Positions 1-64,000 of a DNA stretch of 64,000 bases are shown one piece after another (within the stretch, counting starts at the first letter, position 1; the number at the start of each line of letters is the position of its first letter). The notes below the pieces were generated by a model that was not told where the DNA came from, ran no database searches, and saw only the letters and a list, made by a program, of their open reading frames with translations. The position numbers and the translations under genes were made by a program. The DNA comes from a virus. Its lineage: Duplodnaviria; Heunggongvirae; Uroviricota; Caudoviricetes. The DNA lies in IMG/VR virus record IMGVR_UViG_2706795377_000001, positions 52,360-116,359 of that record; one strand, 5' to 3'.

Positions 1-380
1 TTGACAAGCGAAAAGATGAAGTGTTCAAAGAGGGAGAAATGAGAAAATACTTCTTTGATAAGCCTTGCACATACAGATTCTTCAAAATTGTGTTCATTTC
101 CAACAATAGCGACCCCAAAAACTTAGCAATTAACTACATTAATTTCTATGACACTCAAGCAGATAGTGTAAGTCCATTCTGGAAGTCACTATCAACAACA
201 ATGCCCTCTCAAAGCACTATTAGAAGTGAGGGACTTAAAGATTTGTCTGTGTTAGATAGAAAAAGGAGGACTTTGAAAGAAGGATTGGAGCCATCTGGTT
301 CCTTCGGAGATGGAAGTCTTCATAAAATAAAAATAGACTTGAATAGCAAGAAAAACATCAATGAAATCAAAATAATTTAG
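1..380 (+). CDS. C-terminal part of a structural (tail-associated) protein, 5' end outside window
   Basis: Reading frame is open from position 3 with no upstream stop, so the ORF enters from outside the window. Stop at 378-380. C-terminal segment FKIVFISNNSDPKNLAINYINFYD resembles the end of a galactose-binding-like domain, as in the following genes. Confidence 0.4.
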   Translation, partial: DKRKDEVFKEGEMRKYFFDKPCTYRFFKIVFISNNSDPKNLAINYINFYDTQADSVSPFWKSLSTTMPSQSTIRSEGLKDLSVLDRKRRTLKEGLEPSGSFGDGSLHKIKIDLNSKKNINEIKII

Positions 381-391
381 GTGGTGAAAAA

Positions 392-1639
392 ATGGCTATC
401 AAAAGAGTTTATTTAGAGAATATGAGCATTAATAATATTCAAAGCTCTTACTTTGGGTTTGCTCGTCTTTGGTTTTATGATAAGAATGGCGATAGAATTG
501 ACTCTGGTACTCTTCTTAAAAACCATGTGAATCTTTGCGAGTCAGAGAAGATGTATATTGAAGGAGATATTGCATATAGTTCAAGTTATCCAGCATTCAA
601 TGCAGTAGATACAACACTTCCATTGTCTTCTTACGACAATAGATACATGTTAAGTTCACAATATGCCCCACATTGGTTTCAAGTTATTTTCAAAACTCCT
701 GTAGAAGCTTTGAGTAAATTCACAATTGACACTAGAGCATACACCGATTGTTCTATCGACAGCTTGTTCAAAGTAAGCTTCTACGATGAGTTTGATAATC
801 TATTAGCAACATACGAGGTAGACCCAAGACCACATTATAGAGAGAAAGCAAAATATCGCATTCATACAATTGAAACACCAGAGTTGATGGAGAAACCAAA
901 GTTTTATGTTCTTCAAGATATACAAGAAGCTGGAACAAAAAATTACGTAATCGACATGATTGAAAAGAGCATTGTTCCAAAGTTGTGGAACGCAGAATAT
1001 GATAAGGTTGTAAGTGGATTGAATGCTTCACCAGCATACTATTCAAATATTTGTCAAGCAGATAACGTATTTGGCGAGAATTTGGGGTTAACTGATTATG
1101 GAGACTACTCTTACTATAGGTCTAGTGCATCGCCTAACGGAATAGTTAATGTATTTTTTGAAGTTTATTTTCATAAGCCACAAATGATTAACGCCTTTGA
1201 GTTCTCGATTTATTATGGGAATCATGGCACAAATCTAAAGTTTACTGTAGAAGCACTTGATGAAAATGTAAACGAATGGATTTTATTAGGTCTTTTTGAA
1301 CGAGACAATATTGCTCAATACACATTACCAAGATTCGAGCTTAGTAATAGCAATTATTATCATCGTTACAAGATAACCTTTATTAGTATTGATACTTCTG
1401 GTTTACAACTTATTACTAACAGAATGAATTTTTACACATATGAAGGTCAAGTCAGAGAAGTTTCAATTGCATCTGGTGAAGATTATAAAAAGAAAGGAAT
1501 GTCTACACTCAACAAGATTATAACAAATAATCTTAAAAAAGTAGCGACTCAAAACAATAAGCTCTCTTTCTTTGAAGGCAATATTTTTAGTAAAAAATTT
1601 AACTTGAAGAATGAAAAAATTAGAAGCATTACAATTTAG
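392..1639 (+). CDS. Phage structural protein with galactose-binding-like domains (putative tail fibre/baseplate component)
   Basis: 415 aa ORF. RBS GGTGGTGAAAAA precedes the ATG. Packed head-to-tail with four other large + ORFs. Segments such as HWFQVIFKTPVEAL..FKVSFYDEF and VFFEVYFHKP..FEFSIYYGN look like F5/8 type C domains. Confidence 0.45.
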   Translation: MAIKRVYLENMSINNIQSSYFGFARLWFYDKNGDRIDSGTLLKNHVNLCESEKMYIEGDIAYSSSYPAFNAVDTTLPLSSYDNRYMLSSQYAPHWFQVIFKTPVEALSKFTIDTRAYTDCSIDSLFKVSFYDEFDNLLATYEVDPRPHYREKAKYRIHTIETPELMEKPKFYVLQDIQEAGTKNYVIDMIEKSIVPKLWNAEYDKVVSGLNASPAYYSNICQADNVFGENLGLTDYGDYSYYRSSASPNGIVNVFFEVYFHKPQMINAFEFSIYYGNHGTNLKFTVEALDENVNEWILLGLFERDNIAQYTLPRFELSNSNYYHRYKITFISIDTSGLQLITNRMNFYTYEGQVREVSIASGEDYKKKGMSTLNKIITNNLKKVATQNNKLSFFEGNIFSKKFNLKNEKIRSITI

Positions 1640-1674
1640 AGTAATGCTTCTAATAATAATAAAGAGGTGAACCT

Positions 1675-3096
1675 ATGGACAAATATGTTCCTATTATAAC
1701 TAGTCAAGCTAATGCTTCGGAGTATGGAGGTATTGATAACTTTACTGTTTACTCTTCAGGAAATTACAATAAAAGCACTTACCCTAGAGAGATACTTAAT
1801 CGAGATAATCAAGTTGGTTGGGGGAGCAAAACAGGTGATAGACTTGCATGGGTTAGAGTTTTATTTCCACATGTCTACGCTCCAAGAAAGTTTACTATGT
1901 CTACTCCAATTGATGTAGTAATGACAAAGCGAACACCAACCAAATTTAAAATATATGGTATTCGTGAGAATTATCGAAACGTTCATGAGGCATATCAATT
2001 GAGAGCAGATACTTCAATTACTGTCGAACCTGATTGGGCTGGTGCAGACTTGCTTCTTGATGTGAATGAGGGGGAAGGATTTTGGAGTCCAAACCAAACT
2101 AAAGAATGGATAATCAATAAAAGCAATAAAAAGTACATCGGCTTCTATGTTTACATGTATGGGAAAGAAGAAGCTTGGACAGGTACTATGGAGTACTTCA
2201 TTGGAGAAGTTCAGATGTACACATATATTAATGATGAAAAGGATGTTGCGCTGATTAAAAGAAGTGTGGATGGCAAGTATATCTCTATTCAGAAGAACAG
2301 GCTTCATGCAAATCTATTTTCTGTAAGAGATTTGCATGAAGAAAGAGAAAGGTTTTACACTTTTAAATCACAAAGAAATATACGTTCTCCCTTTAGGGTG
2401 TATTTGAATGGAGCAGAAAATTTCTATATATTTAGCGAGACAGCTTACACGAAAGGAAAGTGGTACTATGAAATAAGAGTGTCTTCGGGAGATTCGAATT
2501 ATGGGCAAGCCACATACCATATGCTTGGATGGCACAGCAAAAGCGATATTGAGAACGTTGTGATTCCATATGAAGGCGATGGAGTTTATTTGTTTTGCGT
2601 AAATGGTAATTTATATGGAGCAATTGAACGAAAAGTAGATTATCAATATACCAAAAATACAAGTATGGTTGATAGAATTGGAATTGCTATAGATTTAGAT
2701 AATGATTATTTTGAAGTGTATTATGATGGTGCTTCACAAGGGAAAGTTAAAATGCGTTCTATGGGGAAACCTCTTGTTCCAGTTGTTGGATGTGGTTCAA
2801 GTAGTGTAGGTGAGGTTACTCTTGTTGACAATCCAAAATACCTACCAAAAGGATATAAAAACATTGTGAGAAAGCGAGATTACGAAGATATTATTGTTAG
2901 ATTTGAAGATGCCCCAACTGTTGATGATTATAAGAAGTATGGCGTAAAAGAAGGGGAGTCAATAGAATTTGACAAGCCTTATAACAAATTGAGGGTGTTT
3001 ACAGAAGCTACGATAAATACAGCTAATGGGAAGATTCATTCGTTTAAAATTGTTCCTAGCGCTGAAACAATTAATAAAGTTAGGATTGAGGTGTAA
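1675..3096 (+). CDS. Phage structural protein with galactose-binding-like and SPRY/B30.2-like segments
   Basis: 473 aa. RBS AAGAGGTGA. N-terminal part LAWVRVLFPHVYAPRKF is discoidin-like. Central part GKWYYEIRVSSGDSNYGQATYHMLGW..GVYLFCVNGNLYG..IGIAIDLDNDYFEVYYDG matches the SPRY domain pattern. Confidence 0.45.
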   Translation: MDKYVPIITSQANASEYGGIDNFTVYSSGNYNKSTYPREILNRDNQVGWGSKTGDRLAWVRVLFPHVYAPRKFTMSTPIDVVMTKRTPTKFKIYGIRENYRNVHEAYQLRADTSITVEPDWAGADLLLDVNEGEGFWSPNQTKEWIINKSNKKYIGFYVYMYGKEEAWTGTMEYFIGEVQMYTYINDEKDVALIKRSVDGKYISIQKNRLHANLFSVRDLHEERERFYTFKSQRNIRSPFRVYLNGAENFYIFSETAYTKGKWYYEIRVSSGDSNYGQATYHMLGWHSKSDIENVVIPYEGDGVYLFCVNGNLYGAIERKVDYQYTKNTSMVDRIGIAIDLDNDYFEVYYDGASQGKVKMRSMGKPLVPVVGCGSSSVGEVTLVDNPKYLPKGYKNIVRKRDYEDIIVRFEDAPTVDDYKKYGVKEGESIEFDKPYNKLRVFTEATINTANGKIHSFKIVPSAETINKVRIEV

Positions 3097-3098
3097 TT

Positions 3099-4745
3099 AT
3101 GATTCGTCAAACGTACTCTCATGGTTTTAATAAAACACTTAATGCTGTAATAAACTATTCAACAGATTGCATGTATTTGATAGAAAGACCTTTTGATTTA
3201 TTGTCGAATGCAATTTTAAGAACTATTAAACTCGTTGGTTCACCAACATATAAAACTCCAAAAATAAAGATTGCTATTTTCGAGGAGACAAACAAATATA
3301 AAGAGTTTAGAATTATTTGGATTGGCGAAATTGTAAATGATGGAAAGTACGGAGATAGCATTTATTATGCTGAGAATCTAAATGTTCAATGTCCAAATAA
3401 TGTTTACGTTGGCGTCCTTTACGAAAGAGGAACAAATCTTAATAAAAACACGCTCTTCGTAGATTCAAGTCAAAACACTTGGCACAATAGATATACAACA
3501 AAATTTAATTTTTCAGACTTTAAAGAAGGGTTTCTGTTCGACACAAAAGTTGATGGCGCAAGAAGTGATTATCACTTTCCTTTACAATTTGAATTTGATA
3601 TGAAAGAAGAACCAAAGGTTTTATTCCAAGATGAATCTACAGAATACAAAGTATTCAAGCCAGAACGATATGAAAATATAGCAAATGTTACTATGAATAG
3701 CACTCATATTTCAAGTAGTGGAACACATGAAAACCATCCAAATACGCTCTGGAATTTATTCGATGAAAATGACAATACTTTTTGGATAAGTTCAACTGAA
3801 ACGACATTTCCTAAGTATGTAAAATACGATTTTGGCGTACCTACAACTCTTGATAGATTTGAGATGACACCAGCAAAATCGCCTGTTCATGGTCAAAATG
3901 ATTGGGGGATTAGAAGTTGGACTTTGTATGGCTCTAACGACGATGTTTCGTATAGAGAGGTATTTAAGTCAGATATAACAACATCTAATAAGAATCTTGA
4001 CCAGTACAATTATGCGAATGGAAATGGTTTGAGGTTTGTTAATTTTATTAACAGTAAGCCTACATTCAGATATTTTAAGGTCGAGTTCAAAGACACTTAT
4101 GTAAGTGCAATACCATACAGTAACATTATTGCTATTCAACATATGCGATTTATGAAGTTGCGCGAAAAGACTTGGGAATCAATTGGGGTAGATGTAACCG
4201 AATCAGACTTTATCAATTATGGTATGACTATTGATGAAGTTGAGAATATGACAAATGAAGATTTTAATGAATTGCAAGGTAATTACACAATACAAGTATT
4301 TGTTGAAGATGCTAATTTAGATAAAATTTCAATTGTTAAAGAAACAGAAGAACAAATTTGGTTGAGGAATGAAACAACTGACGAATTCGATGTTGTTAGA
4401 TATACAGAAAATATTTATCTTGAAGAAGCCAAATATATTATTGATAATGGAAATAAAACATTAAAGGACTACTTCAACACAGTTGATGTGTCTGTTTATA
4501 CAGAGGAACCGAATCCAACAAAAAAACAAATTGAAATAAATCAACAATATAGCCCATTAGATGAATTAAGTGGCGACATTGAAATGTATGAATACAGCGA
4601 TATTGATTTAGCCAGAAGCCCAAAAGCTGATAAATCAATATTTGAAGAAGATTATACCCATTCAATTAATGGCGCATATGTAGATAGTGTTGAAATCAAT
4701 TTGAATGATACGAAAGGAAAGGCTAATAGGATAATTAACCCATAA
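3099..4745 (+). CDS. Phage structural protein with F5/8 type C (discoidin)-like domain
   Basis: 548 aa. RBS GAGGTG, and the ATG overlaps the previous stop. Segment NTLWNLFDENDNTFWISSTETTFPKYVKYDFGVPTTLDRFEMTP is typical of a discoidin/galactose-binding fold. Confidence 0.45.
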   Translation: MIRQTYSHGFNKTLNAVINYSTDCMYLIERPFDLLSNAILRTIKLVGSPTYKTPKIKIAIFEETNKYKEFRIIWIGEIVNDGKYGDSIYYAENLNVQCPNNVYVGVLYERGTNLNKNTLFVDSSQNTWHNRYTTKFNFSDFKEGFLFDTKVDGARSDYHFPLQFEFDMKEEPKVLFQDESTEYKVFKPERYENIANVTMNSTHISSSGTHENHPNTLWNLFDENDNTFWISSTETTFPKYVKYDFGVPTTLDRFEMTPAKSPVHGQNDWGIRSWTLYGSNDDVSYREVFKSDITTSNKNLDQYNYANGNGLRFVNFINSKPTFRYFKVEFKDTYVSAIPYSNIIAIQHMRFMKLREKTWESIGVDVTESDFINYGMTIDEVENMTNEDFNELQGNYTIQVFVEDANLDKISIVKETEEQIWLRNETTDEFDVVRYTENIYLEEAKYIIDNGNKTLKDYFNTVDVSVYTEEPNPTKKQIEINQQYSPLDELSGDIEMYEYSDIDLARSPKADKSIFEEDYTHSINGAYVDSVEINLNDTKGKANRIINP

Positions 4746-4775
4746 GCCTAATATCATGAGAAGGAAGTGTGTTAA

Positions 4776-7328
4776 ATGACAGAAAATAAACTTCTCCCTT
4801 ATGTTTTTAAAGGCATGGGGGGAGACAGTCTTTGTACTTTCCAAGGAAACATATGGGGCATGACAAGAATTGGTGATGAAATTTATACGACACCCTACTA
4901 TAATCCTGACAAGATTTATGTAACGAAGTTTGGAACTTTTGAATTGGTTAGAACTATAAAGTTGGAGAAACCTCTTTGGTCATATGGAGGATTGGGAACT
5001 GATGGAGAGAAACTTTATGCCAGATTTGATGGAGAAGGAATTTATATTATAAGAGAAATTGACAAAAATAATGGCATGATTAAGGGAGACTTAATTCAGC
5101 CTAAGACAAGCATATCAGGCAGTATTGGAAGCTTTGTTGTCAATAAGGATTGGAATATGATTTTGATGCCAAATTATGATGGAAATATTTACGCGTTTGA
5201 TTTAACATCTGGAAATCAGATAGGTTTCAATAACTCTGGATTAAATTCCAACACTTGTGGAATTGCAATAACAAATAAAGAGTATATTGTTGTTGGAAGT
5301 TACAGTTCTAACTCAATACACGTTGCTAAAATCAATGATTATGCAACATTTACTGAAAAAGATTTTAACGCATTACACTTTACAAGTGTAGATGTTAGTG
5401 GTGGATACGTTTCAGGGATATGCTCATATGGCAACATCTTACTATATCAAATATATGATACAGGTGATTTGAAATGGTTAAATATTAATAGATTGAGAAT
5501 GGGGGACTCGCACCCAGAACGGTATCTTGTGTTACACGACTCTAAATACAAAACATTTAATCCACTAAGAAAAGTTAAAAGTCTAACAAATCTAGTTCCT
5601 GTACTGACTAGCAATACATCAAATGGAGTGGCTTCTGCAAGCTCAAAGTATAATGACACATTTGACGCTTTTAGAGCATTTGATGGTAATGGCAATACTG
5701 CTTGGACTACATTATCCAATAGTACTTACTGTTGGCTTGCATATGAGTTCACATCACCAACATTAGTTAATGCTTATTCAATCGAAGCAAATGAGACTAC
5801 TATAGGCGAATCGCCAAGAAGTTGGCATTTTGAAGGATTTGATGGTTTGAAGTGGATTCAACTTGACAGAAGGTTAAATGAAACAATGTGGACGAAAGGC
5901 GAGATTAGGGCTTTTACATTCGCAAATACAACAGCGTACATCAAGTATAGAATTGTATGTCATAGCAATTGGAACAAGTCAGCGTCTTACTTGACAATCG
6001 CAAATTTGAATTTTTACAACATCACAGATGGTCAAGGTGGTTGGATGGATTACTCAACCACAATTCCTTCAAGCATTAATGATGTCTTTATTGATGGAAT
6101 TAAGGATTTGTCTATTATTCGTGAGTCGGATTGGAATTATTTATCAAACAAAGACCCTCGTATTAAAATTATTAGATACAATGATGACACTTTAAGCGAC
6201 TTAGCTAAAAATAAGGTGAATGTGATAGCAGTTAAAAACGGATATAAAAACACTTTCAATATGCGTTTTACTCCTGTAAATCAAGTTGCGATTCCTCTCG
6301 ATAACATTTCTATCAACGAAGATATTGAAAAGTTCGACCTTGGGATTGATAGAGAATATCATGATAGAATCAGAATGTTTGTTTCATTCAATAATGGCAT
6401 CTCATGGGAGTCATTCAAGTTTGGTGAGTGGAGAAATGTTGATACTCAAGATGAGAATGATGTCATGATTAATGGAATGAGGGTTTGGGAATTTGAGTCA
6501 CTTAGAACAAAGGATTTCAAAAACAAAATTTCATTTGGGTATGTCAAAGTTGGCTTCATGATTGAAACTGACGTTCTTGAAAAGGGCGGTGTGAAGGTAG
6601 ATGATATCACAGCTTACATCAACACTTACATGAATGGCGCAGATATCGGCAAAATGTCTTTATATATCTTAAATACGACAGCCGCGATTAATATAACATT
6701 TGTTGGCAACAAGTTATCTGGTACATTGAGTGATTTTGATTTGGGTTTAGTTCAATATCGTGTATCCCTCAATGGAAAGCCATACTATCCAATCAATGGT
6801 GAATTTACTCCATTGGATTACTCGCCTGAACCTATCAACTTAAACATTAGAAATCAAGATGTGTTGATGAATCAAATCAATTCTCTCTCTGTTGATTTTA
6901 AAGACTATTGGGGAAATGTTGACACTTGGACAACGCATTTCATTGGAACATATGCTGGATTGATGTTTGCAGACCCATCAGGGAAATACTATACAACTGA
7001 TATTGGTGAGATTCTACAGAAGCTTAATTTAGGCACTCTTACAGCAGGGCAAACAACTCAGGAGAATAAGATTCAACTCATTAATCAATATGGGAACAAT
7101 GTTAAGGACTTGGAGATTAAAGCAGTAAACGAAAAGCTTCCTGATGGTGTTCGAGTGGAACTATCTAAAACGCAATATCCATTCCTTCCAAGTGATAAAT
7201 TAACTTGGAATAACAACCTTGCTTATGGAGATAGAGTTTTGTTTTTTATGAGATTGACAACTGACATTGAAGCAAACTCTGTTCCAAATGGTACATTTGA
7301 AATTAGAGCAAAAGCAACTAAAGTCTAG
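4776..7328 (+). CDS. Large tail fibre/baseplate-type structural protein
   Basis: 850 aa. RBS AGGAAGTG. Contains a discoidin-like segment FDAFRAFDGNGNTAWTTLSNSTYCWLAYEFTSPTLVNAYSIE. Size and position match the large distal-tail proteins of SPbeta-like phages. Confidence 0.45.
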   Translation: MTENKLLPYVFKGMGGDSLCTFQGNIWGMTRIGDEIYTTPYYNPDKIYVTKFGTFELVRTIKLEKPLWSYGGLGTDGEKLYARFDGEGIYIIREIDKNNGMIKGDLIQPKTSISGSIGSFVVNKDWNMILMPNYDGNIYAFDLTSGNQIGFNNSGLNSNTCGIAITNKEYIVVGSYSSNSIHVAKINDYATFTEKDFNALHFTSVDVSGGYVSGICSYGNILLYQIYDTGDLKWLNINRLRMGDSHPERYLVLHDSKYKTFNPLRKVKSLTNLVPVLTSNTSNGVASASSKYNDTFDAFRAFDGNGNTAWTTLSNSTYCWLAYEFTSPTLVNAYSIEANETTIGESPRSWHFEGFDGLKWIQLDRRLNETMWTKGEIRAFTFANTTAYIKYRIVCHSNWNKSASYLTIANLNFYNITDGQGGWMDYSTTIPSSINDVFIDGIKDLSIIRESDWNYLSNKDPRIKIIRYNDDTLSDLAKNKVNVIAVKNGYKNTFNMRFTPVNQVAIPLDNISINEDIEKFDLGIDREYHDRIRMFVSFNNGISWESFKFGEWRNVDTQDENDVMINGMRVWEFESLRTKDFKNKISFGYVKVGFMIETDVLEKGGVKVDDITAYINTYMNGADIGKMSLYILNTTAAINITFVGNKLSGTLSDFDLGLVQYRVSLNGKPYYPINGEFTPLDYSPEPINLNIRNQDVLMNQINSLSVDFKDYWGNVDTWTTHFIGTYAGLMFADPSGKYYTTDIGEILQKLNLGTLTAGQTTQENKIQLINQYGNNVKDLEIKAVNEKLPDGVRVELSKTQYPFLPSDKLTWNNNLAYGDRVLFFMRLTTDIEANSVPNGTFEIRAKATKV

Positions 7329-7355
7329 TTATTCCAATACAATGGAGTGATGATT

Positions 7356-9311
7356 ATGAGCAAAATTGATATGGACTTTAATTCAAGTCTTTGGGTTGAT
7401 AACAGCCCAAAGACTGATTTAAAGTCAAAAGTATATATTAGACACTATGACAATCCCCACAATACAATGCAGGGGATTTTTCGATTGTACACTGGAAGAA
7501 ATAGAGATATAGAATCAACAATCTTTATTTATCAATCCAGAGGTCACGATATGAAATCGGTAATCAGAGTAAGAAAGGACAGGAGAGAAGAACTTCGCTC
7601 CTTCGCTACGATTAAATATCGTCGTAATACTGAGCTTAATGGCTCGATTGAAGCTGTCGCAGGTAATTTCCTAGACGCATTCATTGAAATCAAGCCTAAC
7701 AACGTCATGTATGGACAATATGATTTACTTGAAGCACCTCGTATTACTAAAGATTTGCCTCCAATTAAAGATGCCTTCACAAGAAGCGAGATTGATTACC
7801 AATCTATAAACTGGGGTACTGAAAAGAGGATGCTTGTTGGTAGAGACAAATCTAAACTTGACCAACCAGAATACACCTCATTCTTGGAGTTTGACCTTTC
7901 TGGAGGTCTTGGAAAAGATAAATTGATTGAGAACGCAACTTTAAGACTTTACTATCAAAATCCAAATATTAATGGCGTGGATTTAGAGTTTGCTACAAAC
8001 AATAAATATTGGAGCGAACTAGGAATTACCTATCTCAATAAACCAATGCCAAATTACATCATTACTAATAAATTTTCTGAGAATAAAACAGAACGATATA
8101 TTGATGTTGATTTGACAGAAATTGTCAAGAAATGGTACGATGGAACCGTTACGAACTTTGGTTTAAACATCAATTCATTGTTCGATACTCCTGTAACTTT
8201 TTACACAAAAGAAAATGGATTAAAAACACCTAAACTATCAGTGAAATACATTGACACATCAAAATCTTATTCAGCAAACATTGCGCCATTGGATGCAACA
8301 ATGTTCGTTATTGGTCATGGACATTCTGAACGCGAAGGTAAAATTACTGTTCACAGCGACCGAGGTGCTGACGAAAAAGAAGCAACATTATATGTCCATA
8401 GAATTGGTGTTCCTCTTCCAAATGATAAGGAATCAACGATAGGCACTAGTAGACCAATGATAGACTCAAAACTTATAATTTCGAGATTTGAAAACAATGA
8501 AACAGAGTCTTTTATTACAGTCTATCAACAGAAGGTTGATGATAAACATAGTAAGATTGCAAATACAATACCAGAACTATTCTCTCAAATCAATGTAGAC
8601 CCTGATGCCCATTTAAAAGCAAGCATTACGACAAAGGCATTTGTTGAGAATGACCCTAACGCCAACAAGGATTCGTTCTTGATTTTCCATAAACCAGAGA
8701 TTTCAGTTGTCATTGAAGTTCCTAGCTATGCTTGGCTAGATGCAACAGTTACTGTTAAAAGTGGCTACGTGGATGAAAGAGAAGCTACAATTGCTGTTCC
8801 AACATATGTTGGTGACAAATCTCCTTGGGGAAGAACAGATGGAGACAAGAAGGCAAAAATCGAAAGCACTACACCTGAACTTGCATCAACAGTACTAATC
8901 TACCATGCTGATAAAAGTGAACTTGGTGGCTTTATTAAAGTCTATGAGAGAACAGAAATAAAATCTGACATTGCAGTAAGTAGACCAGAGATTGATTCCA
9001 CGATTAGTACAAAAATCAAATCTGAAATCAACGCAATGATTAATATTAGAGGTGCTTCTTGGATAGATGCAACACTAGTTGCTAAACAAATTAATGAATT
9101 ACCAGCATTCCTTATGATTCACAATGCTGATGAGAAGAAATCTACAATAGCTTCCAGTAGACCAGAGATTCATGGCTTTATCTTTAGGCGTTATGCGGAA
9201 GATAAGGACTTGAACGCAAGAGCCACATTTAGAGCGAAAGACGTAGCAGACTTGACATGTAGATTTGGTGCAAAAGGTAAGTCGGCAGGAGCGTACTACT
9301 TCATCATTTAA
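7356..9311 (+). CDS. Tail-associated structural protein with internal ~60-aa repeats
   Basis: ORF track starts at GTG 7347. The ATG at 7356 has a better-spaced RBS GGAGTGA. C-terminal half carries repeated modules containing SRP(E/M)ID motifs (STIGTSRPMIDS, DIAVSRPEIDST, STIASSRPEIHG). Confidence 0.4.
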   Translation: MSKIDMDFNSSLWVDNSPKTDLKSKVYIRHYDNPHNTMQGIFRLYTGRNRDIESTIFIYQSRGHDMKSVIRVRKDRREELRSFATIKYRRNTELNGSIEAVAGNFLDAFIEIKPNNVMYGQYDLLEAPRITKDLPPIKDAFTRSEIDYQSINWGTEKRMLVGRDKSKLDQPEYTSFLEFDLSGGLGKDKLIENATLRLYYQNPNINGVDLEFATNNKYWSELGITYLNKPMPNYIITNKFSENKTERYIDVDLTEIVKKWYDGTVTNFGLNINSLFDTPVTFYTKENGLKTPKLSVKYIDTSKSYSANIAPLDATMFVIGHGHSEREGKITVHSDRGADEKEATLYVHRIGVPLPNDKESTIGTSRPMIDSKLIISRFENNETESFITVYQQKVDDKHSKIANTIPELFSQINVDPDAHLKASITTKAFVENDPNANKDSFLIFHKPEISVVIEVPSYAWLDATVTVKSGYVDEREATIAVPTYVGDKSPWGRTDGDKKAKIESTTPELASTVLIYHADKSELGGFIKVYERTEIKSDIAVSRPEIDSTISTKIKSEINAMINIRGASWIDATLVAKQINELPAFLMIHNADEKKSTIASSRPEIHGFIFRRYAEDKDLNARATFRAKDVADLTCRFGAKGKSAGAYYFII

Positions 9312-9323
9312 AGGAGTGATTTA

Positions 9324-9494
9324 ATGGCTAACGGTGGATTTGTTAGAAAGAATGGTTATCTTGCAGTACTTCATAGAGATACAGTCATCCCAATGAGGTA
9401 TGTAGAAGAATTGAAGAGAGTTGCCAAAAGAGTTGCCAAAAGAGTTGCCGAGCAAAAGCAGTTCTCTTCTAGTATCACAATAAACATCAAGTAA
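9324..9494 (+). CDS. Small hypothetical protein (56 aa) with RVAK tandem repeat
   Basis: Not in the ORF track, which appears to list only ORFs of 60 aa or more. ATG at 9324 is preceded by AAAGGAGTGA. It encodes MANGGFVRKNGYLAVLHRDTVIPMRYVEELKRVAKRVAKRVAEQKQFSSSITINIK. Confidence 0.3.
   Translation: MANGGFVRKNGYLAVLHRDTVIPMRYVEELKRVAKRVAKRVAEQKQFSSSITINIK
9417..9452. repeat. 3 x 12-bp tandem repeat (AGAGTTGCCAAA)
   Basis: AGAGTTGCCAAA, AGAGTTGCCAAA, AGAGTTGCCGAG. It encodes the RVAKRVAKRVAE segment of the small ORF at 9324-9494. Confidence 0.55.
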
Positions 9495-9665
9495 ATGAAA
9501 TCAGCATTTTATTTATAATATGCGATACAAAAACATAATAAAATACAGGCGAAAAAATTTGGAAATTCGTCTTTCCCTAAACACTATTAGTATTGTAGGG
9601 ATGAGAAAGAAGTTATGGGGCTTTCAACCTCGTAGCTTCTTTTATTTTAAAGGAGGTTGATTTGA

Positions 9666-9899
9666 ATGGAAGTTGTTGTAAGGTATACAGACTACAATGA
9701 GAAAATCAGTCAAGTCGAACTACCTATCAATGCAGACCAACGTAAAGTTATGAGTTTTATTGCTCAAGGTGACGTAGAGAAGGTGCAAATGGATACCATT
9801 GACGATACTATCTCTTTCACAGTCACACAGACCTTTACCAAGTTTGAGTTGAGGGATTATGTTCAAGTATTGCAGAAGTTGCTTATGCAAATGAAATAA
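9666..9899 (+). CDS. Hypothetical protein
   Basis: 77 aa ORF with a strong RBS AAAGGAGGTTGA 7 nt upstream. Confidence 0.4.
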   Translation: MEVVVRYTDYNEKISQVELPINADQRKVMSFIAQGDVEKVQMDTIDDTISFTVTQTFTKFELRDYVQVLQKLLMQMK

Positions 9900-9905
9900 G
9901 AAAGG

Positions 9906-10277
9906 GTGTTGAAAATGAAATTAGTAATAAATAAAAAACTTACAAATAACAACTACGAGGTCGTTTTAAAGCTCGAAGATATTCAGCCAGAGGAAGAGGA
10001 GTTGTTCAATGACTTTGGCAATCCTTCGATTAATATTGGTGGAGCTTTAACTAAGAAAGGCGCTTCTTCGGCAGAAACCGCAGTAGGAGATGCTTTTAAG
10101 TACTTGCCTACAGACTTTCCAATTACAAAAGTATTCACCCATGCTTCACATGGTGAAAAGGCTGAAAATGTCGCCATTGCTTTTATTGACACAATTACAC
10201 TTCGTATACAGACAGCAATTACTGCTTTAAAAGCGAAATCTGATAGCTTTACAGGCAGTACAGAAGTACAACTGTAA
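9906..10277 (+). CDS. Hypothetical protein
   Basis: 123 aa ORF. RBS AAAGGGTG. An intrinsic terminator follows it. Confidence 0.4.
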   Translation: MLKMKLVINKKLTNNNYEVVLKLEDIQPEEEELFNDFGNPSINIGGALTKKGASSAETAVGDAFKYLPTDFPITKVFTHASHGEKAENVAIAFIDTITLRIQTAITALKAKSDSFTGSTEVQL

Positions 10278-10282
10278 ATAGC

Positions 10283-10327
10283 ATATGGGAAATGTGGGCT
10301 TCTCCTGCATTTCCCATATTTTTTTTG
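10283..10327 (+). terminator. Rho-independent terminator
   Basis: Perfect 12-bp stem ATATGGGAAATG / CATTTCCCATAT followed by TTTTTTTT. Confidence 0.7.
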
Positions 10328-10417
10328 GCTTTTAAAGTAAGCCTAATCCATGAATATTCCCTGTTTTTGTCACTTTATTTTAAGAGGGAGTGATAAAGGA
10401 GAAGTCTAATTCAAGAG

Positions 10418-10789
10418 GTGAACAAAATGAACCAAGAAATCTTAAATGTACTTTTACCTGTAATTTCTGCAATTGTAGGTTCTGTAGGTACATACTTCGT
10501 TACAAGGAGTAACAACAAAAAAGAATTAACTATTAATGACAGACAGCTTTATGTTGAAGATGAAAAATCCTTCAGGGAAGATGAGAAGGTTTTTCGACAA
10601 GAACTTCGTTCTACTATTGCTGAATACAAAAATGAATTGGACGAAGCGCGCAAGGAAATCAAGCTTTTGACAGAAGAAGTCGCAAAACTTCACCAAGTCA
10701 ATTTAGTATTGACTTTAGAAAATAAACAACTTCAAAAGAAAGTAGATGAACTTCGGACAGAATTGCAAGGGTTTAAAAGAGGTGAGTAA
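10418..10789 (+). CDS. Membrane-anchored coiled-coil protein (holin-associated/BhlA-like?)
   Basis: 123 aa. RBS AGAGGTGA. N-terminal hydrophobic helix LLPVISAIVGSVGTYFV, then a long charged coiled-coil region. Sits immediately upstream of the holin-like gene and the amidase. Confidence 0.35.
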   Translation: MNKMNQEILNVLLPVISAIVGSVGTYFVTRSNNKKELTINDRQLYVEDEKSFREDEKVFRQELRSTIAEYKNELDEARKEIKLLTEEVAKLHQVNLVLTLENKQLQKKVDELRTELQGFKRGE

Positions 10790-10791
10790 TC

Positions 10792-11055
10792 ATGAAATTC
10801 CTCAAAGATGGTTTGTCGATTGACGAGACAAGAATTTCGGTTCTTGTCTTGGCTTTTGCCTTTACTCTTGGGTTTGCGCTCTATCAGGTTATTACTACAG
10901 GTGATGTAAGTGACAATCTGTTAATTCTGTTAGGTTATGAAATTGCGGCTGTAACAGGAGTGAACGTAGCTGATTCGATTATGTTAAACAAGAGAAAGAA
11001 GCTATCGCCAGTCACTATTAACCAAAGTGACAACAGCAATATGAATTTACCTTAA
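10792..11055 (+). CDS. Small two-TM membrane protein, putative holin
   Basis: 87 aa. Two hydrophobic helices (ISVLVLAFAFTLGFALYQVI and LLILLGYEIAAVTGV) and a charged C-terminus. Directly precedes the endolysin gene. Confidence 0.4.
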   Translation: MKFLKDGLSIDETRISVLVLAFAFTLGFALYQVITTGDVSDNLLILLGYEIAAVTGVNVADSIMLNKRKKLSPVTINQSDNSNMNLP

Positions 11056-11070
11056 AAGGAGGTTAGGAAT

Positions 11071-11886
11071 ATGTCTTTTAAAATGAAATATCCCATTGAG
11101 AAACAATATCTCACTTCTGGAAGCAAAAGACGCTCTGGGATTAAAATGCCTTATGTTGGTTTTATTGTATCTCATGATACAGGTAATGATGGGAGTACCG
11201 CAAAAGGGAACGTTGGCTACTATGAGCGTTCTCGAAATGAAATGAGTGCATCTGCACACACATTTATTGACCATTGCTCTATCATTGAATGTATACCTGC
11301 CACAACAGACAAACCAGAGAAAGCGTGGCATGTGCTTTATAACGTTACCATTGACAATCAGATGTTTGGCGGAGACGCCAACGATATTGCCATTGGGGTG
11401 GAACTTTGCTACAGCTACAAGAAGGGTTCTATTAACAATAAGGAAGCGTATAAGCGTTATGTATGGTATCATGCATATTTGTGTCACAAGTTCAATATCG
11501 ACCCTCGTAAGAAGATTGTAGGTCACAATGAACTTGACCCTACTCGTAAGACAGACCCATTCAAGAATGCATTAAAGATTATGGGTATTAATAAAGCACA
11601 GTTCATTCAGGATGTCGTTGATGAACTGGCTGATTGTTTGGCTACTGAGTCACTTGGAGTAAATATTACAAAAGAAAGTGAGGACGATGCACCTATGAAA
11701 TTAGAACAATGGCAAAAAGATGTGATTATTGAGGGAGTAAAGAAATGGAGCAAGGTGAATGACAGTGATGGAAGCCCAATTATCAATAGTCCTGACTATT
11801 GGATTAAGAAAGTTAATGATGGAACGCTTACTGCTAGCGAATTATCTACTCTGACTTTTACAGTTGTTAGCAGAAATCAGAAGTAA
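11071..11886 (+). CDS. N-acetylmuramoyl-L-alanine amidase (endolysin, Amidase_2/PGRP family)
   Basis: 271 aa. RBS AAGGAGG. N-terminal Amidase_2-like region (GFIVSHDTGNDGSTAKGNVGYYERS...AHTFIDH...GHNELDPTRKTDP) carrying the conserved H..H..D zinc ligands. Confidence 0.8.
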   Translation: MSFKMKYPIEKQYLTSGSKRRSGIKMPYVGFIVSHDTGNDGSTAKGNVGYYERSRNEMSASAHTFIDHCSIIECIPATTDKPEKAWHVLYNVTIDNQMFGGDANDIAIGVELCYSYKKGSINNKEAYKRYVWYHAYLCHKFNIDPRKKIVGHNELDPTRKTDPFKNALKIMGINKAQFIQDVVDELADCLATESLGVNITKESEDDAPMKLEQWQKDVIIEGVKKWSKVNDSDGSPIINSPDYWIKKVNDGTLTASELSTLTFTVVSRNQK

Positions 11887-11894
11887 AGGGGGTT

Positions 11895-12191
11895 GTGCCA
11901 ATGCCAAAAAAAGTAGATACAAATCAAGAAAAAATTGAGACAAAAGAAATTGAGTTGACCAGTAGTACACGAAAATCGCTTAAAAAGGGCGAAGAAGAAG
12001 ATGAAAAAAAAGTTGTTGAAGACAATTCTCCAAAACTTTTTGGCGTTGCTACATGTCAATTAAAAGATGAGAATGGAAAAGTGTTGCTGGAGAAAGGTGA
12101 AGAAGCTTTGGTTATTGGCGAAACAGAAACCGATTGGCGCATTAAGAGTGGATGGGTTTCTAAGCTATTCATTCTTAAAAAATACAAATAA
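11895..12191 (+). CDS. Lysine/glutamate-rich hypothetical protein
   Basis: 98 aa. RBS AAGGGGG. Low-complexity charged N-terminus. Confidence 0.35.
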   Translation: MPMPKKVDTNQEKIETKEIELTSSTRKSLKKGEEEDEKKVVEDNSPKLFGVATCQLKDENGKVLLEKGEEALVIGETETDWRIKSGWVSKLFILKKYK

Positions 12192-12210
12192 TAATGAGAG
12201 GTGTTTGGGA

Positions 12211-12474
12211 ATGGAATATGTAATTATTTTGTTGCTCGTTGCTTTGGTTGCACTTTTGTATTTCAAACAGCCCAACAAGGTGCAAGCCATTTTGTCTAAA
12301 GCAATCATTAATAGATTGCGCGAAAAGGAAGCTGAGATTGTTCAAGAATTGTATAATAAGTTACCTGACGAGATTAGAAAGAAGGTTGACTCTAAGCTGA
12401 TTGCCGAGATTGTTGGACTAACAATTGGAGTAGCTATTGATATTTTAGAAAGTGTTTTTGGTAAGTCTGAATAA
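12211..12474 (+). CDS. Small holin-like membrane protein (N-terminal TM, charged C-terminus)
   Basis: The ORF-track entry 12067..12474 is over-extended. The internal ATG at 12211 has RBS GAGAGGTG at 7-nt spacing. Product MEYVIILLLVALVALLYFKQ... is 87 aa with one TM helix followed by a coiled-coil/charged tail. Confidence 0.4.
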   Translation: MEYVIILLLVALVALLYFKQPNKVQAILSKAIINRLREKEAEIVQELYNKLPDEIRKKVDSKLIAEIVGLTIGVAIDILESVFGKSE

Positions 12475-12517
12475 TATCCAGTAAAATAGACACAATATAA
12501 GTACCGACGATAGTCGG

Positions 12518-12582
12518 AAGGGGACGATAAACCTACCATATAGCGATGCTATTCATGTAGGAATCGTCCCCTTATTTTTTAT
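12518..12582 (+). terminator. Strong compound rho-independent terminator closing the lysis cassette
   Basis: AAGGGGACGAT ... ATCGTCCCCTT is a perfect 11-bp stem with a nested inner stem CCTAC/GTAGG. It is followed by TTATTTTTTAT. Confidence 0.65.
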
Positions 12583-12789
12583 GTCAAAATTAGAACATTT
12601 CATTAAATACAATTATATTAATAATATGGTATAATTTCTGTGGTCATTTAGGAATTATTTGCAATTTGGTCGTCCCCGTTTAGCCGATGGTTCCACTAGT
12701 CTTTTTAATAGTAAGTTAGTCCTATTTACATACATATTTTTCCAAAATATACTAATAAAGTAATGAAATAATATTTTGGAGGTAGGATT

Positions 12790-13491
12790 ATGCGTTGTAG
12801 TAAGTTGTTTAGTCTTCTCATGTCTATTGCTCTAGTTTTTTGTCTATCAGTAGGTGTTTCCGTTGCAAAAGAGAAAGAAAATCCACTAGCTACACCTGAG
12901 AATTACGCAGAATATCTTGCAAACTACGATAAGGTAGAGGCATTAAGATTAGGCGTTGACCCTGCATATGCAACACAAGCTGTACAGGATGCTAAAGATG
13001 CTTTGGAAGATTTTCAAGCAATGTCAACTGAGAATCAGAAGAAATTACTAGAATACATGCAATCTCCAAAAATATTGGAACAATCATTTACAAGTGTAAA
13101 AGTCGAAAAAGTCCAAAAGCAAGAATTGATTTCTGATTATGCTCTGCAACCACAAGCCAGCACGAAACGTGTTAGCCATGAATACAAAATGACTCTGTTA
13201 GGTGTTGATTGGACAGTCTACGTCGTAGACGGCAAATATGAATATGACAAAAAAGGAGCAACAAAAGAGTTAGGTGCATCTGGTTATGTCAAGAAAAATT
13301 TGAATCCTTTGGTTCAGACTTCGAAAACATCTGAATATGATGAAGTAATTGGTGGTACTTATTATGGAACTGCTGTATTCGATTATAAAATCGGTCCATT
13401 AGATGGGTTAAGCTATCAAATTGGCTCTGCCTACTGCCGAGTAACAGGAGACGAGGGCGGTAAAACAGGTGGAAGAGGATGGACAGAGTAG
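12790..13491 (+). CDS. Secreted hypothetical protein (signal peptide)
   Basis: 233 aa. RBS GGAGGTAGGA. N-terminal signal peptide MRCSKLFSLLMSIALVFCLSVGVSVAKE. No enzymatic motif recognised. Confidence 0.5.
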   Translation: MRCSKLFSLLMSIALVFCLSVGVSVAKEKENPLATPENYAEYLANYDKVEALRLGVDPAYATQAVQDAKDALEDFQAMSTENQKKLLEYMQSPKILEQSFTSVKVEKVQKQELISDYALQPQASTKRVSHEYKMTLLGVDWTVYVVDGKYEYDKKGATKELGASGYVKKNLNPLVQTSKTSEYDEVIGGTYYGTAVFDYKIGPLDGLSYQIGSAYCRVTGDEGGKTGGRGWTE

Positions 13492-13497
13492 TAAGGA

Positions 13498-13605
13498 GGT
13501 TGTCGTGAGTAAGAAGCTGAAAATCGTACTGTGGTCAATTGCAGGGGTAGTTGTTTTATTTAGTGCAATAGGAATAATTACTTTCATGCAAGGAAAAGCA
13601 TAAAA
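13498..13605 (+). CDS. 35-aa single-TM peptide
   Basis: GTG start. RBS GTAAGGAGGTTG at 6-nt spacing. Encodes VSKKLKIVLWSIAGVVVLFSAIGIITFMQGKA. It follows the secreted-protein gene directly, so it could be an immunity or accessory peptide. Confidence 0.3.
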
Positions 13606-13640
13606 TGAGGCAGAGTTTATTCCTGCCTCATTTTATTTTA
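13604..13640. terminator. Rho-independent terminator between convergent genes
   Basis: Stem AATGAGGCAG/CTGCCTCATT followed by TTTTATTTT. Confidence 0.6.
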
Positions 13641-13670
13641 AAATATGTAAATTTACAAAAAGAATATTCT

Positions 13671-13859
13671 TTATGGATTTGATGATGGCTTAGACTTTAA
13701 GATATGTTCCATTTGTTCCTTGTCAGTATAAACATCATATTTGCTCTTTTCATGACTTCCACACGATTTAGAGCCTGTTACAATTAAAAAAACCACAAAG
13801 ACCACGCCAACCCAACCCAAGAAACCTAAACCTTGTTGATTTTGTTTCTCTTCGTTCAT
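13671..13859 (-). CDS. Small membrane protein (62 aa), type I toxin-like topology
   Basis: The internal ATG at 13859 has RBS GAGGGG. Upstream is an extended -10 element TGGTATAAT (minus strand, about 13895-13903). Product MNEEKQNQQGLGFLGWVGVVFVVFLIVTGSKSCGSHEKSKYDVYTD... has a single TM helix. Confidence 0.4.
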   Translation of the reverse strand: MNEEKQNQQGLGFLGWVGVVFVVFLIVTGSKSCGSHEKSKYDVYTDKEQMEHILKSKPSSNP

Positions 13860-14016
13860 ATTAACACCCCTCAATCATTAACAAACACCATAAATCCTAC
13901 TTTCTGCCATTATACCATTTTCTTTGAACGTTATATATACAATTGGCTTTTTAAAGAAAGGGTATCCGAGGAATCAGTACTTCATTTGCTATCGGAGGGA
14001 AAAGCCTCTTAGTTTA

Positions 14017-14045
14017 AATGAATTACTTGTCATGGAAAATGTTAG
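14017..14045 (+). promoter_or_regulatory. Sigma-A-like promoter (TTGTCA-17 bp-TATAAT)
   Basis: TTGTCA at 14017-14022, a 17-nt spacer, then TATAAT at 14040-14045. No protein-coding ORF follows. Confidence 0.5.
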
Positions 14046-14051
14046 ATGATA

Positions 14052-14236
14052 TAATAAGAGTACCAAAGCCGAACATCACCGTCAGTGTTTGATGTACTGA
14101 CATGATGCCTTGTAGGTGTTGGCGCACCTACGGTTTATACAATAGACTGTCCCCAATGGGGCGGCTCATTCTGAATACTGTGATGTAAGACCGCTAAAGC
14201 TTCTGAGGACTCGATGGCGGTCTTACTTTTTATTTT
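14052..14236 (+). ncRNA. Candidate small non-coding RNA (~185 nt)
   Basis: Runs from the predicted +1 to an intrinsic terminator (GTAAGACCGC...GCGGTCTTAC + TTTTTATTTT at 14185-14236). It contains several internal hairpins (GTCAGT/ACTGAC, GTAGGTG/CACCTAC) and only trivial ORFs of 15 aa or fewer. Confidence 0.3.
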
Positions 14237-14640
14237 AAATCACTTACAACCCATTTAATTATAGCTATCTCTTACTTGGTACTGTAAATGATATTAATTC
14301 CAAATAAGCAATTTTCATTAGATTGCTTTATGAAGGTTAGTATGTTAAGTTAACAGTAGTCAATTTAATAATCGCTGTAGTTAACAAAGCGAAACACCTA
14401 AAGGGTAGACCACGGAATAGTGGTCTATTTCTTTTTTAGTGAGTATTTATTGAGTCCGATAATAAAGATTATGTAAACTTATAAAATTTAAGTGAATGGG
14501 TATAGACGTAAGATATATTATGTTAACATTAAAAAAGTATATTAATAAAGTTTACATACTTTGGAATATATGATACACTTAAATCAATATGTAGTGTCTA
14601 CTTAGACTCTCACAACAATATATAGAAGGTGGTCGAGATT

Positions 14641-15234
14641 ATGTTAATGTTGAAAATGCAATTGGAAGACTTAAAGAAACAAATTGAGGACGCATACGCA
14701 GAAATTTCAAAGAAAAGGCTTCCGAAAATTGAAAAAAGTATTGAAATGGCAAACAAAGAGTTTGAGGAATACTTTCACTCTTTAGGATTTTCGACTTCTA
14801 CTAAAAATGAAGTAGAAGTTTCTGACGGTGTTAGATATAAGAAAAAAATTATTGAAGCTACGTACCATAATTTATCCTATTCTCTAGTTACATATGAAGC
14901 TTCTTACCCTTTTTTTGGAAGCCTATCAACATTATTTCTTTACGATGACCCTCGTAGAGATGAAGATAATGAGTATGTTATTCTTATCAATCAAAGTGGT
15001 AAGTCTCCGAGAGCTTCTTTCACTTGCTACTCTATCCCTGATGATGAGGCTGAAAAAATAAGAATTGAAGTTAATCGGAAGGAAGAAGAGCTTCAAGGAC
15101 TTAGAAATAGATTGAATAGTATTGATGATTTAAATTTAAACTACTTTTACAAAGATGCGGATGCTTATAGCTTAACTGAATACTCTTCTTTTAAAGAAGT
15201 TCTTGTTAAATTAGTTAACTCAAATAGCATATAA
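14641..15234 (+). CDS. Hypothetical protein (N-terminal coiled coil), isolated accessory gene
   Basis: The ORF-track start is 14629 (GTG). The ATG at 14641 has RBS GAAGGTGG at 8-nt spacing. It is flanked upstream by about 750 bp of non-coding DNA and downstream by a terminator. Confidence 0.45.
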   Translation: MLMLKMQLEDLKKQIEDAYAEISKKRLPKIEKSIEMANKEFEEYFHSLGFSTSTKNEVEVSDGVRYKKKIIEATYHNLSYSLVTYEASYPFFGSLSTLFLYDDPRRDEDNEYVILINQSGKSPRASFTCYSIPDDEAEKIRIEVNRKEEELQGLRNRLNSIDDLNLNYFYKDADAYSLTEYSSFKEVLVKLVNSNSI

Positions 15235-15249
15235 GCAGATACGAAAAAT

Positions 15250-15292
15250 AGTCCATTAGCCTTGTGTAATGGATTATTTTTTTATTTAAACA
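15250..15292. terminator. Putative bidirectional terminator
   Basis: Short stem CCATTA/TAATGG with an A-run before it and a T-run after it. Lies between convergent genes. Confidence 0.35.
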
Positions 15293-15320
15293 GAATCGTC
15301 TCTAGCATTATTTTGTAGAA

Positions 15321-15956
15321 TTATTTAAAGTAAGGATATTGGATTTCTTCAATATTGTAAGTCTCTCCTAGTTTTCCAACATAGGTTGCCCTTTCCCACA
15401 GGGTTTCGACAGGATAGTTAGACATTCTTGCAACCCATTCGTTAAATTGCTCACTAAAATGAGGATTAATAATAGCTCTTGCCCAAGACGATTTACAAAT
15501 CTGAATCATTTTGAGAGGAAGGTTGCATTCTCTTATTGCTTTTAGAACACCAGTATCACTGTCAATTAAGAAGATGGTAAGTATATTATTCGTTTCGGTA
15601 AATTGCAAGGCTCTGTTGTCACTGTAAAGTGTAGGGTCGAATACCATTTCGAATGTCATGGCGTTGCCAAATTTAATCATAGGTATAACCATATGGTCAT
15701 TTCCTTGAAGGATACGCATTGATATAGATGACTCTTTGAAAGTTTTTAGCTCTTTAAAGCTGATACTTGTGAAATGAATGCAAAAGAAGTAACCTTGATT
15801 TAAATCAGTAGCTTCAAAGTGCGCTCCATCTTTTCCCTTTAAACTTTCTGTACTGCCCGAAAAAAGTGGGAATTTCTGACCTACTCTAATGTCATATAAT
15901 TCTATTTCTTCATTCTTAGAATCCATTTTTAAGACATCCTCTCTAATTAGATTCAA
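15321..15956 (-). CDS. Hypothetical protein
   Basis: 211 aa, last gene of the leftward block. Confidence 0.45.
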   Translation of the reverse strand: MNLIREDVLKMDSKNEEIELYDIRVGQKFPLFSGSTESLKGKDGAHFEATDLNQGYFFCIHFTSISFKELKTFKESSISMRILQGNDHMVIPMIKFGNAMTFEMVFDPTLYSDNRALQFTETNNILTIFLIDSDTGVLKAIRECNLPLKMIQICKSSWARAIINPHFSEQFNEWVARMSNYPVETLWERATYVGKLGETYNIEEIQYPYFK

Positions 15957-16039
15957 CCCCTTTGTAGATTATACTTAGTAAGCTAAAACCTGTCAAACAC
16001 CAAGCTACAATAAAAAGAGACTACCAAAGTAGTCCCAAT

Positions 16040-16618
16040 TTATTTCTTTTCTTTGAACTGCGTGCATCTAGGGTCATAAATATTTCCAATTTCTTCTCGT
16101 ACTGTTCCAGCAATTGAGTTTTTAATGATGGAACAACTACCCTTCCTATATCTAGAACAACTTTCGCATACCTTTTGGAAATCCCTTAACATTTCTTGGT
16201 TCTTAAAGATTCCTACAAATTCTACTGGAACCAGTGTCAGCTCAATTCTAGGATTCTTAGAATCATATACAATGTGCTGAGTACGAACCAGAACCCTAGA
16301 GTCGTTGTCATAAGCAATTCCTTCCAGACTATCATTGAGAAGCTTGTAGATGTTATTGTCGTCTGAACCGCGCCTTGCAAAGAAGATTACAGCATCCTGA
16401 TACACAAAGTTTTCTTTTGTCCAATCGAAATCCCAATCCTGATTCTCTGTTTGAACCCTAGCTTGACCCTGTATCTTAGCCTTTACCTGTCTTCCTTCTT
16501 TAGAAAGGATTCTTCGACCAGTGGGTACACGCATTTTGAGTCGTGCATCCCACTGGTATTCATTGATGTAAAGTTTATTGATAGATACAGGCATTGGTAA
16601 TGTTAGTTTCAATTGCAT
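16040..16618 (-). CDS. rusA: RusA-like Holliday junction resolvase with C-terminal Cys-rich extension
   Basis: Start revised to ATG 16618 (RBS AGGAGTGG). Product MQLKLTLPMPVSINKLY...GRR..SKEGRQ...RRGSDDNNIYKLLNDSLEGIAYDNDSRV matches the RusA pattern LPxPPSxN..Y...D.DN. The conserved element at 16631-16650 lies immediately upstream. Confidence 0.55.
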   Translation of the reverse strand: MQLKLTLPMPVSINKLYINEYQWDARLKMRVPTGRRILSKEGRQVKAKIQGQARVQTENQDWDFDWTKENFVYQDAVIFFARRGSDDNNIYKLLNDSLEGIAYDNDSRVLVRTQHIVYDSKNPRIELTLVPVEFVGIFKNQEMLRDFQKVCESCSRYRKGSCSIIKNSIAGTVREEIGNIYDPRCTQFKEKK

Positions 16619-16630
16619 ATGACCACTCCT

Positions 16631-16650
16631 AAATACTTTATTTGGCTTTG
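16631..16650 (-). repeat. Conserved early-region element copy 1
   Basis: Plus-strand AAATACTTTATTTGGCTTTG. Lies about 5 nt upstream of the RBS of the RusA-like gene. A 10-bp inverted partner AGCCAAATAA at 16667-16676 could form a hairpin. Confidence 0.6.
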
Positions 16651-16842
16651 TTTGTAGGAGTGTAAGAGCCAAATAAGAATTAGAAGTACTCACTTGTTCA
16701 ACATAGAAACATTAGCCTTTTTTCCCTGAAATCAAATACATTAATGTAGAAACTGAAACAAATCCAAAAATAAATCCAAGCAATGCAAACGATATAATAA
16801 CGATTAATGCCTCCTTTATAAACTTCACAAAAAGACAACTCC

Positions 16843-19800
16843 TTATTTCTTTACCCTCTTCCTGTCGATGATTTGCTTCCATTCATCGAATGTTTTCAGC
16901 TTGGAAATAATTGCCTCATCCTTGTTTCGTTTTGCAAGGACAACAATCGTTTCCCCTTTATTAAGGAGGTTTTTGTACTCGCTATATTGAGTAGAATATG
17001 CTCTTACTTGAACAACTCCATATGGAGTAAGGACTTGTAATTTGGCATGTTGACCACCTCTGGAAGACTTCTTGACATCTTTGCCAATGATAGTTCCTAC
17101 AACAAGCACTTTATCTGTGCCATTCTCGTAGGTGTAAAAGTCTTTGAGATACTTCATGTAACTGTCGAATGGAGACATTGTGAGATACGTACCCATAGCT
17201 TCAAACTCGTAATACTCAATTTGACCAATGTATTTGTCAGTAAATCCATTGAGATGTTTCAACTTACGTTCCTCATCCTTCTTCAAATACTCCTTATATT
17301 TGAAGTCATTAAAGAGTTGTTTGCGTAGTTCTTTGTCCTTGTAGTCCTCATCTGTTATGATAAATCCTGCTTTAGTGAAATCAGATTTACTTGGAACAGT
17401 AGCTCTTGGCTTCCATTTCAATGGCGTATAGGTCATCTGTCCGAACTCAACAATGATTTCGTCCTTGTTACTTCCGAATGCTCCACTCTTAATAAGGTTG
17501 ATAATCGCATCTGTAGGTAACATTTCAAGTGTGGCAATCTTATTGCCTTCTGAATTTATATCTACAATTATATGATTGCTCATTTCAACCATATAATTGT
17601 AGAACTGTACAAAAGATTCGAATGGTTTTTTGTGAAACTTTCTTATATCTTCAATCAAGTCAACTGTTGGCTCACCAACGCCTTTGATTGCAAGAAGACC
17701 AAATAAAATACCAGCATCTTTTATTGTGAACTCCCCCGCCGATGTGTTGATGTTTGGAACGTCTACCTTTATTCCCATACGTTTGCATTCGCTTATGTAA
17801 TGGGATACCTCTTCGATTTTCCCAATCTTACTGTTCAGCAAGGCTGTCATAAATTCTATAGGATGGTAAACTTTCTGCTTCGCCATCTGCCATGCGATAA
17901 TCGCGTAAGCTACAGCATGGGATTTATTAAAGGAATAGGAAGCGAAGTCAATCATGATTTCCCATAAAGTATTTAGTTGCCATTCATTCCAGCCACGTTT
18001 AGATAATCCTTCAAACAATTCTTCCTTGCACTCTGTCATCAAGTCCATTTTTTTCTTGGCTGTTGCCTTACGAATTTTGTCTGGATTCTTCATGTTTGCC
18101 AGCCATGCAATCTCGATTAATTGCTCTTGAAACACTAGAATGCCATATGTTTTGGAGAGAATTGGCTCCAAGTCAGGGTGAAGATATTCAAACTCTTCTT
18201 CTCCCTTTTTACGTTTGGCATAGTGTTCGATGTGCTTCATGGACGCTGGACGAAACAGAGCGTTACACACAGCCAAGTCCTCGATACCATCAGGCACTAC
18301 CTGTCGAAGTGTTTCCTTCATGCCTACAGACTCGAACTGGAACACTCCATCTGTCTGTCCAGTTCTGAACAAAGCGAGAACCTTTTCATCATCAAAATTC
18401 AGAGTATCAGGATTGATATATTCGTAATCCTTGCCAATCATTTCAAGAGTGTCATAGATTACGTCGATTGATTTCAGACCAAGAAGGTCTACCTTAACCA
18501 ATCCAAGGTCTTCAAGGTCATCCATGTCAGCCTGATAAACGATAGAGCCATCATTAGATGCTACTGCTGTATAAAAGTCCTTGTTTTTAATGGAAACTAT
18601 CTTCCCGCAAGGGTGAACACCAAAGCTTCTTGGCAGTCCTGCAAGCTTCTCAGCATACTCGAACAGTTTTGGATATTTCTCAAACCATTCGCTGAATAAG
18701 CCAGCTTCACGAATGTACTCGATGGTCATGTTGCCGAGTTGTTGAGTGAACTGATTCGTTTCCTGATAAGGAATGTTCAACACTCGACCAACGTCTTTGA
18801 TTGCTGATTTATCCCAAATGAATCCGAACTGTCCTATAGATGCAAACTTATCTGCACCATAACGCTCAATAATAAACTCGACAACCTTCTCTCTATCCGA
18901 AGCCCCAAAATCAGAGTCAACATCAGGAACCTTCAACTCTTTACGAGTGATTTGTCCTGATTCGAGAAGTTCCAATGCGCCTACGTCAATGAAGCGCTCG
19001 AAGTATAGACCAAATTTCAACGGGTCAACGTCAGTAATTCCAAGCAACCAAGCAATCAGGCTTCCACCAGATGAACCTCGCGCAATACCTCTTCGCCTTA
19101 CGGAATTTACATAGCTGTCTACTAGTAGAAAGTATCCTTCAAAGCCCATTTTGGTAATCGCGTTAAACTCATACATTAATCTTTTGTTGTAGTATTCTTT
19201 ATTTGGTTTTTGATTGATTTTCCTACGCTTCCATCCCTGATTAATTAATACCTTTAGATAAGCCATTTCTGAGTCATATTCATCAGGAATTGGTACATGA
19301 GGAATGATAGGCTCAGACAGTGGAAGTCTTACATCACATTTGTCTGCAATGACTAGTGAATTTCTGATTGCAATCTCTCTTTCTTCTACTGAAAAAGATG
19401 TGAGTCTGTCGTATACATCTTTCGCGCTCATGATGAATGTATCTTCATAAGTTTCGCCAGCCTCCCTGTTTGTCCCAATCTGAATGAAGATGCTGTGCAA
19501 TTCATGGTCTTCATTGTCTACAAAATGAGAGTCAGTTGTAGCAACGTATTCAATTCCCAATTCGATAGCCAAGTCGATGATTGCTCGATTCAGCTTTTGC
19601 TGTCTGTAATCTCTATGTGCCTGTACTTCTAAATAGTAGTCAGCACCGAAGGTTTCCCTGTACCATTTAATAACTCTCTTAGCATTCGCTTTATTATTCT
19701 CCGTAATCTCAATGTCACCATCTCCAATTTTCCCTCCTGCCAATGCTTGTTGAACTTCACTTGCCATACAACCACTCAAGACAATTAGCCCTTCACTGTA

Positions 19801-20250
19801 CTCTTTCAAGATTTTGTGGTCAATCCTTGGTTTGAAGTAAAAGCCTTCAATGTATCCCAAAGAAGCTAATTTGTTAATGTTCTGGCGACCTTTTTCATTC
19901 TTCGCTAAGACAGTGAGGTGAAAATACTTTCTGTCTTTATCTTTCACAAATCTGTCTTCTGTGATATAGAACTCTGCACCATAGATGTGCTTTATATTTT
20001 CTTTTTTCGCAAGTTTATGAACTTTGACAGCAGAGAACACGTTTCCATGCTCTGTTACTGCTACTGCTGTTTGATTTAGAGACGCTACCTTTTTAATTAC
20101 ATCTTCTGGTTTTGACATTCCATCAAGAAGCGAATAAGCTGTGTGCAAATGCAAGTTTACAAACTTATCGTAGGATTTTGCTCCTACATGAAACTTAGAT
20201 GGATTACCACATGAATGACACAATGTTACTCCTCCTCGTTTTGTTTCCAC
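16843..20250 (-). CDS. DNA polymerase III alpha-like replicative polymerase (PHP domain, DnaE/PolC family)
   Basis: 1135 aa. N-terminal PHP motif NLHLHTAYSLLDGMSKPEDVIKKV...VAVTEHGNVF...YGAEFY, with polymerase palm/fingers-like regions further on. Confidence 0.8.
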   Translation of the reverse strand: METKRGGVTLCHSCGNPSKFHVGAKSYDKFVNLHLHTAYSLLDGMSKPEDVIKKVASLNQTAVAVTEHGNVFSAVKVHKLAKKENIKHIYGAEFYITEDRFVKDKDRKYFHLTVLAKNEKGRQNINKLASLGYIEGFYFKPRIDHKILKEYSEGLIVLSGCMASEVQQALAGGKIGDGDIEITENNKANAKRVIKWYRETFGADYYLEVQAHRDYRQQKLNRAIIDLAIELGIEYVATTDSHFVDNEDHELHSIFIQIGTNREAGETYEDTFIMSAKDVYDRLTSFSVEEREIAIRNSLVIADKCDVRLPLSEPIIPHVPIPDEYDSEMAYLKVLINQGWKRRKINQKPNKEYYNKRLMYEFNAITKMGFEGYFLLVDSYVNSVRRRGIARGSSGGSLIAWLLGITDVDPLKFGLYFERFIDVGALELLESGQITRKELKVPDVDSDFGASDREKVVEFIIERYGADKFASIGQFGFIWDKSAIKDVGRVLNIPYQETNQFTQQLGNMTIEYIREAGLFSEWFEKYPKLFEYAEKLAGLPRSFGVHPCGKIVSIKNKDFYTAVASNDGSIVYQADMDDLEDLGLVKVDLLGLKSIDVIYDTLEMIGKDYEYINPDTLNFDDEKVLALFRTGQTDGVFQFESVGMKETLRQVVPDGIEDLAVCNALFRPASMKHIEHYAKRKKGEEEFEYLHPDLEPILSKTYGILVFQEQLIEIAWLANMKNPDKIRKATAKKKMDLMTECKEELFEGLSKRGWNEWQLNTLWEIMIDFASYSFNKSHAVAYAIIAWQMAKQKVYHPIEFMTALLNSKIGKIEEVSHYISECKRMGIKVDVPNINTSAGEFTIKDAGILFGLLAIKGVGEPTVDLIEDIRKFHKKPFESFVQFYNYMVEMSNHIIVDINSEGNKIATLEMLPTDAIINLIKSGAFGSNKDEIIVEFGQMTYTPLKWKPRATVPSKSDFTKAGFIITDEDYKDKELRKQLFNDFKYKEYLKKDEERKLKHLNGFTDKYIGQIEYYEFEAMGTYLTMSPFDSYMKYLKDFYTYENGTDKVLVVGTIIGKDVKKSSRGGQHAKLQVLTPYGVVQVRAYSTQYSEYKNLLNKGETIVVLAKRNKDEAIISKLKTFDEWKQIIDRKRVKK

Positions 20251-20534
20251 TCTTTATACATCTTGATTACTTCATTTCTCGAACTGTTGTGACTACGAAG
20301 TATAAATTCCAATAGTTCGGTATCAGTAAAGTCCTCTTCTCGACAATATTTGCAACTTGTCTCCTGCGCCCATTTCGTACCTTTTGGTGTAAATCCATTA
20401 TCTTCTTTACGGAAACCTTCTGCTTTTGCACATTCATCTGAGTCCCACACATTTCCACATTCACATCCCACATGATAACCGCAATCGGGGAATGTCTCTC
20501 CACATTTGTGACACGCGTAAAAATCAACTCCCAT
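20226..20534 (-). CDS. Cys-rich zinc-ribbon hypothetical protein
   Basis: 102 aa with several CxxC/CxC pairs (CHKCGETFPDCGYHVGCECG). Confidence 0.35.
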   Translation of the reverse strand: MGVDFYACHKCGETFPDCGYHVGCECGNVWDSDECAKAEGFRKEDNGFTPKGTKWAQETSCKYCREEDFTDTELLEFILRSHNSSRNEVIKMYKEWKQNEEE

Positions 20535-20546
20535 TCAAATCTCTCC

Positions 20547-21014
20547 CTACAGTAAATTTTTGATTGTAGACTTATCAGTCCTTCTATCTTTCCTTACTCG
20601 AATATTAATCTTTCTGCAATCTATTTTTCTCTGGTTGCCATGATATAATGGCGATTCAATGCCACTTCTTAGGTAAGTAATAAAGTCGATGAGATTTACA
20701 GATAGTTTTTTGCCATTTTTATTTACTGTCGTACAGACATGACCATCGCCATGCTGTCTCCATCGAACCTCTTGGAGTAATGGAATATCCTCTGCATCGA
20801 CTATCACCTTGTAAGGTTTTTCTTCGAATTTCTTATTGTAAACTGACATTTCTGCCTCATCGCCCTTAATGACAAATCTGTTCTTCTTGTATTGGGTTGC
20901 TTGTTCCTCATCCTCTTCTAACAACATATCTCTGTGTTTTGGACACATGTAAACTTCATTAGTTGTTACATAGAAGGCACGATTTTTTACATTACATATA
21001 ACGCAACCTTTCAT
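20547..21014 (-). CDS. Hypothetical protein, possible zinc-finger/HNH-like nuclease
   Basis: 155 aa. N-terminal CVIC...CPKH cluster. Weak HNH-like C-terminal region. The call is uncertain. Confidence 0.3.
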   Translation of the reverse strand: MKGCVICNVKNRAFYVTTNEVYMCPKHRDMLLEEDEEQATQYKKNRFVIKGDEAEMSVYNKKFEEKPYKVIVDAEDIPLLQEVRWRQHGDGHVCTTVNKNGKKLSVNLIDFITYLRSGIESPLYHGNQRKIDCRKINIRVRKDRRTDKSTIKNLL

Positions 21015-21027
21015 GTTTAATCATCCC

Positions 21028-21294
21028 TTATTTTGTTTTTCCTTGAATGGACATTTCTACTGCCTTTCTGATAGCGTTAGTGAACTCTTTCCCATCTTGG
21101 AAGAAACGCCATCTACCAATATGACAGTCACCCTTCCACACTTCGAGTCGATAGGCGTATAGATGAGAGTCATCAGTAGAGCGTTTTAATGCCTCTTTTA
21201 CAACAACATCTTTATCTTCATTTTCAAAAACCACTTCTTCATAGTCTCCAAAGGTATATCTGCTCAATTTGTATACAATACTTTCTGCGCTCAT
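21028..21294 (-). CDS. Hypothetical protein
   Basis: 88 aa ORF with RBS. Confidence 0.4.
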   Translation of the reverse strand: MSAESIVYKLSRYTFGDYEEVVFENEDKDVVVKEALKRSTDDSHLYAYRLEVWKGDCHIGRWRFFQDGKEFTNAIRKAVEMSIQGKTK

Positions 21295-21303
21295 AAGACT
21301 CTC

Positions 21304-21750
21304 CTACTTCAAAATTTCAGTGACAATCTCATTGACCAGTCTATTGTCAGCTTTACCTTTAACATGTAGCATCAGAGTCTTCATTACAGTGCCTTTGTTT
21401 ACAGGTTGCTCATCGCGCTGAATGGATGCAATTGCAAGGTGGACAGTGAGCAGGATTTCATCTCTTGTCATCTGTTCTGGCAAAAACTTCTCGACAAGTT
21501 TCTCAGATGCAAGCAATTCTTCTACTTTGTCGTGATTGTTGGCTTTCTTGAATGCGTCTATTTCTTCACCTATCTGTTTCTTGAACGTTTGAAGAACTTG
21601 TGCTATCTCTTCTTCTGTTAGGTCACGCAACAGGTCTTTTTCTTTCTTCTGAATGTGGTCAATCACCAATCGGATTGTTGCCAGAGTTTGTTTGTCTTTA
21701 CTGCGCATAGCTTCCTTCATTTCATTTTGCAAACGTAGTTTTGTTTTCAA
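21304..21750 (-). CDS. GatB/YqeY-domain protein
   Basis: Start revised to TTG at 21750 (RBS AAGGAGAG at 7-nt spacing). Product MKTKLRLQNEMKEAMRSKDKQTLATIRLVIDHIQKKE...LTEEEIAQVLQ...LASEKLVEKFLPEQMT matches the YqeY architecture. Confidence 0.5.
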   Translation of the reverse strand: MKTKLRLQNEMKEAMRSKDKQTLATIRLVIDHIQKKEKDLLRDLTEEEIAQVLQTFKKQIGEEIDAFKKANNHDKVEELLASEKLVEKFLPEQMTRDEILLTVHLAIASIQRDEQPVNKGTVMKTLMLHVKGKADNRLVNEIVTEILK

Positions 21751-21769
21751 ATTACATCTCTCCTTGTTT

Positions 21770-22339
21770 TTAATAGAACAATCCATATCCAAATTGAACG
21801 TTTAGATTCTCATTCCAGAATCCATTGAGGTAATTGCCCACTTCTTCAAATTTATATGTGAAATCATCAGGCATCGAAAGCGAAATAAACCATAGCAATG
21901 TTTTTGTGAAGTCTTTTGTTCCTTCAAAGTATCCTTCTTCAACTAACACTTCGCTTGGACAACCAAACTCTGCAAAGATTTCCCTTGCTACATCCGAGAT
22001 GGTACTTTCCCCATACTCTGTGCAGATGTGACGTTTGTTTTTGGAAATTCTGTTATTAGGTAATTCAGCATAATTGTCTCCATGATTGAATTGAAGACCT
22101 GTCAGTTTGCAACTTGCTTTATAGGCTTCCTGTAATGACAAAACAGGATAATTTGACTTGATGGTAAAGACTTTATATTGACCATGACCATCGTTTGACC
22201 AGTCACCAATTGGAATCTTGATGATGTGTTGCATGCTTATCTCCCCTATGCATATTTGACTTGTACTTCTTCGAGCGAATCGTTTTGAACAGTAATAATA
22301 AAGTTTTGTGGATACTTCCTGTCCAATTCTTTGAACCAA
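21770..22339 (-). CDS. Hypothetical protein
   Basis: 189 aa ORF. Confidence 0.4.
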   Translation of the reverse strand: MVQRIGQEVSTKLYYYCSKRFARRSTSQICIGEISMQHIIKIPIGDWSNDGHGQYKVFTIKSNYPVLSLQEAYKASCKLTGLQFNHGDNYAELPNNRISKNKRHICTEYGESTISDVAREIFAEFGCPSEVLVEEGYFEGTKDFTKTLLWFISLSMPDDFTYKFEEVGNYLNGFWNENLNVQFGYGLFY

Positions 22340-22605
22340 TTTAAGTTATAATCCAGAATGTTTACGTTTACCTCAAAAGCAATCCAATCGTATTTAATGA
22401 AATGTTCCTGATACGCTTCCTCAAAGATTTTGACAAGACTCTCCATGGAAGTGTTTTCTATAATAAGATGTGTCACGCCTTCCTTAAAGTTGCAGTTAGG
22501 AACATTTACGATGTCAAGAATTACAATTGAAGTGTTCTTTATTTGGTTGTTGATTAATTTTTCTAAAGCAACTGACTTCCCTGCTTTGCCTTCAATAATA
22601 ATCAT
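22246..22605 (-). CDS. Hypothetical protein
   Basis: 119 aa ORF. Its 5' end overlaps the next gene, so the true start may be internal. Confidence 0.35.
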   Translation of the reverse strand: MIIIEGKAGKSVALEKLINNQIKNTSIVILDIVNVPNCNFKEGVTHLIIENTSMESLVKIFEEAYQEHFIKYDWIAFEVNVNILDYNLNWFKELDRKYPQNFIITVQNDSLEEVQVKYA

Positions 22606-22777
22606 GTTGATTACTCCTTATCTTTGAATTTTTGTTTGAGTCGTTTATATTCAGCCCATATTTGTAGTACTGCACTTGAGTTGAGTGGCTACATCTATCA
22701 GATTTCTTTCAGCATCTTCGAGTACGCATCGAATAAGTTTTTCTATTCTTGTTTGTTTGCTCATTTTAACCCTCCAG

Positions 22778-23005
22778 CTATTTTCTAACTGTAAGAAACA
22801 GTCTATGTGTCTCACTAAAATCAACTCGCCTAACGTCAAATCCAAAGTCAATAAGTCGTTTTATAATATCGTTAAGCTTTTCTTCTCCAATCTTGTTTAA
22901 AATAGCTATATCACCATCTCCATAAATGCCACAACGCTTGTACGACATTAATGAGCCTAATTCTGCATTGATGTTGTATACAAAATCCCAATAATATCTT
23001 CCCAT
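22778..23005 (-). CDS. Hypothetical protein
   Basis: 75 aa ORF. Confidence 0.3.
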   Translation of the reverse strand: MGRYYWDFVYNINAELGSLMSYKRCGIYGDGDIAILNKIGEEKLNDIIKRLIDFGFDVRRVDFSETHRLFLTVRK

Positions 23006-23239
23006 GTCATTTTAGACCCCCTATTTTAGAGAAATGATGGACTCAACCATATCTCTGACCATTGTAGGGCTTTCGTTTGCATACATGCCATCTGGGGTCA
23101 TTGTGATGTCGATATACATAGTCCTCCTCCATTCTCAATTGAAGTCTAGTTTTATTTAGAAGTTTCATTTTTTAATACCTGTATTTTATTACGTTTTTAA
23201 TGGGTCACTTGCTAAATCCATATTTTGTTCAAAGTTTAT

Positions 23240-23425
23240 CTACATCGAGATTGATAATCTCAACTTATCTTCTTTTCCTGCCTCGGTGATAAACCATTCT
23301 TCAACACCATCGTCTTCGCCATTTAATATTGCATTGTCAATATTACTCACTACTTTATGAATATCAATTTCTTCATTAGATTTTAATTCAATTATCAAAA
23401 CTTTTCTATTCTTCATTAATAACAT
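23240..23425 (-). CDS. Hypothetical protein
   Basis: 61 aa acidic ORF. Confidence 0.3.
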   Translation of the reverse strand: MLLMKNRKVLIIELKSNEEIDIHKVVSNIDNAILNGEDDGVEEWFITEAGKEDKLRLSISM

Positions 23426-23485
23426 CTCCTTTTATATATTATAATTAGGCTCTGGAACTAATTCCCACACCTTACTACTTGCATT

Positions 23486-23752
23486 CTACTGTAATATCTT
23501 GATAGTCATTCTAGGATTTTCGCCAATGAAGTGGCGAACTGGAATTTCATAAGTATCACCAGATTTGTTAAGAACAAAGATTTCTGTACTATAGCATCCT
23601 TGAACCAGATAGAGTCCAGTTAGATTTTCGCCAATATAATCCAACTCCGTCCCCCAAGCTACATACCCACCTTCATTGTATTGCCCATCTTTAATTTCTA
23701 CTGCTGTGTTCAGAAATAATTCTTTATCAAAACCAAATATATTTTTAAACAT
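23486..23752 (-). CDS. Hypothetical protein
   Basis: 88 aa. Two copies of the conserved element lie upstream (23771-23790 and 23823-23847). Confidence 0.4.
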   Translation of the reverse strand: MFKNIFGFDKELFLNTAVEIKDGQYNEGGYVAWGTELDYIGENLTGLYLVQGCYSTEIFVLNKSGDTYEIPVRHFIGENPRMTIKILQ

Positions 23753-23770
23753 TTTATCACCTCATATATT

Positions 23771-23790
23771 TAGTACTTTATTTAGCTCTT
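23771..23790 (-). repeat. Conserved element copy 2 (TTTAGCTC variant)
   Basis: Plus-strand TAGTACTTTATTTAGCTCTT. Confidence 0.55.
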
Positions 23791-23822
23791 ATTTCTTAGA
23801 CCGTCTTACATAATTATATTAT

Positions 23823-23847
23823 AATACTTTATTTGGCTTTAGTCAAT
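23823..23847 (-). repeat. Conserved element copy 3
   Basis: Plus-strand AATACTTTATTTGGCTTTAGTCAAT. Confidence 0.6.
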
Positions 23848-23879
23848 AGAAAAGGAGAGAATTTCTTCTCCCCTTTCAC

Positions 23880-24194
23880 TTACAACTTTGATTCATTTAA
23901 CAGTTCATCTGCATTGTCTTTCATATATTGAGAAACCTTTTTGTATCCATCAGAGGTCATGTCCTCAGAGAATCCTCTGTATTTGCATCTGGCGGGAGTT
24001 ACAGCTTTGGTTTCTGTATCAAATATTAAAGTCCAACCAAACATATGCAGTGTTGTATTTATAAACCATAGCAATCCAGTTTTATGGAATTCTTCCCAGC
24101 TCTTATGTTTAATCATTGACATGCGATGATTCCTCCATATAATATTTTCTGTAAAGTACTTTATAAAGCTGTTCTCTACCAACAACATCGCCAT
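23880..24194 (-). CDS. Hypothetical protein
   Basis: 104 aa ORF. Confidence 0.4.
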   Translation of the reverse strand: MAMLLVENSFIKYFTENIIWRNHRMSMIKHKSWEEFHKTGLLWFINTTLHMFGWTLIFDTETKAVTPARCKYRGFSEDMTSDGYKKVSQYMKDNADELLNESKL

Positions 24195-24242
24195 CAGCTT
24201 GGAACCCCATCCAAAGCAGGCTTGAAGATAATAAAATTTTTG

Positions 24243-24470
24243 TTATTGCTCTTGTGACAATACCAACCCATAATTAATTGTGCTGACCTCTTTTGTGGCT
24301 ATAGTTGCTAATGCCAACAAAGCTGTAGATTTTGCTTGCATTAATTGATTATATGAGTCCCACGTTACATAATCTTTCCTGTTTGCTCTTCTTTCTAAAA
24401 CATCAATGCTATCATTTAGCTCTTCTATATGTTCAATGATTTCTTCTGTGACTTCTTCTTTCATATTCAT
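24243..24470 (-). CDS. Hypothetical protein
   Basis: 75 aa ORF. Confidence 0.35.
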   Translation of the reverse strand: MNMKEEVTEEIIEHIEELNDSIDVLERRANRKDYVTWDSYNQLMQAKSTALLALATIATKEVSTINYGLVLSQEQ

Positions 24471-24500
24471 TATATCGCCCCTTAAACATCATTCTCATTA

Positions 24501-24743
24501 TCAAAATATCCTCAACACATCACAACCATCAACCACATAAACTCTCCCCCTTCCGTCAACGGAAAGGTCTTTCTCAAAAACCAATAGGCAAGTATCGCCA
24601 AGTCTTTGTTTAGTCCAAACATAGAATGAATCTCCTTGTTTGTACTTTCTCATGCCTTGACCATCGGTGTACAGCTTAACTCTTCCCTTGCTGTCCACCT
24701 TGCTAAGAACATCGTCAATCGTGCAATATTTCATAGTTGCCAC
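24501..24743 (-). CDS. Hypothetical protein
   Basis: 80 aa ORF. Confidence 0.35.
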   Translation of the reverse strand: MATMKYCTIDDVLSKVDSKGRVKLYTDGQGMRKYKQGDSFYVWTKQRLGDTCLLVFEKDLSVDGRGRVYVVDGCDVLRIF

Positions 24744-24934
24744 TTCCCTCGACTAACCAACTCGTTGTACATTGCGTCAAGATGCTTTTTGGACAGATTG
24801 TTTTCCTCTACCCAACGGTTCCATTCAAGCCTTGCCCGAATCCTGTCCATTTGTTTCTTGCTACTCTCCAACCTAGTTAGTTCATCGAACTTTGCAAGTT
24901 GCTCTTCTGTAAAAAGCTTACCCTGTTCGTCCAT
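24731..24934 (-). CDS. Hypothetical protein
   Basis: 67 aa ORF. Confidence 0.35.
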   Translation of the reverse strand: MDEQGKLFTEEQLAKFDELTRLESSKKQMDRIRARLEWNRWVEENNLSKKHLDAMYNELVSRGKWQL

Positions 24935-25442
24935 AGTGAATCGCCCTCGCTTCGTTCAAGCCATTACGTGCAAGGTCATCAACCATTTCGTTATAGTAGA
25001 TGCCATCATGACCCTTGATTTTTTCGAATTTTACCCATAGCCCTTTGCCCTCAACAACTTCAAGCAGTTCTTCCCATAGGTCTTGATTTGCTACAGGTTG
25101 CTTCTTGGAGTTTTTCCATCCATTGCTTCGCCAATTATCATACCAGCGTTGCTTCATGCAATTGATAAGATAAGCAGAATCAGCGAAAACGACAATATTG
25201 ATATTAGTGTTTTTAATTCGCTTCAAACCTTCGATGCAAGCCTTCATTTCTTCACGCTGATTAGTTGTCTCAGTATGACTGCCAAAGCCAGTTAGCATAT
25301 ACTTGTCATCACAATACTTTATATCAAGGTCTGCACCTTCAAAGTTTCCGTAAAGGAGGACATAGCCATGTCCTCCCAGACCCTTTTCTACACCATTATT
25401 CACCGATGAGCCATCTGTCCAGAGATGTATTTCTTTAGGCAT
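24918..25442 (-). CDS. rnhA: Ribonuclease HI
   Basis: 174 aa. HLWTDGSS...E...D motifs of RNase H type 1. C-terminal IKGHDGIYYNEMVDDLARNG. Confidence 0.75.
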   Translation of the reverse strand: MPKEIHLWTDGSSVNNGVEKGLGGHGYVLLYGNFEGADLDIKYCDDKYMLTGFGSHTETTNQREEMKACIEGLKRIKNTNINIVVFADSAYLINCMKQRWYDNWRSNGWKNSKKQPVANQDLWEELLEVVEGKGLWVKFEKIKGHDGIYYNEMVDDLARNGLNEARAIHYGRTG

Positions 25443-25454
25443 ACAAACCCTCCT

Positions 25455-25655
25455 TTAAGCCATGAAATATCCTTGCTCTTGAATTTTTGTCCACTCGTCA
25501 ACTGTCCAAACTTTTTGGTATGTTTCAACTTGACCATAACAATTCGCGGTCAATACAACTTTTACGAACTGTTTGTCTGGAAATTTGTCAGTCCAATCTT
25601 CTGTATAAGGCTCCACGAAAGTTACATTTGCGATGTAGTGTTCCAATAGGTTCAT
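25455..25655 (-). CDS. Hypothetical protein
   Basis: 66 aa ORF. Confidence 0.35.
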   Translation of the reverse strand: MNLLEHYIANVTFVEPYTEDWTDKFPDKQFVKVVLTANCYGQVETYQKVWTVDEWTKIQEQGYFMA

Positions 25656-26662
25656 ACCACACCATCCTTCAAGAAGTCAGGCAAATCCACATAAGACTTA
25701 CCTTCAATCGGCTTGATTTTTCCTGTAGCAACAGCACGTTTCAAGATATCAACAAAATTCGGATTATATCTCTTAATCGCTTCTGGATAGTTCTCAATCG
25801 CAAATTCTCGAAACCAACCAGAGCAAAGAGTTGTACAAATGCGCTTTAATGCATTCTTATACATTTCAAAATGATTTGTATGATTTTCTCCATACTGAGG
25901 TACGATATAGCGTTCAAGTGCAATTACATAAGCTTCTTCTTGCACAGCCTGTACTTGCATTTCATATGGAAGTGCAAAGAACATATCTAATGAACACCAA
26001 GCCATTGTAGGGTCTGGTTGCATCTTCTTGTACACTGGCTCATCGTTGTGTGCCATCACTTCGTGAATATCATCATGTACAAAATAATGAGGGACATTTA
26101 ATTTGGAACTAAAGAAGTCTTCTGTGGTCACATTAAGCTTTGGAGTTCTTTGCTTGTAGCGATTTTTGGCTTCTTGTGAGCGAAGTGCAAAATATTCATG
26201 CATACGTTCGTCTGCCTTAAAGTTTTTGCCTAACATAGATTTAATGATATGATAATCCTCAATATTTTTTTCAAAGTGTACTGGATAAATCAAGTGTGAC
26301 CTCTTTGTAAACATAAGGTAAGGCAGATTCATTGTAGACATCCATTCACCCATACCGCCAACATTCAAGTAATCACATACAAATGATTTATTATCCAAAA
26401 GCCATTTTGCAGATGTTCCTTCAAATGCGATTTCAATTTCATAAATTTTTCTTTGGTCACTATCTTCTCGAAAAATTACTGCTCTATACTTGTTTTCTTT
26501 GGTAGGAACTAGAGAGATAATATTTTTTGCATACTGATTACTCCAATCTACAAACTCGTCCCAAGACATGATTACATCATAATCAGACTTATTGTATCGT
26601 TCAACATTCTTTTTTGTAGGTTTCAAATTTAACAACAACGCTTTTGAGCCTATCACTATCAT
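25652..26662 (-). CDS. Hypothetical protein (336 aa)
   Basis: Long ORF with no recognisable motif. Confidence 0.45.
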   Translation of the reverse strand: MIVIGSKALLLNLKPTKKNVERYNKSDYDVIMSWDEFVDWSNQYAKNIISLVPTKENKYRAVIFREDSDQRKIYEIEIAFEGTSAKWLLDNKSFVCDYLNVGGMGEWMSTMNLPYLMFTKRSHLIYPVHFEKNIEDYHIIKSMLGKNFKADERMHEYFALRSQEAKNRYKQRTPKLNVTTEDFFSSKLNVPHYFVHDDIHEVMAHNDEPVYKKMQPDPTMAWCSLDMFFALPYEMQVQAVQEEAYVIALERYIVPQYGENHTNHFEMYKNALKRICTTLCSGWFREFAIENYPEAIKRYNPNFVDILKRAVATGKIKPIEGKSYVDLPDFLKDGVV

Positions 26663-26706
26663 GCTAAACTCCTCCTTGACGTTCAGTAATTTATTATGTT
26701 CTGATA

Positions 26707-26994
26707 TTAGTCTTCCTCGTAATAGCTACTACTATATTCCTCTTCCTCGTAATAGCTACTACTATACTCTTCTTCTTCATAAGAGTCTTCTGCACAAAAC
26801 TCACTTACAATACTGTACAGATTGACTACTAGAGGGATGTTGGAATCACGGAAATATTCTTGCAATTTGGCAACTCGACCTTCAATTGCATTTTCCATTT
26901 CATCGTATGTCATGTGCGAGTTCTGTCCGCAATACTCCCGAATGCTTTCTAATTGCTTTTGTGCTTCAATTAGTTTATTCATATCCATTTTCAA
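26707..26994 (-). CDS. Acidic hypothetical protein with tandem (E/Y/S) repeat
   Basis: 95 aa. Its C-terminus is encoded by a 2x30-bp tandem DNA repeat (26711-26770) giving ...EEEEYSSSYYEEEEYSSSYYEED. Confidence 0.35.
   Translation of the reverse strand: MKMDMNKLIEAQKQLESIREYCGQNSHMTYDEMENAIEGRVAKLQEYFRDSNIPLVVNLYSIVSEFCAEDSYEEEEYSSSYYEEEEYSSSYYEED
26711..26770. repeat. 2 x 30-bp tandem direct repeat inside a coding region
   Basis: TCTTCCTCGTAATAGCTACTACTATATTCC followed by TCTTCCTCGTAATAGCTACTACTATACTCT. Confidence 0.6.
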
Positions 26995-27029
26995 ATTCCT
27001 CCAATTATTTTTTTCTTATTTTCTAATGA

Positions 27030-27398
27030 TTAAAAAGTAGCCCATTTACCGCGAACTATTTCATCGAACAAGATTGAATCTATCAAAGTACTATAGTCTG
27101 CAAAACTTCCACCATAGTAGCAACGAACTGTTTTCCCTTCTCCAATTAGACGTAGAGCTGTTGGAAAATCTATTTCTAGTTCTTTTAGCGTCCACTTCGC
27201 TTCAATTATCTCTTTGGTGAGTGGTAAAGGTTTTCCGATGTATTTTCCTGAAAGGCTGTCACGCCTTACAACGATTGAGCCATTTCTCTTTTTGGTTACT
27301 ATAGTTTTACGAAGTGATTCTTCTGTAATTGCTGATTGCCCTATCGCGATTTTCTCTATCATTTCAAATGTGCTTAACAATCCTTGTTCTTTTTCCAT
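27030..27398 (-). CDS. Hypothetical protein
   Basis: 122 aa ORF. Confidence 0.4.
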   Translation of the reverse strand: MEKEQGLLSTFEMIEKIAIGQSAITEESLRKTIVTKKRNGSIVVRRDSLSGKYIGKPLPLTKEIIEAKWTLKELEIDFPTALRLIGEGKTVRCYYGGSFADYSTLIDSILFDEIVRGKWATF

Positions 27399-27431
27399 TT
27401 TATAATCCTCCGATAATTTATTTGTCTTTTA

Positions 27432-27635
27432 TTAATTTATTCTTTCAAGAAGCTTTAATACTCTGCCCTTAACAAAAGCAATAGCTTTCTTTTCATCGTC
27501 TTTAAACGCTTCTCTGATACAACTCAATGCCTTCTCAAGCTGTTCTATTGAAATTCCTTCGGTATCTCGATTATGCACTAAAATAGTAATATAAGCTAAT
27601 AGGTCAACAAGTTCTTTCTTTGACAGTGGCTTCAT
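27432..27635 (-). CDS. Hypothetical protein
   Basis: 67 aa ORF. Confidence 0.35.
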   Translation of the reverse strand: MKPLSKKELVDLLAYITILVHNRDTEGISIEQLEKALSCIREAFKDDEKKAIAFVKGRVLKLLERIN

Positions 27636-27937
27636 ATAACAACATCTACCTTTCTGTAGAAGATATGCTCCACATAAGTTTGATTGTTGCCAAACATCAA
27701 TGTGCCAATAAATTTATAGTCCTCTATCTTATCAGCATCCTCGCCAGTACAAACTGCAATGAACTCATAAGGTTCAATACCTTTAACTAACGTGTTCACT
27801 ATTGCGTAAATAACTGGTTTGCCTCGTTGCAATTTAATTGAAAGAATTTTTGCTCCTACTGGAAGGTAGATAATCTCGTTGGATTCAAATGGATATTTAA
27901 ATATTTTTTTCATCTCGTAATTCCTCCATAAGTGCAT
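27632..27937 (-). CDS. Hypothetical protein
   Basis: 101 aa ORF. Confidence 0.35.
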   Translation of the reverse strand: MHLWRNYEMKKIFKYPFESNEIIYLPVGAKILSIKLQRGKPVIYAIVNTLVKGIEPYEFIAVCTGEDADKIEDYKFIGTLMFGNNQTYVEHIFYRKVDVVI

Positions 27938-28496
27938 TATATATTGTCAGGAAAGGAATCTTAGACTCTCCTGCATTGTAACCTACAGTCAAATCTACAA
28001 ACACTTTTATATGTTCTACATTTGGGATGTCCCCACGTTTCATCAACTGCTCCATCTCGTTGATGAGCATTGTGTTATCAATAAGTTTAACCAATTTGTA
28101 GTCTTCTTCTGTTGGTTTTGGTAAGCCAGCCACTTCCCAAATAACAGTCATAATGCGGTCTTCCACTTCTTTGTATTGAGGAATGTTTTGTTTTACTGGT
28201 TTAGCCAAATCATTAACAACACTCTCGCTTCCATCATGCAACAAGCAATAGAGTTGTTGAAGCGTAGAATATCCAAGTTTTCGTGCAATACGCGCACACA
28301 AGATAGAATGTTCTCCTACGCAATAGAATCTGTCACCATGACCAGTGAATCGGCAGATATTTGCAAGTGAATGCGCAATATCTTGGATAGTGATATCTTC
28401 TGGTCTTGGGTCAAGGACATAAAAGTATCGTCCAGAATTTACTTGAATATAATCGCCTACACGTTCTTGTTCATAAGTTGTCATACTATTGTTCAT
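27897..28496 (-). CDS. HD-domain phosphohydrolase (YfbR-like 5'-deoxynucleotidase?)
   Basis: 199 aa. HD motif elements IAHSLANICRF..GH...VGEHS...LLHDGSES. Confidence 0.55.
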   Translation of the reverse strand: MNNSMTTYEQERVGDYIQVNSGRYFYVLDPRPEDITIQDIAHSLANICRFTGHGDRFYCVGEHSILCARIARKLGYSTLQQLYCLLHDGSESVVNDLAKPVKQNIPQYKEVEDRIMTVIWEVAGLPKPTEEDYKLVKLIDNTMLINEMEQLMKRGDIPNVEHIKVFVDLTVGYNAGESKIPFLTIYNALMEELRDEKNI

Positions 28497-28773
28497 CCTT
28501 TATAAAGAAGATTTTTTTGATAATTTCTTCACCAGTAAGGTTGTTGTCGTCCAGCTTTTCGACAATAAAAATGAAAATGAATATAGCAATACCAATTACG
28601 CAAACAACCACGTTTATTGTTGGCACAATGAGAATCAGAAAAAAGAATACCCACCAATCCTCAACTAGACCTCTTATGTGCCCATAGGTGTATCTCTCGT
28701 CAAGCTGAAACAAGATGCACATTATAAAAAACGTTATTGCTATAGAAAGAATCCAAATTATCATGAATGTCAC
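28486..28773 (-). CDS. Small membrane protein
   Basis: 95 aa with three hydrophobic helices. Confidence 0.35.
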   Translation of the reverse strand: MTFMIIWILSIAITFFIMCILFQLDERYTYGHIRGLVEDWWVFFFLILIVPTINVVVCVIGIAIFIFIFIVEKLDDNNLTGEEIIKKIFFIKDEQ

Positions 28774-28873
28774 TTCTCCACCTGCTTATATTTTATATAG
28801 CTTTCAATATCATTTTTACTGCTTCTGCCCACTTATAACCCTGACCATTCATCCATGTTGTGCTAATTTCTTA

Positions 28874-29098
28874 TTACTCAATTCCTCTTTTTAAAAATAT
28901 TTCTTCCATTGCGGAATCGAAATCAGCACCTTGTTTGATTTTTTTTGCCAATTTCACAGAGTCTTCTGCACCGTCAGTATAGCCTAGAAAGTAGCTTTCT
29001 GATAAAGCATTCGCAATTAACTCCATTTGTCTTTTGTCATTAAACCCCTTAAAACTAACTCTCAATTTTCTATCAACAATATCCACCTTTATTTCCAA
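28874..29098 (-). CDS. Hypothetical protein
   Basis: The ORF-track start (TTG 29113) sits inside the conserved element. The TTG at 29098 has RBS GGAGGTG at 6-nt spacing. Confidence 0.35.
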   Translation of the reverse strand: MEIKVDIVDRKLRVSFKGFNDKRQMELIANALSESYFLGYTDGAEDSVKLAKKIKQGADFDSAMEEIFLKRGIE

Positions 29099-29111
29099 TT
29101 TAAACACCTCC

Positions 29112-29133
29112 AAAGTACTTTATTTGGCTTTAG
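29112..29133 (-). repeat. Conserved element copy 4
   Basis: Plus-strand AAAGTACTTTATTTGGCTTTAG. It abuts the RBS GGAGGTG. Confidence 0.6.
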
Positions 29134-29816
29134 TAAAGAGCGACTAGAGATTTGCAGATATGTTTCTTTTTCAACTTGATGTGGAACAACTTCCACCCTT
29201 CTTGTTTTAGATGAAGATTTTGTTCAGATATAAGAGCTTTAATTTCTCTCTTTCGTCTCACTCCACCTCCCCTTCCGATATGTAGAAGGCTTTCACAAGC
29301 TTTAACTGATTCTCTTACCCTGCGTTCAATGTCAAGTATTTTAGCCGTTTGCACTCTTTCTTTTTCTTCAATTCTTCTAAGATGCTTTAAGTATAATTTA
29401 ATCAGGCTATTTTTGTCAATATCTTTATGTACTTTATTTAGCTTTGGTGTTCTTGCTTTAAAATATCTGTTAACAGTAACAACTGTCTTTAAGTCGGGAG
29501 ATAGGTAAAATGCAATTTGATTATATGCATATAACACGTTAATTCGCCCCTCATACGAAATAATGCAACTAATACGTACAGCTTTAGACAACATTTCTTT
29601 GACCATTCTCGTAGCTATAACCATATCTTTCACTTTAAAATGCTGTTTCATTCTTTTATACGCATGGTTAGACAATTTAATGCCTTTGACATAGAGATTT
29701 TTCTTAATCTCTTCTTGCTTAATCATTTCAATCATTTCTTTAACATGAAGATTGTATGCCTTTTCGTTTCTAAATTGTCTTTTTACATAACGATAGTTTT
29801 CTGCGTTTTTATCCAT
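29130..29816 (-). CDS. Basic hypothetical protein
   Basis: 228 aa, rich in K and R. Confidence 0.4.
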   Translation of the reverse strand: MDKNAENYRYVKRQFRNEKAYNLHVKEMIEMIKQEEIKKNLYVKGIKLSNHAYKRMKQHFKVKDMVIATRMVKEMLSKAVRISCIISYEGRINVLYAYNQIAFYLSPDLKTVVTVNRYFKARTPKLNKVHKDIDKNSLIKLYLKHLRRIEEKERVQTAKILDIERRVRESVKACESLLHIGRGGGVRRKREIKALISEQNLHLKQEGWKLFHIKLKKKHICKSLVALY

Positions 29817-29871
29817 TCCTACTCCCTCCTATTCCCTCCTATTTATATCGTCTTCTTTGTACTCATATTAT

Positions 29872-29897
29872 AGTACTTTATTTAGGTCTTGTCAATC
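29872..29897 (-). repeat. Conserved element copy 5 (variant)
   Basis: Plus-strand TAGTACTTTATTTAGGTCTTGTCAAT. Confidence 0.55.
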
Positions 29898-29932
29898 AAA
29901 AAGCAGAGGATTTTTCCTCTGCTTTGAAGGCT

Positions 29933-30472
29933 TTATTCTATCTCTATCCCTACCGTCTTTTCATAGATGACTGTAGAAAATGTGTATTCATTCCTCTCAT
30001 TGGCTGGAACAACCCCTTCTTCTCCTATAGGGTAGCCTACAGGCTCCCATTCATTCCAATTCACCTTTGGAAAGTAAACATTAGCGTCTTTAAAGGAAGC
30101 ATGAATATGACTTACTATAAGACTATCGCAATAAGACAAGAACTCTTCATATATCTGTCCGCCACCAATAATAAACATTTTTTTGTCATTTTGTTGTTTC
30201 AAAAAATCAAGAACGTCATCAGATGAGTGCATTATATAACAATTCGCACATTTAGGAATAGGATAGTTTTTATTCCTAGTTAAGATGATGTTGATTCTAT
30301 TAGGTAACAAACCCCCTATACTTTCAAACGTTTTGCTTCCCATGACAACAATGTGTCCCTCAGTAACTAAACGAAAGTACTCAAGGTCATCTTTCAATTT
30401 GCACAGAAGCTTATCGTCTTTACCTATGGCATTGTTGGAATCCATAGCAGTAATAGCAATCATATTCTTCAT
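29933..30472 (-). CDS. dfrA: Dihydrofolate reductase
   Basis: 179 aa. MIAITAMDSNNAIGKDDKL...IVVMGSKTFESIGG..LPNRINIILTR...FIIGGGQIYEEF matches DHFR family motifs. Start overlaps the thyA stop. Confidence 0.8.
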   Translation of the reverse strand: MKNMIAITAMDSNNAIGKDDKLLCKLKDDLEYFRLVTEGHIVVMGSKTFESIGGLLPNRINIILTRNKNYPIPKCANCYIMHSSDDVLDFLKQQNDKKMFIIGGGQIYEEFLSYCDSLIVSHIHASFKDANVYFPKVNWNEWEPVGYPIGEEGVVPANERNEYTFSTVIYEKTVGIEIE

Positions 30473-31341
30473 CAGATTGCCACCTCCATTTTTATAGATG
30501 GGTGATGTTGGTAATTGACTAGCTCAAAATCCTCAATCTTGAAATCGTCAAAATTCTTAACATCTGGATTTATGTTAAGGATTGGTGCATCATATGGTTC
30601 CAAAAGGATTTGCTGGCTTAAAGGCTCGATGTGACGTTCATATATATGTACATCATTGATGTTGAAAGTTAATGTACCCATTTCGTAGCCTGTTACTTGT
30701 GCAATCATTCGTTGCAAAACATAATACTGGAACACATTGAATGGCTGTCCCAAGGCTACGTCATTGGAGCGAACACCAACAATTAGATGAAGTTTTCCTT
30801 CCTTGACAAGCCATTGGTTATGCCATACGCAAGGATACAGAGCCATATCGTGTAGGTCATCAATATTCCAAAGTGAAATTACATGACGACGAGATGCAGG
30901 ATTTGTTTTCAGACCATGAATTAAATTATGAATTTGATTAGTAAATCCAAAAATTGATAATGGACAATCTGTTATTGGTACAGTGTCACCTAAGAAAATT
31001 GCTTTTCCAAGCTGATATCCATAAGCTTTACCAATCGTCCCATCTTCTCTTGTCCACGCTTCCCAAATCTTCACATTGTTCTCTCGAAGATAGGACACAT
31101 TACTTGTACGCTTCACATAGAACCACAACAGTTCATAAATAGCAGACTTCCAAGCCACGCGTTTTGTAGTCAGGATTGGAACCTCAGAATTGTCAAATAT
31201 TAATTGTTCAGAAATGGTACTCTTTGTATAGGCAGGAGTGCCATCATCCCAAACAGTACGAACCTGTTGGTCTTTATCCCAAATTCCATTTTTAAGGATT
31301 TTAGAAACTAATCTAGCGTAAACTACATCATAATTACTCAT
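30472..31341 (-). CDS. thyA: Thymidylate synthase (ThyA)
   Basis: 289 aa. Conserved ThyA blocks including the active-site region ALYPCVWHNQW and the C-terminal segment LTFNINDVHIYERH. Confidence 0.85.
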   Translation of the reverse strand: MSNYDVVYARLVSKILKNGIWDKDQQVRTVWDDGTPAYTKSTISEQLIFDNSEVPILTTKRVAWKSAIYELLWFYVKRTSNVSYLRENNVKIWEAWTREDGTIGKAYGYQLGKAIFLGDTVPITDCPLSIFGFTNQIHNLIHGLKTNPASRRHVISLWNIDDLHDMALYPCVWHNQWLVKEGKLHLIVGVRSNDVALGQPFNVFQYYVLQRMIAQVTGYEMGTLTFNINDVHIYERHIEPLSQQILLEPYDAPILNINPDVKNFDDFKIEDFELVNYQHHPSIKMEVAI

Positions 31342-31344
31342 GGA

Positions 31345-31515
31345 CTATATTCCTTTCATTACAATAAAGCGATATTTTCCTAGCTTAATTACCTTAGAAA
31401 CTTTGATGTACTCATGATTTGAAATGTAGGTCTTCATGCCAACACTTACATTTTGCACTGTGATGCCAATGGCTGTTTTCTTGGAGACAAAGAAACCAAA
31501 TCCACCCTTTCTCAT
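31345..31515 (-). CDS. Small hypothetical protein (56 aa)
   Basis: Not in the ORF track. ATG at 31515 has RBS AAGGAGTG at 7-nt spacing. Its stop lies 3 nt before the thyA ATG. Encodes MRKGGFGFFVSKKTAIGITVQNVSVGMKTYISNHEYIKVSKVIKLGKYRFIVMKGI. It is preceded by a hairpin and the conserved element. Confidence 0.35.
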   Translation of the reverse strand: MRKGGFGFFVSKKTAIGITVQNVSVGMKTYISNHEYIKVSKVIKLGKYRFIVMKGI

Positions 31516-31566
31516 TTTCAACACTCCTTAGTTTGAAGCCCACCCACTTGTATGGATGGGCTTGAT

Positions 31567-31587
31567 AGTTATTTATTTGGCTTTACT
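31567..31587 (-). repeat. Conserved element copy 6
   Basis: Plus-strand AGTTATTTATTTGGCTTTACT. On the minus strand it is followed by a hairpin (31536-31563) and the RBS of the small ORF upstream of thyA. Confidence 0.55.
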
Positions 31588-32413
31588 ACTTATTAGTAAC
31601 TACAGCACTTACACCTTTAACTTCTACCCAGCCATGAGCGATACGCGCTTCCATTTCCATCTTTTTCAAGAGTTCTGGCGTGATGGATTGTTGCACTAAA
31701 CGATTGGATTCTGCCTGACCTTTTGCTTCTGCAATTGTGGCTTGTGCCTTACCTTCTGCTTCAATCTTCTGTTTCTCAGCAATTTCTTGAGCCTTTTGTT
31801 TTTCGATTTTCAAAGCTTCAAGTTGTTGTTGTGCGTCAACTACAGCTTGAATTGCTTTAGCTGTGCTTTCATCAGGAGTTGGTGTGCCAAGTACGAAATC
31901 AGTGACTGTGAAGCCTTGCTTCTTCATGTCTTCTGTAAACACCTTTGAAATATCAACCTTAATTTGCTCTCGGTTTTGGAAGATTTCTAAGATTGTATAT
32001 TTAGATGTAACAGATAGTGCGGCTTCTTTAATGCGAGAAAGAATAAACCCTTGCTCAATTGCTTCTGGTTTTGCGCCCTTAAATTTGTTGAAAATGTTAA
32101 CTACTTGTTCTGGGTCATTCATATAGTTGAATGTCATGTTCATAGTTAAAGGTTTACCATCTTTCGTTGCAAGCTGTACATCTTTGTACTCCACAGTCTC
32201 AAGCGCAACAGGGTATTGGGTTACCATCTTCCAAGGCAAAACAGGATGCATGCCTTGACTAAGTGTTTGGTTTTCAACTCCGCCACTGCGATTATAAACT
32301 ACACCCACATGACCTTGCTTAATCGTTGTCAAAGAAGCTAGACCCATTCCTCCCAAAAATAAAACTCCAATTCCAACTAGTCCTGCTACAATTGTACGTT
32401 TTTTACTCATCAT
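31586..32413 (-). CDS. SPFH/band-7 (prohibitin/flotillin-like) membrane protein
   Basis: 275 aa. N-terminal TM helix, then a PHB-like domain (GHVGVVYNRSGG...) and a C-terminal coiled-coil QQQLEALKIEKQKAQEIAEKQKIEAEGKAQ. Confidence 0.55.
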   Translation of the reverse strand: MMSKKRTIVAGLVGIGVLFLGGMGLASLTTIKQGHVGVVYNRSGGVENQTLSQGMHPVLPWKMVTQYPVALETVEYKDVQLATKDGKPLTMNMTFNYMNDPEQVVNIFNKFKGAKPEAIEQGFILSRIKEAALSVTSKYTILEIFQNREQIKVDISKVFTEDMKKQGFTVTDFVLGTPTPDESTAKAIQAVVDAQQQLEALKIEKQKAQEIAEKQKIEAEGKAQATIAEAKGQAESNRLVQQSITPELLKKMEMEARIAHGWVEVKGVSAVVTNK

Positions 32414-32580
32414 TTACACATTCTCTCCTTTGTCGTTTCCAAAGTTATTTTTCTTAAATTGCTTTGTCTTCTCAATGGCTTTATCGTGTACCTTCATGTT
32501 AATTAGAAGCAACCAAATTGATATCAACGCTATCAAGAACAACATGAATAGAACTATGCTTGAGTACATAATTACACCAC

Positions 32581-33069
32581 CTATCGAATTCGTAGATGCT
32601 CGTTATTTTCAATAAGACTTGCACCTTCTACGATTTCTCCACTTTTGATATCTTTTGCAATAGCCTTCTTGTCAATTTTGTCAGGTTGTGCGATACGATA
32701 CTTCGCTGGAATCTTTGCTTCATCAATCAAGGACACGCTTGCTTGACTCTTCTGGATTCCTACTGTGAATGTGCCAGCCTTAACCTTCTGTAACTTATTA
32801 GCTTTTAACACACTGAATAGATAGTTTTCCAATCCATCAAGGCGGTTCTCAAGAGTCTTTCTTCGTTCGTTAATACGCTTTTCTTCTCCTTTGAACATAT
32901 CAATCTCGCCTTTGATAGACTTCATTAGTTTAACGATATTTTCTACCTTAACCTCAAGAGCGTCTTCATATGATTCAAGAACTTCTTTGATTGCTTCAAA
33001 ATCCAACTCTCCACTTTCAATCATGTCAACAATTTGACGATAATTTCCTGCTAATTCATACAATTTCAT
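32581..33069 (-). CDS. Siphovirus Gp157-like protein
   Basis: 162 aa. MKLYELAGNYRQIVDMIESGE...EAIKEVLESYEDALEVKVENIVK pattern typical of the Gp157 family. Confidence 0.4.
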   Translation of the reverse strand: MKLYELAGNYRQIVDMIESGELDFEAIKEVLESYEDALEVKVENIVKLMKSIKGEIDMFKGEEKRINERRKTLENRLDGLENYLFSVLKANKLQKVKAGTFTVGIQKSQASVSLIDEAKIPAKYRIAQPDKIDKKAIAKDIKSGEIVEGASLIENNEHLRIR

Positions 33070-33073
33070 TTAG

Positions 33074-33328
33074 CTATTCACTCCTACTAAACACATGAAT
33101 TTCTGTTCCGAATTCACACACCACTTCATAATCGCCTTTTGTGGTATTGTCAATGTGTACTGGAACACTAGAAAAATGATATTTCTTCATCATCTCTTCT
33201 GCTGAAAAAACTTTTCCATCATAAACATCTTCTGGATTTTCTTTTGATAACGAGATAAAAGCATCAACAGTAAATTTTACATATAGTGGGTAGCCAACCT
33301 TGCCATGATTGCTTTTATCAATACTCAT
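33074..33328 (-). CDS. Hypothetical protein
   Basis: 84 aa ORF. Confidence 0.35.
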   Translation of the reverse strand: MSIDKSNHGKVGYPLYVKFTVDAFISLSKENPEDVYDGKVFSAEEMMKKYHFSSVPVHIDNTTKGDYEVVCEFGTEIHVFSRSE

Positions 33329-33531
33329 AATCTACCTCTACTAGCATTTTTCTTGTCAAATTTCATCTGCTTCTCTTTCTTCGATTGTGCTTCCTCATAG
33401 CTTAGTGCTTTACGTCGATTGATTTTCCCTACTGTAAAAGTGGAAAATGTTTCAACACCTTCACCGCCACACACTTCACAAATATCGTAATTTACTTCGC
33501 CTTTTCCATAGCATGCTCCGCAAATTTTCAT
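33325..33531 (-). CDS. Zinc-ribbon hypothetical protein
   Basis: 68 aa with CGACYGKG...CEVCGGEG. Confidence 0.35.
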   Translation of the reverse strand: MKICGACYGKGEVNYDICEVCGGEGVETFSTFTVGKINRRKALSYEEAQSKKEKQMKFDKKNASRGRL

Positions 33532-33767
33532 TTTGCTCCCTCGCTTTGCCGTTTTTGCTGTGGATACAATCCTGAATGTTCAGCAAATGGTGTGAAGAGT
33601 TTTAAGTGATTATACACAACATCTTTCTCTTCAAGGTTTTGTTCTTTCATCTCATCTTCCATTTGAGGAATAGAGAAAGTGGCAAGCGCCATTGTTACTA
33701 CATTAAGCTCTTCTTTGGAAAGAGTCACTTTAAATCGGTTGTTTGTTTTTGCTGTAATTCGTGCCAT
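33528..33767 (-). CDS. Hypothetical protein
   Basis: 79 aa ORF. Confidence 0.35.
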   Translation of the reverse strand: MARITAKTNNRFKVTLSKEELNVVTMALATFSIPQMEDEMKEQNLEEKDVVYNHLKLFTPFAEHSGLYPQQKRQSEGAK

Positions 33768-33778
33768 AACGATTCCCC

Positions 33779-34141
33779 TTACGCTAATTTTTGATGTGTT
33801 CCTGCTTTATAGCGCACTGAAACACCAAGTTCTTTAATGAGCTTTCCAAGTTGCTCTTGTGTTACGGAGCCATGCGAAGCGACAAATTTGAGGAGTACAT
33901 CTTCTGCCTTCGGCAATTCAGGCTTTTCTTGCTGTGGTTCCTTAACTAATGTATAGTTAAAAATGCCATTACCAAATGATTCTTTATTAATTACATAACC
34001 AACCTCATACAATTTCCCAAGATACGCCCCATATCTCAATGAGATTTTGGACAATTCGTAATTTGGTACACCTGTACGTCCTGCATTGCGAAGTACCGCC
34101 AAGATTTCACGATGTTTCAAGTTAAGTCTGCTCATATACAT
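33779..34141 (-). CDS. Hypothetical protein (possible winged-helix DNA-binding)
   Basis: 120 aa ORF. Confidence 0.35.
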   Translation of the reverse strand: MYMSRLNLKHREILAVLRNAGRTGVPNYELSKISLRYGAYLGKLYEVGYVINKESFGNGIFNYTLVKEPQQEKPELPKAEDVLLKFVASHGSVTQEQLGKLIKELGVSVRYKAGTHQKLA

Positions 34142-34187
34142 ATTCTCCTTTATTGTATGTTTTGTTTAGGAGGGACAGTTCTCTCCT

Positions 34188-34209
34188 AAAGTACTTTATT
34201 TGGCTTTTG
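34188..34209 (-). repeat. Conserved element copy 7
   Basis: Plus-strand AAAGTACTTTATTTGGCTTTTG. Confidence 0.6.
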
Positions 34210-34211
34210 TA

Positions 34212-34937
34212 TTATTTTTTAGAAGAACCCAATGCTCCTATACCACGCTTAGAGGGAATTTCTTTCAATCGTTCGTACGAAATCTCCTTTACAACTGCTT
34301 TCGGTACGTTGATAAGTAAAAGTTGAGCAATTGCTTTGTTTGCTGGATATACAATAGCATTCTCGTCTTTGATGAGTTCTGGTGTTTTAGAAATAACTAA
34401 ACGCTTAGTGTTTTCGTTAGTGATTGCAATAAAGATTTCACCGCGATATCCAGAGTCAACCACGCCAGCACGTACAGCCATCCCTTTTGTTCCAGTGGAA
34501 CCACGCTCTTTTGCAATCAGGCTCCAATCATCAAGGACACTCGATGCAATACCAGTTGGTACTAATCGTGTTTCATGAGGTTGAATTACAAAGTCTTCAC
34601 CTTCGAAATCAGCATAAATATCGTACCCTGCATTTTCTGTTTCTTTAGTAGGGATAATTGCAGTTTCCCGTACTTTCGCAAACAAAATGGTTGTATTTCT
34701 TAGTACTTTATTGAGTTTTCGTTTGTCTCTAAAGTACGTTCTCTTATTTTTATCAATCTCCCACAGATTGACTTTAATATTTGCCCTGTCTTTTTCCTTA
34801 TCTACAATTTCAACAATTGCTTCATAGATGTTCTGGTCAGGCTTTATACTTAATTCTTTAATTGTGCCAAGAGTTTTCTCGCTTTTTACCCAAACTACTT
34901 CTCCAATTTTGTAATAACGCTTTTCTGTACGCTTCAT
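34212..34937 (-). CDS. dut: dUTPase with N-terminal extension
   Basis: 241 aa. Motifs AGYDIYA and GVVDSGYRGEIFIAITN match dUTPase motifs I and III. Confidence 0.75.
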   Translation of the reverse strand: MKRTEKRYYKIGEVVWVKSEKTLGTIKELSIKPDQNIYEAIVEIVDKEKDRANIKVNLWEIDKNKRTYFRDKRKLNKVLRNTTILFAKVRETAIIPTKETENAGYDIYADFEGEDFVIQPHETRLVPTGIASSVLDDWSLIAKERGSTGTKGMAVRAGVVDSGYRGEIFIAITNENTKRLVISKTPELIKDENAIVYPANKAIAQLLLINVPKAVVKEISYERLKEIPSKRGIGALGSSKK

Positions 34938-34958
34938 TCTTACATTCCCCCTATAAGC

Positions 34959-35495
34959 TTATTCTTGTTTGTATTTTTTGTATTTTAATGTGGATGTTTC
35001 TACTACAAATCGACCATCATTGTTAATTAATACTGCAAAATTGCCATATTTAGTTTTATATAAACCTTCCACTTTGTATTTCTCGCCTCTAAAGATTGGT
35101 AGTGTTCCATTTGGGACGTTGATAATTTGGGTTTCCTCTATCTCAAAATAGCCCTCTCTCGTAATAGCATTTTTTCTTTCTTCTAAACGCCCAAACCATA
35201 TTTCTGCTTCAATTTTAATTTCTGTTAGAAGCTCAAACTCAATTTCGGTAAAGTTTGACATAAAGTTAATGAGTTTCGAAGATGATTCATCATTATCGTC
35301 GCCAACAAAATATTTATAGAAATTGACCATTTTGCCTTCTTCAACCATTGATTCGACCAGTTCAATGTTCAACAGTTCTACAAAATCCCTTTCTTCGTGA
35401 AGGAACATCTTCATATCTTGAACAACTCCGTATGGCATAGAATCAATGATAATTTGTTGCTTGTTACTGTTTTTTGTTTGGTTAATGTTATTCAT
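34959..35495 (-). CDS. Hypothetical protein
   Basis: ORF-track start is GTG 35510. The ATG at 35495 has RBS GTGAGGAA at 7-nt spacing. Confidence 0.4.
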   Translation of the reverse strand: MNNINQTKNSNKQQIIIDSMPYGVVQDMKMFLHEERDFVELLNIELVESMVEEGKMVNFYKYFVGDDNDESSSKLINFMSNFTEIEFELLTEIKIEAEIWFGRLEERKNAITREGYFEIEETQIINVPNGTLPIFRGEKYKVEGLYKTKYGNFAVLINNDGRFVVETSTLKYKKYKQE

Positions 35496-35512
35496 TTTAC
35501 AATTCCTCACTT

Positions 35513-35533
35513 CTGTATTTTATTTGGCTCTTG
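35513..35533 (-). repeat. Conserved element copy 8 (variant)
   Basis: Plus-strand CTGTATTTTATTTGGCTCTTG. Directly abuts RBS GTGAGGAA. Confidence 0.5.
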
Positions 35534-35590
35534 ATATGATTTACTTATTAATAACGGGTACAATCTTATAATATCAAAGGTTAAACATAG

Positions 35591-35614
35591 AGTCAATACT
35601 TTATTTGGCTTTGG
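35591..35614 (-). repeat. Conserved element copy 9
   Basis: Plus-strand AGTCAATACTTTATTTGGCTTTGG. Confidence 0.6.
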
Positions 35615-35840
35615 TTGAATTTATTTTTCTGGATTTTTTTGTAAGTTCCAGAAGTCTATTGCCGTATTGACCAATCCGTTGTCCTAACGGACATTCTTTG
35701 CAAGCATTTGTTAATCCAGTAATATCTTTGGTTTTATTGAACTCATAATGAATCTTACACCCCTCACAGCCTTTTGTCAAATCATCAATTTCATATAATA
35801 TCAGTATCCTCTCTTGTTGTGTAGCCTTCTTATTGTTCAT
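35601..35840 (-). CDS. Cys-rich zinc-binding hypothetical protein
   Basis: The ORF-track entry 35601..35957 overlaps the ligase 3' end by 110 nt, so an internal start is likely (ATG 35840 or 35877). Motif CEGCKIHY...CKECPLG. Confidence 0.3.
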   Translation of the reverse strand: MNNKKATQQERILILYEIDDLTKGCEGCKIHYEFNKTKDITGLTNACKECPLGQRIGQYGNRLLELTKKSRKINSTKAK

Positions 35841-35847
35841 AGGCAAC

Positions 35848-37152
35848 TCAATACAGAGATGGTTCAGTTTTATCATCTCGAATACGCTTAAATGAAGGGA
35901 ATTGTAATGATATACCACCATTCTGATTTGATGATTCTTCGAAATATTGAATTTCAATAATTTGACCTATAATAGAATCCTGCATTTTGTTCCAAATTAC
36001 ATCTCTTTCTTCGTCAGCAAATCCAGAACCCACCTTGACCTCATATCCCTTGTAATCGACAATCAAAGCTCCTAAAGTTCCTTTATATTTGCCTGTTCCT
36101 TCATTCAGTCCGATTACACGTAAGTCAGCAGTCTTCCATTTCTTAACTTTTAAAAGAGCATCAGAACGCTTAGTAACGTAGTAAGCATTTCCATCGTTAA
36201 CCATCAAACCTTCTTTATCCTCTACTACAACCTTGTGAAGAAGTTTGTAAACCTCAGTTTTTTCTTCTCCACTATAAAGCACTGGAACAAGTCTTACTGT
36301 AGTGTAATTTGCATCTTTAAAAAGTGCATCTAGGTTTTGTCTACGAATCTCGTATATTTTACTAGATTTTCCATCCAAAAACTCCTCCAAAGGAAGGGCA
36401 TCAAACATATGAAATTCTACATTTTTCTTTGCTCCATCTTTACGTACAACCTTTTGTGTTGCTCGAAGCAGTTCTCCACAAGATAAATTATCCGTATTCT
36501 TCAACAGCAATTCGCCATCATATACAAAATTGTCAGGAAGTTCTCTGGTAATCTCTTGTTCAATTTCAGCTAAACCCTCGATAGGCTGTCCTTGTCGCGT
36601 AAAAAAGTTTACAGACCCATTCTTTTTAATAGCTATGCCACGAATACCATTAAGCTTTAACGTTACATAGAATGTCCCTTTAATCTTATGTTCTTCTTCC
36701 TGAAACCTTTTTCCACTCATCACATCAAACTCAGGAATTGTCCCTTTGCCATACACTTTATTGATTGTCGATGAGGTGATTCCACATTTGAAGTCTTTTG
36801 TAATAAGGTCTTGCAGGAAGTCATGGACTTCTGCATCCTCATGTTTGTTGATGAAGTTAGCTACAGTTTTCACAACTTCATCAGAGCCAGTTTTATGCCA
36901 GCGCAACCATTTGATAAGGTCAAACACATTAGCAAATTCTTGGACATTTTCCCACTCTTCATCAGCTTTGTATTGAGCAAACTTCTTTAATTTCTTTGTG
37001 CCAATACCTGTTAGGTCGAATGGATTGTAGAGGAATTTTAGAAGAAATCGGAAATCCTCATTCTTCTCATTCGCTCTCAGAATCGCTTCCTTGCCTGTTC
37101 GACTTGATGTTGCTTGGATTTCCTTGAAAATCGCCACAATGTTCTTTAGCAT
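35848..37152 (-). CDS. lig: ATP-dependent DNA ligase
   Basis: 434 aa. Adenylation motif I KLNGIRG (KxDG). RBS AAGGAG overlaps the conserved element at 37165-37183. Confidence 0.8.
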   Translation of the reverse strand: MLKNIVAIFKEIQATSSRTGKEAILRANEKNEDFRFLLKFLYNPFDLTGIGTKKLKKFAQYKADEEWENVQEFANVFDLIKWLRWHKTGSDEVVKTVANFINKHEDAEVHDFLQDLITKDFKCGITSSTINKVYGKGTIPEFDVMSGKRFQEEEHKIKGTFYVTLKLNGIRGIAIKKNGSVNFFTRQGQPIEGLAEIEQEITRELPDNFVYDGELLLKNTDNLSCGELLRATQKVVRKDGAKKNVEFHMFDALPLEEFLDGKSSKIYEIRRQNLDALFKDANYTTVRLVPVLYSGEEKTEVYKLLHKVVVEDKEGLMVNDGNAYYVTKRSDALLKVKKWKTADLRVIGLNEGTGKYKGTLGALIVDYKGYEVKVGSGFADEERDVIWNKMQDSIIGQIIEIQYFEESSNQNGGISLQFPSFKRIRDDKTEPSLY

Positions 37153-37164
37153 GTTTTAAGTCAT

Positions 37165-37183
37165 CTCCTTTATTTGGCTCTAG
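37165..37183 (-). repeat. Conserved element copy 10 (3' half replaced by RBS)
   Basis: Plus-strand CTCCTTTATTTGGCTCTAG. The minus-strand reading AGAGCCAAATAAAGGAG supplies the ligase RBS. Confidence 0.5.
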
Positions 37184-37443
37184 TTTACGACTACCCAATC
37201 TTCCGAAAGTATATCTGTTTGTGAAGCCAGCCAACCAACAACACATTTACCTTCTGCATCACGCATACAAATGTGCGCTCGGCTCTCAAAGAAGTCTTTT
37301 CCTGTGCCTTCAACCATGTGACCTTCCGTTGTCTGAATGGTGCGACCTTCACGAAGGAAAATGAACATTCCTTTGCCATTCCATCCTTCACGCGCAACCT
37401 TACCACCATTTTTAATTACTTCAAGTGCCTGCCCGAAATTCAT
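37180..37443 (-). CDS. DUF2829-like protein (family that includes Thoeris anti-defence Tad2)
   Basis: 87 aa. MNFGQALEVIKNGGKVAREGWNGKGMFIF matches the characteristic N-terminus of DUF2829 proteins. Confidence 0.45.
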   Translation of the reverse strand: MNFGQALEVIKNGGKVAREGWNGKGMFIFLREGRTIQTTEGHMVEGTGKDFFESRAHICMRDAEGKCVVGWLASQTDILSEDWVVVN

Positions 37444-37446
37444 ATT

Positions 37447-37752
37447 CTAATTACCTCCCATTGTTCTTGGATTAAATGGTGTGAAGCGACGAACACTTTG
37501 ACCATCGACCTCAACGTATTCAAAGAACATTTCTTCTGGACGAAGCCAATAGTTGCCTTGTGTGTCGATATAAAGAATAAGTGAATCATCAATATTCGCA
37601 TGAAATCCATTTTCATAAAGGAATACTGGCTGAACATGACCTGTCTCTGTATGTGTTGCAGAAAGGTATCCCTTTGCTTTCTCAGGATTTACACCTTGCT
37701 TCACTACGCCTAAAACATAGTAATCATTACCTTTGTAATGGCGATAAAACAT
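37447..37752 (-). CDS. DUF1653-like protein
   Basis: 101 aa. YRHYKGNDYYVLGV...ATHTETGHV motif pattern. Confidence 0.4.
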   Translation of the reverse strand: MFYRHYKGNDYYVLGVVKQGVNPEKAKGYLSATHTETGHVQPVFLYENGFHANIDDSLILYIDTQGNYWLRPEEMFFEYVEVDGQSVRRFTPFNPRTMGGN

Positions 37753-37753
37753 T

Positions 37754-38122
37754 TTACTTTCCCTCCTTTAACTCATTCAGTACTTTAATAAGTTCTGAAC
37801 GGAATACATCAATTTCATCGTGCCAACCACCAATTCCTAATGCTCCTTGCGTTAGGCGATGTTCAAGGACTTCAATGTTTGTTTCATCTGGTTTCCATTG
37901 ACCTTCAAGACCAAAGCAAGAGCAATGACTTCCATTGACTTCATACAACTTACCATCCTTACGGAATAAGACAAACGCATCCCCTTCACAACTATCGTAT
38001 GTGTAAGATGCAAGAAGAATCTCTACATCTTTCAGTTCATCACCTCGAATCTGGAAGTCGTCTTTCAACAATGCTAGTCCCCAATTAGTTTTAGCCCAAT
38101 CATTTAAGTAAATAGCTTCCAT
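37754..38122 (-). CDS. Hypothetical protein
   Basis: 122 aa ORF. Confidence 0.4.
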   Translation of the reverse strand: MEAIYLNDWAKTNWGLALLKDDFQIRGDELKDVEILLASYTYDSCEGDAFVLFRKDGKLYEVNGSHCSCFGLEGQWKPDETNIEVLEHRLTQGALGIGGWHDEIDVFRSELIKVLNELKEGK

Positions 38123-38409
38123 TAGCCGATTCCTCCTATAACTAGTGTTTTTGTTGTGCTGTTTCTTGCCTTCTTGAAAACATCTTTAAGATATAGAGTC
38201 ACACATTCAATCTCTCTCTCAGTTTTGCCACTACCATTTTTGAAGCCTTTTATCAGAGCAATCTTAACATCTTCAAAATCCTTGCCTTTGCGATATTCAA
38301 AGATGCCTTCAATCCGCAATTCTAATTCGGCTCTAGTCCGAATGAATCCAAACATGATATGTTCAGCTAAAGACTCCAAATTAGTAGGTCTAAAACTCAA
38401 ACTTCTCAT
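38122..38409 (-). CDS. Hypothetical protein
   Basis: 95 aa ORF. Confidence 0.35.
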   Translation of the reverse strand: MRSLSFRPTNLESLAEHIMFGFIRTRAELELRIEGIFEYRKGKDFEDVKIALIKGFKNGSGKTEREIECVTLYLKDVFKKARNSTTKTLVIGGIG

Positions 38410-38543
38410 CCCCTCTGTTTTGAAAGATTTCTTTTACAGCTCCATCTTTATCTGCTTCAATAAAGAGCCTTTGACAAATCTTGTCGTTTATCATAAAGCT
38501 TCCACCACTATTATTCTGTGAAAAATCATAGAATTGTGTCATG

Positions 38544-38876
38544 TTATTCCTCTAATATTCCTTTACGGGTAGTTCCATAAGAGATAACATCAACGCCCAT
38601 TCTACCTAATTCATAATAAAGTGATGCAAGTTGTTTTGCGCTATACATAAAGCCATCATCCAAAACAACCGTAACGACTCTACGACCAGCGAATTGATGT
38701 TGTATATTTCCCTTCCCATCAATCAAGCGATTTTGAAGGTGTTTTGGATAAAAGTCAAATAATGATTTATTTGGAAGAATACAATAAAGCTTTTCATCAA
38801 ACTCCATCAATGACCTAACAATCGTTGTCTTTCCAGACCCTCTCTCCATATCGTAAACTTGAATCATCAGTATCAT
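38544..38876 (-). CDS. Small P-loop NTPase-like protein
   Basis: 110 aa with a Walker-A-like ERGSGKTT. Confidence 0.35.
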   Translation of the reverse strand: MILMIQVYDMERGSGKTTIVRSLMEFDEKLYCILPNKSLFDFYPKHLQNRLIDGKGNIQHQFAGRRVVTVVLDDGFMYSAKQLASLYYELGRMGVDVISYGTTRKGILEE

Positions 38877-38971
38877 CTCCCATCATCAATAAAACACTTC
38901 TTTCATTTAGAAAATAACATAGGACTTTATTAAGTTTTTGTTGGTGTTTAAAAATCGGATTTAACGATTTT

Positions 38972-39295
38972 CTAGCGTTTCATATTAATGCTACCACCAG
39001 CATCAACATCTCCACCTACATTCATGCAGTTTACAGAACCACCAGCATCAACTGAACCATTCACGTTGCCACACTTGACACTTCCTCCTGCATCTACATT
39101 TCCCATCACATTTCCCTTGACTGTTGCAGAGCCATCAGTCTTCAATGAAGCCAAGTCTCCAACAAAAGAAATTTCTACATGACCAAAAAGACCTTCTGCG
39201 ACCATTTTATCACCAACAAACACTTTGTTGTTAACGATGGAGATATTATTCCCTTGAACCGAAAACGAATTTCCATTGATAATAATTGTATTCAT
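38972..39295 (-). CDS. Bactofilin-like (polymer-forming beta-helix repeat) protein
   Basis: 107 aa with the repeats GNVMGNVDAGGSVKCGNVNGSVDAGGSVNCMNVGGDVDAGGSI typical of the bactofilin/DUF583 fold. Confidence 0.45.
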   Translation of the reverse strand: MNTIIINGNSFSVQGNNISIVNNKVFVGDKMVAEGLFGHVEISFVGDLASLKTDGSATVKGNVMGNVDAGGSVKCGNVNGSVDAGGSVNCMNVGGDVDAGGSINMKR

Positions 39296-39313
39296 ATTAG
39301 CCCTCCCAATTGT

Positions 39314-39622
39314 TTAAGATTTTTCCTCTTCTATTTCGATATATAGTTGTTTACTTTCTGAATCAAAACATTGTTTGTAGAAATTGTCCTCAGTAGCTTC
39401 AACGTCATAAACGAATATCACTATTTCATCTTCTGTAAATTTGCACAATCCAATTGCATTGGTGATGCCGATACTCTTACGAACGCTCTTGCATAATGCT
39501 TTGTAGCCTTTTCTGTATAAATCTTCGTTCATTCCTTTTAGTTCACCAATTTTCTCATAATGAATAAGAAGATTTTCGTCTGTACTTGTATAATACTCTT
39601 GATTTGCATATACTCTTTTCAT
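39314..39622 (-). CDS. Hypothetical protein
   Basis: 102 aa ORF. Confidence 0.35.
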   Translation of the reverse strand: MKRVYANQEYYTSTDENLLIHYEKIGELKGMNEDLYRKGYKALCKSVRKSIGITNAIGLCKFTEDEIVIFVYDVEATEDNFYKQCFDSESKQLYIEIEEEKS

Positions 39623-39635
39623 GTTTACCCTCCGA

Positions 39636-39923
39636 TTATTGTTTATTTAAGAAATAGATTGTGTTTCGTGTTGTTACTATAATCAAATCTTCATTGACAA
39701 TATCGACATCAAGAATTAAGGACGTTCTGATTCCGTAATTATCATCGTCGTCGTCTTTAGATAGAACCATATATGGTGCTACTCGAAGGTCATCAAGCTC
39801 AGTGGGGAACGCAAGTCGCAATCCAAATCGTTGTTTTACCCCTGTTTCAGCAAGTAACTCCCCGATATCTCCATCCTTTGGCGTTACGCCATCACGTTCT
39901 GTTGCTTTTACAACGTAATACAT
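39636..39923 (-). CDS. Hypothetical protein
   Basis: ORF-track start is 39929. The second ATG at 39923 has better spacing to the RBS AAAGGGAG. Confidence 0.35.
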   Translation of the reverse strand: MYYVVKATERDGVTPKDGDIGELLAETGVKQRFGLRLAFPTELDDLRVAPYMVLSKDDDDDNYGIRTSLILDVDIVNEDLIIVTTRNTIYFLNKQ

Positions 39924-39937
39924 TCGCATCTCCCTTT

Positions 39938-39958
39938 CACTACTTTATTTGGCTTTCG
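39938..39958 (-). repeat. Conserved element copy 11
   Basis: Plus-strand CACTACTTTATTTGGCTTTCG. Confidence 0.55.
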
Positions 39959-40679
39959 TTATGTTTTTTAGAATCATCTTGTAGATAAGAGATTCTACTT
40001 CTTGCTTAATTTCTTCGTTTGGAATCATACTTCCATACACTTTTGCAAGCTGTCTGAAATGTGCGCATTTCTGAGAAACCAATTCTTCATACTGCTCTCT
40101 GTTGTATTCACCATACTTAATATCGAGCATTCGTTGCGCTGTGGTTCCTTCATAGGTCATAGCCCATTCAAAGTCTTCAAAATTAGTGATAGCAAATCGC
40201 ACAGGGAAATCAAGAATACGATATGCGTGAAGTGCTTCTTTGGTGTTGTATCCATACTTCTCTACCAAATTCTCTGTGTCTTCTGTGGCTTTGTTAAGTC
40301 GCTTCATCTTCTCGAAGTGCATACCTTTACATGCATTGTATAGATATGGAAGATTCATTCGTACAATCTCTTTCTTCATAGCAATGATTTTGCTAATTTC
40401 TTGACTGTAGCTATTCAACTGCTTTGAGTACAGAACTTCAAGGAAATTGAGGTTTGATTTCCACCAGAGGTTCACAGCCTTGCGAATGTCATGAACATCA
40501 TAGTCCTCCTCCACTCCTATTGTATCTTTCGTATACATTTTTCCATGATACAGGTCATCGAATGTCGGAAGCACAAATACTTTGAAATCCTTGTCTGACT
40601 CAGGTGTTGCCAGCCCATAGTTGTGTGAGCCAACCAATGCTTTTAAAACTGTCTTTCTTTCATTCAGCAAACAAATCAC
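39945..40679 (-). CDS. Nucleotidyltransferase-fold protein (GS-x10-DxD)
   Basis: 244 aa. N-terminal VGSHNYGLATPESDKDFKVFV is a pol-beta superfamily NTase signature. It is the first gene of the leftward block, next to the divergent promoter region. Confidence 0.4.
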   Translation of the reverse strand: MICLLNERKTVLKALVGSHNYGLATPESDKDFKVFVLPTFDDLYHGKMYTKDTIGVEEDYDVHDIRKAVNLWWKSNLNFLEVLYSKQLNSYSQEISKIIAMKKEIVRMNLPYLYNACKGMHFEKMKRLNKATEDTENLVEKYGYNTKEALHAYRILDFPVRFAITNFEDFEWAMTYEGTTAQRMLDIKYGEYNREQYEELVSQKCAHFRQLAKVYGSMIPNEEIKQEVESLIYKMILKNITKAK

Positions 40680-40764
40680 CTAGCTTCTTTTATAGTTGGT
40701 TTCTATCTCAGCACCCTTGCTGTGCTTGATGTTTTTATTTATTTGTGTCTTTTCTCCTTTATTA

Positions 40765-40790
40765 TAGTACTTTATTTAGCTCCTGTCAAT
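40765..40790 (-). repeat. Conserved element copy 12 (variant), in divergent promoter region
   Basis: Plus-strand TAGTACTTTATTTAGCTCCTGTCAAT. Lies 85 nt upstream of the first leftward gene and about 160 nt from the RNPP-receptor gene start. Confidence 0.55.
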
Positions 40791-40951
40791 GATATTTATA
40801 TATTCTCACTCTTAATTTTCCTAAATATAATATTTAAGAATCTATAGATATTTATTACATAACTTTATTGTGCATTTACAAATATATACATTTTTGGTAA
40901 CATATTAAGAAATATCATGTTTTATTAATTTAGGAAGGGGAATATTTTGAT

Positions 40952-42244
40952 ATGGCTGAAAGTTTAACTTTCACATCATTGGGGGAACTGGTAAAAGGAA
41001 AACGAATAAATTTAGGTCTAAGCCTATCGGAACTATCTAGGAAAACTGGGGTTAGTAAAGGGATACTATCTAAGATTGAATCAGGTGAAACAAAACGCCC
41101 TGAACTAAGGAACCTTAAATTAATTGCAGATGGGTTACAGATTCCTTATGACGATGTAGTTGAGCTTTATATAGAGATTGAACATAGAATGAGCATTTTT
41201 GAGGATTTTCTTTGGGAAGCGATTGCCGTTTCTAGTCCCTCTTTGATTGAAAAAGTGGCTAGTAAGTTCCTTGAAGATTCTAAAAAAGATACCTTCGAAT
41301 CATTAGAAAGTATCTTTGTGATTGCAAATACTATTAAAAACAATGATGCTAGATTAGCACTTTACAATACTATAATTAAATATGCGAGAATACACGGTAT
41401 ACCAATGTATATAGCTAAAGGGTTATATCAAAAATATCTGATTGACAGACAGGATTTAAAACGGATGGACAAATCTTTTAAAGATGGTGAAGAAATCCTC
41501 CATTATGTCGATTTTTTATCTCATGAAGATAAAGTTACATACTACTACAAGATTTCATTACAGGCATATGCTCTAAAATACTACGATTCATGCATAACAT
41601 TAGGGAAAAAAGGGCATGAGGAAGATTGTACAGTAAACGAATTGAAAGAGCGTGTTGCTTTAGCAATTTGTAATTCTTATTTACTTTTAAAAGATTACAC
41701 TACTTTGGAAGAACACCTCTCGTTGTATGAGAATTTGAACTACACTTTCATAATTGAGCGTGTTCAATATTATCGCGCTCTTATACTTTCAAAAACAGGA
41801 AATTATGAAGAAGCACTCCCTTTACTTTGGAGATGTTTCGAAGAAGTTACAGATTACCAAAGATTGCACAGAGCTAACATGTTACTAGAAGCACTGTTTG
41901 AGATTAATGATTCTGATTCTATTCGGAGAATTATAGAATCAGAAGAGAAGAAGTTTTTAATTTTAGAAAATGAACCATTCCAGTGTTTAGAATTAGGTAA
42001 ATACTATAGGTTCAAAGGGACTTACCTTGTTAAAAATGAATCATTTGATTTAGGAATGGAGGCTTATCTTAGTAGCATTTATCACTATGGGAAAATAAAT
42101 GCTTATAAAGAAATTACGGAATGTTCAAGAGACATTTATTTTTATCATAGTTCGATGAAAAAAAACATAAGCTTTGATATGTCATCTAAATTGGAAAAAT
42201 TGTATAATTTATCTAATGACATTATAGAAAGAGGTGATAAGTAA
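40952..42244 (+). CDS. RNPP-family quorum-sensing receptor (N-terminal XRE-type HTH + TPR-like domain; AimR/NprR-like)
   Basis: 430 aa. RBS AGGAAGGGGA. HTH LGLSLSELSRKTGVSKGILSKIESGETKRPELRNLKLIADGL, followed by about 370 aa of helical-repeat sequence. Its stop overlaps the ATG of a signal-peptide ORF (TAATG). Confidence 0.6.
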   Translation: MAESLTFTSLGELVKGKRINLGLSLSELSRKTGVSKGILSKIESGETKRPELRNLKLIADGLQIPYDDVVELYIEIEHRMSIFEDFLWEAIAVSSPSLIEKVASKFLEDSKKDTFESLESIFVIANTIKNNDARLALYNTIIKYARIHGIPMYIAKGLYQKYLIDRQDLKRMDKSFKDGEEILHYVDFLSHEDKVTYYYKISLQAYALKYYDSCITLGKKGHEEDCTVNELKERVALAICNSYLLLKDYTTLEEHLSLYENLNYTFIIERVQYYRALILSKTGNYEEALPLLWRCFEEVTDYQRLHRANMLLEALFEINDSDSIRRIIESEEKKFLILENEPFQCLELGKYYRFKGTYLVKNESFDLGMEAYLSSIYHYGKINAYKEITECSRDIYFYHSSMKKNISFDMSSKLEKLYNLSNDIIERGDK

Positions 42245-42390
42245 TGAAAAGAATTTTTTGGGGCGTATCGGTATTTTTAACAATGTTTTCTTTCTCTCTT
42301 CTAGCATTAGAAAATGATAAAACAGAACACTCCACAAATAAAATTCAGCATTACGCAATAACTGTATATACTGATAATCCCGGTTATTAA
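42244..42390 (+). CDS. Secreted pro-peptide (48 aa), candidate signalling peptide cognate to the RNPP receptor
   Basis: Not in the ORF track. ATG at 42244 overlaps the receptor stop by 1 nt. RBS AGAGGTGA at 7-nt spacing. Encodes MKRIFWGVSVFLTMFSFSLLALENDKTEHSTNKIQHYAITVYTDNPGY. The arrangement matches AimP, Phr, NprX and PapR pro-peptides. Confidence 0.5.
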   Translation: MKRIFWGVSVFLTMFSFSLLALENDKTEHSTNKIQHYAITVYTDNPGY

Positions 42391-42409
42391 TCAATGAATA
42401 TTACTTTTA

Positions 42410-42437
42410 AAGAACGCTATTGTAGCGTTCTTTTTTT
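42410..42437 (+). terminator. Rho-independent terminator after the peptide gene
   Basis: AAGAACGCTA ttg TAGCGTTCTT followed by TTTTT. A second, weaker hairpin with a T7 run sits at 42474-42496. Confidence 0.65.
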
Positions 42438-42561
42438 ATGGAAAATTTATAATTCTTTGTCGAAATTTGAAGAACGTTTCATGTTCACGTTTTTTTAAGG
42501 CGAACATGCATCTTTTGGTAAAATAATACATAAGAGGAAGGAGGTGCTTATTTATTAGTGT

Positions 42562-42846
42562 ATGTTTTTCAATGATAAGAGGTGTTCCCACTGTCTCCAA
42601 ACTTACGGGAACACCTCCTCCTTAAGTAACCCTTTTGTTACTCAAACTCATTTTACCACTCACCTACAGAATGTGAAAACAGAAAATTCTCAACAGAGAA
42701 ATGATTTACAGAAGCTTATAGAACTCCTCCGTAAAGAATTAGAGATGTTGTATTACAAAGAAGGTTCATTTGTACACCCAACCGTACTACAAATGAGCCA
42801 ACAACTAGATGAGTACATCGTTATGTTTGAGAAGATTAAACACTAG
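42562..42846 (+). CDS. Spo0E-like sporulation regulatory phosphatase family protein (start uncertain)
   Basis: C-terminal 55 aa NDLQKLIELLRKELEMLYYKEGSFVHPTVLQMSQQLDEYIVMFEKIKH fit the Spo0E-family pattern, including the SQxLD signature. The ATG at 42562 lies 21 nt from the nearest SD, which is unusually far. The in-frame GTG at 42673 would give a 58-aa product. A strong hairpin lies within the 5' region at 42579-42618. Confidence 0.5.
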   Translation: MFFNDKRCSHCLQTYGNTSSLSNPFVTQTHFTTHLQNVKTENSQQRNDLQKLIELLRKELEMLYYKEGSFVHPTVLQMSQQLDEYIVMFEKIKH

Positions 42847-43033
42847 TTGGTCATTAAGAGTAGGCTGTACGGAAAACTTATACAAAGCCCATTAGGGGTA
42901 ATGATTATTATAGCCGTTTTTCAGCTATTCATGGACAACTAAAAAGAGAATATAGTGAAAATATTCCAAATAAGGTTTATAATGAAAAAGTATGTTGTGT
43001 AAATATTTCCTAAACTAAAAGGAGCGAGTAATC

Positions 43034-43510
43034 ATGAAGAGAAAAATGATTGAGGCTTTAGCCTTAACTTGCGTACTCTCTGGTGTTAGTGTTATACCTG
43101 CATTTGCCGAAGCTAATAATGTGAACCAAGTTGAAGAAAATCGAATAGTTACGAATAAATCTAGCGTTACTCCTCAAGGACTCATTCAACCTATGAAAAC
43201 TAAAAAAATACTTACCAAAGACCTAGCTAATACCGAAATGGCAGAAGAGTTTAGTGTCAATAGGAGTTATGGATGGGTCAAGGTATATGTACACAACGAA
43301 GGCTCTAAGACAATTAATATTTCAGTCACCGATGAAAACGGCAATGAGAAAATGAGCGGAAAAGTAAAGCCCGGAAAGACTTGGACGGGATATGGCGAAA
43401 AGCCTTGGGGGATTGGTGATTATACAGTTGGACTGACGTCAGGACAAGCTAAAATGTCTGGTAAACTCTCAGTTCGTATTGCCCAAAACCGAGATGAATT
43501 AGACGATTAA
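43034..43510 (+). CDS. Secreted hypothetical protein (signal peptide, beta-rich)
   Basis: 158 aa. RBS AAAGGAGCGAG. Signal peptide MKRKMIEALALTCVLSGVSVIPAFAEA. Confidence 0.45.
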   Translation: MKRKMIEALALTCVLSGVSVIPAFAEANNVNQVEENRIVTNKSSVTPQGLIQPMKTKKILTKDLANTEMAEEFSVNRSYGWVKVYVHNEGSKTINISVTDENGNEKMSGKVKPGKTWTGYGEKPWGIGDYTVGLTSGQAKMSGKLSVRIAQNRDELDD

Positions 43511-43571
43511 AGCTTACAAAGAAACTTGTAGATTCCAAATAAGCAAATCGACTATCGTTCCCTTAAACGAA

Positions 43572-43601
43572 AAACGTCCGAATTCTCAAATTCGGACGTT
43601 T
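43572..43601. terminator. Terminator hairpin between convergent transcription units
   Basis: Perfect 13-bp stem AAACGTCCGAATT/AATTCGGACGTTT, with an A-run upstream and T's downstream. Confidence 0.6.
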
Positions 43602-43693
43602 AGAATCACTTGTAAACAAAATTCACGTTTCGATTAGAGATAGGCAATGCTGAGAAAAAGTCTGAAGAAAGGTATCACCCTTCCCTTTATTTT

Positions 43694-43948
43694 TTATCCA
43701 CGTTTTGCGAACAACTCTTTGATTTTTTCATGTTGCATTCCGACAGCGCGGTCAATCTCATTCCCACTGTCATCTATTAAAATAAGAGTTGGTGTGCTTC
43801 GCACTCCTACAAGATGTGCTTTATCCATACCTTTCTCATCCGTCACAATATCAATCTTTTCATCAACTTGTTGATTAATATGTTGTAGGAACGCATCTAC
43901 CATTTTGCAAGGGGCACAGCTAGGTTGTTCAAATTTAATGATTTTCAT
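43694..43948 (-). CDS. Thioredoxin-like protein
   Basis: 84 aa with CAPC active-site motif (FEQPSCAPCKMVD). Adjacent to nrdF, nrdE and nrdI. Confidence 0.65.
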   Translation of the reverse strand: MKIIKFEQPSCAPCKMVDAFLQHINQQVDEKIDIVTDEKGMDKAHLVGVRSTPTLILIDDSGNEIDRAVGMQHEKIKELFAKRG

Positions 43949-43966
43949 GTCAGCATCATCTCCTAA

Positions 43967-44950
43967 TTATTTATTCAATAGATTATTAACAAAGGCAAAT
44001 GTGTCATCTGTCACAGGAACAACTTTGCCTTTTTGATATCCGTTGCCCTTATTGCTAAAGAAATCAAATGTCTTAGTCTCTGTAGACAATCCATTTAATA
44101 CAATGGGGTTAATTTTCTCTTCCTTGTAATAAGTCTCTCTACCTAAATTCATAAGAGCCTTATTGGCATTGTATTTAAGGAACGATTTAACTTCGTTATC
44201 AAGATTAATTCCAGAGTAAATTTCCTGTGTATAACCAATCTCGTTATCCATTAACTCATCGAGCAAACGATAAACAAGATTATCTACCTCTTCTTTCTCT
44301 TCCTCTGATAGCTCAGAATAAATTTCTTGTCCAAGCAAACCACCAAATAGTCCATGCACACTTTCATCACGAATGATTAAGTTAATAATTTCACCACTTG
44401 CAACCATCTTCCCTTGACCAGCCAAATACAGAGGGTAAAAGAAACCACTATAAAATAGGAACGACTCTAAGAACACAGAGGCTACAATTGCCATATATAA
44501 GTCTTTCTTTGTTTCAATGTTGCGGTAATATTTGTCAATGATAGACACTTTCTTTTGTAGATATTTATTCTCAGCGACCCAATCAAATACATCGTCGATT
44601 TCTTCCTTTGTGGCTAATGTTGTAAAAATTGTACTATAAGATTTTGCATGGATGCCTTCCATCATTCCCATAAAAGACAAGACAGATTTCTTAGCAAGGT
44701 CATTTATATGGTCTAAGATTTTTGGCATACCAACAGTATTTTGCTCTGTATCAAGCAATGTTAACCCACCTAATACTTTCATGTAAGTGTCTCGCTCTAT
44801 TTGACTTAGCCTATTCCATACTTTAATGTCTTTTGAAGGCACAAACTCTGTATCAATCCAAAATTGTTTAAGATTTTGCTCCCAAAATACCATTACATAA
44901 TCATCACTTTTAACATTATTCCAATTAACAGCATGGAATTGTTTCTGCAT
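43967..44950 (-). CDS. nrdF: Ribonucleotide reductase class Ib beta subunit (NrdF)
   Basis: Start revised to ATG 44950 (RBS AAGGAGTG). Product MQKQFHAVNWN...IIRDESVHG... with ferritin-like R2 ligands. Confidence 0.8.
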   Translation of the reverse strand: MQKQFHAVNWNNVKSDDYVMVFWEQNLKQFWIDTEFVPSKDIKVWNRLSQIERDTYMKVLGGLTLLDTEQNTVGMPKILDHINDLAKKSVLSFMGMMEGIHAKSYSTIFTTLATKEEIDDVFDWVAENKYLQKKVSIIDKYYRNIETKKDLYMAIVASVFLESFLFYSGFFYPLYLAGQGKMVASGEIINLIIRDESVHGLFGGLLGQEIYSELSEEEKEEVDNLVYRLLDELMDNEIGYTQEIYSGINLDNEVKSFLKYNANKALMNLGRETYYKEEKINPIVLNGLSTETKTFDFFSNKGNGYQKGKVVPVTDDTFAFVNNLLNK

Positions 44951-45009
44951 CAAAAACACTCCTTTATTTGTTTGTTTAAACGAATGAGAAGGTCTATTGA
45001 CCCTCTCGT

Positions 45010-47142
45010 TTACACTGTGCAAGAAGCGCACTCGTCTACACCTAAAAGTTTTGTTCTTGTATAATACAGCCCTTTCAAGCCTTTCTTCTGTGCGTAGATA
45101 TAATACTTAACAAGGTCTTCTGTAGTTTGATTGCTATCTACGAATAGAGTTGTTGAAATTCCTTGGTCAACATGTTTTTGAATTGTAGCAACCAAGTCAA
45201 TGTATTTGAACATATTCACTTCATAAGCAGGTGTATAAAAAAACATATTTTCATTTGTCATGTAAGGCATTGGATAATGGGTCACACTATCACCATAAGT
45301 TCTTGTTTCAATCTGTTCTGTAATAGGTGTAATTGAAGCTGTAGCTGATTGAACATAAGAGATTGAGCCTGTAGGAGCAATAGCCATAAGGTATCCATTA
45401 GCCATACCATATTTCTGCACATCCAACATCAACTTTTCCCAATCAGATTTGGTTGGAATGTTGATTCCATCATATAATCTCTGTACTTTAATTGTCTCTG
45501 GATTAAAATCTTTATTAAGATATTGAGGAAATACATTCCCTTCTCTGCCTTTTGCATATTCAGATTCCTCAAATCTAGCAAACTTTATACCAAAGTCTCT
45601 TGCAATTTCCATAGAGCGTTGAATTGCATAATAACGCACCATCATAAAAAAGATGTTAGAAAATTCCAAGGCTTCATCGCTATCATAGAACATTTCATTT
45701 TTTGCGAAATACCCATGAAGATTCATCGCGCCTAGACCCATAGAGCGAATATTGTTATTGCCTTTGGCAACAGTTGGTACACTCTCGATATTCGTTTCAT
45801 TAACAACAACATTTAACGCATTAACAGCTAGCTTAACAGCGTTCTCGATATCTTTATTCTCCATCACATTAACTACGTTCAAAGAACCAAGATTGCAAGA
45901 AATATCGTAACCCCAATTGCTTTTATCATCATACATGTTGTTGGAGATTAGGCTCTGCTTATTAAACTGATAAATTTCATTGCAAAGGTTAGACATGTCG
46001 ATTCGTCCAATATCTTTTAGAGCATGTACCTTGTTTGCATTATCAATAAACATCCAGTATGGGTATCCAGACTGCTGTTGTATTTGTGCAATCTTGGTAA
46101 GCATTAATCTTGGGTCAAGCATATCTTTCTTGATAGCTGGATTGTTGATAAGCTTCTCATACCAGACATTCATATCCATATCATTCAATTCTACTCCAGT
46201 AACCTTCCTAACATTATGAGGGTAAAATACATAATAAGGCTCACCACGCTCTGCTAGCTCAAAGAATTTGTTTGGTGCTACCACTCCAATGGAGAGTGTT
46301 TTCAAACGAACCTTTTCATCTGCATTTACTTTCTTTGTGTCCAAAAAGCGATTAATGTCTGCATGAAAGAGGTTAAGATAAACTACTCCAGAACCATCGC
46401 GTTTCCCGTTTTGGTTATAGTAGCTAAATTTTTCTTCAAGCATCTTTGCAACACCAACAACTCCTCCAGATACGCCCTCCGTACCTTTGATGGACTCTCC
46501 CATTGCTCTAATGCGAGTAAGATTAATCCCAACCCCACCACCTCTGCGACTAAGCTGTGCAGATGAGTTATTTACATATTCAATACCTTCTGTGCTGTCT
46601 GGTGTACTTAATAAAAAGCAAGAAACTTTCTCCCCACCGCGACTTACTCCTGCATTAAGGAATGTTGGCGTAGCAGGTTGATAGTTTTGCTTCATCATAT
46701 TGTCAACTTGACATAACGCCTCCTCAAACATTGCTTGTTGACTTACAGACTCGTAAATCTTTCCTATAAATAAAGCATTCATTGCTACTCTATCTTCATA
46801 ACGTTCTAAAAAATTCGCTTGGTCATCTGTCTTTAATGCGTAGTTATTATAGAACTTAAACGCACTCATGAAGGAGGGGAATCTGAATTTGTAGCTGTAT
46901 GCTCTATTAAATACAGTCTTCAACTGTTCCATTGTATACAAATCAGTCAATCCAGAATCCCAATAGTTGTTCTCTATCATATAATCAAGCTTCTCCTCAA
47001 AGTCATGAAAGAACATTGTATTTTTATTCACAAAATTAATCATATAATCTCGCACTGCTTCTTTATCTTTCTCAAATTGATACAAGCCATCCTTTACAAT
47101 CTTTACCTCGTTGTTAAGTTCAATCCATCTTGCCAAGCTCAT
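45010..47142 (-). CDS. nrdE: Ribonucleotide reductase class Ib alpha subunit (NrdE)
   Basis: About 710 aa. Active-site block SNLCNEI. Appears uninterrupted, with no intron- or intein-sized insertion. Start is probably ATG 47142 (MSLARWIELNNE). Confidence 0.85.
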   Translation of the reverse strand: MSLARWIELNNEVKIVKDGLYQFEKDKEAVRDYMINFVNKNTMFFHDFEEKLDYMIENNYWDSGLTDLYTMEQLKTVFNRAYSYKFRFPSFMSAFKFYNNYALKTDDQANFLERYEDRVAMNALFIGKIYESVSQQAMFEEALCQVDNMMKQNYQPATPTFLNAGVSRGGEKVSCFLLSTPDSTEGIEYVNNSSAQLSRRGGGVGINLTRIRAMGESIKGTEGVSGGVVGVAKMLEEKFSYYNQNGKRDGSGVVYLNLFHADINRFLDTKKVNADEKVRLKTLSIGVVAPNKFFELAERGEPYYVFYPHNVRKVTGVELNDMDMNVWYEKLINNPAIKKDMLDPRLMLTKIAQIQQQSGYPYWMFIDNANKVHALKDIGRIDMSNLCNEIYQFNKQSLISNNMYDDKSNWGYDISCNLGSLNVVNVMENKDIENAVKLAVNALNVVVNETNIESVPTVAKGNNNIRSMGLGAMNLHGYFAKNEMFYDSDEALEFSNIFFMMVRYYAIQRSMEIARDFGIKFARFEESEYAKGREGNVFPQYLNKDFNPETIKVQRLYDGINIPTKSDWEKLMLDVQKYGMANGYLMAIAPTGSISYVQSATASITPITEQIETRTYGDSVTHYPMPYMTNENMFFYTPAYEVNMFKYIDLVATIQKHVDQGISTTLFVDSNQTTEDLVKYYIYAQKKGLKGLYYTRTKLLGVDECASCTV

Positions 47143-47491
47143 GCACCCTTTCCACAAAGTTCTTTACATCACTAGGAAATCCACTATTCTCAAATTTAAT
47201 CAGAAGAGGCACATTATATTTCTCTGAAATTATCTCCCCACTCTTTGCGAATAAGTCAACTCCCCAATTGTTGTTACCACTAGAAGCAACTGCAACAAGG
47301 CTCTCATGATTTTCATTCAAAAATTTTTCTACATCTTTTGGCACTAGCCCGAATCCATGTGTAGGAGTCACTAAGACAAACTTCTCTTGAATGGCAGGGT
47401 TATCCAAAATATTTATACATCTGAATTGATTTGAAATCTTATCAACAAATCTCTTTACATTGCCTGTCTTAGAATAGTAGGCTATCAGCAT
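47120..47491 (-). CDS. nrdI: NrdI flavodoxin-like protein
   Basis: MLIAYYSKTGNVKRFV matches the NrdI N-terminus. Overlaps the nrdE start. Confidence 0.7.
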   Translation of the reverse strand: MLIAYYSKTGNVKRFVDKISNQFRCINILDNPAIQEKFVLVTPTHGFGLVPKDVEKFLNENHESLVAVASSGNNNWGVDLFAKSGEIISEKYNVPLLIKFENSGFPSDVKNFVERVHELGKMD

Positions 47492-47495
47492 ACAA

Positions 47496-49241
47496 TCACT
47501 CCACAATCTTGAAGTCCTCGATAAAGACCTGTTTTGTAATCACCCATCTCTGCAATCCTCCATTATAGAATCGGTTAAGGTTCAAACTACCAACAACCTC
47601 TAGTTCGGTTACAAAATTACTTTCGTCATTGAAGTGTTGTTCAATTTCGATTCCATAACTTTCGTGCGACCTAAATCTCATCAACGCAAAGCTGTTTTCG
47701 CAATTGATTTTGATAGTGTCATTATTACCACCCATTACTGCTCTTACATGATTCCCTAATTTTTTTGTGTAAGCTTCTTCTACAACCAATCCTCGTATGA
47801 GGAATTTAGGCTCTGGAAAGCCTTGACCAACAATTTTTGAAAACTTTTCTACTTCTTTAATATCTAATTCTTCAATATCACTTGCGTCAAGTTCCAAGTC
47901 GTACTCGATTACTTTCTGGAGGTCTGTACTATCTAAAGTGCTATTGAAGTAAGAAATTATCTTTTGTAGGTTTTCCTCTGGAAATTCAACGCCAAAAGCC
48001 CCTTCGTGACCTTGTGCAAAGTTAAATAGTCCAGAGTCTTCGCAAAGAGATTGCAAGGGAATTACGCCAACACTTCGACCACTTCCCATGTACACTCCCT
48101 TTTCCTTATTGTGATAAAGGATGAATGTTGGTTTACTATACTCTTCTACAATACCTTGTGCTACGAGTCCTCTGTAACCAGAACCAATATCATCCTTCAC
48201 ATAGATAATTACATTATTTGTGTTTAGATTTTCTGATTCAATACTTTTTTTAGCTTCTTCAACAAAAATCTTTAGTCCTCTTTTACGTTCCTCATTTATC
48301 TCAATCATTTGTTCTGTTAATTCATAAATACGAATTTTATCCTCAGTAGTCAAACATTCAAGAGCCAACTCAATCTTATCTAAACGAGAACACGCACCGA
48401 CGATAGGAGCGATTTTAAAACTAATATCTGTTGACTTGATGCCATTCGCATAATCCATCTTGCTTTGCTTTAAAATCTCCTTGACTCCTAAATTAACGAT
48501 ATGATTTAATCCATTGTAGATTAGGAACCTATTCTCCATGACCTTAATGTCCATCAAATCACCAACCAGACCAATTGCTGTCAAGTCAAGGAAGTTGTCA
48601 GCCATTTCAATACCTAAGTATTCATCCAGCACCTGACATACCTTGTAGCACATTGCGCTACCAGAAAGGTACTTGTTTGGATAATCACCCATCTGGCAAT
48701 TAACTAAAATCGCGTATGGATTTGGTTTGCTAATTTTGTGATGGTCAATGATTACTACCTTAATTCCTCTCTCTTGCAACTCTTTACACTCATCAGTAGA
48801 GTTAGAAGATGAATCAACTATAATAACCAATTGAACGTCATCTCCTATCTGGTCGAGAACAGTTTCAACGCCATGACCTTTACTGCGTTGTGAATGAATG
48901 TACTGAATATTATTTGTCAGCACTTTTAGATAGTTGTACATGATAGCTGTTGAGCAGACACCATCTGTATCAATATCAGCTACAATACGAATAACTTCTC
49001 CTTTATGTACTGCCTTAATAATTGTATTTACTGCTTCATCAATATTAAGTAATCTATAAGGAGAATTAAGATTATTAGAATGTGGGTTCATCCACTCCTT
49101 AACATTTTTAATTCCTCTTACCTTTGCCAACTTTTCGATGATAAGTGCATCATCATTTATCTTGACGTTGTTCCTCTTTATCCATTTCAATAACAGCATC
49201 CCCCTTGTTAAGCTCTTCTTTAAATATGTCAATCTTGTCAT
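47496..49241 (-). CDS. DHH-family phosphoesterase (RecJ-like ssDNA exonuclease)
   Basis: 581 aa. DHH motifs IVADIDTDGVCS and VVIIDHHK, with a DHHA1-like C-terminal region. Start is uncertain (alternative ATG at 49199). Confidence 0.6.
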   Translation of the reverse strand: MTRLTYLKKSLTRGMLLLKWIKRNNVKINDDALIIEKLAKVRGIKNVKEWMNPHSNNLNSPYRLLNIDEAVNTIIKAVHKGEVIRIVADIDTDGVCSTAIMYNYLKVLTNNIQYIHSQRSKGHGVETVLDQIGDDVQLVIIVDSSSNSTDECKELQERGIKVVIIDHHKISKPNPYAILVNCQMGDYPNKYLSGSAMCYKVCQVLDEYLGIEMADNFLDLTAIGLVGDLMDIKVMENRFLIYNGLNHIVNLGVKEILKQSKMDYANGIKSTDISFKIAPIVGACSRLDKIELALECLTTEDKIRIYELTEQMIEINEERKRGLKIFVEEAKKSIESENLNTNNVIIYVKDDIGSGYRGLVAQGIVEEYSKPTFILYHNKEKGVYMGSGRSVGVIPLQSLCEDSGLFNFAQGHEGAFGVEFPEENLQKIISYFNSTLDSTDLQKVIEYDLELDASDIEELDIKEVEKFSKIVGQGFPEPKFLIRGLVVEEAYTKKLGNHVRAVMGGNNDTIKINCENSFALMRFRSHESYGIEIEQHFNDESNFVTELEVVGSLNLNRFYNGGLQRWVITKQVFIEDFKIVE

Positions 49242-49590
49242 TCATATCTTTTTCTACAATCTCAGCAAACTTCATCAATCCTGCCATTGTTATAAATTGC
49301 TTATCATTTATTTGTCTCTCAAAGTCAGAGACAATTTCATTTACTTGATTAATAGTATCTTCTGTAATCTCTTTAGAGAGCATTAGCTTGCGATAAAAAC
49401 GTTCAGCAAGAACCGAAGCCACATATACCATAAATAAACAAAGCGTTATAATGAAATTGTACTGTCCAAAGTCTTGAAAAACAGATAAGACTGTTAAACC
49501 AAAAAACAAATCAGGAACAAAATATGTCAGTTCTTCGAGAATCTTTAAACCCTTAGAGAGCCATTCATTCACATTATTCACCTGTTTCAT
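49153..49590 (-). CDS. Membrane protein, hypothetical
   Basis: 145 aa with two TM helices. Its 3' end overlaps the annotated DHH start. Confidence 0.35.
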   Translation of the reverse strand: MKQVNNVNEWLSKGLKILEELTYFVPDLFFGLTVLSVFQDFGQYNFIITLCLFMVYVASVLAERFYRKLMLSKEITEDTINQVNEIVSDFERQINDKQFITMAGLMKFAEIVEKDMNDKIDIFKEELNKGDAVIEMDKEEQRQDK

Positions 49591-49849
49591 TGCTATTTTC
49601 TTCTAAAAACTCAGCCATCCTCACCAATTCTTTTGCCAACTCTTTGGCTTCCGAGATAGTCAAGGCGAAGTTTGTAAATTTATAACTTGAAAATATTTCG
49701 CTTTGAATTTCAACCAATATTGGTCTTTTCATTCCAATAGCGTTATCCAGATAATTTTCCTTATCCTTGCCATGATTAGACTTCAAGACAAGTAGAACAC
49801 CTGTGTCATCTTTTGTTTTGTAACCATATTTTCTTGACATTTGAATCAC
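49574..49849 (-). CDS. Hypothetical protein
   Basis: 91 aa ORF. Confidence 0.35.
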   Translation of the reverse strand: MIQMSRKYGYKTKDDTGVLLVLKSNHGKDKENYLDNAIGMKRPILVEIQSEIFSSYKFTNFALTISEAKELAKELVRMAEFLEENSNETGE

Positions 49850-49867
49850 TCCAAATCTTATTAATAA

Positions 49868-50155
49868 TTATTCTACAAGCTTGTACGTTGCTTCAAAAAT
49901 GTCTGGTTTGCAAGGATAAAATTCACCATTTACCCCTTTAATAATGTAATCATCAGGACTTGCTACCATGTCACCTTCTAATGTACGGATGACAATACCG
50001 CCTTTGTTTTCACCTTTTACAAGTAACTCATAGTAGGTATCTGACTCAGACCATCTCAAAAAATCACATACTTCTTTTGTTAATCCTTCAATTCCGCCAC
50101 TAAAACGAACAGCTTCAATTACTACTGGTTTCTTTCGATATTTAGCCATTAACAA
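49868..50155 (-). CDS. Hypothetical protein
   Basis: 95 aa ORF. Confidence 0.35.
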   Translation of the reverse strand: MLMAKYRKKPVVIEAVRFSGGIEGLTKEVCDFLRWSESDTYYELLVKGENKGGIVIRTLEGDMVASPDDYIIKGVNGEFYPCKPDIFEATYKLVE

Positions 50156-50164
50156 ACCTCCTAA

Positions 50165-50794
50165 TTAATAAGTAAATCTGTGACTACCAATATCAACAGC
50201 CTTCTTTCTTGTATCAAGCCATCTACTAGTTGCAATCTTCGGATTATAGAAAAACATTACGTCTTTATTAATAACCCTTTCGCCTTTGAGAGCTTTCTTA
50301 GCTGATTTGACTGCTTCCTCTGTAGGTTCCTTATAAATGCTCTTATCTTTAACAGAGGAAAATTGCCTCTTCTGGAATACCACTTCCTTAATGCTGTCAG
50401 GATATTTATCACTCTCTACCCTATTCAAAACTACATTGGCTACAGCAATTTGACCTTTTGCAGACTCGCCTTTAGCTTCTGATGAAACCACCCTTGAAAG
50501 CCAGTAGATATCTTCGTCAGTATAGCTTTTCGATTCTCTCATTTTCTCTTCTTGTTTTGATTCTTCATTAGGTTCTTGAATAGAAGCCGCAACGACTTGT
50601 GCTTTCTGCACTTTTTCCATCATTTTTTCAGCATAAAGCTTGCTATAATCAACAATCTCTTGTGGTAGTGCATACTGTTCTTCCTTTTTTTCTGGGATTG
50701 TTTTACTAGTTGCTGGAACACCTACCAAAATCATTGCAGAAGCAATTGTTGTAATCAAACGACCAATAGGCATTCCTTGTACAGTCTTTTCCAC
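50165..50794 (-). CDS. SleB/CwlJ-family cell wall hydrolase domain protein with N-terminal membrane anchor
   Basis: 209 aa. C-terminal DEDIYWLSRVVSSEAKGESAKGQIAVANVVLNRVESDKYPDSIKEVVFQKRQFS matches the Hydrolase_2 (SleB) domain. Confidence 0.55.
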   Translation of the reverse strand: MEKTVQGMPIGRLITTIASAMILVGVPATSKTIPEKKEEQYALPQEIVDYSKLYAEKMMEKVQKAQVVAASIQEPNEESKQEEKMRESKSYTDEDIYWLSRVVSSEAKGESAKGQIAVANVVLNRVESDKYPDSIKEVVFQKRQFSSVKDKSIYKEPTEEAVKSAKKALKGERVINKDVMFFYNPKIATSRWLDTRKKAVDIGSHRFTY

Positions 50795-51846
50795 GATATC
50801 TCTCCTTTATCTACTGGTGCATCTTTCTCTCCTAGTAGTCCAAGTTTGTCTTTGATGTAGAAGCACTTCCGAGTTTTGATTTGCTTAGATTGCTTCTTTG
50901 AATGCTCTTCCTCCATGTCATTGTCAAAGGCAAATATTATATTCGCTTCAAGTTTTTTTAGCATAAATGCTTGTATTGGTGAAATCTCTGACCCCGAAAT
51001 TGCTACTGTATTTTTACAGCCATACTGCCAAGCCTTCATACACGATTTTTCCGATTCAAACACAATAACCTCACCAGTTTGTTTGATATAGGGCAAAGCC
51101 TTGTACAGATTGAACAATTCGATTGACTTGTCAAAACTGTACAAGTAGAGATACTTGATTTCGTCCATTATCCATTCATCCTTGCCAACATATCTTCCCT
51201 TAATGGACACTAACTCACCATCAGCGTTGTAAATTGGGAAAACAATTCGTTGAGTGTCATCATCAAACATGACTTCAAACTCTATTTGAGTCCTTATACT
51301 AATCCCATCTAAAAGAAAGTTTTCATGCGGATATCTCCTGTACCAACTGAACACTTGCTCCTTATTTAAGATGTGATTTTCCTTACTTCGCATGTTCTGC
51401 ATTCGCTTACGCTGTTTGCGACTTTTTTGTATGCCTCTCAGGAATTTAAGATAGTCTTTTCTCTCAACTCTCTCTTCAAAGTCATCCCTATGTTCGAGGT
51501 ACTTATCCCAACCTAATACGTTGCAAACCCATGCTTTGACTTGGTGCAGATGCTCTTTCAATTCTTCGAAATCAGTCACTTCGTACAGGATGTACCCAAC
51601 TAACATGAAGATATCGCCTGAAATGCCTTTATTTCTGACTTTAGAAGGGAGTGAGGGGAGTTCGTAAACCTGCACTCCTCTCCTGTTATTACTCCCAAAT
51701 TTATAAGGCAATTGCGCCTCCCATCTGTTCCCTATTTGCCTGATGTATTCACATTCTAGCTCTTCAAGGATTTTTTCTATCAGATTTTCGTCGTAGATTC
51801 TCTCCTTGATTACAGGCAAGTCATTTTCATACATGAACATCACCAC
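50755..51846 (-). CDS. Toprim-domain DNA primase (DnaG catalytic core-like)
   Basis: 363 aa. C-terminal VIVFESEKSCMKAW...AISGSEI...IIFAFDNDMEEE carries the Toprim E...DxD signature. No zinc finger. Confidence 0.45.
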   Translation of the reverse strand: MVMFMYENDLPVIKERIYDENLIEKILEELECEYIRQIGNRWEAQLPYKFGSNNRRGVQVYELPSLPSKVRNKGISGDIFMLVGYILYEVTDFEELKEHLHQVKAWVCNVLGWDKYLEHRDDFEERVERKDYLKFLRGIQKSRKQRKRMQNMRSKENHILNKEQVFSWYRRYPHENFLLDGISIRTQIEFEVMFDDDTQRIVFPIYNADGELVSIKGRYVGKDEWIMDEIKYLYLYSFDKSIELFNLYKALPYIKQTGEVIVFESEKSCMKAWQYGCKNTVAISGSEISPIQAFMLKKLEANIIFAFDNDMEEEHSKKQSKQIKTRKCFYIKDKLGLLGEKDAPVDKGEISWKRLYKECLLVV

Positions 51847-51861
51847 TACTTTATTAAGCTT

Positions 51862-52380
51862 TTAAACTGTGACATGTTTCCATCTTTTCCCTCTCTTGAT
51901 GAGAGAAACATGTTTATGAGATATGCCAAATATGTTCGCCACATCAATGTTCTTTACTCCATTTTTTAGAAGTGTTTTTATTTGTTTCACAACATCTTCA
52001 TCAAGAATCGCCATTGAGTTTTTGCTTCCCAAATTAGAATCAAGACCTAATCTAAACTTGTGTTTTTGATTTTCCTCTACAGTGACAAGTTCAAGATTGT
52101 CTTTCCTATTGTCTGTCTTGATGCCATTCTTGTGATTTACGTCAAGCTCTTCTGATAAACTATCTAATCCATAATAGACAGCATATAGTAATCTGTGTTG
52201 ATAAGCTATATATCTCTTTCTATTGACTGTGACTCCTATTTGCAGATATCCTGTTTTATGTTTTGCGTTTGCTTTCTTCCCGTTTGAATAGTGTATAACT
52301 CCACTTTCTTCATCCACAATTAGGTTGCCATTTTTGATAGCTTCGATAAAATGAACTAACTTGCTATCATTCGGTTTCAC
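51862..52380 (-). CDS. HNH homing endonuclease with C-terminal HTH DNA-binding module
   Basis: 172 aa. GYLQIGV...HRLLY...VNHKNGIKTDNRKDNLELVT is an HNH_3 signature. It is inserted between the helicase and primase genes. Confidence 0.65.
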   Translation of the reverse strand: MKPNDSKLVHFIEAIKNGNLIVDEESGVIHYSNGKKANAKHKTGYLQIGVTVNRKRYIAYQHRLLYAVYYGLDSLSEELDVNHKNGIKTDNRKDNLELVTVEENQKHKFRLGLDSNLGSKNSMAILDEDVVKQIKTLLKNGVKNIDVANIFGISHKHVSLIKRGKRWKHVTV

Positions 52381-52394
52381 CTATAACCACCTAC

Positions 52395-53987
52395 CTAAAA
52401 ATCATCTCTATGAACTGTCTTACACCAACCAACCTCTTTCCATCTGTTACTGTTAAAATCAACCTCCATAACCAAAACATCAAGACCAGTAAGGTTTGTC
52501 ATTCCGCGACGATTCTTGCTTGTAAACAGCAGATAATAAACCCTGCCATGTTCAAGCCTAATTTTTTTCTTCATCATCGTTGTGCCATCTTCGGTCTGGA
52601 ATGATTCTATTTCGTTGTCACCTTTATCATCTTGATTGAACATATCTTCGCTTTTTGGCATCCAGTTAAATACTTCAAGCTCTCTTGTACCATCCTTGTA
52701 TTCTTGCGGAAACACAGGGCGAAGATGCCACACCAAATCTGCAACGTTCTTGATTTTCTTACCATCGGCTAGACATTGTTCATTGAGCCAATGCTTACCA
52801 ACGTAGTTGTCTGCTTGTTGAACAGTTGCAAACATAGCGAGATTAAGCCCCCCAGCATCTTTACGAGCCAATTTGTACAATCTATCAAAATCCTCGACAA
52901 ACTGAACCCAACGGTCTTTCTTGCCTCCACCCTCAGAAGGCTTTGCTGTATCGACAATGACCCTGCGATAACCTCTGCGAGCAAACTTTTTGACAACTTT
53001 CTCAACGTTGTCCATTGTATATTCTTCAAGTGGAACAAGCTTAATAAGACTCTCATGACCTTCAACATCTTTAATCCATTGGACAGCCATTATCAGCTTT
53101 TCTTTTTCCTCTAGGGTAAAGTTACCCTTATTGATTGATTTGCGATTGAATTTCGGTTTAGTGAAATAGTCTTTGAATTTCTCATATAGCTCTGTTCCCA
53201 TGATAGTAATAAGCATCATTTTCCTGTACTGTGCCAAATCCATCTCATTCGCAATTACAAGTAATTTTTCTTTTTCAATAATGCAGGACATAAAAAGCTT
53301 TTCGATGATGAAACTTGACTTACCATTACCAGAGAATGCACCAATGATGCTGAGTGTGCCGTAAGCCCATCCATTGATAATGTCTGTCAGCTTTTTTCCT
53401 CTATAAAATGGCATGCCCAAGTCAGGGTTGATATCCAATTCTTCGATGAATTTATCGAGGTCAGCCAAGAGATTGTAGGCTACGATTGACGTTTCGTTAT
53501 GCTCAATATCTATGTTGTTGAGTTTGTCGTTCCAATACATAGCTATCTGATTTCGTGTTAATTCCTTGTAATTGTAGTTGTTGTTTACTTCCAGAACCTT
53601 ATCAGAAAAAAGTTTGTGGTACTCTCTCAAAAGAGCATATTTCTTGACCTCTTCGTAGTAACCCTCAAAGTTGTCACTCATCTCTTTGGTTTCTTCCATC
53701 AATTCTTCGATGATTGTATAACCGCCATATTTCTCAAATTTCTCATTCAACTTCAAGGCAGTTATAGCTTCTTGCACTGAGATGTCATCAAAATGCACGA
53801 TGTTCTTCTTGAACATATGTCTACCTAAACCCAAATAAAATGCCCAAATGGGATTGCCCATTGTTTTCTTATTGAGCTTTTCTTCATTAAACATATCTAG
53901 TAAATCTGGATTATTCCAGATGATACCAACAAGAATAGCTTCCTTGTTATAGGATTCCGTATTTAGTTGTTTTATGCTCAAAACCAA
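52395..53987 (-). CDS. Replicative DNA helicase (DnaB-like)
   Basis: 530 aa. DnaB-like N-terminus (EAILVGIIWNNPDLL) and Walker A IGAFSGNGKSSFII. Confidence 0.6.
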   Translation of the reverse strand: MVLSIKQLNTESYNKEAILVGIIWNNPDLLDMFNEEKLNKKTMGNPIWAFYLGLGRHMFKKNIVHFDDISVQEAITALKLNEKFEKYGGYTIIEELMEETKEMSDNFEGYYEEVKKYALLREYHKLFSDKVLEVNNNYNYKELTRNQIAMYWNDKLNNIDIEHNETSIVAYNLLADLDKFIEELDINPDLGMPFYRGKKLTDIINGWAYGTLSIIGAFSGNGKSSFIIEKLFMSCIIEKEKLLVIANEMDLAQYRKMMLITIMGTELYEKFKDYFTKPKFNRKSINKGNFTLEEKEKLIMAVQWIKDVEGHESLIKLVPLEEYTMDNVEKVVKKFARRGYRRVIVDTAKPSEGGGKKDRWVQFVEDFDRLYKLARKDAGGLNLAMFATVQQADNYVGKHWLNEQCLADGKKIKNVADLVWHLRPVFPQEYKDGTRELEVFNWMPKSEDMFNQDDKGDNEIESFQTEDGTTMMKKKIRLEHGRVYYLLFTSKNRRGMTNLTGLDVLVMEVDFNSNRWKEVGWCKTVHRDDF

Positions 53988-53995
53988 TCATCTCC

Positions 53996-54619
53996 TTAAT
54001 CATCCCCAAGAAGAAAGGTTAAATCATCTCCGTTGGATTTTTTCTTATAAACTACCTCCCTATCATCAGCCATCATTTCGACTTGCTGTTGTTCGATAGC
54101 TGTAGCTATTTTAGTTTGCTGTTCTTTTGCTTTGAGTCGTTTATACGCATCGTTTACTTTATTAAGCATAATCATGATGCCATAATTCAACTCACCATCG
54201 AGAGTTTTGAAATTTTTGTTGAGCCTAGCCCATTCGATATCTGCTTTTGACATACGATAGGCTTCTGCCATAACGCTAAAGGGAATACCTTTTTTATATT
54301 TCTTCTTCCACTTCCTTTCATATCTATTTGTCCCTTCTCGTAAATCAGAAACATATTCCCAAAACCTTGGAGGTAGTTGATATTGAACGTTATAAAGCTT
54401 TTTAACTACTTCGTTCATTTCATCTTTCTCTTCTCTTTCCTTCTCCAAGAAAGCTTCGTACTTAACATGCTTCGTATAACATTCTGGATGGAAGTATAAA
54501 TTCTGTTTTTTCCCCGTAGATTCAGATACCTTGACTTCGTGAGCCAAGGTATCCTTTAGTGAATTAGGGATTTGTTTGGATTCACAAAACTTATACTTGC
54601 AGACAAGATATCGACCCAA
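53996..54619 (-). CDS. Hypothetical protein with N-terminal Cys/His cluster
   Basis: 207 aa. TTG start with RBS AAGGAGAG directly after the conserved element. Confidence 0.4.
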   Translation of the reverse strand: MGRYLVCKYKFCESKQIPNSLKDTLAHEVKVSESTGKKQNLYFHPECYTKHVKYEAFLEKEREEKDEMNEVVKKLYNVQYQLPPRFWEYVSDLREGTNRYERKWKKKYKKGIPFSVMAEAYRMSKADIEWARLNKNFKTLDGELNYGIMIMLNKVNDAYKRLKAKEQQTKIATAIEQQQVEMMADDREVVYKKKSNGDDLTFLLGDD

Positions 54620-54631
54620 ACCAATCTCTCC

Positions 54632-54653
54632 TTAATACTTTATTTGGCTTTTG
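54632..54653 (-). repeat. Conserved element copy 13
   Basis: Plus-strand TTAATACTTTATTTGGCTTTTG. Abuts RBS AAGGAGAG. Confidence 0.6.
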
Positions 54654-55176
54654 ATGAAATGATTCTAATAACATCCTTAATTGCGCTATCAATCTCTTCG
54701 TTGACAACAATATAGTCAGAAATCTCTTCTACGTCAGCGAAATCGCTTCGGTCAGTATAAAAACGTCTGATAATTTCATCTACCTCGTCACCACGTTTCA
54801 ATTGACGTTTCATGCGCTCACGCGCATCGACCTTAATATGAATTGCTTTAACGTTTTCCTTACCTACGATTCTCAACAACTCTTTATAGCCATGCACAGT
54901 TACAACAACGATGTATATGTTGTCTCTGTAATCCAGACCATCTAAGCTAAGACCATACCACCAATCACGATATTGAGCCGTCTCTGCAAAGAATCCTTTG
55001 TTTTTTAGCTCATGGAATGTTTGGCAATCTATAAAGTGATAATCTACCCCATTCGTTTCACCCTTTCGAAGAGGACGAGTTGTATAACTAATAATACGAG
55101 GGAATCCCATTTCTTCGAGATTGCGTTCGATTGTAGATTTACCACTAGCGCTTTGACCAATAAGGCAATATATCAA
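54640..55176 (-). CDS. gmk: Guanylate kinase
   Basis: 178 aa. GQSASGKST P-loop and SYTTRPLRKGETNGVDYHFI guanylate-kinase signature. Confidence 0.7.
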   Translation of the reverse strand: MIYCLIGQSASGKSTIERNLEEMGFPRIISYTTRPLRKGETNGVDYHFIDCQTFHELKNKGFFAETAQYRDWWYGLSLDGLDYRDNIYIVVVTVHGYKELLRIVGKENVKAIHIKVDARERMKRQLKRGDEVDEIIRRFYTDRSDFADVEEISDYIVVNEEIDSAIKDVIRIISSKAK

Positions 55177-55220
55177 TACACAGCACCTTCTTTCTTTATT
55201 ATATAATTCAATGTTTTATT

Positions 55221-55247
55221 AGTCAATACTTTATTTGGCTTTAGTAG
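55221..55247 (-). repeat. Conserved element copy 14
   Basis: Plus-strand AGTCAATACTTTATTTGGCTTTAGTAG. Lies upstream of gmk. Confidence 0.6.
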
Positions 55248-56668
55248 TATTGAAGAGTGAGATTCTTCTTCTCAGCCCACTTCTCAACAAACTCCTTCTC
55301 AGGGTTGGTCGGTATACGGTTCCCCTTGCCTCGAATCTGTTTAATCTGGTTGCCCCGTATCTCAATCGTTACAACAGGTGTCTCCACATTTCTTGTTTCT
55401 CTCAAGAAGAGAATCTTACACAACCCTTTGGCAACATCCTTTACGTATGAAGCTACGCAATGACTAAGTGACTCCCCTTCTTTGATGAGGTCATTTGACT
55501 CGCTAGGAGCTATGATGGAATACTCTTTTGACTTAAAAGCTAACCCCTTGTAATCATCACTGATAACCTGCTCTCCAAACTGACGTTCAAGGATTTTATC
55601 TGCATTGATTTTGTAGTTCATATTTGCGATATCATGAACCTTCTTCAACGATTTAGGGTACTTCTCAGGTTCGTAACCCAATTCCTTCATCATTCTTATG
55701 TAGTCTTTCAAATACATCAGCCCATCATTTGGATTGTCAATGCCTTGTTGTAGCTTTACTTCACGACTTACGTATGTCGTAAGCTTCTCTACATTTTTGT
55801 AACTATATTTATCGTACAATTCAAGGAATAAATAAGAGAAGTTGGCTATATTAAAGTTATACAGTTCAGTCTCTTGTTCCAGAATGCCAATCACTGTCTT
55901 GAAGTTATGACCACCTAATGAATTGTATAGATTGGTCAATCCTTCCATAGCATACTTTGAAATATCATCCATCTTCCTCATGACCACAAGAACTTGCTTT
56001 CGAACTTGGAAGAAATCCAACAGATTTGTTGCGTTGGTATTATACCAATTGCTATCATTCACCACCCTTCTTAGATGTTCATATCTATTAAACCCACCAT
56101 AGTATAACAATTCAAGATAAGGATGTTTCATAAGTCTAACAAGACTTTTGCCCATTGTGCAAGTACGTTCTTCCCAATCTAGTCTTGACAATCTATTGTA
56201 TGCGAACTCAAACAAAGTTTTATTTTCTTCTGTTGAAATCAAGCTGATATAAATCTTATTGTCAAAAAAGGCGTTAATTCTGCGCTCATCTGCACGATAT
56301 TCTTCAACCTTTTCACCATTAGTATTAATGATAGTATTAATGATGACTTTTTCCTTTTGGCGCAAATCGTATTTAAATTCTTGTTTGCTAGCCATTTTAA
56401 TCGTAATTGTATTATCCTTATGGAATACAATTCGATATTTATCTTTGGCTACATGAAAATGTTTCAAACCCTTGTCTATAACATAAATTCCATTATCGAA
56501 AACTTTTGTCTTGTATTTTCTGTCAAGAAAAAGAATATCTTCATTGCCACAAGTTGGACAACAAAACTCGCCACTCACCTTAGTAATGACATGATATCCG
56601 CATGTACAAAAATATTCGATGTTTTTACGAAAGCCTCCATATGTTATTATCTTTACTGTTTTCTTCAA
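55241..56668 (-). CDS. Hypothetical protein with N-terminal zinc ribbon (475 aa)
   Basis: CTCGYHV...CCPTCG near the N-terminus. No other recognisable motif. Confidence 0.4.
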   Translation of the reverse strand: MKKTVKIITYGGFRKNIEYFCTCGYHVITKVSGEFCCPTCGNEDILFLDRKYKTKVFDNGIYVIDKGLKHFHVAKDKYRIVFHKDNTITIKMASKQEFKYDLRQKEKVIINTIINTNGEKVEEYRADERRINAFFDNKIYISLISTEENKTLFEFAYNRLSRLDWEERTCTMGKSLVRLMKHPYLELLYYGGFNRYEHLRRVVNDSNWYNTNATNLLDFFQVRKQVLVVMRKMDDISKYAMEGLTNLYNSLGGHNFKTVIGILEQETELYNFNIANFSYLFLELYDKYSYKNVEKLTTYVSREVKLQQGIDNPNDGLMYLKDYIRMMKELGYEPEKYPKSLKKVHDIANMNYKINADKILERQFGEQVISDDYKGLAFKSKEYSIIAPSESNDLIKEGESLSHCVASYVKDVAKGLCKILFLRETRNVETPVVTIEIRGNQIKQIRGKGNRIPTNPEKEFVEKWAEKKNLTLQYY

Positions 56669-56674
56669 AGGTTA

Positions 56675-56875
56675 TCACTCCTTGCAATCCATCAAAGATA
56701 AGTATGTTGTTGGTTTTGGACATGGTTCAGCAGGTCTGCCATCAATCTTCTTGTATCCAAGCTTGCAAGCTCCATTTTGATTTAACGCCTTGCACTTATA
56801 ACAACTTCCATGAATGTACCCAACTTGGCATTTCTCACAAGCCATTGCTGTTATCCCCTTTGTTCGCATATTCAT
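56675..56875 (-). CDS. Cys-rich small protein
   Basis: 66 aa with 8 Cys. Confidence 0.3.
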   Translation of the reverse strand: MNMRTKGITAMACEKCQVGYIHGSCYKCKALNQNGACKLGYKKIDGRPAEPCPKPTTYLSLMDCKE

Positions 56876-57064
56876 TCAATAATCTGCAAGCAATTCGAGC
56901 AATTGGCTTAATGAAGAAAACAGCAACAACCTTCTTCTTTCCTTCATTAGTTGTTTCAATTAAGCTCCAAGCGCCTTCCTTTTCCTCAACGCTATAACGC
57001 ATTTCAAACCCTCCAAATGTATAAAATGCGAGGTATAGCCAAGTTGACCATACCTCATTCTTAC

Positions 57065-57568
57065 TTACATCTTGGCAAGTACTTTATTAGCTTCTTTACT
57101 AATTGCCTTCAACAAACACACTTGGTAGCCAATTTGTTTGTCGTATACATCCCCACTATCAACATTACACTTCGCTACAATCTTACGTTCTGGACTCCAA
57201 GAAATGAATCGCCCATAAGAATCAAGATGTGCAGTTCGATAAAACATGATAGTCGCTGGCTCATTGTAGATGATGCGGTCAACAAAAATATCCATTTTTT
57301 CTGTTTCTTGAATTAGTCGTGTTTCACTTGTTACTTTCTTGACAGATGGTTCAAACATTTCATCAGTCCAAAAACATTCATTCCCTTCAATTATATAGCC
57401 ATAATCATATGCATTTAAAATCGTAACTTCCATACCTTCAAATTGACACATATCAAAAATAAACATTTGTTTCTTTCTACTATTTTCCATAGCGTAGGAC
57501 TCGTAGAGAACCAAACCCTTACGAACAATCACTTTGTCACCAACTTTAAATTTTGTTTCCATATTCAA
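57065..57568 (-). CDS. Hypothetical protein
   Basis: 167 aa ORF. Confidence 0.4.
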   Translation of the reverse strand: MNMETKFKVGDKVIVRKGLVLYESYAMENSRKKQMFIFDMCQFEGMEVTILNAYDYGYIIEGNECFWTDEMFEPSVKKVTSETRLIQETEKMDIFVDRIIYNEPATIMFYRTAHLDSYGRFISWSPERKIVAKCNVDSGDVYDKQIGYQVCLLKAISKEANKVLAKM

Positions 57569-58051
57569 TCGCTTCCTCTCTAGTGTGTGTGTGTAGTCTC
57601 TATTTGAATGGTAGTGCAGTTTGTCTTATGCGAATCCCAAGTCTACCAATATAAATATCAACATAGCCCTCTCTTAACTGAATCCCCCAATGAGGAAACC
57701 TATGAAACCATTTGATGGACAATGGACTATACCATTTCGTTCCGAATAAGCGAGTTAGATGTTCTTCCTTTTGATAGAGCCACTTGAACATAGCTTCACC
57801 TCATATTAAATTGAATCGGTATTTTATTGAGAATTATCACATGAATTCTCTTGTATTTTGTATGTGCTTCAAACCAAATTTTGCATTTTAACCGAAATAT
57901 CCACCATTAGGCTTTTTTCGTAGTGATGCGATAAATAATACGACAATGAAAAGTGTAGGGAAAGCAATAAAACCAACCAATACCCCTATCCAAAACATGA
58001 TATATTACACCACTCTCAATAGAAGATTTGTTTAATTTGGATTCACAGCAT

Positions 58052-58270
58052 TTAGACAATTCGGAAATACTTATGAAAGCATTCATCATTTTCCCAATCT
58101 TTATTCTTTCTTTCAGCAATTATGCGACTAACACCTTGCTCGTCTTGCACTACTAACTTTGTACCATCAATTTCAAATGCTGAATATCTAGCATTTTCGA
58201 TAAAATATACTACTCCATCCACTTCTACCTGTTTAATGCAACGAATATCCATTTTATCCCTACTTCCCAC
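58052..58270 (-). CDS. Hypothetical protein
   Basis: 72 aa ORF. Confidence 0.3.
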   Translation of the reverse strand: MGSRDKMDIRCIKQVEVDGVVYFIENARYSAFEIDGTKLVVQDEQGVSRIIAERKNKDWENDECFHKYFRIV

Positions 58271-58463
58271 TCCACATATCTAATGCAGATTTCTTTATAT
58301 AGTATTTTTCTCCACCATATAGATAGACACTTGCTAATACTTCACCGTTTTCATCTCTCCAAACAACACTATCTGCAACAGTTACTACATGTGAATGAAA
58401 TCCAGAAATATTGTCATAAGCCCAATTTAAAAACATACTATGAATATCTTTAGCTACTTCCAC
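58260..58463 (-). CDS. Hypothetical protein
   Basis: 67 aa ORF. An AT-rich perfect palindrome lies upstream. Confidence 0.3.
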   Translation of the reverse strand: MEVAKDIHSMFLNWAYDNISGFHSHVVTVADSVVWRDENGEVLASVYLYGGEKYYIKKSALDMWSGK

Positions 58464-58501
58464 ACTCTCATCCCTTCTACAAAAAACAAAATATAATCCA
58501 T

Positions 58502-58549
58502 TTTAAATGTAAAAATACATGTATTTATATATGCATTTTTACATTTAAA
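58502..58549. repeat. Perfect AT-rich inverted repeat (15-bp arms, 18-bp spacer)
   Basis: TTTAAATGTAAAAAT-acatgtatttatatatgc-ATTTTTACATTTAAA. Lies in the intergenic/promoter region upstream of the gene at 58260-58463. Confidence 0.55.
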
Positions 58550-58777
58550 TATATTTGCACTTACACATGTATTGTCAACCTGAAATATTTCCATCAGTTG
58601 TGGGCAATACAACAAAATTCATTAACAATGATTACTTACTCGCTTTGCTTCATATCCTGCAAACCACGATTCAATTTCTTCTTTGATTGATTGTTCGACC
58701 TCTTTTTTCATGTTATATACCTCTTTATGGTTTATTGTTTAAACTAGTTGAATAGAAAAGCGTCATCTTTTAGAATT

Positions 58778-59059
58778 TCATTCAGATTGTTCAATCTCAA
58801 AAGCATCTAAAATGCTAGGCAATTGATTGAATGAACTACTTGTTGTTTCACCTGTCTCAATATTCCTTACAGCAATGTAGGTTGCATATGACCCTCTGTT
58901 CCTGCCAGCATATTTGACAGGAACAGACATTTCAATTTTACTTCCTACTTTAAGATTCTCGAACATCTTAGCTTTAGTCTTACGATTGATTTTCGTAATT
59001 TTAAGGATGTTACTACGCAACACAATGGAATCTTTATTTTCCATATTCATCAATCCCAT
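58778..59059 (-). CDS. Hypothetical protein
   Basis: 93 aa ORF. Confidence 0.35.
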   Translation of the reverse strand: MGLMNMENKDSIVLRSNILKITKINRKTKAKMFENLKVGSKIEMSVPVKYAGRNRGSYATYIAVRNIETGETTSSSFNQLPSILDAFEIEQSE

Positions 59060-61080
59060 CTGTCGATTTTGATAATTCGTGTGGAGTTATTTGCAGTTAC
59101 TTTTACAACCAAGTTCCATTCGCTGTCTCTGGAATAGCCCACACCGCAAGCTGTCGCTTGTTCAACGCCCTCAATTGGAGTGTTCGCTGTGTACGCTTCC
59201 AGAGTCTTGCGAATCTCACGAAGTTCTGGCTTCAGAGTTTCAACAAAGAATCCTCGACCTTTTCCTTCTGATTTATCTTTGGCTCCTTCAAGCAGGAAGA
59301 AGATGTGATGCCCTACATGAGTAGATTTTTCTTCACCCCACAGATTAGGAGAGTTTGTAATACCTTTTACCTTCACAAAGTTGTTCACTGGAATCGCCCA
59401 AGCATCATCAGATGTATAGCTTGTGCTAGTGATATTTGGTGCTTGACCTTTGATGTAATCGAATGTGAATACGACAACCTTCTGTTTGTCTCGCAAAGCA
59501 TCACTGAATGTATAGATTTTTCCTGCAACTTCCAGTTCAACCTTGAATGGTGTAATGTCATTTCCTCGTTCAGCAAAGTTGTGAACAAAGAACTGATAGC
59601 GTCCTTGTCGTGCTTGACCATTAGCCCAACGAATGTTTTCTACAGGATACATGGTTGTTCCACTTCCAGCATTCGCATCAACGTCAAGCCATCCTCCGCA
59701 ACGACTACGCTTATGTGTGTAATCAATGCTTTCTCCACTTGGAGCAATTGCATGAAGGTCAAGGTCAGTGTAGCTTTCCCAAATCAGAGAGCAACGAATT
59801 TCGTTATTCTCATATTGTCCTCCTGCATCCTCAACTCTACGCTTAATTTCTCCATCAATCCCACCATGATAGTACCAAGAGAAAGTGTTGTCCCATTGCA
59901 GAATGTTAGGAGCATCTTCATCAGAAGCAGTGACTAATGCCATTAGTCGATTAGGATTATCAACCATTACCTCAATGCTTTCTGCTGTTGGCAGTACAGT
60001 TCGGGAGAACTTGTCCCAAGTCATTACTGTAGTAGGTAGATTCATGATGTTGCTATGAACAGTTTGCTTTTCTTTAGGCGTAATGTTGCCAAACACTCCA
60101 CCAGACTTCTTTACTTCCTCCTTGACAGTCTTTTTGCCCTGCCAGATGAATTGAGGAATTTCTTCATATGTCGCATATCTACGCTTCAAGGATTCAGAAA
60201 ACCCAAGCTTCTCAACAATTTTTTCAGCTTGTTGAATATTGCCTTGCGTTGGTGCAGATTGCGCTCTCATGTAGTTGGATGGATTCATTTTCTCTGCAAA
60301 TCTACGCGAGATTACATCAATAGAATATCCACTCACGATATCATCAAGTAATGTACCAATCATGCTACTCTTGATATGGCAAAAGCCAGATGGTGCAGTG
60401 GCTACAGCCAACCAAGTGATATTATCTCGCTTTCTACTATTTTTGGCATTTATACGTTTGTTGTGTAGTTCCTGAACAAATTTGGCAACACCAAGCACTC
60501 TGTCAGAGCGATAAAGTGTTTCAGATTCCAGAAGTGTTACAGCTTGATTTACAGCTTCAAGTGGATACTCTATAAGTCCAGAAACCAGAATCCGAAAATC
60601 TTCTTTCTTTTCTGCCATTTCCTGTCCAGCAGTTTTCAGCATGGAACGATGAACTTTTTCTGTTGGGAGTGTTACTGACATATGTTCCCACCCACCAAAA
60701 GTAGGTGTACCAAGAACTCTTTCACTCGAAACAAATACTCCTTTTACTCTCGAAGCAAGCACAATTTTCTTCATTGCTTTAACAGCTTTAAGGAAGAATT
60801 TTGGAGTTTCTTCTTCGTCCCACAAAACTGAACTTAATTCGCCATTCTCGAAAATCGAAACTAGACCACCAAAACGCTCTACAAAATTTTTGCAACATCT
60901 GCAAGTATAGTGTTGTCGTGCATTTTCTGGCAAATTTTCAAGGAAGATTTCGAACAGATTTTCTGCATCTGTTGTGAAGAGAGGTTTATCATTAAAGCTT
61001 GCAAATCTTTCCTTGATTGCTTCGCTAAATTGTGGATAGTTATCGTTATGGCTGTCAATTGTTGTGTAGATGTTTGTCAT
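59050..61080 (-). CDS. Large hypothetical protein (676 aa)
   Basis: Long intact ORF. N-terminal CRCC motif. No confident domain assignment. Confidence 0.45.
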   Translation of the reverse strand: MTNIYTTIDSHNDNYPQFSEAIKERFASFNDKPLFTTDAENLFEIFLENLPENARQHYTCRCCKNFVERFGGLVSIFENGELSSVLWDEEETPKFFLKAVKAMKKIVLASRVKGVFVSSERVLGTPTFGGWEHMSVTLPTEKVHRSMLKTAGQEMAEKKEDFRILVSGLIEYPLEAVNQAVTLLESETLYRSDRVLGVAKFVQELHNKRINAKNSRKRDNITWLAVATAPSGFCHIKSSMIGTLLDDIVSGYSIDVISRRFAEKMNPSNYMRAQSAPTQGNIQQAEKIVEKLGFSESLKRRYATYEEIPQFIWQGKKTVKEEVKKSGGVFGNITPKEKQTVHSNIMNLPTTVMTWDKFSRTVLPTAESIEVMVDNPNRLMALVTASDEDAPNILQWDNTFSWYYHGGIDGEIKRRVEDAGGQYENNEIRCSLIWESYTDLDLHAIAPSGESIDYTHKRSRCGGWLDVDANAGSGTTMYPVENIRWANGQARQGRYQFFVHNFAERGNDITPFKVELEVAGKIYTFSDALRDKQKVVVFTFDYIKGQAPNITSTSYTSDDAWAIPVNNFVKVKGITNSPNLWGEEKSTHVGHHIFFLLEGAKDKSEGKGRGFFVETLKPELREIRKTLEAYTANTPIEGVEQATACGVGYSRDSEWNLVVKVTANNSTRIIKIDRWD

Positions 61081-61245
61081 TAGAAATACACTCTCCTTTT
61101 AATGTTTGCATATTCTCAAAGTGTTACATAATTTCCTTGTAGCCCTTTCTCTGCCATCTAAATCAATATGTGTAGGGAACAATTTTTGCACGTTGCCAAA
61201 CTGGTGAATGGTTTAAATCTGACTTGACACTCTTACTAATTGGAA

Positions 61246-61467
61246 CTACTTTTTGGTTGTAGGCAAGCATTCTAAGCACTCCTTCATAGAAGAGAAAGTA
61301 AAGGAAAGAAATGATATCGCCAAGCAGATTAATAACCATATGATACTTGAATTAGGAAGTATATAATTATTAAATGCTACCTCATAAGCATAGTAAATGC
61401 TATGTCCTGAAAGGATTAAAGTTAACAGACTATAAATGATATTAAAATAAAATTTCCCCACAAACAA
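61246..61467 (-). CDS. Small membrane protein
   Basis: 73 aa with two TM helices. Confidence 0.3.
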   Translation of the reverse strand: MFVGKFYFNIIYSLLTLILSGHSIYYAYEVAFNNYILPNSSIIWLLICLAISFLSFTFSSMKECLECLPTTKK

Positions 61468-61476
61468 AACCTCCTA

Positions 61477-61761
61477 TCATCTAATAAATTCAGCTAATTT
61501 AGCTTGGAGTTTTTTATTCATTTCCATTTCATCGAATGCTTTATCGCGATTACGTTCAATTTCAATAGCCTTCTGAGTTTCTTCATCAATCACCTGTTGA
61601 AGCTGATTATTGATATCTTCCAATTCATCATGGGTCTTCTTAAATGATTCTAACAAACCAACTGCTTGCTCACTTAATACTTGTACTTTCATGTCATTTG
61701 TCATTTTTGAAAGCTTTGCCCTTTTTGCCAACCCTTTTATACGCTTCAACAATTCAACCAT
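61477..61761 (-). CDS. Coiled-coil hypothetical protein
   Basis: 94 aa ORF. Confidence 0.35.
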   Translation of the reverse strand: MVELLKRIKGLAKRAKLSKMTNDMKVQVLSEQAVGLLESFKKTHDELEDINNQLQQVIDEETQKAIEIERNRDKAFDEMEMNKKLQAKLAEFIR

Positions 61762-61765
61762 CTCC

Positions 61766-62104
61766 CTATTTTTGTTGGATTTTTTTTATAATACCAAGAT
61801 GTTTAAATTCTGCTTTGATGATGTTCGCTTTATGCGTCACTGTGTCATCATAGTGCTTTTTTACTTTGTCGCTAATCTTATGGTATGGCGTTTCTGTGTC
61901 TCGCCATACTGTCAGTACAAGACCTGTTTTGCTAATCAAAAGATTAATGTCTTGGTAGCGTATAATGTAATCACCAGATGCATAGATATGTGACATCTTA
62001 CCCATTGAGATTGCTCTATAGATTTTGTATGTAGTACGTCTAATACCTTCTTTTTTATTGCAAATCTGATTCCATTGTCCAATTGCTACGCCACTAATTT
62101 TCAT
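61766..62104 (-). CDS. Hypothetical protein
   Basis: 112 aa. RBS GGAGGA. Preceded by a 5' hairpin and the conserved element. Confidence 0.35.
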   Translation of the reverse strand: MKISGVAIGQWNQICNKKEGIRRTTYKIYRAISMGKMSHIYASGDYIIRYQDINLLISKTGLVLTVWRDTETPYHKISDKVKKHYDDTVTHKANIIKAEFKHLGIIKKIQQK

Positions 62105-62150
62105 GTTTTTATTCCTCCACTTCGTACTGTAGGAGAGGGAAAGTCCCCTA

Positions 62151-62171
62151 CAGTACTTTATTTGGCTTTAT
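62151..62171 (-). repeat. Conserved element copy 15
   Basis: Plus-strand CAGTACTTTATTTGGCTTTAT. It overlaps a 10-bp-stem hairpin (62124-62156) that precedes RBS GGAGGA. Confidence 0.6.
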
Positions 62172-63250
62172 ATAAGGATTTGGTTGCAGATAGCTACACC
62201 TTTTTCAAACTGCTCGATTTCAGTGTACTTCTTGTAGTTGATAGAACCAACTTTCGATTTTAGTTCCACTTTCAATTGTTTCTTCTGGTCTTCGTTCATT
62301 TTGCCAATCAATGCATCTAATTGAGCAATATAATCATCAGGAGTCTTCTCAGGATTACCAGCCTCTTCTTGAACATAGTCCTGAGCCTTTTCTTCACGTT
62401 CCTGTTCTTGCGTTTGCTTTGCGGTATCTACAGCTTTCTCATCGCCATCGTAGGCTTCCAAAACGGCTTTTTCAAACGTTTCCAAGAACAAATCAACATC
62501 ATACTCGATTTTGTTCGGAACATTCTCAAATCGGCTTCCTGCTTCGATATCGCCATCACTACGGAAATGAATATAACGATTCTCGTTTACCAAACCATTA
62601 ACCACTTCCTTGTCGATAGAAATGTAGATGATAAAGTCGGACATGTTGACGAACAAATTCCGCGCACGTTCTGGAAGAGTCACAGTTGTCTTGTCGTAGG
62701 ATTGACCATTTTTCAGTTCAATTTTTTTCTCTTTATCATGTGTAATCATAAATAGACCGTACCCTGCATTCACCAGACGTTTAATTTGCTTATCGACTTC
62801 TTCTTCTACCATTACGTGACCTTGACCCCAAGGCACATCATTAATAGCTTTAATCTTTGCGTCCTTACGTGCAATACGTTCACGTTTGATGATATATTCT
62901 GTAGCATATTTGTACATGTAGTCCAGAGTATCAAATGCAATAAATTTGTAAGAGACTTTCCCACGATTTTCAACCAACTGACCTACAACCTCTTGGAACT
63001 GTTCCCAAGCACCGCGCTTTTCTTCGGGATTTTCACTTGGTACTGCAACAGCATGAATACCACGCAACGCCTTAAACCCTTTTTCAAAGCCAATTAGTAA
63101 CGCCTTATCCAGCCCACCAATGTAATCTGTTTGTGCAAGTTTGTAGAACAATGTTGTTTTCCCTGCTTTGCCTACTCCGTAGACCAAAAAGATGTAGTCG
63201 AACAGGATTGCTCTTGGTTGGTTAGGCTGGATATTAAGTACGTTAATCAT
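62168..63250 (-). CDS. AAA-family ATPase (RecA-fold, Sak4/AAA_24-like)
   Basis: Walker A VYGVGKAGKTTLFYKL. ORF-track start is GTG 63256. The ATG at 63250 is preferred. Confidence 0.55.
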   Translation of the reverse strand: MINVLNIQPNQPRAILFDYIFLVYGVGKAGKTTLFYKLAQTDYIGGLDKALLIGFEKGFKALRGIHAVAVPSENPEEKRGAWEQFQEVVGQLVENRGKVSYKFIAFDTLDYMYKYATEYIIKRERIARKDAKIKAINDVPWGQGHVMVEEEVDKQIKRLVNAGYGLFMITHDKEKKIELKNGQSYDKTTVTLPERARNLFVNMSDFIIYISIDKEVVNGLVNENRYIHFRSDGDIEAGSRFENVPNKIEYDVDLFLETFEKAVLEAYDGDEKAVDTAKQTQEQEREEKAQDYVQEEAGNPEKTPDDYIAQLDALIGKMNEDQKKQLKVELKSKVGSINYKKYTEIEQFEKGVAICNQILI

Positions 63251-63330
63251 TTTCACATTACCCCTTTGGTTTCAATTTTTAATTGAAGTACCAGAGGGGA
63301 AAGCAAGACATCCTTATCTCCCTTCCCCTC

Positions 63331-63352
63331 AAAGTACTTTATTTGGCTTTAG
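63331..63352 (-). repeat. Conserved element copy 16
   Basis: Plus-strand AAAGTACTTTATTTGGCTTTAG. On the minus strand it is followed by a hairpin (63295-63330, stem GAGGGGAAG/CTTCCCCTC) and then the RBS of the AAA ATPase gene. Confidence 0.6.
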
Positions 63353-63369
63353 ATTATAGCCTAATAAAA

Positions 63370-64000
63370 TTACTCGAAAGGAAGGTCATCAATTTCTTCT
63401 TCATTACTAGGAAGTTCATCATTATCATCGTTGAAATCGTCGCCTGTGTCCTCATCATCTACGTTGCCATTGAAGTTGTCCTCATCTTCACTTTCAAGGT
63501 CGCCCTCATTATATTTTTTAGGCTCGTAGGTTGAGGAATCCACACTGGTAATCCGAAGCTCTTGGAGATAGTCACGAATGTAGTTGTTTTCGAAATCTTT
63601 TTTGATTTCGTCATCTCCACCCCAATCATCCTCATCTACAGTCGTATCTTCTGTGTTTTCAGTGAGGATTACAGAGTTGATGATGTGACCAAAAACTTTA
63701 ATGAAGTCTCCATAAGAAAAGCGATTTGCCATGTTATTTGCAAGTTTCGGATAATCGTTTGCATTTACCACAAACGTTGCATTTGCAGTTTCACCGCCAT
63801 ACTTGATTACCTTCGCGCTCACAATAAGCGTGTTTTTCTCTTCGTCTTTCATCGTGTCTGTAACAACTATTTCCTGCTCGAATTTCGATTCTTCTTTGAA
63901 ATCAGGAGAGTCGAAGTCAAGTGCTTCATCAAGCTTTGTGATGGAATTGAAATTGAACTTCTGTGTTTCTTTTTTCTTGCCTTGTTTGTCTTCATATTCT
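63370..64000 (-). CDS. Acidic protein with SSB-like C-terminal tail (...DDLPFE); possible single-strand DNA-binding protein. N-terminus lies outside the window
   Basis: Frame is open beyond position 64000. The C-terminal ~60 aa are highly acidic and end in DDLPFE, resembling the SSB protein-interaction tail. The OB-fold is not clearly recognisable in the visible part. Confidence 0.35.
   Translation of the reverse strand, partial: EYEDKQGKKKETQKFNFNSITKLDEALDFDSPDFKEESKFEQEIVVTDTMKDEEKNTLIVSAKVIKYGGETANATFVVNANDYPKLANNMANRFSYGDFIKVFGHIINSVILTENTEDTTVDEDDWGGDDEIKKDFENNYIRDYLQELRITSVDSSTYEPKKYNEGDLESEDEDNFNGNVDDEDTGDDFNDDNDELPSNEEEIDDLPFE

Follow-up and report, generated by a model that had tools for sequence, protein, structure and literature searches.

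The 64,000-nucleotide stretch of DNA analysed here, referred to below as the window, comes from the 134 kb genome of Brevibacillus phage Sundance. An earlier reading made from the letters alone (the sequence-only reading) had placed it in an SPbeta-type prophage; the phage is not SPbeta itself, but its annotation does include YonK/YonG/YonF/YomH-like proteins and labels of the kind 'SPbeta phage protein'. The locus of interest lies within a variable accessory region that carries other genes in a relative, L017, and no tRNA or tmRNA was found in the 64-kb window. Its features, collected in Table 1, are a predicted small RNA (sRNA) with its own promoter and terminator on the plus strand and, on the minus strand, an open reading frame (ORF) for a 62-residue membrane protein, a weak promoter-like site and a truncated Hol_Tox-like ORF of 26 codons that the sequence-only reading had overlooked.

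Table 1. Features of the Sundance sRNA locus, in window coordinates
Feature	Position	Strand	Details
62-aa membrane-protein ORF	13671-13859	-	extended -10 TGGTATAAT at 13917-13909
Truncated bsrG-like Hol_Tox ORF, 26 codons + stop	14023-14103 (codons 14103-14026)	-	MSVHQTLTVMFGFGTLIISSNIFHDK
Sigma-A-type promoter of the sRNA	14027-14055	+	TTGTCA 14027-14032, 17-nt spacer, extended -10 TGaTATAAT 14047-14055
Predicted SR4-like antitoxin sRNA, ~175 nt	14062-14236	+	leader hairpin, two internal hairpins, terminator hairpin
Leader, Sundance-type copies only	14062-14110	+	hairpin 14074-14107; antisense of Hol_Tox toxin codons 1-14
Conserved core	14111-14233	+	homologous to bsrG/SR4-type antitoxin sRNAs
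Complement of the sRNA core	14111-14236	-	equivalent of the 3'-UTR portion of a bsrG-like toxin mRNA, without 5' UTR and ORF
Intrinsic terminator	14185-14236	+	12-bp stem, 14185-14196 with 14215-14226, then U-run
Weak promoter-like site	14258-14288	-	TTTACA-19-TATAAT, read from the sequence; sole candidate promoter for the 26-codon ORF

The sRNA promoter, with its TG at 14047-14048 and its -10 hexamer TATAAT at 14050-14055, has 11 of 12 consensus matches in a promoter scan, lies directly upstream of the conserved RNA and is predicted to start transcription at ~14060-14062. The sequence-only reading had recognized this near-consensus signal but placed it ten nucleotides too low, at 14017-14045. 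Sites with at least 11/12 matches are not very rare in the window (8 observed, 4.2 ± 2.0 in shuffled sequences), whereas with the TG extension there is a single one against 0.23 expected. Alignment shows the same promoter in the Sundance-like copies L018, L019 and L022. The terminator lies where it had been reported; its stem is followed by UUUUUAUUUU to 14236, a simple scanner did not find it because its loop is long, and across the sRNA family 7 of the 10 stem pairs examined carry compensatory changes. In SR4, contact with the toxin mRNA begins at the terminator loop (PMC3834814).

The RNA bounded by these signals, whose expression is predicted from sequence signals, has a calculated folding energy of -59.2 kcal/mol (z = -3.7), a value equaled by none of 200 shuffles, in agreement with the hairpin-rich transcript proposed previously, although the predicted length is ~175 nt rather than ~185 nt. 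Nor does the earlier statement that no ORF exceeds 15 codons hold, as an ATG ORF of 28 codons (14102-14188, plus strand) lies within the sRNA. This ORF was rejected as coding; it lacks a Shine-Dalgarno sequence, is absent from the canonical copies of the RNA and is cut to 10 codons in L019 (as read from the alignment), so that the sRNA is still best read as non-coding.

The core consists, in order, of a hairpin at 14112-14131, the single-stranded segment UACAAUAG, a second hairpin at 14149-14162, the motif CGGCUCA, a variable linker at 14166-14184 and the terminator. The stretch 14111-14233, which nhmmer also matches to related copies, shows 92-94% identity to the sRNAs L006a, L004a and L007a, including an exact run of 58 nt, and the core aligns with sRNA genes from phage Emery, IMG/VR contigs, B. 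laterosporus plasmids and one B. laterosporus chromosomal contig. The IMG/VR relatives were found by means of a degenerate core pattern, an exact 22-mer search of that database having given 0 matches; one GC-rich match to the pattern, L005, was discarded as a chance match, and no match was obtained with a pattern for the 5' coding region of the toxin. In the whole 134 kb of Sundance nhmmer finds one copy of the sRNA. A consensus structure based on 22 copies has 90.7% of its cells paired, compared with 27-53% when the partners are slid, and 12 core pairs show compensatory changes, a covariation score reached by 0 of 500 shuffles. Because G-U pairs are frequent, the sRNA strand is favoured over its complement.

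What sets the Sundance type apart is the leader, which is absent from canonical copies. In 14 of the 19 other copies TATAAT stands 1-2 nt upstream of the core, and the strong promoter of Sundance replaces this canonical one; its -10 box falls in toxin-derived DNA while its -35 box lies beyond the homology breakpoint. The segment 14060-14103 is 84% identical to a gene annotated as 'putative holin-like toxin' on a B. halotolerans plasmid. The Sundance arrangement is kept in L018, L019, L020 and L022, and in all Sundance-like copies core, terminator and promoter are intact while the flanking DNA has diverged; counted on the alignment, L019 differs from Sundance at 2 of 84 nt in the promoter and leader and at ~10 of 66 nt just upstream.

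An Rfam scan, as the sequence-only reading had proposed, gave no match at the gathering score in the 64-kb window and nothing significant at 13000-15500 with E values up to 10; in particular, the plus strand of the sRNA interval matched no family at either setting. The minus strand, on the other hand, scores 19.2 bits (E 0.013) against RF01412 (BsrG), below the gathering score of 55, with a good alignment only at approximately model positions 140-259, the 3'-UTR part. The link to BsrG emerged after the complete module from a related locus had been scanned. Related toxin transcripts reach 134, 120, 73 and 66 bits against a cut-off of 55, with one more at 51, and full-length RF01412 matches of 51-134 bits occur at locus L009. 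In the scans of the window and of the related modules, BsrG was the only Rfam family that came near. A riboswitch or leader, a retron ncRNA and an immunity RNA of the P1 c4 or P4 CI kind were dropped as candidates, since no gene follows in register, a reverse transcriptase is absent and Rfam gives no match.

At the related loci the sRNA converges on a Hol_Tox toxin gene of ~27-36 codons whose stop codon lies within the sRNA terminator, and is complementary to ~125 nt of the toxin mRNA 3' UTR. A convergent toxin ORF overlapping the sRNA is present in L004, L006, L007, L009, L013, Emery copy 2, Powder and Jenst, the toxins scoring 44-51 bits against Pfam PF16935 (Hol_Tox). The L006 toxin begins MAVTHETLSLLFQFGG, the full L006a-type sequence being MAVTHETLSLLFQFGGFIVALLGLVVTIVVALTKKK, and its cognate antitoxin, L006a, is identical at 121 of 123 positions to the sRNA of the Sundance-like prophage L018, from assembly GCA_050461465.1; overall, the core is 92-98% identical to antitoxins from intact modules. 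In tblastn searches the 27-aa Emery peptide matched SPbeta-like phages at 44% identity, and a 36-aa toxin matched staphylococcal PepG1-like loci only. Modules of this type occur in 9 of 10 sequenced B. laterosporus phages and are abundant across the phage community of this host, often as tandem arrays. Decayed versions exist as well: in L008, the B. laterosporus chromosomal contig, and in Emery copy 1 the toxin has decayed and the sRNA is kept, the canonical toxin 5' UTR is missing from these two and from the plasmid copies L011 and L012, and Jenst has a relic besides. Complementarity between the 5' and 3' UTRs of the toxin mRNA was set aside as a novelty, as it is already contained in the Rfam BsrG consensus and corresponds to the published P1 helix of bsrG mRNA (PMC3834814). 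Since its homologues converge on Hol_Tox genes with BsrG-matching transcripts, the Sundance RNA can be assigned as an SR4-type antitoxin; the type I toxin-antitoxin locus suspected earlier is thus correct as to the sRNA gene, which belongs to the bsrG/SR4 family, and wrong as to the toxin partner that was named.

No convergent toxin accompanies the Sundance sRNA: there is no Hol_Tox ORF downstream of the terminator, where homology ends at the U-run, and the sole Hol_Tox-like ORF in the 134-kb genome is the 26-codon fragment, probably a dead relic judging from its sequence. We therefore favor, with a probability of roughly 0.6, the explanation that 14062-14236 (+) specifies an SR4-type antitoxin of the bsrG/SR4 family in a phage that has the antitoxin without a working toxin, so that the RNA is probably an orphan antitoxin. 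The locus would then be the remains of two neighbouring modules, in which one toxin gene survives as its first ~18 codons, fused at a distance of 7 nt to the next module's complete sRNA. The toxin of the second module, along with the 5' UTR and promoter of the first toxin, would have been lost in the process, and a new near-consensus promoter, formed in part from old toxin coding sequence, would now drive the sRNA. With the 26-codon ORF dead, such a remnant would leave the phage with an antitoxin and no functional toxin. In B. subtilis, where toxicity of the BsrG peptide has been shown experimentally, pairing by SR4 leads to RNase III-dependent decay of bsrG mRNA, to a translation block and to a tighter structure that hides the ribosome-binding site (PMC3834814). 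The Sundance RNA could pair in cis with any minus-strand transcript and, in trans, with the nearly identical toxin 3' UTRs of co-resident B. laterosporus prophages and plasmids, and from its sequence it might neutralise the toxins of such elements.

Type I toxin-antitoxin systems on prophages are usually viewed as stabilising the prophage or as providing a suicide response to infecting phages. A tentative extension of the orphan-antitoxin explanation, possible though we would not rely on it, is that Sundance-type phages deliberately carry the toxin-less SR4-like RNA, with its very strong promoter, as an RNA antidote. The core would then neutralise toxins of the bsrG-like kind made by resident prophages and plasmids of B. 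laterosporus, and the chimeric leader, antisense to codons 1-14 of another type of toxin (MSVY...), might stop this second class at the start codon. If true, this would be a phage-encoded type I antitoxin serving as an anti-addiction or anti-abortive-infection device, and, should the RNA protect phage or lysogen from foreign toxins, an RNA-based counter-defence within type I systems.

Rather unlikely, in our estimation, is that the pair is alive in a rearranged geometry, with the 26-aa Hol_Tox peptide a functional toxin expressed from the site at 14288-14258. The sRNA would in this case overlap the 5' UTR, the ribosome-binding site and the first 14 codons of the toxin, in an Ibs/Sib-like manner, rather than its 3' UTR. 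The ORF, which is antisense to the sRNA leader and promoter, does pass the Pfam Hol_Tox cut-off (30.4 versus 23.3 bits), but with residues 1-19 aligned to profile positions 1-19 of 34 only, and in L018 and L019 it was likewise picked up by gene callers as a Hol_Tox gene. All five Sundance-like copies, L018-L022, share exactly this peptide; in L019 the only two nucleotide changes within the ORF are synonymous and the stop changes from TAA to TGA, which could, at the sequence level, mean purifying selection on a live peptide, but the conservation would be explained equally well if other toxin copies had acted as donors in gene conversion or if the sRNA leader were under constraint. Sundance lacks the U-run that in canonical modules is predicted to stop minus-strand transcripts beyond the first core hairpin, so that read-through into the ORF is possible, and SR4/bsrG modules usually combine a weak toxin promoter with a strong one for the antitoxin on the other strand (PMC3834814). 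The minus-strand promoter-like site noted by the sequence-only reading is indeed present and would give a transcript fully antisense to the sRNA, but its 19-nt spacer, on account of which the scanner did not list it, makes it weak, and in L019, where the -35 box is TTTGCA, it is weaker still.

The peptide itself also departs from the intact toxins. Hydropathy over 19 residues is low (1.28, versus 2.2-2.8), the longest apolar run is 15 residues rather than 18-20, and the tail, HDK with a charge of 0, replaces the basic KKK/KRK-type tail of most intact toxins, which carries +2 or +3 in 7 of the 8 compared; homology to toxin DNA ends near codon 18. The Ser and Asn residues in the short helix do not exclude membrane activity. 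The B. halotolerans toxin copy likewise has no basic tail. Its Shine-Dalgarno sequence, AAGG, pairs with the anti-Shine-Dalgarno at only -2.8 kcal/mol, compared with -14.7 to -21.5 kcal/mol in four intact B. laterosporus modules and -6.3 kcal/mol in the B. halotolerans copy, and a 13-bp hairpin encloses the start codon of the 26-codon ORF.

Less likely again is that toxin fragment and sRNA alike are decaying leftovers of toxin-antitoxin modules acquired by recombination, with an RNA that may or may not be made and plays no role for the phage. Decayed modules are, as described above, common in the family (L008, Emery copy 1, L011, L012 and the Jenst relic), and the region is variable, with other genes in L017. 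However, the near-consensus extended -10 promoter was not inherited, which points to a recovery of expression following the rearrangement; the copies with diverged flanks retain an intact core, terminator and promoter, and the core is still nearly identical to antitoxins of intact modules.

The proposal made originally, that the sRNA is the antitoxin of the 62-aa membrane protein or a regulator of the gene at 14641-15234, is largely refuted and can hardly be maintained: the genes are close together, and the 62-aa ORF exists as described, coding for a single predicted transmembrane segment and equipped with an extended -10 box and a good ribosome-binding site, but its protein matches no family, toxin or other, in Pfam, NCBIfam or PHROGs, its transcript is divergent from the sRNA and does not overlap it, and L017 has a copy of the gene, 82% identical, without sRNA and without Hol_Tox ORF, while the gene at 14641 is separated from the sRNA by two terminators and its homologue in Jenst, upstream region included, has no adjoining sRNA. 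Complementarity of the sRNA is likewise at chance level, whether to the 62-aa mRNA (z = +1.1 over its full length, -1.1 around the translation start) or to the leader of the 14641 gene (z = +0.4); duplex predictions are crude for such long RNAs, and we have used only the comparison with shuffles.

Three results are of practical use even without the antidote extension. An unannotated family of antitoxin sRNAs is defined, Rfam modeling the toxin strand only; protein calls that are probably spurious are corrected in the records of Sundance and Emery; and the locus offers what would be an example of a promoter rebuilt from former coding sequence. One phage lineage would have kept the antidote RNA alone, and with a stronger promoter.

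The bsrG/SR4 family was first described in SPbeta. No nucleotide similarity to SPbeta was detected, a blastn search with the locus matching Brevibacillus phages only. Related B. laterosporus modules match RF01412 over its full length and encode Hol_Tox peptides. SR4 is 183 nt long, with four stem-loops, 123 nt complementary to the toxin 3' UTR and a strong promoter (PMC3834814), and the Sundance RNA, of ~175 nt as predicted, has four stem-loops, ~125 nt complementary to such a 3' UTR and a strong promoter as well. It differs in that there is no convergent toxin, the minus strand scoring a mere 19 bits on RF01412, and in that its leader goes back to the antisense strand of the 5' coding part of a different toxin gene. 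The txpA/RatA pair of the B. subtilis skin element, of the TxpA/'holin-like toxin' family (Fozo et al. 2010), likewise resides on mobile elements and has a small hydrophobic toxin with a convergent sRNA over its 3' end (PMC2887945), but the Sundance copy lacks a convergent toxin and only BsrG came close in Rfam. The ibs/Sib systems of E. coli, whose antitoxin overlaps the entire toxin ORF, would be comparable only if the relic ORF were live, the sRNA then covering toxin 5' UTR and start codon; the sequences are unrelated, the toxin family is another one, and the Sundance overlap would have arisen by deletion between two modules.

The literature searches returned no report of a phage carrying an orphan type I antitoxin sRNA. 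In phage PhiTE a pseudo-ToxI RNA acts against the type III ToxIN system. Chromosomal anti-addiction antitoxins are another case, anti-addiction being discussed in PMC12548467, and what these and PhiTE share with Sundance is a mobile element that retains or imitates an antitoxin but not the toxin, and so escapes a foreign one. The antitoxins in those examples are proteins or type III RNA repeats, whereas the Sundance element is a type I sRNA to which the corresponding function is putatively assigned.

At positions 13600-14640 the sequence is that of Brevibacillus phage Sundance (KT151959; 100% identity), a 134 kb siphovirus with B. laterosporus as host (PMC4909266); window positions are obtained from those of the record by subtracting 52359. 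Since the Sundance annotation contains YonK-, YonG-, YonF- and YomH-like proteins and a transglycosylase labeled 'SPbeta phage protein', the guess of an SPbeta-type phage in the sequence-only reading was a reasonable one. Putative integrases and a ParA-like protein are annotated as well. The sRNA locus is flanked by lysis genes (amidase gp59, then small genes) on one side and by replication genes (RusA, DNA polymerase III alpha) on the other, the two groups having opposite orientation.

The promoter that had been proposed for the sRNA is present, with 11 of 12 consensus matches and an extended -10 element, although its coordinates had been placed 10 nt off, and the terminator, the 62-aa ORF with its promoter box and the minus-strand promoter-like site could all be located. 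The window has 8 sites that match the consensus at 11 or more of 12 positions, versus 4.2 ± 2.0 in shuffles, and one with the TG extension in addition, versus 0.23 expected. The predicted RNA folds with an energy of -59.2 kcal/mol (z = -3.7). The statement that it holds no ORF longer than 15 codons was mistaken, as there is one of 28 codons; this ORF lacks a Shine-Dalgarno sequence, starts within the Sundance-specific leader and, in its counterpart in the Sundance-like locus L019, meets a stop after 10 codons.

Features of the sRNA locus and its surroundings (window positions)
Feature	Position	Strand	Details
Bidirectional terminator	13600-13636		15 bp; between small gene ending 13603 and 62-aa gene
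Promoter box of 62-aa ORF	13917-13909	-	TGGTATAAT
SUNDANCE_65 (GenBank CDS)	13924-14049	+	41 aa; overlaps sRNA promoter and Hol_Tox-like ORF (probable relic)
sRNA promoter	14027-14055	+	TTGTCA (14027-14032), 17-nt spacer, TGaTATAAT (14047-14055)
sRNA (predicted)	14062-14236	+	175 nt
Hol_Tox-like ORF	14103-14026	-	MSVHQTLTVMFGFGTLIISSNIFHDK
28-codon ORF	14102-14188		
Linker	14166-14184		19 nt; second core hairpin to terminator
sRNA terminator	14185-14196 paired with 14215-14226	+	12-bp stem, then UUUUUAUUUU
Promoter-like site	14288-14258	-	TTTACA-19-TATAAT
Terminator-like hairpin	14403-14430	+	starts segment 14383-14640
PHROG 22061 gene	14641-15234		unknown function
Sigma-A promoter	15968-15996	-	perfect 12/12; before minus-strand gene 15321-15956

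The 3' two-thirds of the sRNA are homologous to two elements of phage Emery. Further copies, sought with a degenerate core pattern, were found on four IMG/VR contigs, one B. laterosporus chromosomal contig and plasmids of B. laterosporus (three) and B. halotolerans (one), and a profile search across the collected loci gave a family of more than 25 copies, including tandem arrays of five, three and two (contigs L009, L006 and L004). One copy each is also present in phages Powder and Jenst. Of 19 copies from outside the Sundance group, 14 have a perfect TATAAT 1-2 nt 5' of the conserved AAAAAGACC with which the core starts. The core comprises a 10-bp hairpin, then an invariant single-stranded UACAAUAG, a second hairpin and an invariant CGGCUCA, followed by a variable linker and the terminator. 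Over 22 copies 90.7% of cells are in standard pairs, versus 27-53% with the partners slid, 12 pairs have compensatory changes, and the covariation score is matched by none of 500 shuffles; the element, whose conservation had been in question, is thus conserved in both sequence and structure. Many core pairs are G-U, where the opposite strand would have mismatches.

Complete loci contain a convergent hydrophobic ORF of 27-36 aa whose end lies within the sRNA terminator. The encoded peptides score 44-51 bits against Pfam Hol_Tox (PF16935, cut-off 23.3) and are similar to the NCBIfam models PepG1 and ComI, and the toxin strand of the L009 array gives full-length matches of 134, 120, 73 and 66 bits to Rfam BsrG (RF01412, cut-off 55), with a fifth match at 51 bits. 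In the bsrG/SR4 system of SPbeta, the toxin mRNA is BsrG; SR4, according to PMC3834814, both promotes RNase III-dependent decay of this mRNA and blocks its translation, and has a promoter stronger than that of the toxin. On the strength of the full-length matches and the convergent Hol_Tox ORFs, the family RNAs are SR4-type antitoxins; first Rfam scans came back empty because Rfam has no separate model for such RNAs. Because of its resemblance to the sRNA core, the toxin 5' UTR can pair with the 3' UTR of the same mRNA; this pairing is already within the Rfam BsrG consensus and is the P1 helix of bsrG mRNA described in PMC3834814.

The arrays (L009 6717-9132, L006 4864-8561, L004 2939-5914) are made up of bsrG/SR4-like modules that each combine a separate sRNA with a toxin of diverged type. 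An sRNA subtype, GACYGCTGGTGCTGCAA...TACAATAGTCTGTCCTTTCA, converges with no toxin at L007 208-340 (+), where it lies between two toxin genes of the same strand, or at L010 1635-1814 (+), where it is divergent from the toxin; it may be a trans-acting RNA or a further orphan. Toxin genes are decayed next to an intact sRNA in a chromosomal copy (L008 2680-2720, toxin 5' half lost) and in two plasmid copies (L011 1600-1767 and L012 1568-1792, canonical toxin 5' UTR replaced). A decayed module in Jenst (L003 1206-1328, record ~66014-66136), with a partial sRNA match (E 2e-6) and a Hol_Tox-like stump, adjoins the inverted repeats taken by Berg et al. 2016 as the limits of a 'putative transposable region' in Jenst and SecTim467; these repeats may represent hairpins left over from toxin-antitoxin modules. 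Direct repeats of TTTCGTATTATTTCGTA between two Emery modules (L002 3190-3240), in the lysogeny region near an XRE regulator and an integrase, could be protein-binding sites.

In Sundance the family homology ends at the terminator U-run with no toxin ORF beyond, the BsrG model aligns to the minus strand solely through its 3'-UTR portion (19.2 bits), and a scan of the whole 134-kb genome returned neither a second sRNA copy nor another Hol_Tox ORF; an intact cognate toxin is absent from the phage. The canonical promoter and the A-run 5' of the core are absent as well, and the sRNA is predicted to start ~48 nt farther upstream, from the strong promoter listed in the table. The resulting leader is the antisense of codons 1-14 of a Hol_Tox gene. 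Positions 14060-14103 share 84% identity with a gene annotated as a holin-like toxin on the B. halotolerans plasmid, where a divergent sRNA of the same family comes after the toxin, ~95 bp from the toxin start, and a similar toxin, MSVYEALMVMFAFGTFIIALIGLFYKMTKK, sits in the L009 array. The -10 box lies inside toxin-derived DNA, the Ile-Ile codons ATT ATA reading TATAAT on the opposite strand, and the -35 box lies beyond the homology breakpoint. The simplest account would be a deletion between adjacent modules that joined the start of one toxin gene to the sRNA of the next module, with loss of the remainder of the first toxin and all of the second. SUNDANCE_65 and Emery gp51 (L002 2975-3058, +), which is inside an sRNA, are probably spurious protein calls.

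In sequence, structure and expression signals alike the Sundance RNA corresponds to an SR4-type antitoxin, and we infer from these that it is expressed and that it base-pairs with toxin transcripts complementary to it. Any minus-strand RNA would be silenced in cis. The core of the RNA shows 92-94% identity to the antitoxins of intact M[AV][VI]THETLSLLFQFGG...-toxin modules, with up to 58 nt matching without a break, and the core of the Sundance-like element L018 is identical to one of these at 121 of 123 positions. Given this near-identity, both RNAs would be expected to pair in trans almost perfectly with the 3' UTRs of the corresponding toxin mRNAs, including the terminator loop, which for SR4 is described, in PMC3834814, as the first contact with the toxin mRNA. 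Intact bsrG-like toxin homologues were found by tblastn with the Emery toxin in nine of ten sequenced B. laterosporus phages (Emery, Jimmer1/2, Powder, Osiris, Davies, Abouo, Jenst and SecTim467), not in Sundance, and complete toxin and sRNA modules were verified in Powder and Jenst (L023 1405-1704, L024 983-1207); most of the toxins of the nine are unannotated or labeled hypothetical. As a hypothesis, the antitoxin-only element could protect the phage or lysogen from the toxins of co-resident elements, the sober alternative being a neutral remnant.

The 62-aa protein recurs without change in B. laterosporus assemblies; one of these copies is on a contig of 136 kb (L018), equal in size to the phage, which points to persistence of Sundance-like elements in cells. 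All four Sundance-like loci that span the region retain the promoter, leader, core and terminator, and in L019 promoter and leader have 2 changes in 84 nt versus ~10 in 66 nt upstream (manual count from the alignment). L019 also has, at ~3690-3730 on the minus strand of the locus, a second copy of the first core hairpin, produced by a 33-nt insertion. Over ~560 nt, Sundance and L018 differ only inside the linker, by 5 substitutions and 1 indel, the other ~540 nt being the same; Emery copy 1 (L002 ~3040-3060) is a mosaic of both linker versions. The pattern resembles gene conversion between members of the family and may affect target specificity.

That the 26-codon Hol_Tox-like ORF at 14103-14026 is a live toxin appears unlikely. 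At 30.4 bits it passes the Hol_Tox cut-off, though over profile positions 1-19 of 34 only. The peptide is identical in L018, L019, L020 and L022, the L019 changes being two synonymous substitutions and a stop TAA to TGA, yet this identity argues only weakly for a toxin because changes are few and gene conversion among copies is apparent elsewhere. Counting against it are a best 19-residue hydropathy of 1.28 (2.2-2.8 in the intact toxins compared), a longest apolar run of 15 residues (18-20), an HDK tail of net charge 0 (+2/+3 in 7 of 8, -1 in the B. halotolerans copy) and SD:anti-SD pairing of -2.8 kcal/mol (-14.7 to -21.5 in four B. laterosporus modules, -6.3 in the B. halotolerans copy). Moreover, the start codon lies within a stable hairpin, and the sole possible promoter has a 19-nt spacer and, in L019, a -35 that is weaker still.

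The partners first envisaged, the 62-aa protein and the gene at 14641, can be set aside, as the more distant relative L017 has the 62-aa protein (82% identity) with neither sRNA nor toxin ORF, so that this gene is not tied to the RNA, and predicted sRNA duplexes with the 62-aa mRNA or the leader of the 14641 gene are no better than those of shuffled sRNAs. The segment 14383-14640 is 86% identical in Jenst and SecTim467, with no sRNA adjoining there; the stretch before it, 14237-14382, is matched in the phage collection only by Sundance records and is common to Sundance-like prophages.

The observation made in the sequence-only reading was correct for the most part. What survives of its interpretation is the class, a type I toxin-antitoxin RNA in an SPbeta-like context, and what does not is the partner. 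The bsrG/SR4 family is known and the B. laterosporus modules are new members of it, while the Sundance locus is a new variant, in which the SR4-like RNA has acquired a chimeric leader and a rebuilt promoter and just a stump of the toxin is left. Anti-addiction modules have been discussed for other toxin-antitoxin types (PMC12548467), and an antitoxin-only Sundance element with a protective role would be their RNA counterpart.

Follow-up and report, generated by a model that had tools for sequence, protein, structure and literature searches.

A recurrent asymmetric element at the early genes of Brevibacillus phage Sundance as the probable operator of a predicted MrpR/SroF-family repressor

The leftward early genes of Brevibacillus phage Sundance are repeatedly preceded by one and the same short sequence, which raises the question of what reads it: a repressor, a transcription apparatus specific to the phage, or a factor acting on the transcript. 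The window analysed here is a stretch of 64,000 nucleotides of this genome (record position = window position + 52359), for which a sequence-only reading had proposed an operator resembling the SPBRE of phage SPbeta and bound by a master repressor. This proposal is supported by the homology of gp157 to known repressors, by a shared box anatomy and by conservation in five relatives, so the element is likely the operator of gp157, the predicted master repressor of Sundance.

In an unbiased 12-mer count, the asymmetric 16-base core AAAGCCAAATAAAGTA (core letters CAAATAAAGTA) ranked first among the over-represented words of the Sundance genome. Weaker conservation surrounds the core, from AC two bases upstream to YT just downstream, giving a total of ~20-22 bp; as a 20-mer with up to three mismatches, the element is matched 12 times vs. 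0.04 expected. The position weight matrix (PWM) scan suggested in the earlier reading was run on the entire 134-kb genome and returned, at a threshold of at least 18 bits, 33 sites, 20 of them in the window, vs. a per-strand maximum averaging 10.7 bits and reaching at most 15.4 bits in 20 Markov-simulated genomes. All 16 copies initially considered good were recovered, 2-6 nt from where they had been placed (the original starts included the variable 3' flank), and ten of them carry the exact AAAGCCAAATAAAGTA, on the minus strand without exception. As for the supposed degenerate copies, 51847 is a genuine site (18.4 bits), 38923 is weak (13.4 bits), and 44958, with four mismatches and a score below 8 bits, is noise-like. 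The 10-bp palindrome AAAGTACTTT, once taken for a feature of the element, has to be abandoned: it occurs four times in the window, three of these within element copies, positions 19-20 are not conserved, and AGTACT is the only partly palindromic stretch of the asymmetric core.

The window copies are listed below, all on the minus strand, with the following classes: the element as a promoter spacer (A), abutting the -35 hexamer from upstream (B), fused to the Shine-Dalgarno sequence (SD; C), or followed by a hairpin before the gene (D).

16634..16649, minus: class C, SD-fused, exact 16-mer, 26.5 bits; gp068 (RusA) start 15 nt on; position equal to that of the SPbeta SPBRE after the DNA polymerase gene (yorL/yorM)
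19195..19210, minus: weaker site within the DNA polymerase gene (gp070), 19.9 bits, 2 mismatches; function doubtful
23774..23789, minus: class C, leader copy, 27.4 bits; gp080 start 21 nt on; downstream pair partner, 51 bp from promoter copy 23825
23825..23840, minus: class A, 17-nt spacer of TTGACT-N17-TATAAT (promoter 11/12), exact 16-mer, 30.1 bits; the -35 abuts element position 1
29116..29131, minus: class C, exact 16-mer, 32.3 bits; overlaps the gp095 stop codon, GGAGG 4 nt downstream
29430..29445, minus: within the gp095 coding sequence, 28.0 bits, 1 mismatch; near-consensus internal promoter TTGACA-N18-TATACT (11/12) 10 nt downstream
29874..29889, minus: class A, spacer of TTGACA-N17-TATAAT (12/12) upstream of gp095, 27.3 bits
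31569..31584, minus: class D, 19.6 bits; gp099 stop 1 nt before, then a strong hairpin (downstream RNA fold -20.7 kcal/mol) and the gp098 SD
34192..34207, minus: class D, exact 16-mer, 32.6 bits; gp106 (Dut) stop 4 nt before; hairpin sequestering the SD-like TTTAGGAG (fold -10.0 kcal/mol)
34704..34719, minus: weak site within the Dut gene (gp106), 18.2 bits, 3 mismatches; function doubtful
35516..35531, minus: class C, leader copy, 25.9 bits; gp107 start 20 nt on; downstream pair partner, 81 bp from promoter copy 35597
35597..35612, minus: class B, abutting the -35 of TTGACT-N17-TATTAT (10/12) on its upstream side, exact 16-mer, 29.6 bits; -35 begins at element position 17, a register as in the phi3T SroF boxes
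37166..37181, minus: class C, 24.3 bits; overlaps the gp110 stop; DNA ligase (gp109) start 13 nt on; 3' end serving also as SD (AAAGGAG)
38923..38938, minus: degenerate, upstream of gp115, 13.4 bits, above the mean maximum of the null and below its extreme
39941..39956, minus: class C, exact 16-mer, 28.4 bits; gp118 start 11 nt on
40768..40783, minus: class A, spacer of TTGACA-N17-TATAAT (12/12), 27.1 bits; head of the leftward gp119 operon, with the quorum-sensing receptor gene gp120 running divergently
51847..51862, minus: class C, 18.4 bits; overlaps the gp134 stop; primase (gp133) start 12 nt on
54636..54651, minus: class C, exact 16-mer, 30.5 bits; gp136 start 16 nt on
55227..55242, minus: class B, abutting the -35 of TTGACT-N17-TATAAT (11/12, the best promoter-like site in 54-64 kb) upstream of gp137, exact 16-mer, 30.1 bits; overlaps the stop of a PcfJ-like gene
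62154..62169, minus: class D, exact 16-mer, 29.1 bits; overlaps the Sak4 (gp152) stop; hairpin after it, its stem starting with the element's GTAC (fold -20.4 kcal/mol)
63335..63350, minus: class D, exact 16-mer, 32.3 bits; YorF-like/Sak4 junction, long hairpin after it (fold -29.8 kcal/mol)

The distribution of the sites is far from random. Genome-wide, 26 of the 33 are intergenic (binomial P = 7e-21) in a genome of which 9.6% is non-coding and about 90% coding, as expected from the claimed rarity in coding sequence; four of the 20 window copies, 29430 included, are within coding sequences. The single orientation reported for the copies, facing minus-strand genes, is confirmed for 20 out of 20 window sites, and co-orientation with the local genes extends to 31 of the 33 sites of the genome (P = 7e-8). 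The absence of the element from rightward units is true within the window but not genome-wide: in the left arm, genes of the plus strand are preceded by plus-strand copies, and in the tail region a pair stands ahead of gp043. Another repeated, promoter-like element, different from the AAAGCCAAATAAAGTA element, is employed in the right arm (record 121-134 kb), where the suggested coverage of the whole early regulon does not hold.

A part of the sites (11/33) adjoins sigma-A promoters (scores of 8-12 out of 12), the register being fixed and of two kinds. In the first, represented by at least 8 copies, the element constitutes the 17-nt spacer between the -35 and -10 hexamers; in the second, it lies shortly before the -35, with no gap at two sites and with a gap of 10 nt at the in-CDS site. 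The GTCAAT described as a frequent flank is present, and it is the complement of ATTGAC, i.e., of the -35 hexamer TTGAC(A/T). Leader copies occur 37-81 bp downstream of a promoter copy, and the pairing at ~50-80 bp is exemplified by 23825/23774 (51 bp) and 35597/35516 (81 bp). The remaining 22 of the 33 sites lack a recognisable promoter and are found in very short, transcribed intercistronic gaps or in leaders.

Alternatively, the element could be a phage-specific promoter or activator box of middle or delayed-early genes, its reader being the host polymerase under the direction of a phage factor, e.g., the annotated 'sigma factor' gp013 or a MotA-like activator. The location of the element upstream of, and co-oriented with, replication and nucleotide-metabolism genes would fit this function, as would the annotation of a sigma factor in the phage and the second repeated element of the right arm, which suggests temporal classes. 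Still, this explanation is very unlikely: a -10-like hexamer at a constant distance is missing from the promoter-less copies, where a transcription start would also remove the SD; two different registers of the element relative to good sigma-A hexamers are used; gp013 has no detectable sigma domain; a YonO-like RNA polymerase was not found, gp012 being a RecD2-like helicase.

The candidate reader of the element is encoded 2.4 kb past the right end of the window (gp157, record 118759-119727) and is annotated as "integrase". Gp157 matches the Pfam families MrpR_N_CB (PF22822, 82.6 bits) and MrpR_C_cat (PF22823, 50.1 bits; cutoff 27 each), with no match to Pfam Phage_integrase at E < 0.01; its full-length alignment with SPbeta YopR shows 28% identity (E = 1e-27), and its PDB matches are only MrpR/YopR (8a0a, 8bj6, 8bjv) and 9rd5, at E of about 1e-26. 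At the equivalents of MrpR position 136 and Y304 it carries G and F, respectively, hence the nucleophile tyrosine is absent; at the latter position F is found also in four relatives, and V in phi3T. Judged by its sequence, gp157 is a full-length homologue of the MrpR/SroF-family repressors, with a predicted tyrosine-recombinase fold devoid of the nucleophile tyrosine.

The genomic surroundings of gp157 differ from those of YopR in SPbeta. Sundance does not have a sroA-F-type operon (yopMNOPQR) beside an arbitrium module with the repressor gene last: the quorum-sensing module gp120-122, of the RRNPP-Spo0E type, is ~24 kb from the repressor gene, and no YopP-like integrase is adjacent to gp157. 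The repressor gene follows that of a GmrSD_N protein (gp158), whereas in SPbeta it follows that of the DndB-like YopQ; the two predecessors are not related by sequence (E = 0.55), so the sro operon is not conserved at this level, and a ~450-aa protein encoded directly upstream of the repressor gene provides a positional analogy only. A search for a LexA box beside a candidate antirepressor gave none, the sole GAAC-N4-GTTC of the genome falling inside gp158, and gp154 and gp156 have no Pfam matches.

A Cro/CI-type HTH protein, gp155, is encoded divergently beside gp157, and this arrangement of an HTH gene and the repressor gene is conserved in the host prophage as well as in three of the four metagenomic relatives. 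In addition, the promoter of gp009 itself bears an element copy. Both facts might speak for an operator of another phage regulator, i.e., gp155, gp009 or gp004. Nevertheless, the box, which is rich in A-tracts and dispersed over many distant intergenic loci, is long and asymmetric, with no dyad symmetry in its information profile; this length and asymmetry are atypical of dimeric HTH repressors and fit instead the published monomeric clamp with the integrase fold; the anatomy of the element also parallels that of the validated MrpR/SroF boxes. Overall, an operator of these other regulators seems highly improbable.

The SPBRE of SPbeta was reportedly described by Lazarevic in 1999. MrpR peaks obtained by ChAP-seq match the SPBRE positions, and PaimR and PyosX are both bound and repressed by MrpR; the SD-fused SPBRE sites of yopM, yopV and yonX are likewise bound by MrpR as DNA in vivo (Kohm et al. 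NAR 2023, PMC10516654). In phi3T, monomeric SroF binds multiple genomic sites; its box is asymmetric, contains two A-tracts and is read at 24 of its 26 bp (Chmielowska et al., bioRxiv 10.1101/2025.11.27.690993).

For comparison, the boxes of both phages were re-derived here from their genomes. The likeness to SPbeta, apart from the homologous repressor with its integrase fold and both MrpR Pfam domains, includes an asymmetric, A-rich box with a C-AAA(T/A)AA...GTA core, its use as the -35/-10 spacer (of TAGACA-N17-TATAAT in SPbeta), promoter-plus-leader pairs (64-68 bp apart in SPbeta), SD-fused copies (yopM, yopV, yonX, yosL) and gene co-orientation. Copies in syntenic places follow the DNA polymerase gene, precede YorF/Sak4 and head the operon that diverges from the quorum-sensing receptor. 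The differences are the box itself (AAAGCCAAATAAAGTA in Sundance vs. AAATACAAAWAATATGTATA in SPbeta, with a 1-nt register shift), the number of sites (~33 vs. ~13, with many more intercistronic copies in Sundance), the host genus (Brevibacillus) and the RRNPP receptor with Spo0E in place of the arbitrium aimR-aimP-aimX next to the repressor operon. Like Sundance, phi3T has a long asymmetric operator with two A-tracts, densely spread copies (about 18 in 41 kb), of which some are SD-fused and many abut the -35 (...TTACTA/TTGACG in phi3T, cf. ...AAAGTA/TTGACT in Sundance), and co-orientation with genes at all good matches (up to 6 mismatches). The DNA-reading residues of the CB domain, T..(L/V)Y, are common to both (T22/L25/Y26 of phi3T SroF correspond to T/V/Y in gp157 and its relatives), unlike those of the CAT domain; neither a Sar-like antirepressor nor a LexA box has been recognised in Sundance. 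The PWM similarity is modest for SPBRE (observed score reached by 6 of 300 column shuffles) and not significant for the phi3T box (62/300); between the two validated boxes themselves, 13/300 shuffles reach the observed score. A functional analogy, in an unrelated protein family, is offered by the C1 repressor of phage P1: one repressor serving an asymmetric 17-bp operator at many dispersed sites of a large phage genome, which mostly overlap promoters.

The element is retained at the same gene junctions, always co-oriented and alongside the repressor gene, in five relatives (four with repressors 49-68% identical to gp157 and one B. laterosporus prophage). The YorF-like/Sak4 junction carries it in all five, with an optional hairpin (in L068, the element is fused to the SD); L068 has a copy at the helicase/primase junction, like window copy 51847, and L065 has one after PcfJ, like 55227. 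At the Sak4 stop (cf. 62154), both element and hairpin are kept in L065, L066 and L073, with changed stem sequences.

Another alternative is a function in RNA: as a conserved intercistronic or 5'-UTR site, the element would be recognised by an RNA-binding protein, a nuclease or an antisense RNA of the phage and would govern how early polycistronic mRNAs are translated or processed, like the T4 RegA or RegB sites. The claim that all copies adjoin an SD is correct for eight of the 20 window copies, which end 3-8 nt before it, with the start codon 8-21 nt away; these are the copies fused to the ribosome-binding site, and the 3' end of 37166 serves as the SD as well. The other copies are within coding sequences or separated from the gene by a promoter (six window copies, with 29430, promoter-linked but in a coding sequence, not upstream of a gene) or a hairpin (four); at the copies so separated, the start codon is 49-101 nt away. 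This SD spacing, the orientation following transcription at 31/33 sites and the stems of four hairpins starting in the element's GTAC, kept in relatives despite sequence change, are compatible with an RNA site. However, at least 8 copies occupy promoter spacers, upstream of the predicted start of the transcript to be regulated; the SD-fused sites of SPbeta are bound as DNA; at one and the same junction the hairpin is optional and the 16-mer constant; and an Rfam search of the window gave zero matches, nor was a candidate RNA-binding partner found. An element acting in RNA is therefore quite unlikely. Both alternatives named at the outset, i.e., a promoter for a phage polymerase or sigma factor and a 5'-UTR element, are disfavoured, less firmly so for the promoter-less copies.

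With gp157 as the probable reader, each asymmetric A-tract box would, in analogy to phi3T SroF, be clamped by a single repressor monomer. The fixed register of the box relative to the sigma-A hexamers (11 of the 33 sites) suggests that RNA polymerase would be occluded there by bound repressor. At promoter-less sites, in what is the weakest step of the scheme, the encircling clamp would most likely block read-through as a roadblock or 'second lock'. The tight SD spacing of the promoter-less copies is also explicable by an RNA-level function, and a pure roadblock has no obvious need for strict co-orientation. In the lysogen, the module for replication and nucleotide metabolism (record 68-117 kb) would be held off along with several left-arm regulators: gp009, the helicase gp012 (RecD2-like), the 'sigma' gp013 and gp014, which is HU-like.

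Most likely, the Sundance element and its repressor represent a fresh example of the biology known from SPbeta and phi3T, previously unreported for Sundance; since the same kind of system has been described in these two phages, no new mechanism is implied. It is possible, though unlikely, that the promoter-less and hairpin copies, which are the majority, form a distinct layer, either of orientation-dependent clamp roadblocks silencing operons cistron by cistron or of a dual DNA/RNA element, whose complement could also provide terminators that counter antisense transcription with their U-tract. Either variant, if true, would represent a mode of prophage silencing undescribed for MrpR/SroF or other phage repressors.

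The repeated element, which has a CAAATAAAGTA core, occurs in the window as the exact 16-mer AAAGCCAAATAAAGTA ten times, on the minus strand every time. The window matches Brevibacillus phage Sundance (NC_028749.1) at 100% identity; the linear genome of this phage, 134,270 bp with terminal repeats of 323 bp, was scanned in full with its annotation, beyond the window too (window position + 52359 = record position; element coordinates are core starts). The 20-mer proposed in the sequence-only reading has 12 matches with three or fewer mismatches vs. 0.04 expected, and the element is the top-ranked word in an unbiased genome-wide 12-mer count. The position weight matrix (PWM) derived from 23 copies has a non-symmetric core of high information (positions 1–16) and less conserved flanks (“AC” two bases upstream, “YT” downstream). 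It yields 33 sites of at least 18 bits in the Sundance genome; the best score per strand in 20 Markov-simulated genomes was 10.7 bits on average and 15.4 bits at most. As the sequence-only reading had anticipated, these sites are concentrated in intergenic DNA (26 of 33, in a 90%-coding genome; P = 7e-21) and are co-oriented with the surrounding genes (31 of 33; P = 7e-8).

All 16 copies initially regarded as good were recovered, and among the three listed as degenerate, that at 51847 is good, that at 38923 is weak, and that at 44958 is no better than noise. The palindrome AAAGTACTTT, thought to be a feature of the element, is found in only three copies, and positions 19–20 are unconserved; therefore, the element is asymmetric and the palindrome incidental. 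The flanking GTCAAT is indeed present, but it is the complement of ATTGAC, i.e., of the –35 hexamer. Likewise, the single orientation holds in the window, but genome-wide there are plus-strand copies upstream of the left-arm plus-strand genes gp009, gp012, gp013, and gp014, so the orientation tracks transcription and not one DNA strand. The only two strong copies running against the local gene direction, at record 523–538 (+) and 133841–133856 (+), lie just inside each terminal repeat, and leftward transcripts across them would bear the complement of the element. An additional pair of copies precedes gp043, outside the window. The element had not previously been described in Sundance or in its Paenibacillus and Brevibacillus relatives; the Sundance genome paper described a MEME motif of phages Jenst and SecTim467 as “not found in... 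Sundance” (PMC4909266).

The copies sort into four anatomical classes. In class A, the element provides the 17-nt spacer between the hexamers of a strong sigma-A promoter: TTGAC(A/T) immediately precedes position 1, and TATAAT occupies positions 18–23. In class B, it lies directly upstream of the –35 hexamer (AAAGTA/TTGACT-N17-TATAAT). Class C copies have no promoter and occupy the gap between the stop codon and the Shine–Dalgarno (SD) sequence, with the start codon 8–21 nt off. In class D, the element runs directly into a strong hairpin (–10 to –30 kcal/mol), the stem of which starts with the GTAC of the element. What had been noted as pairs proved to be a promoter copy together with a leader copy 37–81 bp downstream.

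Classes and pairs of element copies (window copies are on the minus strand)
Window 23825: class A
Window 29874: class A, promoter hexamers 12/12
Window 40768: class A, promoter hexamers 12/12
Record 523, 8544, 10959: class A
Record 6082, 116964: class A, register-shifted variants
Window 35597, 55227: class B
Window 29430: class B, copy within a coding sequence
Window 16634, 23774, 29116, 35516, 37166, 39941, 51847, 54636: class C
Window 31569, 34192, 62154, 63335: class D
Window 23825/23774, 35597/35516: pairs
Record 116964/116883, 46609/46646: pairs outside the window

A consensus sigma-70 scan returned promoter-like counts equal to the shuffled expectation, and a consensus terminator scan did not call the class D hairpins. 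Read on the plus strand, the class D regions (window 62100–62169, 63270–63350, 34150–34207, and 31520–31584) present a hairpin and, directly after it, the complement of the element, TTTATTTGGCTTT, an arrangement that looks like an intrinsic terminator against antisense transcription. Within the annotated gp095 coding sequence (window 29390–29445), the one-mismatch copy stands 10 nt upstream of a near-consensus TTGACA-N18-TATACT, suggesting that either a promoter lies inside the gene or the gene boundary was mis-drawn. Pairing of the element with the 3′ end of 16S rRNA was rejected by eye, the register being wrong.

The registers relative to the promoter hexamers also bear on the idea that the element is itself a phage-specific promoter. 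This is disfavored because the promoter-less copies have no –10-like hexamer; in addition, the element is found in two different registers. A YonO-type RNA polymerase or a phage sigma factor was considered and rejected: no polymerase resembling YonO turned up, gp012 proved to be a RecD2-like helicase, and a sigma domain could not be detected in gp013.

A candidate for the cognate regulator is encoded 2.4 kb beyond the window on its right side by gp157 (YP_009194207.1; record 118759–119727, which would be window 66400–67368), annotated as “integrase”, from which the temperate lifestyle of Sundance was argued (PMC4909266). The protein matches both Pfam families specific for MrpR, the SPbeta master repressor also known as YopR, well over the cutoffs; it aligns with YopR/MrpR over the full length (28% identity, E = 1e-27), and in the PDB it is related only to the MrpR/YopR structures and 9rd5. 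It has phenylalanine at the position of MrpR Y304 and no nucleophile tyrosine, so it is not a recombinase. The glycine mutated in the temperature-sensitive c2 allele of SPbeta is retained in gp157: residue 136 of MrpR is glycine in all other aligned homologs and glutamate in the SPBc2 reference (NC_001884; 31280–32257 of the locus extracted), and glutamate at this residue is the c2 allele (Kohm et al., PMC10516654). Judging by sequence, gp157 is thus an MrpR-family repressor. The element might alternatively serve a different regulator, e.g., the adjacent HTH protein gp155, which we deem very unlikely, as a long dyad-less site is not the usual target of dimeric HTH proteins. A search for a LexA box and Sar revealed nothing near gp154–156.

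The boxes of SroF, the phi3T homolog of MrpR, were reportedly first defined by Brady et al. in 2023 (Cell Host Microbe). In the SroF–DNA structure, a monomer nearly encircles the helix and reads 24 of the 26 bp of an asymmetric box with two A-tracts; there are many such sites across the genome (Chmielowska et al., bioRxiv 10.1101/2025.11.27.690993). Neither this work nor Kohm et al. (PMC10516654) mentions Brevibacillus or Paenibacillus. The SPbeta repeated element (SPBRE), re-derived here from the SPbeta genome as (TAGAC)AAATACAAAWAATATGTA(TATAAT), is co-oriented with genes without exception; it serves as a promoter spacer at yonP, yorE, yorZ, and yosX, forms pairs 64–68 bp apart at yonX and yosX, and is fused to the SD at yopM, yopV, yonX, and yosL. 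In SPbeta, ChAP-seq peaks of MrpR fall on SPBRE, and the repressor binds and represses PaimR and PyosX (PMC10516654). The crystallized phi3T box (gene sense, AAGAATAAAAATAAAATTACTA) has about 18 copies in 41 kb, the good matches (six or fewer mismatches) being all co-oriented; many adjoin a –35 hexamer (...TTACTA/TTGACG) and several are fused to the SD. Therefore, all the Sundance classes but the hairpin class are paralleled at boxes bound as DNA elsewhere. An element acting at the RNA level would account for both the orientation and the closeness to SDs; still, the spacer copies sit upstream of the predicted start site, SD-fused SPBREs bound as DNA provide a precedent, and Rfam returned no family match in the window, making this explanation rather unlikely.

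Synteny is also shared: SPBRE follows the DNA polymerase gene (yorL/yorM) and precedes yorE–yorF–yorG in SPbeta, and Sundance has a copy after its DNA polymerase gene (16634) and copies around the YorF-like and Sak4 genes (62154, 63335, record 116883 and 116964). The likeness of the sequences themselves is limited to a common C-AAA(T/A)AA...GTA core with a 1-nt register shift. The observed PWM score was reached by 6 of 300 column shuffles for Sundance vs. SPBRE and by 62 of 300 for Sundance vs. phi3T; for the two validated boxes, SPBRE and phi3T, it was reached by 13 of 300. Such weak similarity fits repressor-specific boxes, and sequence similarity alone proves little. The CB-domain residues reading the central base pairs in phi3T, T22, L25, and Y26 (numbering possibly off by one from that of the paper), are T/V/Y in gp157 and its relatives, whereas their DNA-reading CAT-domain residues are unlike those of phi3T, as expected for a different box.

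Overall, the comparison supports the interpretation of the element as a putative MrpR/SroF operator, in line with the main proposal of the sequence-only reading. Members of this family repress transcription as monomeric clamps on asymmetric boxes (PMC10516654; bioRxiv 10.1101/2025.11.27.690993). By analogy, gp157 would bind the element, occluding RNA polymerase at sites of classes A and B and, as a clamp around the DNA, stopping read-through at those in leaders and between cistrons. The last step is the weakest, and it would also leave the strict co-orientation of promoter-less copies unexplained, unless these derive from promoter copies or the roadblock is polar.

The relatives were reached by protein homology search and then via the encoding contigs; a related-locus search of genome contigs with gp157 alone gave no confirmed relative, and an exact 16-mer scan of IMG/VR hit 58 contigs with one match apiece, which is the chance level, revealing no relatives there. 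Homologs of gp157 with 49–68% identity reside in 130–140-kb contigs from Paenibacillus-type sources. A 99%-identical copy with conserved neighbors, found in B. laterosporus (GCA_024742055.1) within a contig of 371 kb, provides independent support for lysogeny. In the five neighborhoods compared (about 20 kb each for the 134–141-kb relatives), the gene order GmrSD_N–MrpR–YorF–Sak4 is kept; the host prophage and three of the four metagenomic relatives also have an HTH gene after MrpR, in divergent orientation. The relatives have the element as AATGCYAAATAAAGTA, co-oriented in every case, and it recurs at the same junctions: ahead of YorF, on either side of Sak4 (between YorF and Sak4, and after Sak4), behind PcfJ, and at the helicase/primase boundary. 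At each junction, the 16-mer is constant and the hairpin optional; where Sundance has a hairpin, one metagenomic relative (L068) has the element fused directly to the SD. Downstream of Sak4, the hairpins are kept, with different stem sequences, in L065 and L066 (both metagenomic) and in the B. laterosporus prophage (L073). In the leader of the YorF-like gene, a conserved block after the second element copy, …GCAGTMGGWTGGGGCTAYYAAAT…, which may be a structured leader, is common to Sundance and three relatives:

Sundance, record ~116830–116900: YorF-leader block
L065, ~9000–9070: YorF-leader block
L067, ~12800–12870: YorF-leader block
L068, ~9350–9418: YorF-leader block

A simple de novo k-mer search around the repressor gene of the more distant MrpR-encoding phages Geobacillus E3, Psychrobacillus Perkons, and Tsamsa retrieved no clean repeated box because these genomes are very AT-rich.

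The right arm of Sundance (record 121587–132880), nearly free of the AAAGCCAAATAAAGTA element, harbors a second, unrelated repeat of about 18 copies in a single orientation, nearly all of them in intergenic DNA ahead of the small leftward genes gp159–gp194; it is also present in the terminal repeats (record 46 and 133993) and conserved in the B. laterosporus prophage. Its gene-strand sequence, GCGTGTGWTTTT-N10-T-TACATTAATATA-TGAAGG, looks like a distinct promoter class without a TTGACA-type –35. Divergent from the element-bearing promoter at 40768 lie gp120–gp122 (window 40952–42846), coding for a 430-aa HTH receptor, a 48-aa ORF, and a Spo0E-family phosphatase. Sundance is listed in a preprint as having a quorum-sensing system predicted to hijack sporulation, and its quorum-sensing module is unlike that of the Bacillus SPbeta-like arbitrium phages.

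These findings would extend the recently described MrpR/SroF–SPBRE system, with its monomeric master repressor of integrase fold, from the latter phages to a group of ~130–140-kb Brevibacillus and Paenibacillus phages and prophages with a different quorum-sensing module. They also correct an annotation, the “integrase” behind the temperate-lifestyle argument being a predicted repressor, and provide a predicted regulon map of about 33 sites. Most of the 33 sites are located between cistrons and not at promoters; therefore, Sundance is a good system for asking if a clamp repressor also acts as a roadblock. The question applies equally to SPbeta and phi3T, which have similar SD-fused copies, and the point of interest is the action of the repressor at the non-promoter majority of its sites.

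Follow-up and report, generated by a model that had tools for sequence, protein, structure and literature searches.

Do the conserved element, the hairpin and the ribosome-binding site (RBS) that follow one another in several short gene spacers of Brevibacillus phage Sundance form a single 5'-leader signal, or do signals of different kinds meet there? The stretch analysed here (the window) comprises 64,000 nucleotides of this 134-kb, SPbeta-like, temperate phage. The initial annotation had listed examples near 31.5, 62.1 and 63.3 kb, had interpreted the stem-loops as stabilising, processing or entry structures at mRNA 5' ends, and had found them consistent with transcription initiation at or within the element. 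In the account that we prefer, and to which we assign a probability of about 0.5, the element would be the operator of the repressor gp157, and the hairpins would be separate, gene-specific structures of the sense mRNA. Element and hairpins would thus be two separate things within common short intergenic spacers. For comparison we used four to five related genomes; the relatives are Paenibacillus phage-plasmids, including pPAV141, P. agilis and UViG_2690315748. At the sak4 junctions, L011 and the more distant L012 were also compared.

The repeated element and its putative repressor

The conserved element is the asymmetric 16-mer AAAGCCAAATAAAGTAYT (16-18 bp if regarded as an operator). It occurs in 12 exact and about 20 near copies; 12 exact 13-mers are present in Sundance, against a chance expectation of 6.9 for matches with up to two mismatches. 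All 12 exact copies are co-oriented with the genes, every intergenic copy in the window lies on the gene strand, and the majority have no promoter. This repeat corrects the published statement that Sundance is devoid of any repeated motif (PMC4909266). The element is absent in the more distant relatives of Dut, gp099 and RusA (L016-L041, L045-L051, L053, L054). Three settings can be distinguished. In class P, the element occupies the 17-bp spacer of a consensus sigmaA promoter (TTGACA-17-TATAAT); in class U, it abuts the 5' side of the -35 box; class R, the commonest, consists of promoterless copies just 5' of the RBS within an operon, co-oriented with the genes. The sites of the class P and class U copies are the best sigmaA matches of the region. 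The individual sites are as follows:

29867-29895, minus strand: class P promoter TTGACA-AGACCTAAATAAAGTAC-TATAAT, the element (29874) being the spacer; 12/12 match
23819-23847, minus strand: class P promoter TTGACT-AAAGCCAAATAAAGTAT-TATAAT, element at 23825; downstream of a terminator
23774-23789, minus strand: second copy at the same locus, before the RBS
40768-40783, minus strand: class P element, TTGACA-GGAGCTAAATAAAGTAC-TATAAT, heading the gp119 operon
35568-35612, minus strand: class U site, element at 35597-35612, directly followed by TTGACT-17-TATTAT
35516-35531, minus strand: second copy at the same locus, before the RBS
55227-55242, minus strand: class U element directly 5' of TTGACT...TATAAT, upstream of gp137
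54636-54651, minus strand: class R without hairpin; exact element, 2 nt, AAGGAG
29116, 37166, 39941 and 51847: similar class R copies without hairpin
62154-62169, minus strand: exact copy AAAGCCAAATAAAGTA, its first bases overlapping the stop codon of sak4 (gp152); no -35 or -10 box
63335-63350, minus strand: exact copy between gp153 and sak4
34192-34207, minus strand: exact copy downstream of dut (gp106)
31569-31584, minus strand: imperfect copy AAAGCCAAATAAATAA without the GTAC end, after gp099
16634-16649, minus strand: copy upstream of the rusA Shine-Dalgarno sequence

A candidate reader of the element is gp157, which resembles SPbeta YopR/MrpR over its full length (322 aa) with 28% identity (E = 1e-27) and matches the Pfam domains MrpR_N_CB and MrpR_C_cat with 82.6 and 50.1 bits, respectively (cut-off 27 each); its Pfam matches are limited to MrpR domains. 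For SPbeta, binding of MrpR to SPBRE has been demonstrated by ChAP-seq, EMSA and reporter assays (PMC10516654). We derived SPBRE de novo and found that it fills the spacer of TAGACA-17-TATAAT, which is the same geometry as that of the Sundance element, and that three copies lie directly before an RBS. Because an MrpR-family repressor is encoded and SPBRE is the site of MrpR in SPbeta, we regard the element as an operator rather than a promoter: most likely, it is the putative operator of the master repressor gp157 and the counterpart of SPBRE, a role that rests on homology and geometry.

Both systems belong to SPbeta-like phages encoding a full-length MrpR-family protein, and both use an asymmetric repeat of about 15-17 bp with many intergenic copies, which are co-oriented with the genes, lie in spacers of sigmaA-type promoters and in some cases directly precede an RBS. 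On the other hand, the two sequences are only loosely similar, sharing just CAAATAA...GTA with a register shift of one base; the Sundance copies are about three times as numerous, and most are promoterless and inside operons. None of the SPbeta copies is followed by a hairpin, and for Sundance binding is a prediction. Such partial likeness would be expected, though it is no proof, if operator and repressor had diverged together. At orthologous junctions, the 5' half of the element has a genome-wide variant in each relative (GATGCC, AAGGAGCC, TAAGTGCC); the element variant of pPAV141 is GATGCCAAAGAAAGTAC. The MrpR homologues of the relatives, recovered by local tblastn on fetched loci, are 51-56% identical, compared with 67-74% for Sak4. 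Diverged MrpR proteins together with genome-specific element variants are the pattern expected for co-evolution of repressor and operator. A pattern-based scan of viral contigs gave no MrpR relatives, and a scan of metagenomes found no Sak4 relatives.

On copies overlapping sigmaA promoters, gp157 would block initiation; for the intra-operon copies before an RBS, we infer a stoperator-like block or a nucleation site for silencing as the most plausible action. In cluster A mycobacteriophages, stoperators (L5 gp71 type) are asymmetric repressor sites in short intergenic spaces, oriented with transcription (PMC9283540). The Sundance layout is alike in having more than 20 asymmetric sites, some in promoters and most in short intergenic spaces, with an orientation strictly correlated with the direction of transcription. 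It differs in the repressor fold, which is unrelated (recombinase-like MrpR in Sundance versus HTH plus stoperator domain), and in the host phylum; moreover, no stoperators with adjoining hairpins have been described, and a block of elongation is conjectural for Sundance. Classified by its domains, gp157 is not a repressor of the L5 gp71 type, and the resemblance to the stoperator system is one of function only. Two other candidates were rejected: reading of the element by a phage RNA polymerase of the YonO type, as gp012 is a RecD2-like helicase, and an action of the element at the RNA level as common explanation, as the class P and class U copies precede the predicted transcription start.

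Hairpins adjoining the element

The four stems reported by the initial annotation exist, all of them on the minus strand and at most one base from the positions given there; a weaker fifth one was added:

31536-31563, minus strand: hairpin AAGCCCATCCAT/GTGGGTGGGCTT, 12 bp including 2 G·U, GC-rich, -19.8 kcal/mol; followed by TCAAAC
62124-62156, minus strand: hairpin between sak4 and gp151, 13 bp, -19.0 kcal/mol, z = -4.09; followed by the gp151 Shine-Dalgarno sequence GGAGG
63288-63337, minus strand: hairpin before sak4, 21 bp with 4 G·U, closed by GTAC/GGTAC; -26.6 kcal/mol, z = -3.53
16621-16691, minus strand: rusA hairpin, 23 bp, z = -4.17; the element (16634-16649) pairs with an inverted partial copy
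34165-34190, minus strand: weaker fifth hairpin TTTAGGAG.../...CTCCTAAA, -10 kcal/mol, z = -1.45; upstream of the gp105 Shine-Dalgarno sequence

Folding of the three examples near 31.5, 62.1 and 63.3 kb was better than that of shuffled sequences, with z between -3.3 and -4.1; for 31536-31563 in an 81-nt context, z was -3.26 and one of 200 shuffles folded as well. Some details had to be adjusted. The stem at 31.5 kb is present, being longer than the 9/10 bp described before. The perfect 10-bp stem at 62.1 kb overlaps the element as claimed and extends to 13 bp; its 5' arm opens with GTAC, the last four bases of the element. The 9-bp stem assigned to 63295-63330 is real, while its 3' arm is instead CTTTCCCCTC with one bulged U: GAGGGGAAG/CTTTCCCCTC is the core stem of the larger hairpin 63288-63337. 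At 16.6 kb, where the hairpin partner had been seen across the element, the partner is an inverted partial copy of the element (16665-16677, AGAGCCAAATAAG on the plus strand), which pairs with it together with its flank. The fifth hairpin lies, on the minus strand, after the element copy 34192-34207. A compact hairpin (at most -12 kcal/mol, within 9 nt) adjoins 5 of the roughly 22 good intergenic copies of the early block, compared with 1.75% of 400 random positions on the same strand; this enrichment is weak support, as the random background is mostly coding sequence and the effect is therefore overstated. The hairpin form is a minority of 4-5 of about 22 copies, and most copies run straight into the RBS. 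The hairpins are real but heterogeneous. A scan of the whole window against Rfam 15 at the gathering threshold gave no match.

Stronger evidence against a chance origin than the enrichment comes from conservation at orthologous junctions. When covariation of the stems was examined in the relatives, hairpins with compensatory changes were found at orthologous positions. They recur in three to four relatives at four junctions, namely on either side of sak4, after dut and before rusA, and differ in stem sequence between genomes. After sak4, hairpins are present in pPAV141, P. agilis and UViG_2690315748, with three double-compensatory pairs between Sundance and P. agilis. Stems were compared base by base with a script, because the MAFFT alignment after sak4 had placed Sundance one column off register and pair counts based on it would mislead. 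Before sak4, the hairpin is kept in three relatives with variable loops; after dut, three relatives have other stems, namely GGGGAG-UUCG-CUCCCC, GGGGAG-GAAA and a 14-bp stem; the rusA hairpin is kept in pPAV141 with compensatory changes. In 12 of 16 hairpins, the sense fold is more stable than the antisense fold. Loops of the UUCG (twice) and GAAA types are confined to the sense strand, and 20 G·U pairs are found on the sense strand versus 4 on the antisense strand, counts that represent few independent events, as the orthologous hairpins of the 4-5 genomes share ancestry. Compensatory changes, UUCG/GAAA loops and sense-biased G·U pairs together point to the hairpins being selected structures of the sense mRNA.

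The initial annotation's view that the stem-loops serve as stabilisers or as processing or entry sites is therefore reasonable for conserved mRNA structures, in contrast to its view that transcripts start at the element. Gram-positive bacteria and the phages infecting them are known to stabilise mRNAs by stem-loops or polypurine elements at 5' ends (ermC and aprE leaders, the SP82 stabiliser, cryIIIA STAB-SD), and such elements act only within a few nucleotides of the transcript 5' end. The Sundance structures are similar in that a stable stem-loop without U-tract, with a purine-rich 5' arm resembling a Shine-Dalgarno sequence, lies just upstream of the RBS; they are dissimilar in that no promoter places a 5' end at the hairpins and the Shine-Dalgarno-like run is base-paired. 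Probably, the hairpins tune translation or stability of individual genes and do not mark transcript starts. The compact, tetraloop-capped hairpins after sak4 and dut are most likely intercistronic determinants of stability or processing, which could protect either the preceding cistron at its 3' end or a 5' end generated by a cut in the A/U-rich, single-stranded element. One feature counts against the sense-RNA model: because of the GTAC...GTAC closure, stem and element adjoin, and on the antisense strand the stem is immediately followed by a U-rich tract, for which the model has no obvious need.

The three examples belong to more than one class. At 31.5 kb, the hairpin is homologous to an AAGCCCA... 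terminator-like hairpin that follows the gp099 homologue in the relatives, where no element stands in front and the tails are ATTTTT or TTTTCT; in one relative the AAGCCCA... hairpin has a T-tract. We suggest that it is terminator-derived and that its U-tract has decayed in Sundance.

Initiation, termination and DNA-level alternatives

Initiation at or within the element found no support. In the recognisable promoters, the element is the spacer (29895-29867, 23825, 40768) or lies 5' of the -35 box (35597, 55227), so that initiation would occur at least 13 nt beyond it. The hairpin-bearing copies have neither -35 nor -10 box in the class P register: at the -35 position 1-3 of 6 bases match, and the -10 position lacks A2 and T6 (T6 only in the 31.5-kb copy, TATCAA); the promoter scan called no promoter-like site at them. 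Hence it is improbable that the element is or contains a promoter, used for instance by a phage-modified RNA polymerase or by gp013, with the hairpins as protective 5' stem-loops. This reading would account for hairpins starting at or within a few nucleotides of the element's 3' end and could draw on TAAAGT, a weak -10-like hexamer within the element, to which a GAAAGT before sak4 corresponds in relatives, with TTGACA 16-18 nt upstream. A class P promoter just beyond the window (record position 116964) does have a hairpin at the would-be transcript 5' end. However, a location in the spacer or before the -35 box is unlike that of a self-contained promoter, gp013, annotated 'sigma factor' in PHROG, has no Pfam sigma domain, and the SPbeta counterpart of the element is a repressor site (PMC10516654).

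The earlier statement that the hairpins are not terminators holds for canonical intrinsic terminators on the mRNA strand: the terminator scan and the sequence revealed no minus-strand T-tract after any of them (tails GAAGTGG, TTCAATTAAA, CAAAACA and TCAAAC), and the scan flagged a single hairpin, 34165-34190, on the plus strand. That the hairpins are weak, factor-dependent or decayed sense terminators or attenuators, which set operon polarity and are unlinked to the element, is unlikely. Their stems are GC-rich as in Rho-independent terminators, a purine-rich 5' arm is common to other terminators of the Sundance genome, the 31.5-kb hairpin has homologues with T-tracts, and L012 possesses a true, canonical sense terminator after sak4, with the element in its loop; yet a sense-strand U-tract is missing at 62.1, 63.3 and 34.2 kb in Sundance and its three closest relatives, where A-rich sequence follows, and compensatory maintenance over this divergence disfavours simple decay. 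Quite unlikely, too, is intrinsic termination of antisense (plus-strand) transcription, with the U-tract supplied by the element's complement TACTTTATTTGGCTTT. It would explain why stems are closed by the element's own GTAC: the plus strand of the hairpins flanking sak4 continues directly with TTTATTTGG in Sundance and with TTTCTTTGG/TTTCATTGG in relatives, 34165-34190 was flagged on that strand, and the T-tract of a bona fide plus-strand terminator (10283-10319) gives an element-like sequence on the complementary strand. But the block from 44 to 62 kb contains no annotated plus-strand genes or promoters upstream, the scan did not call the 62.1-kb and 63.3-kb hairpins, and those after dut are 2-7 nt away from the T-tract. 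The weaker antisense folds and the G·U imbalance described above argue in the same direction, as do the large loops before sak4 and the lack of UUCG/GAAA loops on the antisense strand. A role of the inverted repeats as DNA (cruciforms, sites of a second dimeric protein, or relics of small palindromic insertions at GTAC) is very improbable. MrpR shares its fold with tyrosine recombinases, relatives that bind inverted repeats, and a second protein would cooperate with such a repressor; removal of a hairpin and one GTAC restores the ordinary element-to-RBS layout, and at 16.6 kb the element's own inverted copy serves as partner arm. Against this, stem sequences vary between sites and genomes with pairing kept, which fits RNA and not a sequence-specific protein site, and the strand-asymmetric G·U pairs would be mismatches in DNA.

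Predicted translation switches and implications

Under the preferred account of an operator plus sense-mRNA structures, the hairpin before sak4 may be the anti-sequestering arm of a four-segment switch, which also involves:

63261-63299, minus strand: alternative helix, in which the hairpin 3' arm CCCCTCTGGT (63290-63299) pairs with ACCAAAGGGG (63261-63270)
63371-63385, minus strand: segment 1, CCTTCCTTTCGAGTA, the last codons of gp153 and the first bases of its stop, complementary to the hairpin 5' arm

The segment ACCAAAGGGG contains the sak4 Shine-Dalgarno sequence, and the gp153 stop codon TAA is at 63370-63372. The alternative helix has -16 to -19 kcal/mol in four genomes, and a CCCCTT/AAGGGG pairing is also present in L011/L012. 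When gp153 is not translated, its end would pair with the hairpin 5' arm, and the 3' arm, thereby set free, would occlude the Shine-Dalgarno sequence of sak4; once a ribosome completes gp153, the 5' arm would be released, allowing the hairpin to form and the Shine-Dalgarno sequence to open. In thermodynamic folding of arbitrary windows, masking of the upstream stop region raised the probability of an unpaired Shine-Dalgarno sequence: in three genomes it rose from 0.01 to 0.50-0.56, in the fourth from 0.39 to 0.51. Coupling of sak4 translation to the upstream gp153 is thus predicted by the model; as segment 1 codes for protein and is conserved on that account, its complementarity could be incidental. 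At rusA, the hairpin 16621-16691 buries the Shine-Dalgarno sequence AGGAG (16626-16630) and may in this direct way keep RusA low. In silico, the helix holding the Shine-Dalgarno sequence and another conserved helix exclude each other in four genomes for sak4 and in two for rusA. The loop at 63.3 kb contains a 10-codon ORF; a leader-peptide mechanism based on it was rejected, as this ORF is missing in the relatives.

Structures that sequester Shine-Dalgarno sequences, combined with translational coupling, are known from the coat-replicase/lysis genes of the RNA phage MS2 and from ermC-type alternative helices. The prediction for Sundance resembles them in the competition of a decoy purine-rich arm, an anti-Shine-Dalgarno arm and the real Shine-Dalgarno sequence, in the upstream ribosome shifting the balance (sak4) and in direct burial (rusA). 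It differs in that the switch is a prediction and that no leader peptide is conserved across the genomes; segment 1, moreover, is supplied by the end of a full-length upstream gene and lies about 120 nt away from the start that would be regulated.

Possible, if doubtful, is a more far-reaching combination, in which the recombinase-fold MrpR is used in a stoperator-like manner and the operator's GTAC has been recruited into mRNA hairpins gating sak4 and rusA translation. If this were true, dozens of co-oriented operators in early operons would silence elongation, phages of Firmicutes would have arrived at the strategy of mycobacteriophage L5 by convergence and with an unrelated protein, and one DNA segment would be both a repressor site and the foot of an RNA switch for recombination genes (sak4, rusA). 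The findings on element and hairpins do not open a new class of mechanism. They lead to testable predictions, namely that gp157 binds the 16-mer and that Sak4 translation depends on translation of gp153. If the preferred account is right, what appears to the eye as a single motif has been resolved into two layers of control: a genome-wide network of repressor sites would extend the SPbeta MrpR/SPBRE system to another host genus in a stoperator-like layout, and a few conserved intercistronic RNA structures would set the expression of genes for recombination and nucleotide metabolism.

The repeated element and its putative repressor

The window is 100% identical to record positions 52360-116359 of Brevibacillus phage Sundance (NC_028749.1), a temperate siphovirus of 134 kb with SPbeta-type genes (YonK, YonG and YomH homologues) and a ParA partition protein. 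From about 15.3 kb on, a minus-strand block of early, replication and nucleotide-metabolism genes makes up most of the window. The 13-mer AAAGCCAAATAAA occurs here in 12 exact copies, all on the minus strand; with up to two mismatches, 33 copies were found versus 6.9 expected. According to the description of Sundance, MEME gave no repeated motif in this phage (PMC4909266); in contrast, a 16-mer has 12 exact copies in this window. Within the window, all copies point in the direction of the flanking genes. A near copy at 10283-10332 was rejected as a false positive: it is the complement of the T-tract (AAAGCCAAAAAAA) of a canonical + strand terminator downstream of gp056 (hairpin 10283-10319).

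A whole-genome census sorted the contexts of the element into three classes. In class P, it is the exact 17-bp spacer of a consensus sigmaA promoter, TTGACA-[RRAGCYAAATAAAGTAY]-TATAAT. In class U, it adjoins the 5' side of the -35 box. Class R is the commonest: a near-invariant copy, lacking -35 and -10 boxes, lies within an operon 2-10 nt 5' of a Shine-Dalgarno (SD) sequence and frequently overlaps the stop codon of the preceding gene.

Copies of the element in Sundance
16634-63350: about 20 copies, e.g. 54636-54651, 39941-39956, 29116-29131
23825, 29874 (12/12 match), 40768, minus strand: class P
Elsewhere in the genome, + strand: class P, before gp009, gp012, gp013 and gp014
35597, 55227: class U

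In SPbeta, ChAP-seq, EMSA and reporter fusions identified the repeated element SPBRE as the site to which the master repressor MrpR (YopR), a protein with a recombinase fold, binds (PMC10516654). The SPBRE consensus, which we derived from ten reported target promoters, is the spacer of TAGACA-17-TATAAT, and three copies (second yonX copy, yopM, yopV) are located immediately 5' of an SD. Both geometries, promoter spacer and position directly before an SD, are common to SPBRE and the Sundance element. YopR has a full-length homologue in Sundance, gp157 (28% identity, E = 1e-27), which matches both MrpR Pfam domains well over cut-offs. Given this homology and the presence of both geometries, the element is, judged by sequence, most readily explained as the operator for a repressor of the MrpR family. 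The numerous copies inside operons, all locked in orientation, recall the stoperators of cluster A mycobacteriophages (PMC9283540), although the repressor of the latter is unrelated to that of Sundance; they may serve an MrpR-type repressor as stoperators.

Queries with Sak4, gp099, Dut and RusA recovered a small group of related, Sundance-like genetic elements: Paenibacillus alvei plasmid pPAV141, a P. agilis contig (141 kb), UViG_2690315748 (154 kb), UViG_3300025534_000013, and the metagenomic fragments L011 and L012. Each relative has classes P, U and R at orthologous junctions and its own genome-wide variant of the element's 5' half (GATGCCAAAGAAAGTAC, AAGGAGCCGAAGAAAGTAC or TAAGTGCCAAATAAAGTA). 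The MrpR homologues are encoded at the syntenic position and share 51-56% identity with gp157; for Sak4, the values are 67-74%. Such joint change of all copies alongside a rapidly diverging repressor is expected if repressor and operator co-evolve.

Several further sites concern promoters. At 23841-23880 and 29895-29935, an intrinsic terminator is directly followed by a class P promoter with embedded operator; these compact modules mark operon boundaries inside the minus-strand block. Within the gp095 coding region (29390-29445), an element copy (29430-29445) precedes TTGACA-18-TATACT (11/12 match), which may be an internal promoter plus its operator. In relatives (L009 17475-17545, L010 18864-18935), a hairpin with a T-tract lies across the -10 region of a class U promoter; transcripts reading through from upstream would end there, the promoter starting inside the hairpin loop. 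A second repeated upstream motif, GTGTGWTTTT-N-TTTACATTAATATATGA, is unrelated to the element and has no copy within the window; it precedes many small far-right genes (L002 ~19400-31700, record 121-133 kb) and may mark a different temporal promoter class.

Hairpins beside the element

The initial annotation had described stem-loops next to the element and read them as resembling 5'-terminal mRNA structures, not terminators, which would fit transcription initiating at or within the element. All listed stems were found, and their RNA contexts fold better than dinucleotide shuffles.

Hairpin contexts on the minus strand of Sundance
31.5 kb, hairpin after gp099: -22.0 kcal/mol, z -3.26
62.1 kb, hairpin after sak4 (gp152): -23.1 kcal/mol, z -4.09
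63.3 kb, hairpin before sak4: -32.6 kcal/mol, z -3.53
16.6 kb, inverted repeat before rusA: -25.0 kcal/mol, z -4.17
34165-34190, fifth case, after dut (gp106): -10.5 kcal/mol, z -1.45

The 62.1-kb stem comprises 13 bp and begins with the element's terminal GTAC; that at 63.3 kb forms the centre of a larger 21-bp hairpin (63288-63337) closed by GTAC/GGTAC. The hairpin form is a minority, as most element copies run straight into the SD. A compact hairpin of -12 kcal/mol or below follows 5 of about 22 good copies versus 1.75% of random same-strand positions, an enrichment given little weight because this background is mostly coding sequence. A scan of the whole window against Rfam 15 matched no curated RNA family. 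A 10-codon ORF with an SD-like GGGAG (63276-63308; MSCFPLWYFN-stop), which starts in the 63.3-kb hairpin loop and crosses the 3' arm, is probably fortuitous, since it is absent from the three relatives compared.

Pairing is maintained in the relatives, with compensatory changes after sak4 and before rusA. The hairpin after sak4 is present in all four close genomes, with the element's GTAC at its start and GTAC at its end; Sundance and P. agilis differ in three pairs in a row, each altered on both sides (GC, UA, AU vs UA, AU, UA), and in pPAV141 and UViG_2690315748 the hairpin instead contains an internal loop and GGAGAGC/GCTCTCC, with UUCG or UUAU as the cap. Before sak4, GTAC-(N)-GAGGGGAAG...CTTCCCCTY-TG-GTAC is kept in 4/4 genomes, while loop length and sequence vary. 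After dut, the stem differs in each of four genomes (TTAGGAG/CTCCTAA, GGGGAG-UUCG-CUCCCC, GGGGAG-GAAA-CUCCCC and one of 14 bp). The inverted partial copy before rusA is retained in pPAV141, as is its pairing. The architecture, confirmed as real, is conserved at three to four junctions; it is heterogeneous.

One alternative worth keeping is that the hairpins are intrinsic + strand terminators whose U-tract comes from the complement of the element. On this strand, both sak4-flanking hairpins run directly into TTTATTTGG, and GTAC closure brings the stem up against this tract; the real terminator at 10283-10319 looks similar, and 34165-34190 was flagged by the scan on the + strand. However, no annotated + strand genes lie upstream, and antisense folding is weaker, with 12 of 16 hairpins more stable as sense RNA. 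Over the same 16, the mRNA strand has 20 G·U pairs versus 4 on the opposite strand, and UUCG and GAAA tetraloops occur on the sense strand only, although independent events are few because orthologous hairpins share ancestry. These asymmetries point to selection on the sense RNA and, with the conserved junctions, support the proposed mRNA-structure reading.

A minus-strand T-tract is absent at all five hairpins. The 31.5-kb hairpin is different. It has the tail TCAAAC and follows an imperfect element copy without GTAC; relatives carry a similar AAGCCCA... hairpin downstream of the gp099 homologue without an element before it, with the tail ATTTTT in UViG_3300025534 and TTTTCT in UViG_2690315748. 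We read the Sundance hairpin as probably terminator-derived, its U-tract having decayed.

Initiation at or within the element is not supported. The hairpin copies lack -35 and -10 boxes, and the promoter scan, which called class P and class U sites, made no call at them. Their hexamers in class P register are TTATAT/TGTAGG, TAATCT/TTTGAG, AATACA/TTTAGG and AGTAGT/TATCAA; in the -35 hexamers only 1-3 of 6 bases agree with TTGACA, and the -10 hexamers lack A2 and T6 in three of four cases, the 31.5-kb copy (TATCAA) lacking T6 only. Just right of the window, at record 116883-116979 (L002 14980-15130), a hairpin of -24 kcal/mol comes after a class P promoter and would lie at its transcript's 5' end; another element copy then precedes gp153. 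Only here is a 5'-terminal stem-loop behind a real promoter plausible. At 8599-12119 of L003 (record coordinates, outside the window), the SPbeta-syntenic position showed no YonO-type RNA polymerase: gp012, annotated as 'exonuclease V', is a RecD2-like helicase, which rules out reading it as a YonO polymerase, and the 'sigma factor' gp013 has only a PHROG label (phrog_5767) and no Pfam sigma domain.

Predicted roles at individual junctions

Before sak4, the final codons of gp153 (CCTTCCTTTCGAGTA, segment 1) are complementary to the hairpin 5' arm (segment 2), and the 3' arm (CCCCTCTGGT, segment 3) is complementary to ACCAAAGGGG, the site of the sak4 SD (segment 4). With the 5' arm unavailable, the alternative helix amounts to -16 to -19 kcal/mol in 4/4 genomes; the CCCCTT/AAGGGG pairing is present also in L011 and L012. 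In the minimum-energy state of 183-nt folds, segments 1:2 and 3:4 are paired, and the SD is unpaired with a probability of 0.01 (three genomes) or 0.39 (pPAV141). When a stretch of ribosome size around the gp153 stop codon was masked, the 2:3 hairpin formed and this probability rose to 0.50-0.56. The model, which is based on thermodynamic folding and in which segment 1 is also under coding constraint, predicts translational coupling: a ribosome at the gp153 stop would allow the 2:3 hairpin to form and the sak4 SD to open. At rusA, the SD is buried directly in the predicted hairpin.

The hairpins that follow sak4 and dut can pair only weakly with the next SD as an alternative (-3 to -7 kcal/mol), so that for these two an intercistronic stability or processing role is favoured. 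They may guard the upstream cistron's 3' end or, alternatively, protect a 5' end following a cut in the single-stranded, A/U-rich element. Fragment L012 has a true sense terminator at the junction after sak4, consistent with 3'-end formation there. The hairpins probably belong to known kinds of intercistronic translational and stability structures, and the element is best placed with the SPBRE/MrpR kind of operator, in a stoperator-like layout.
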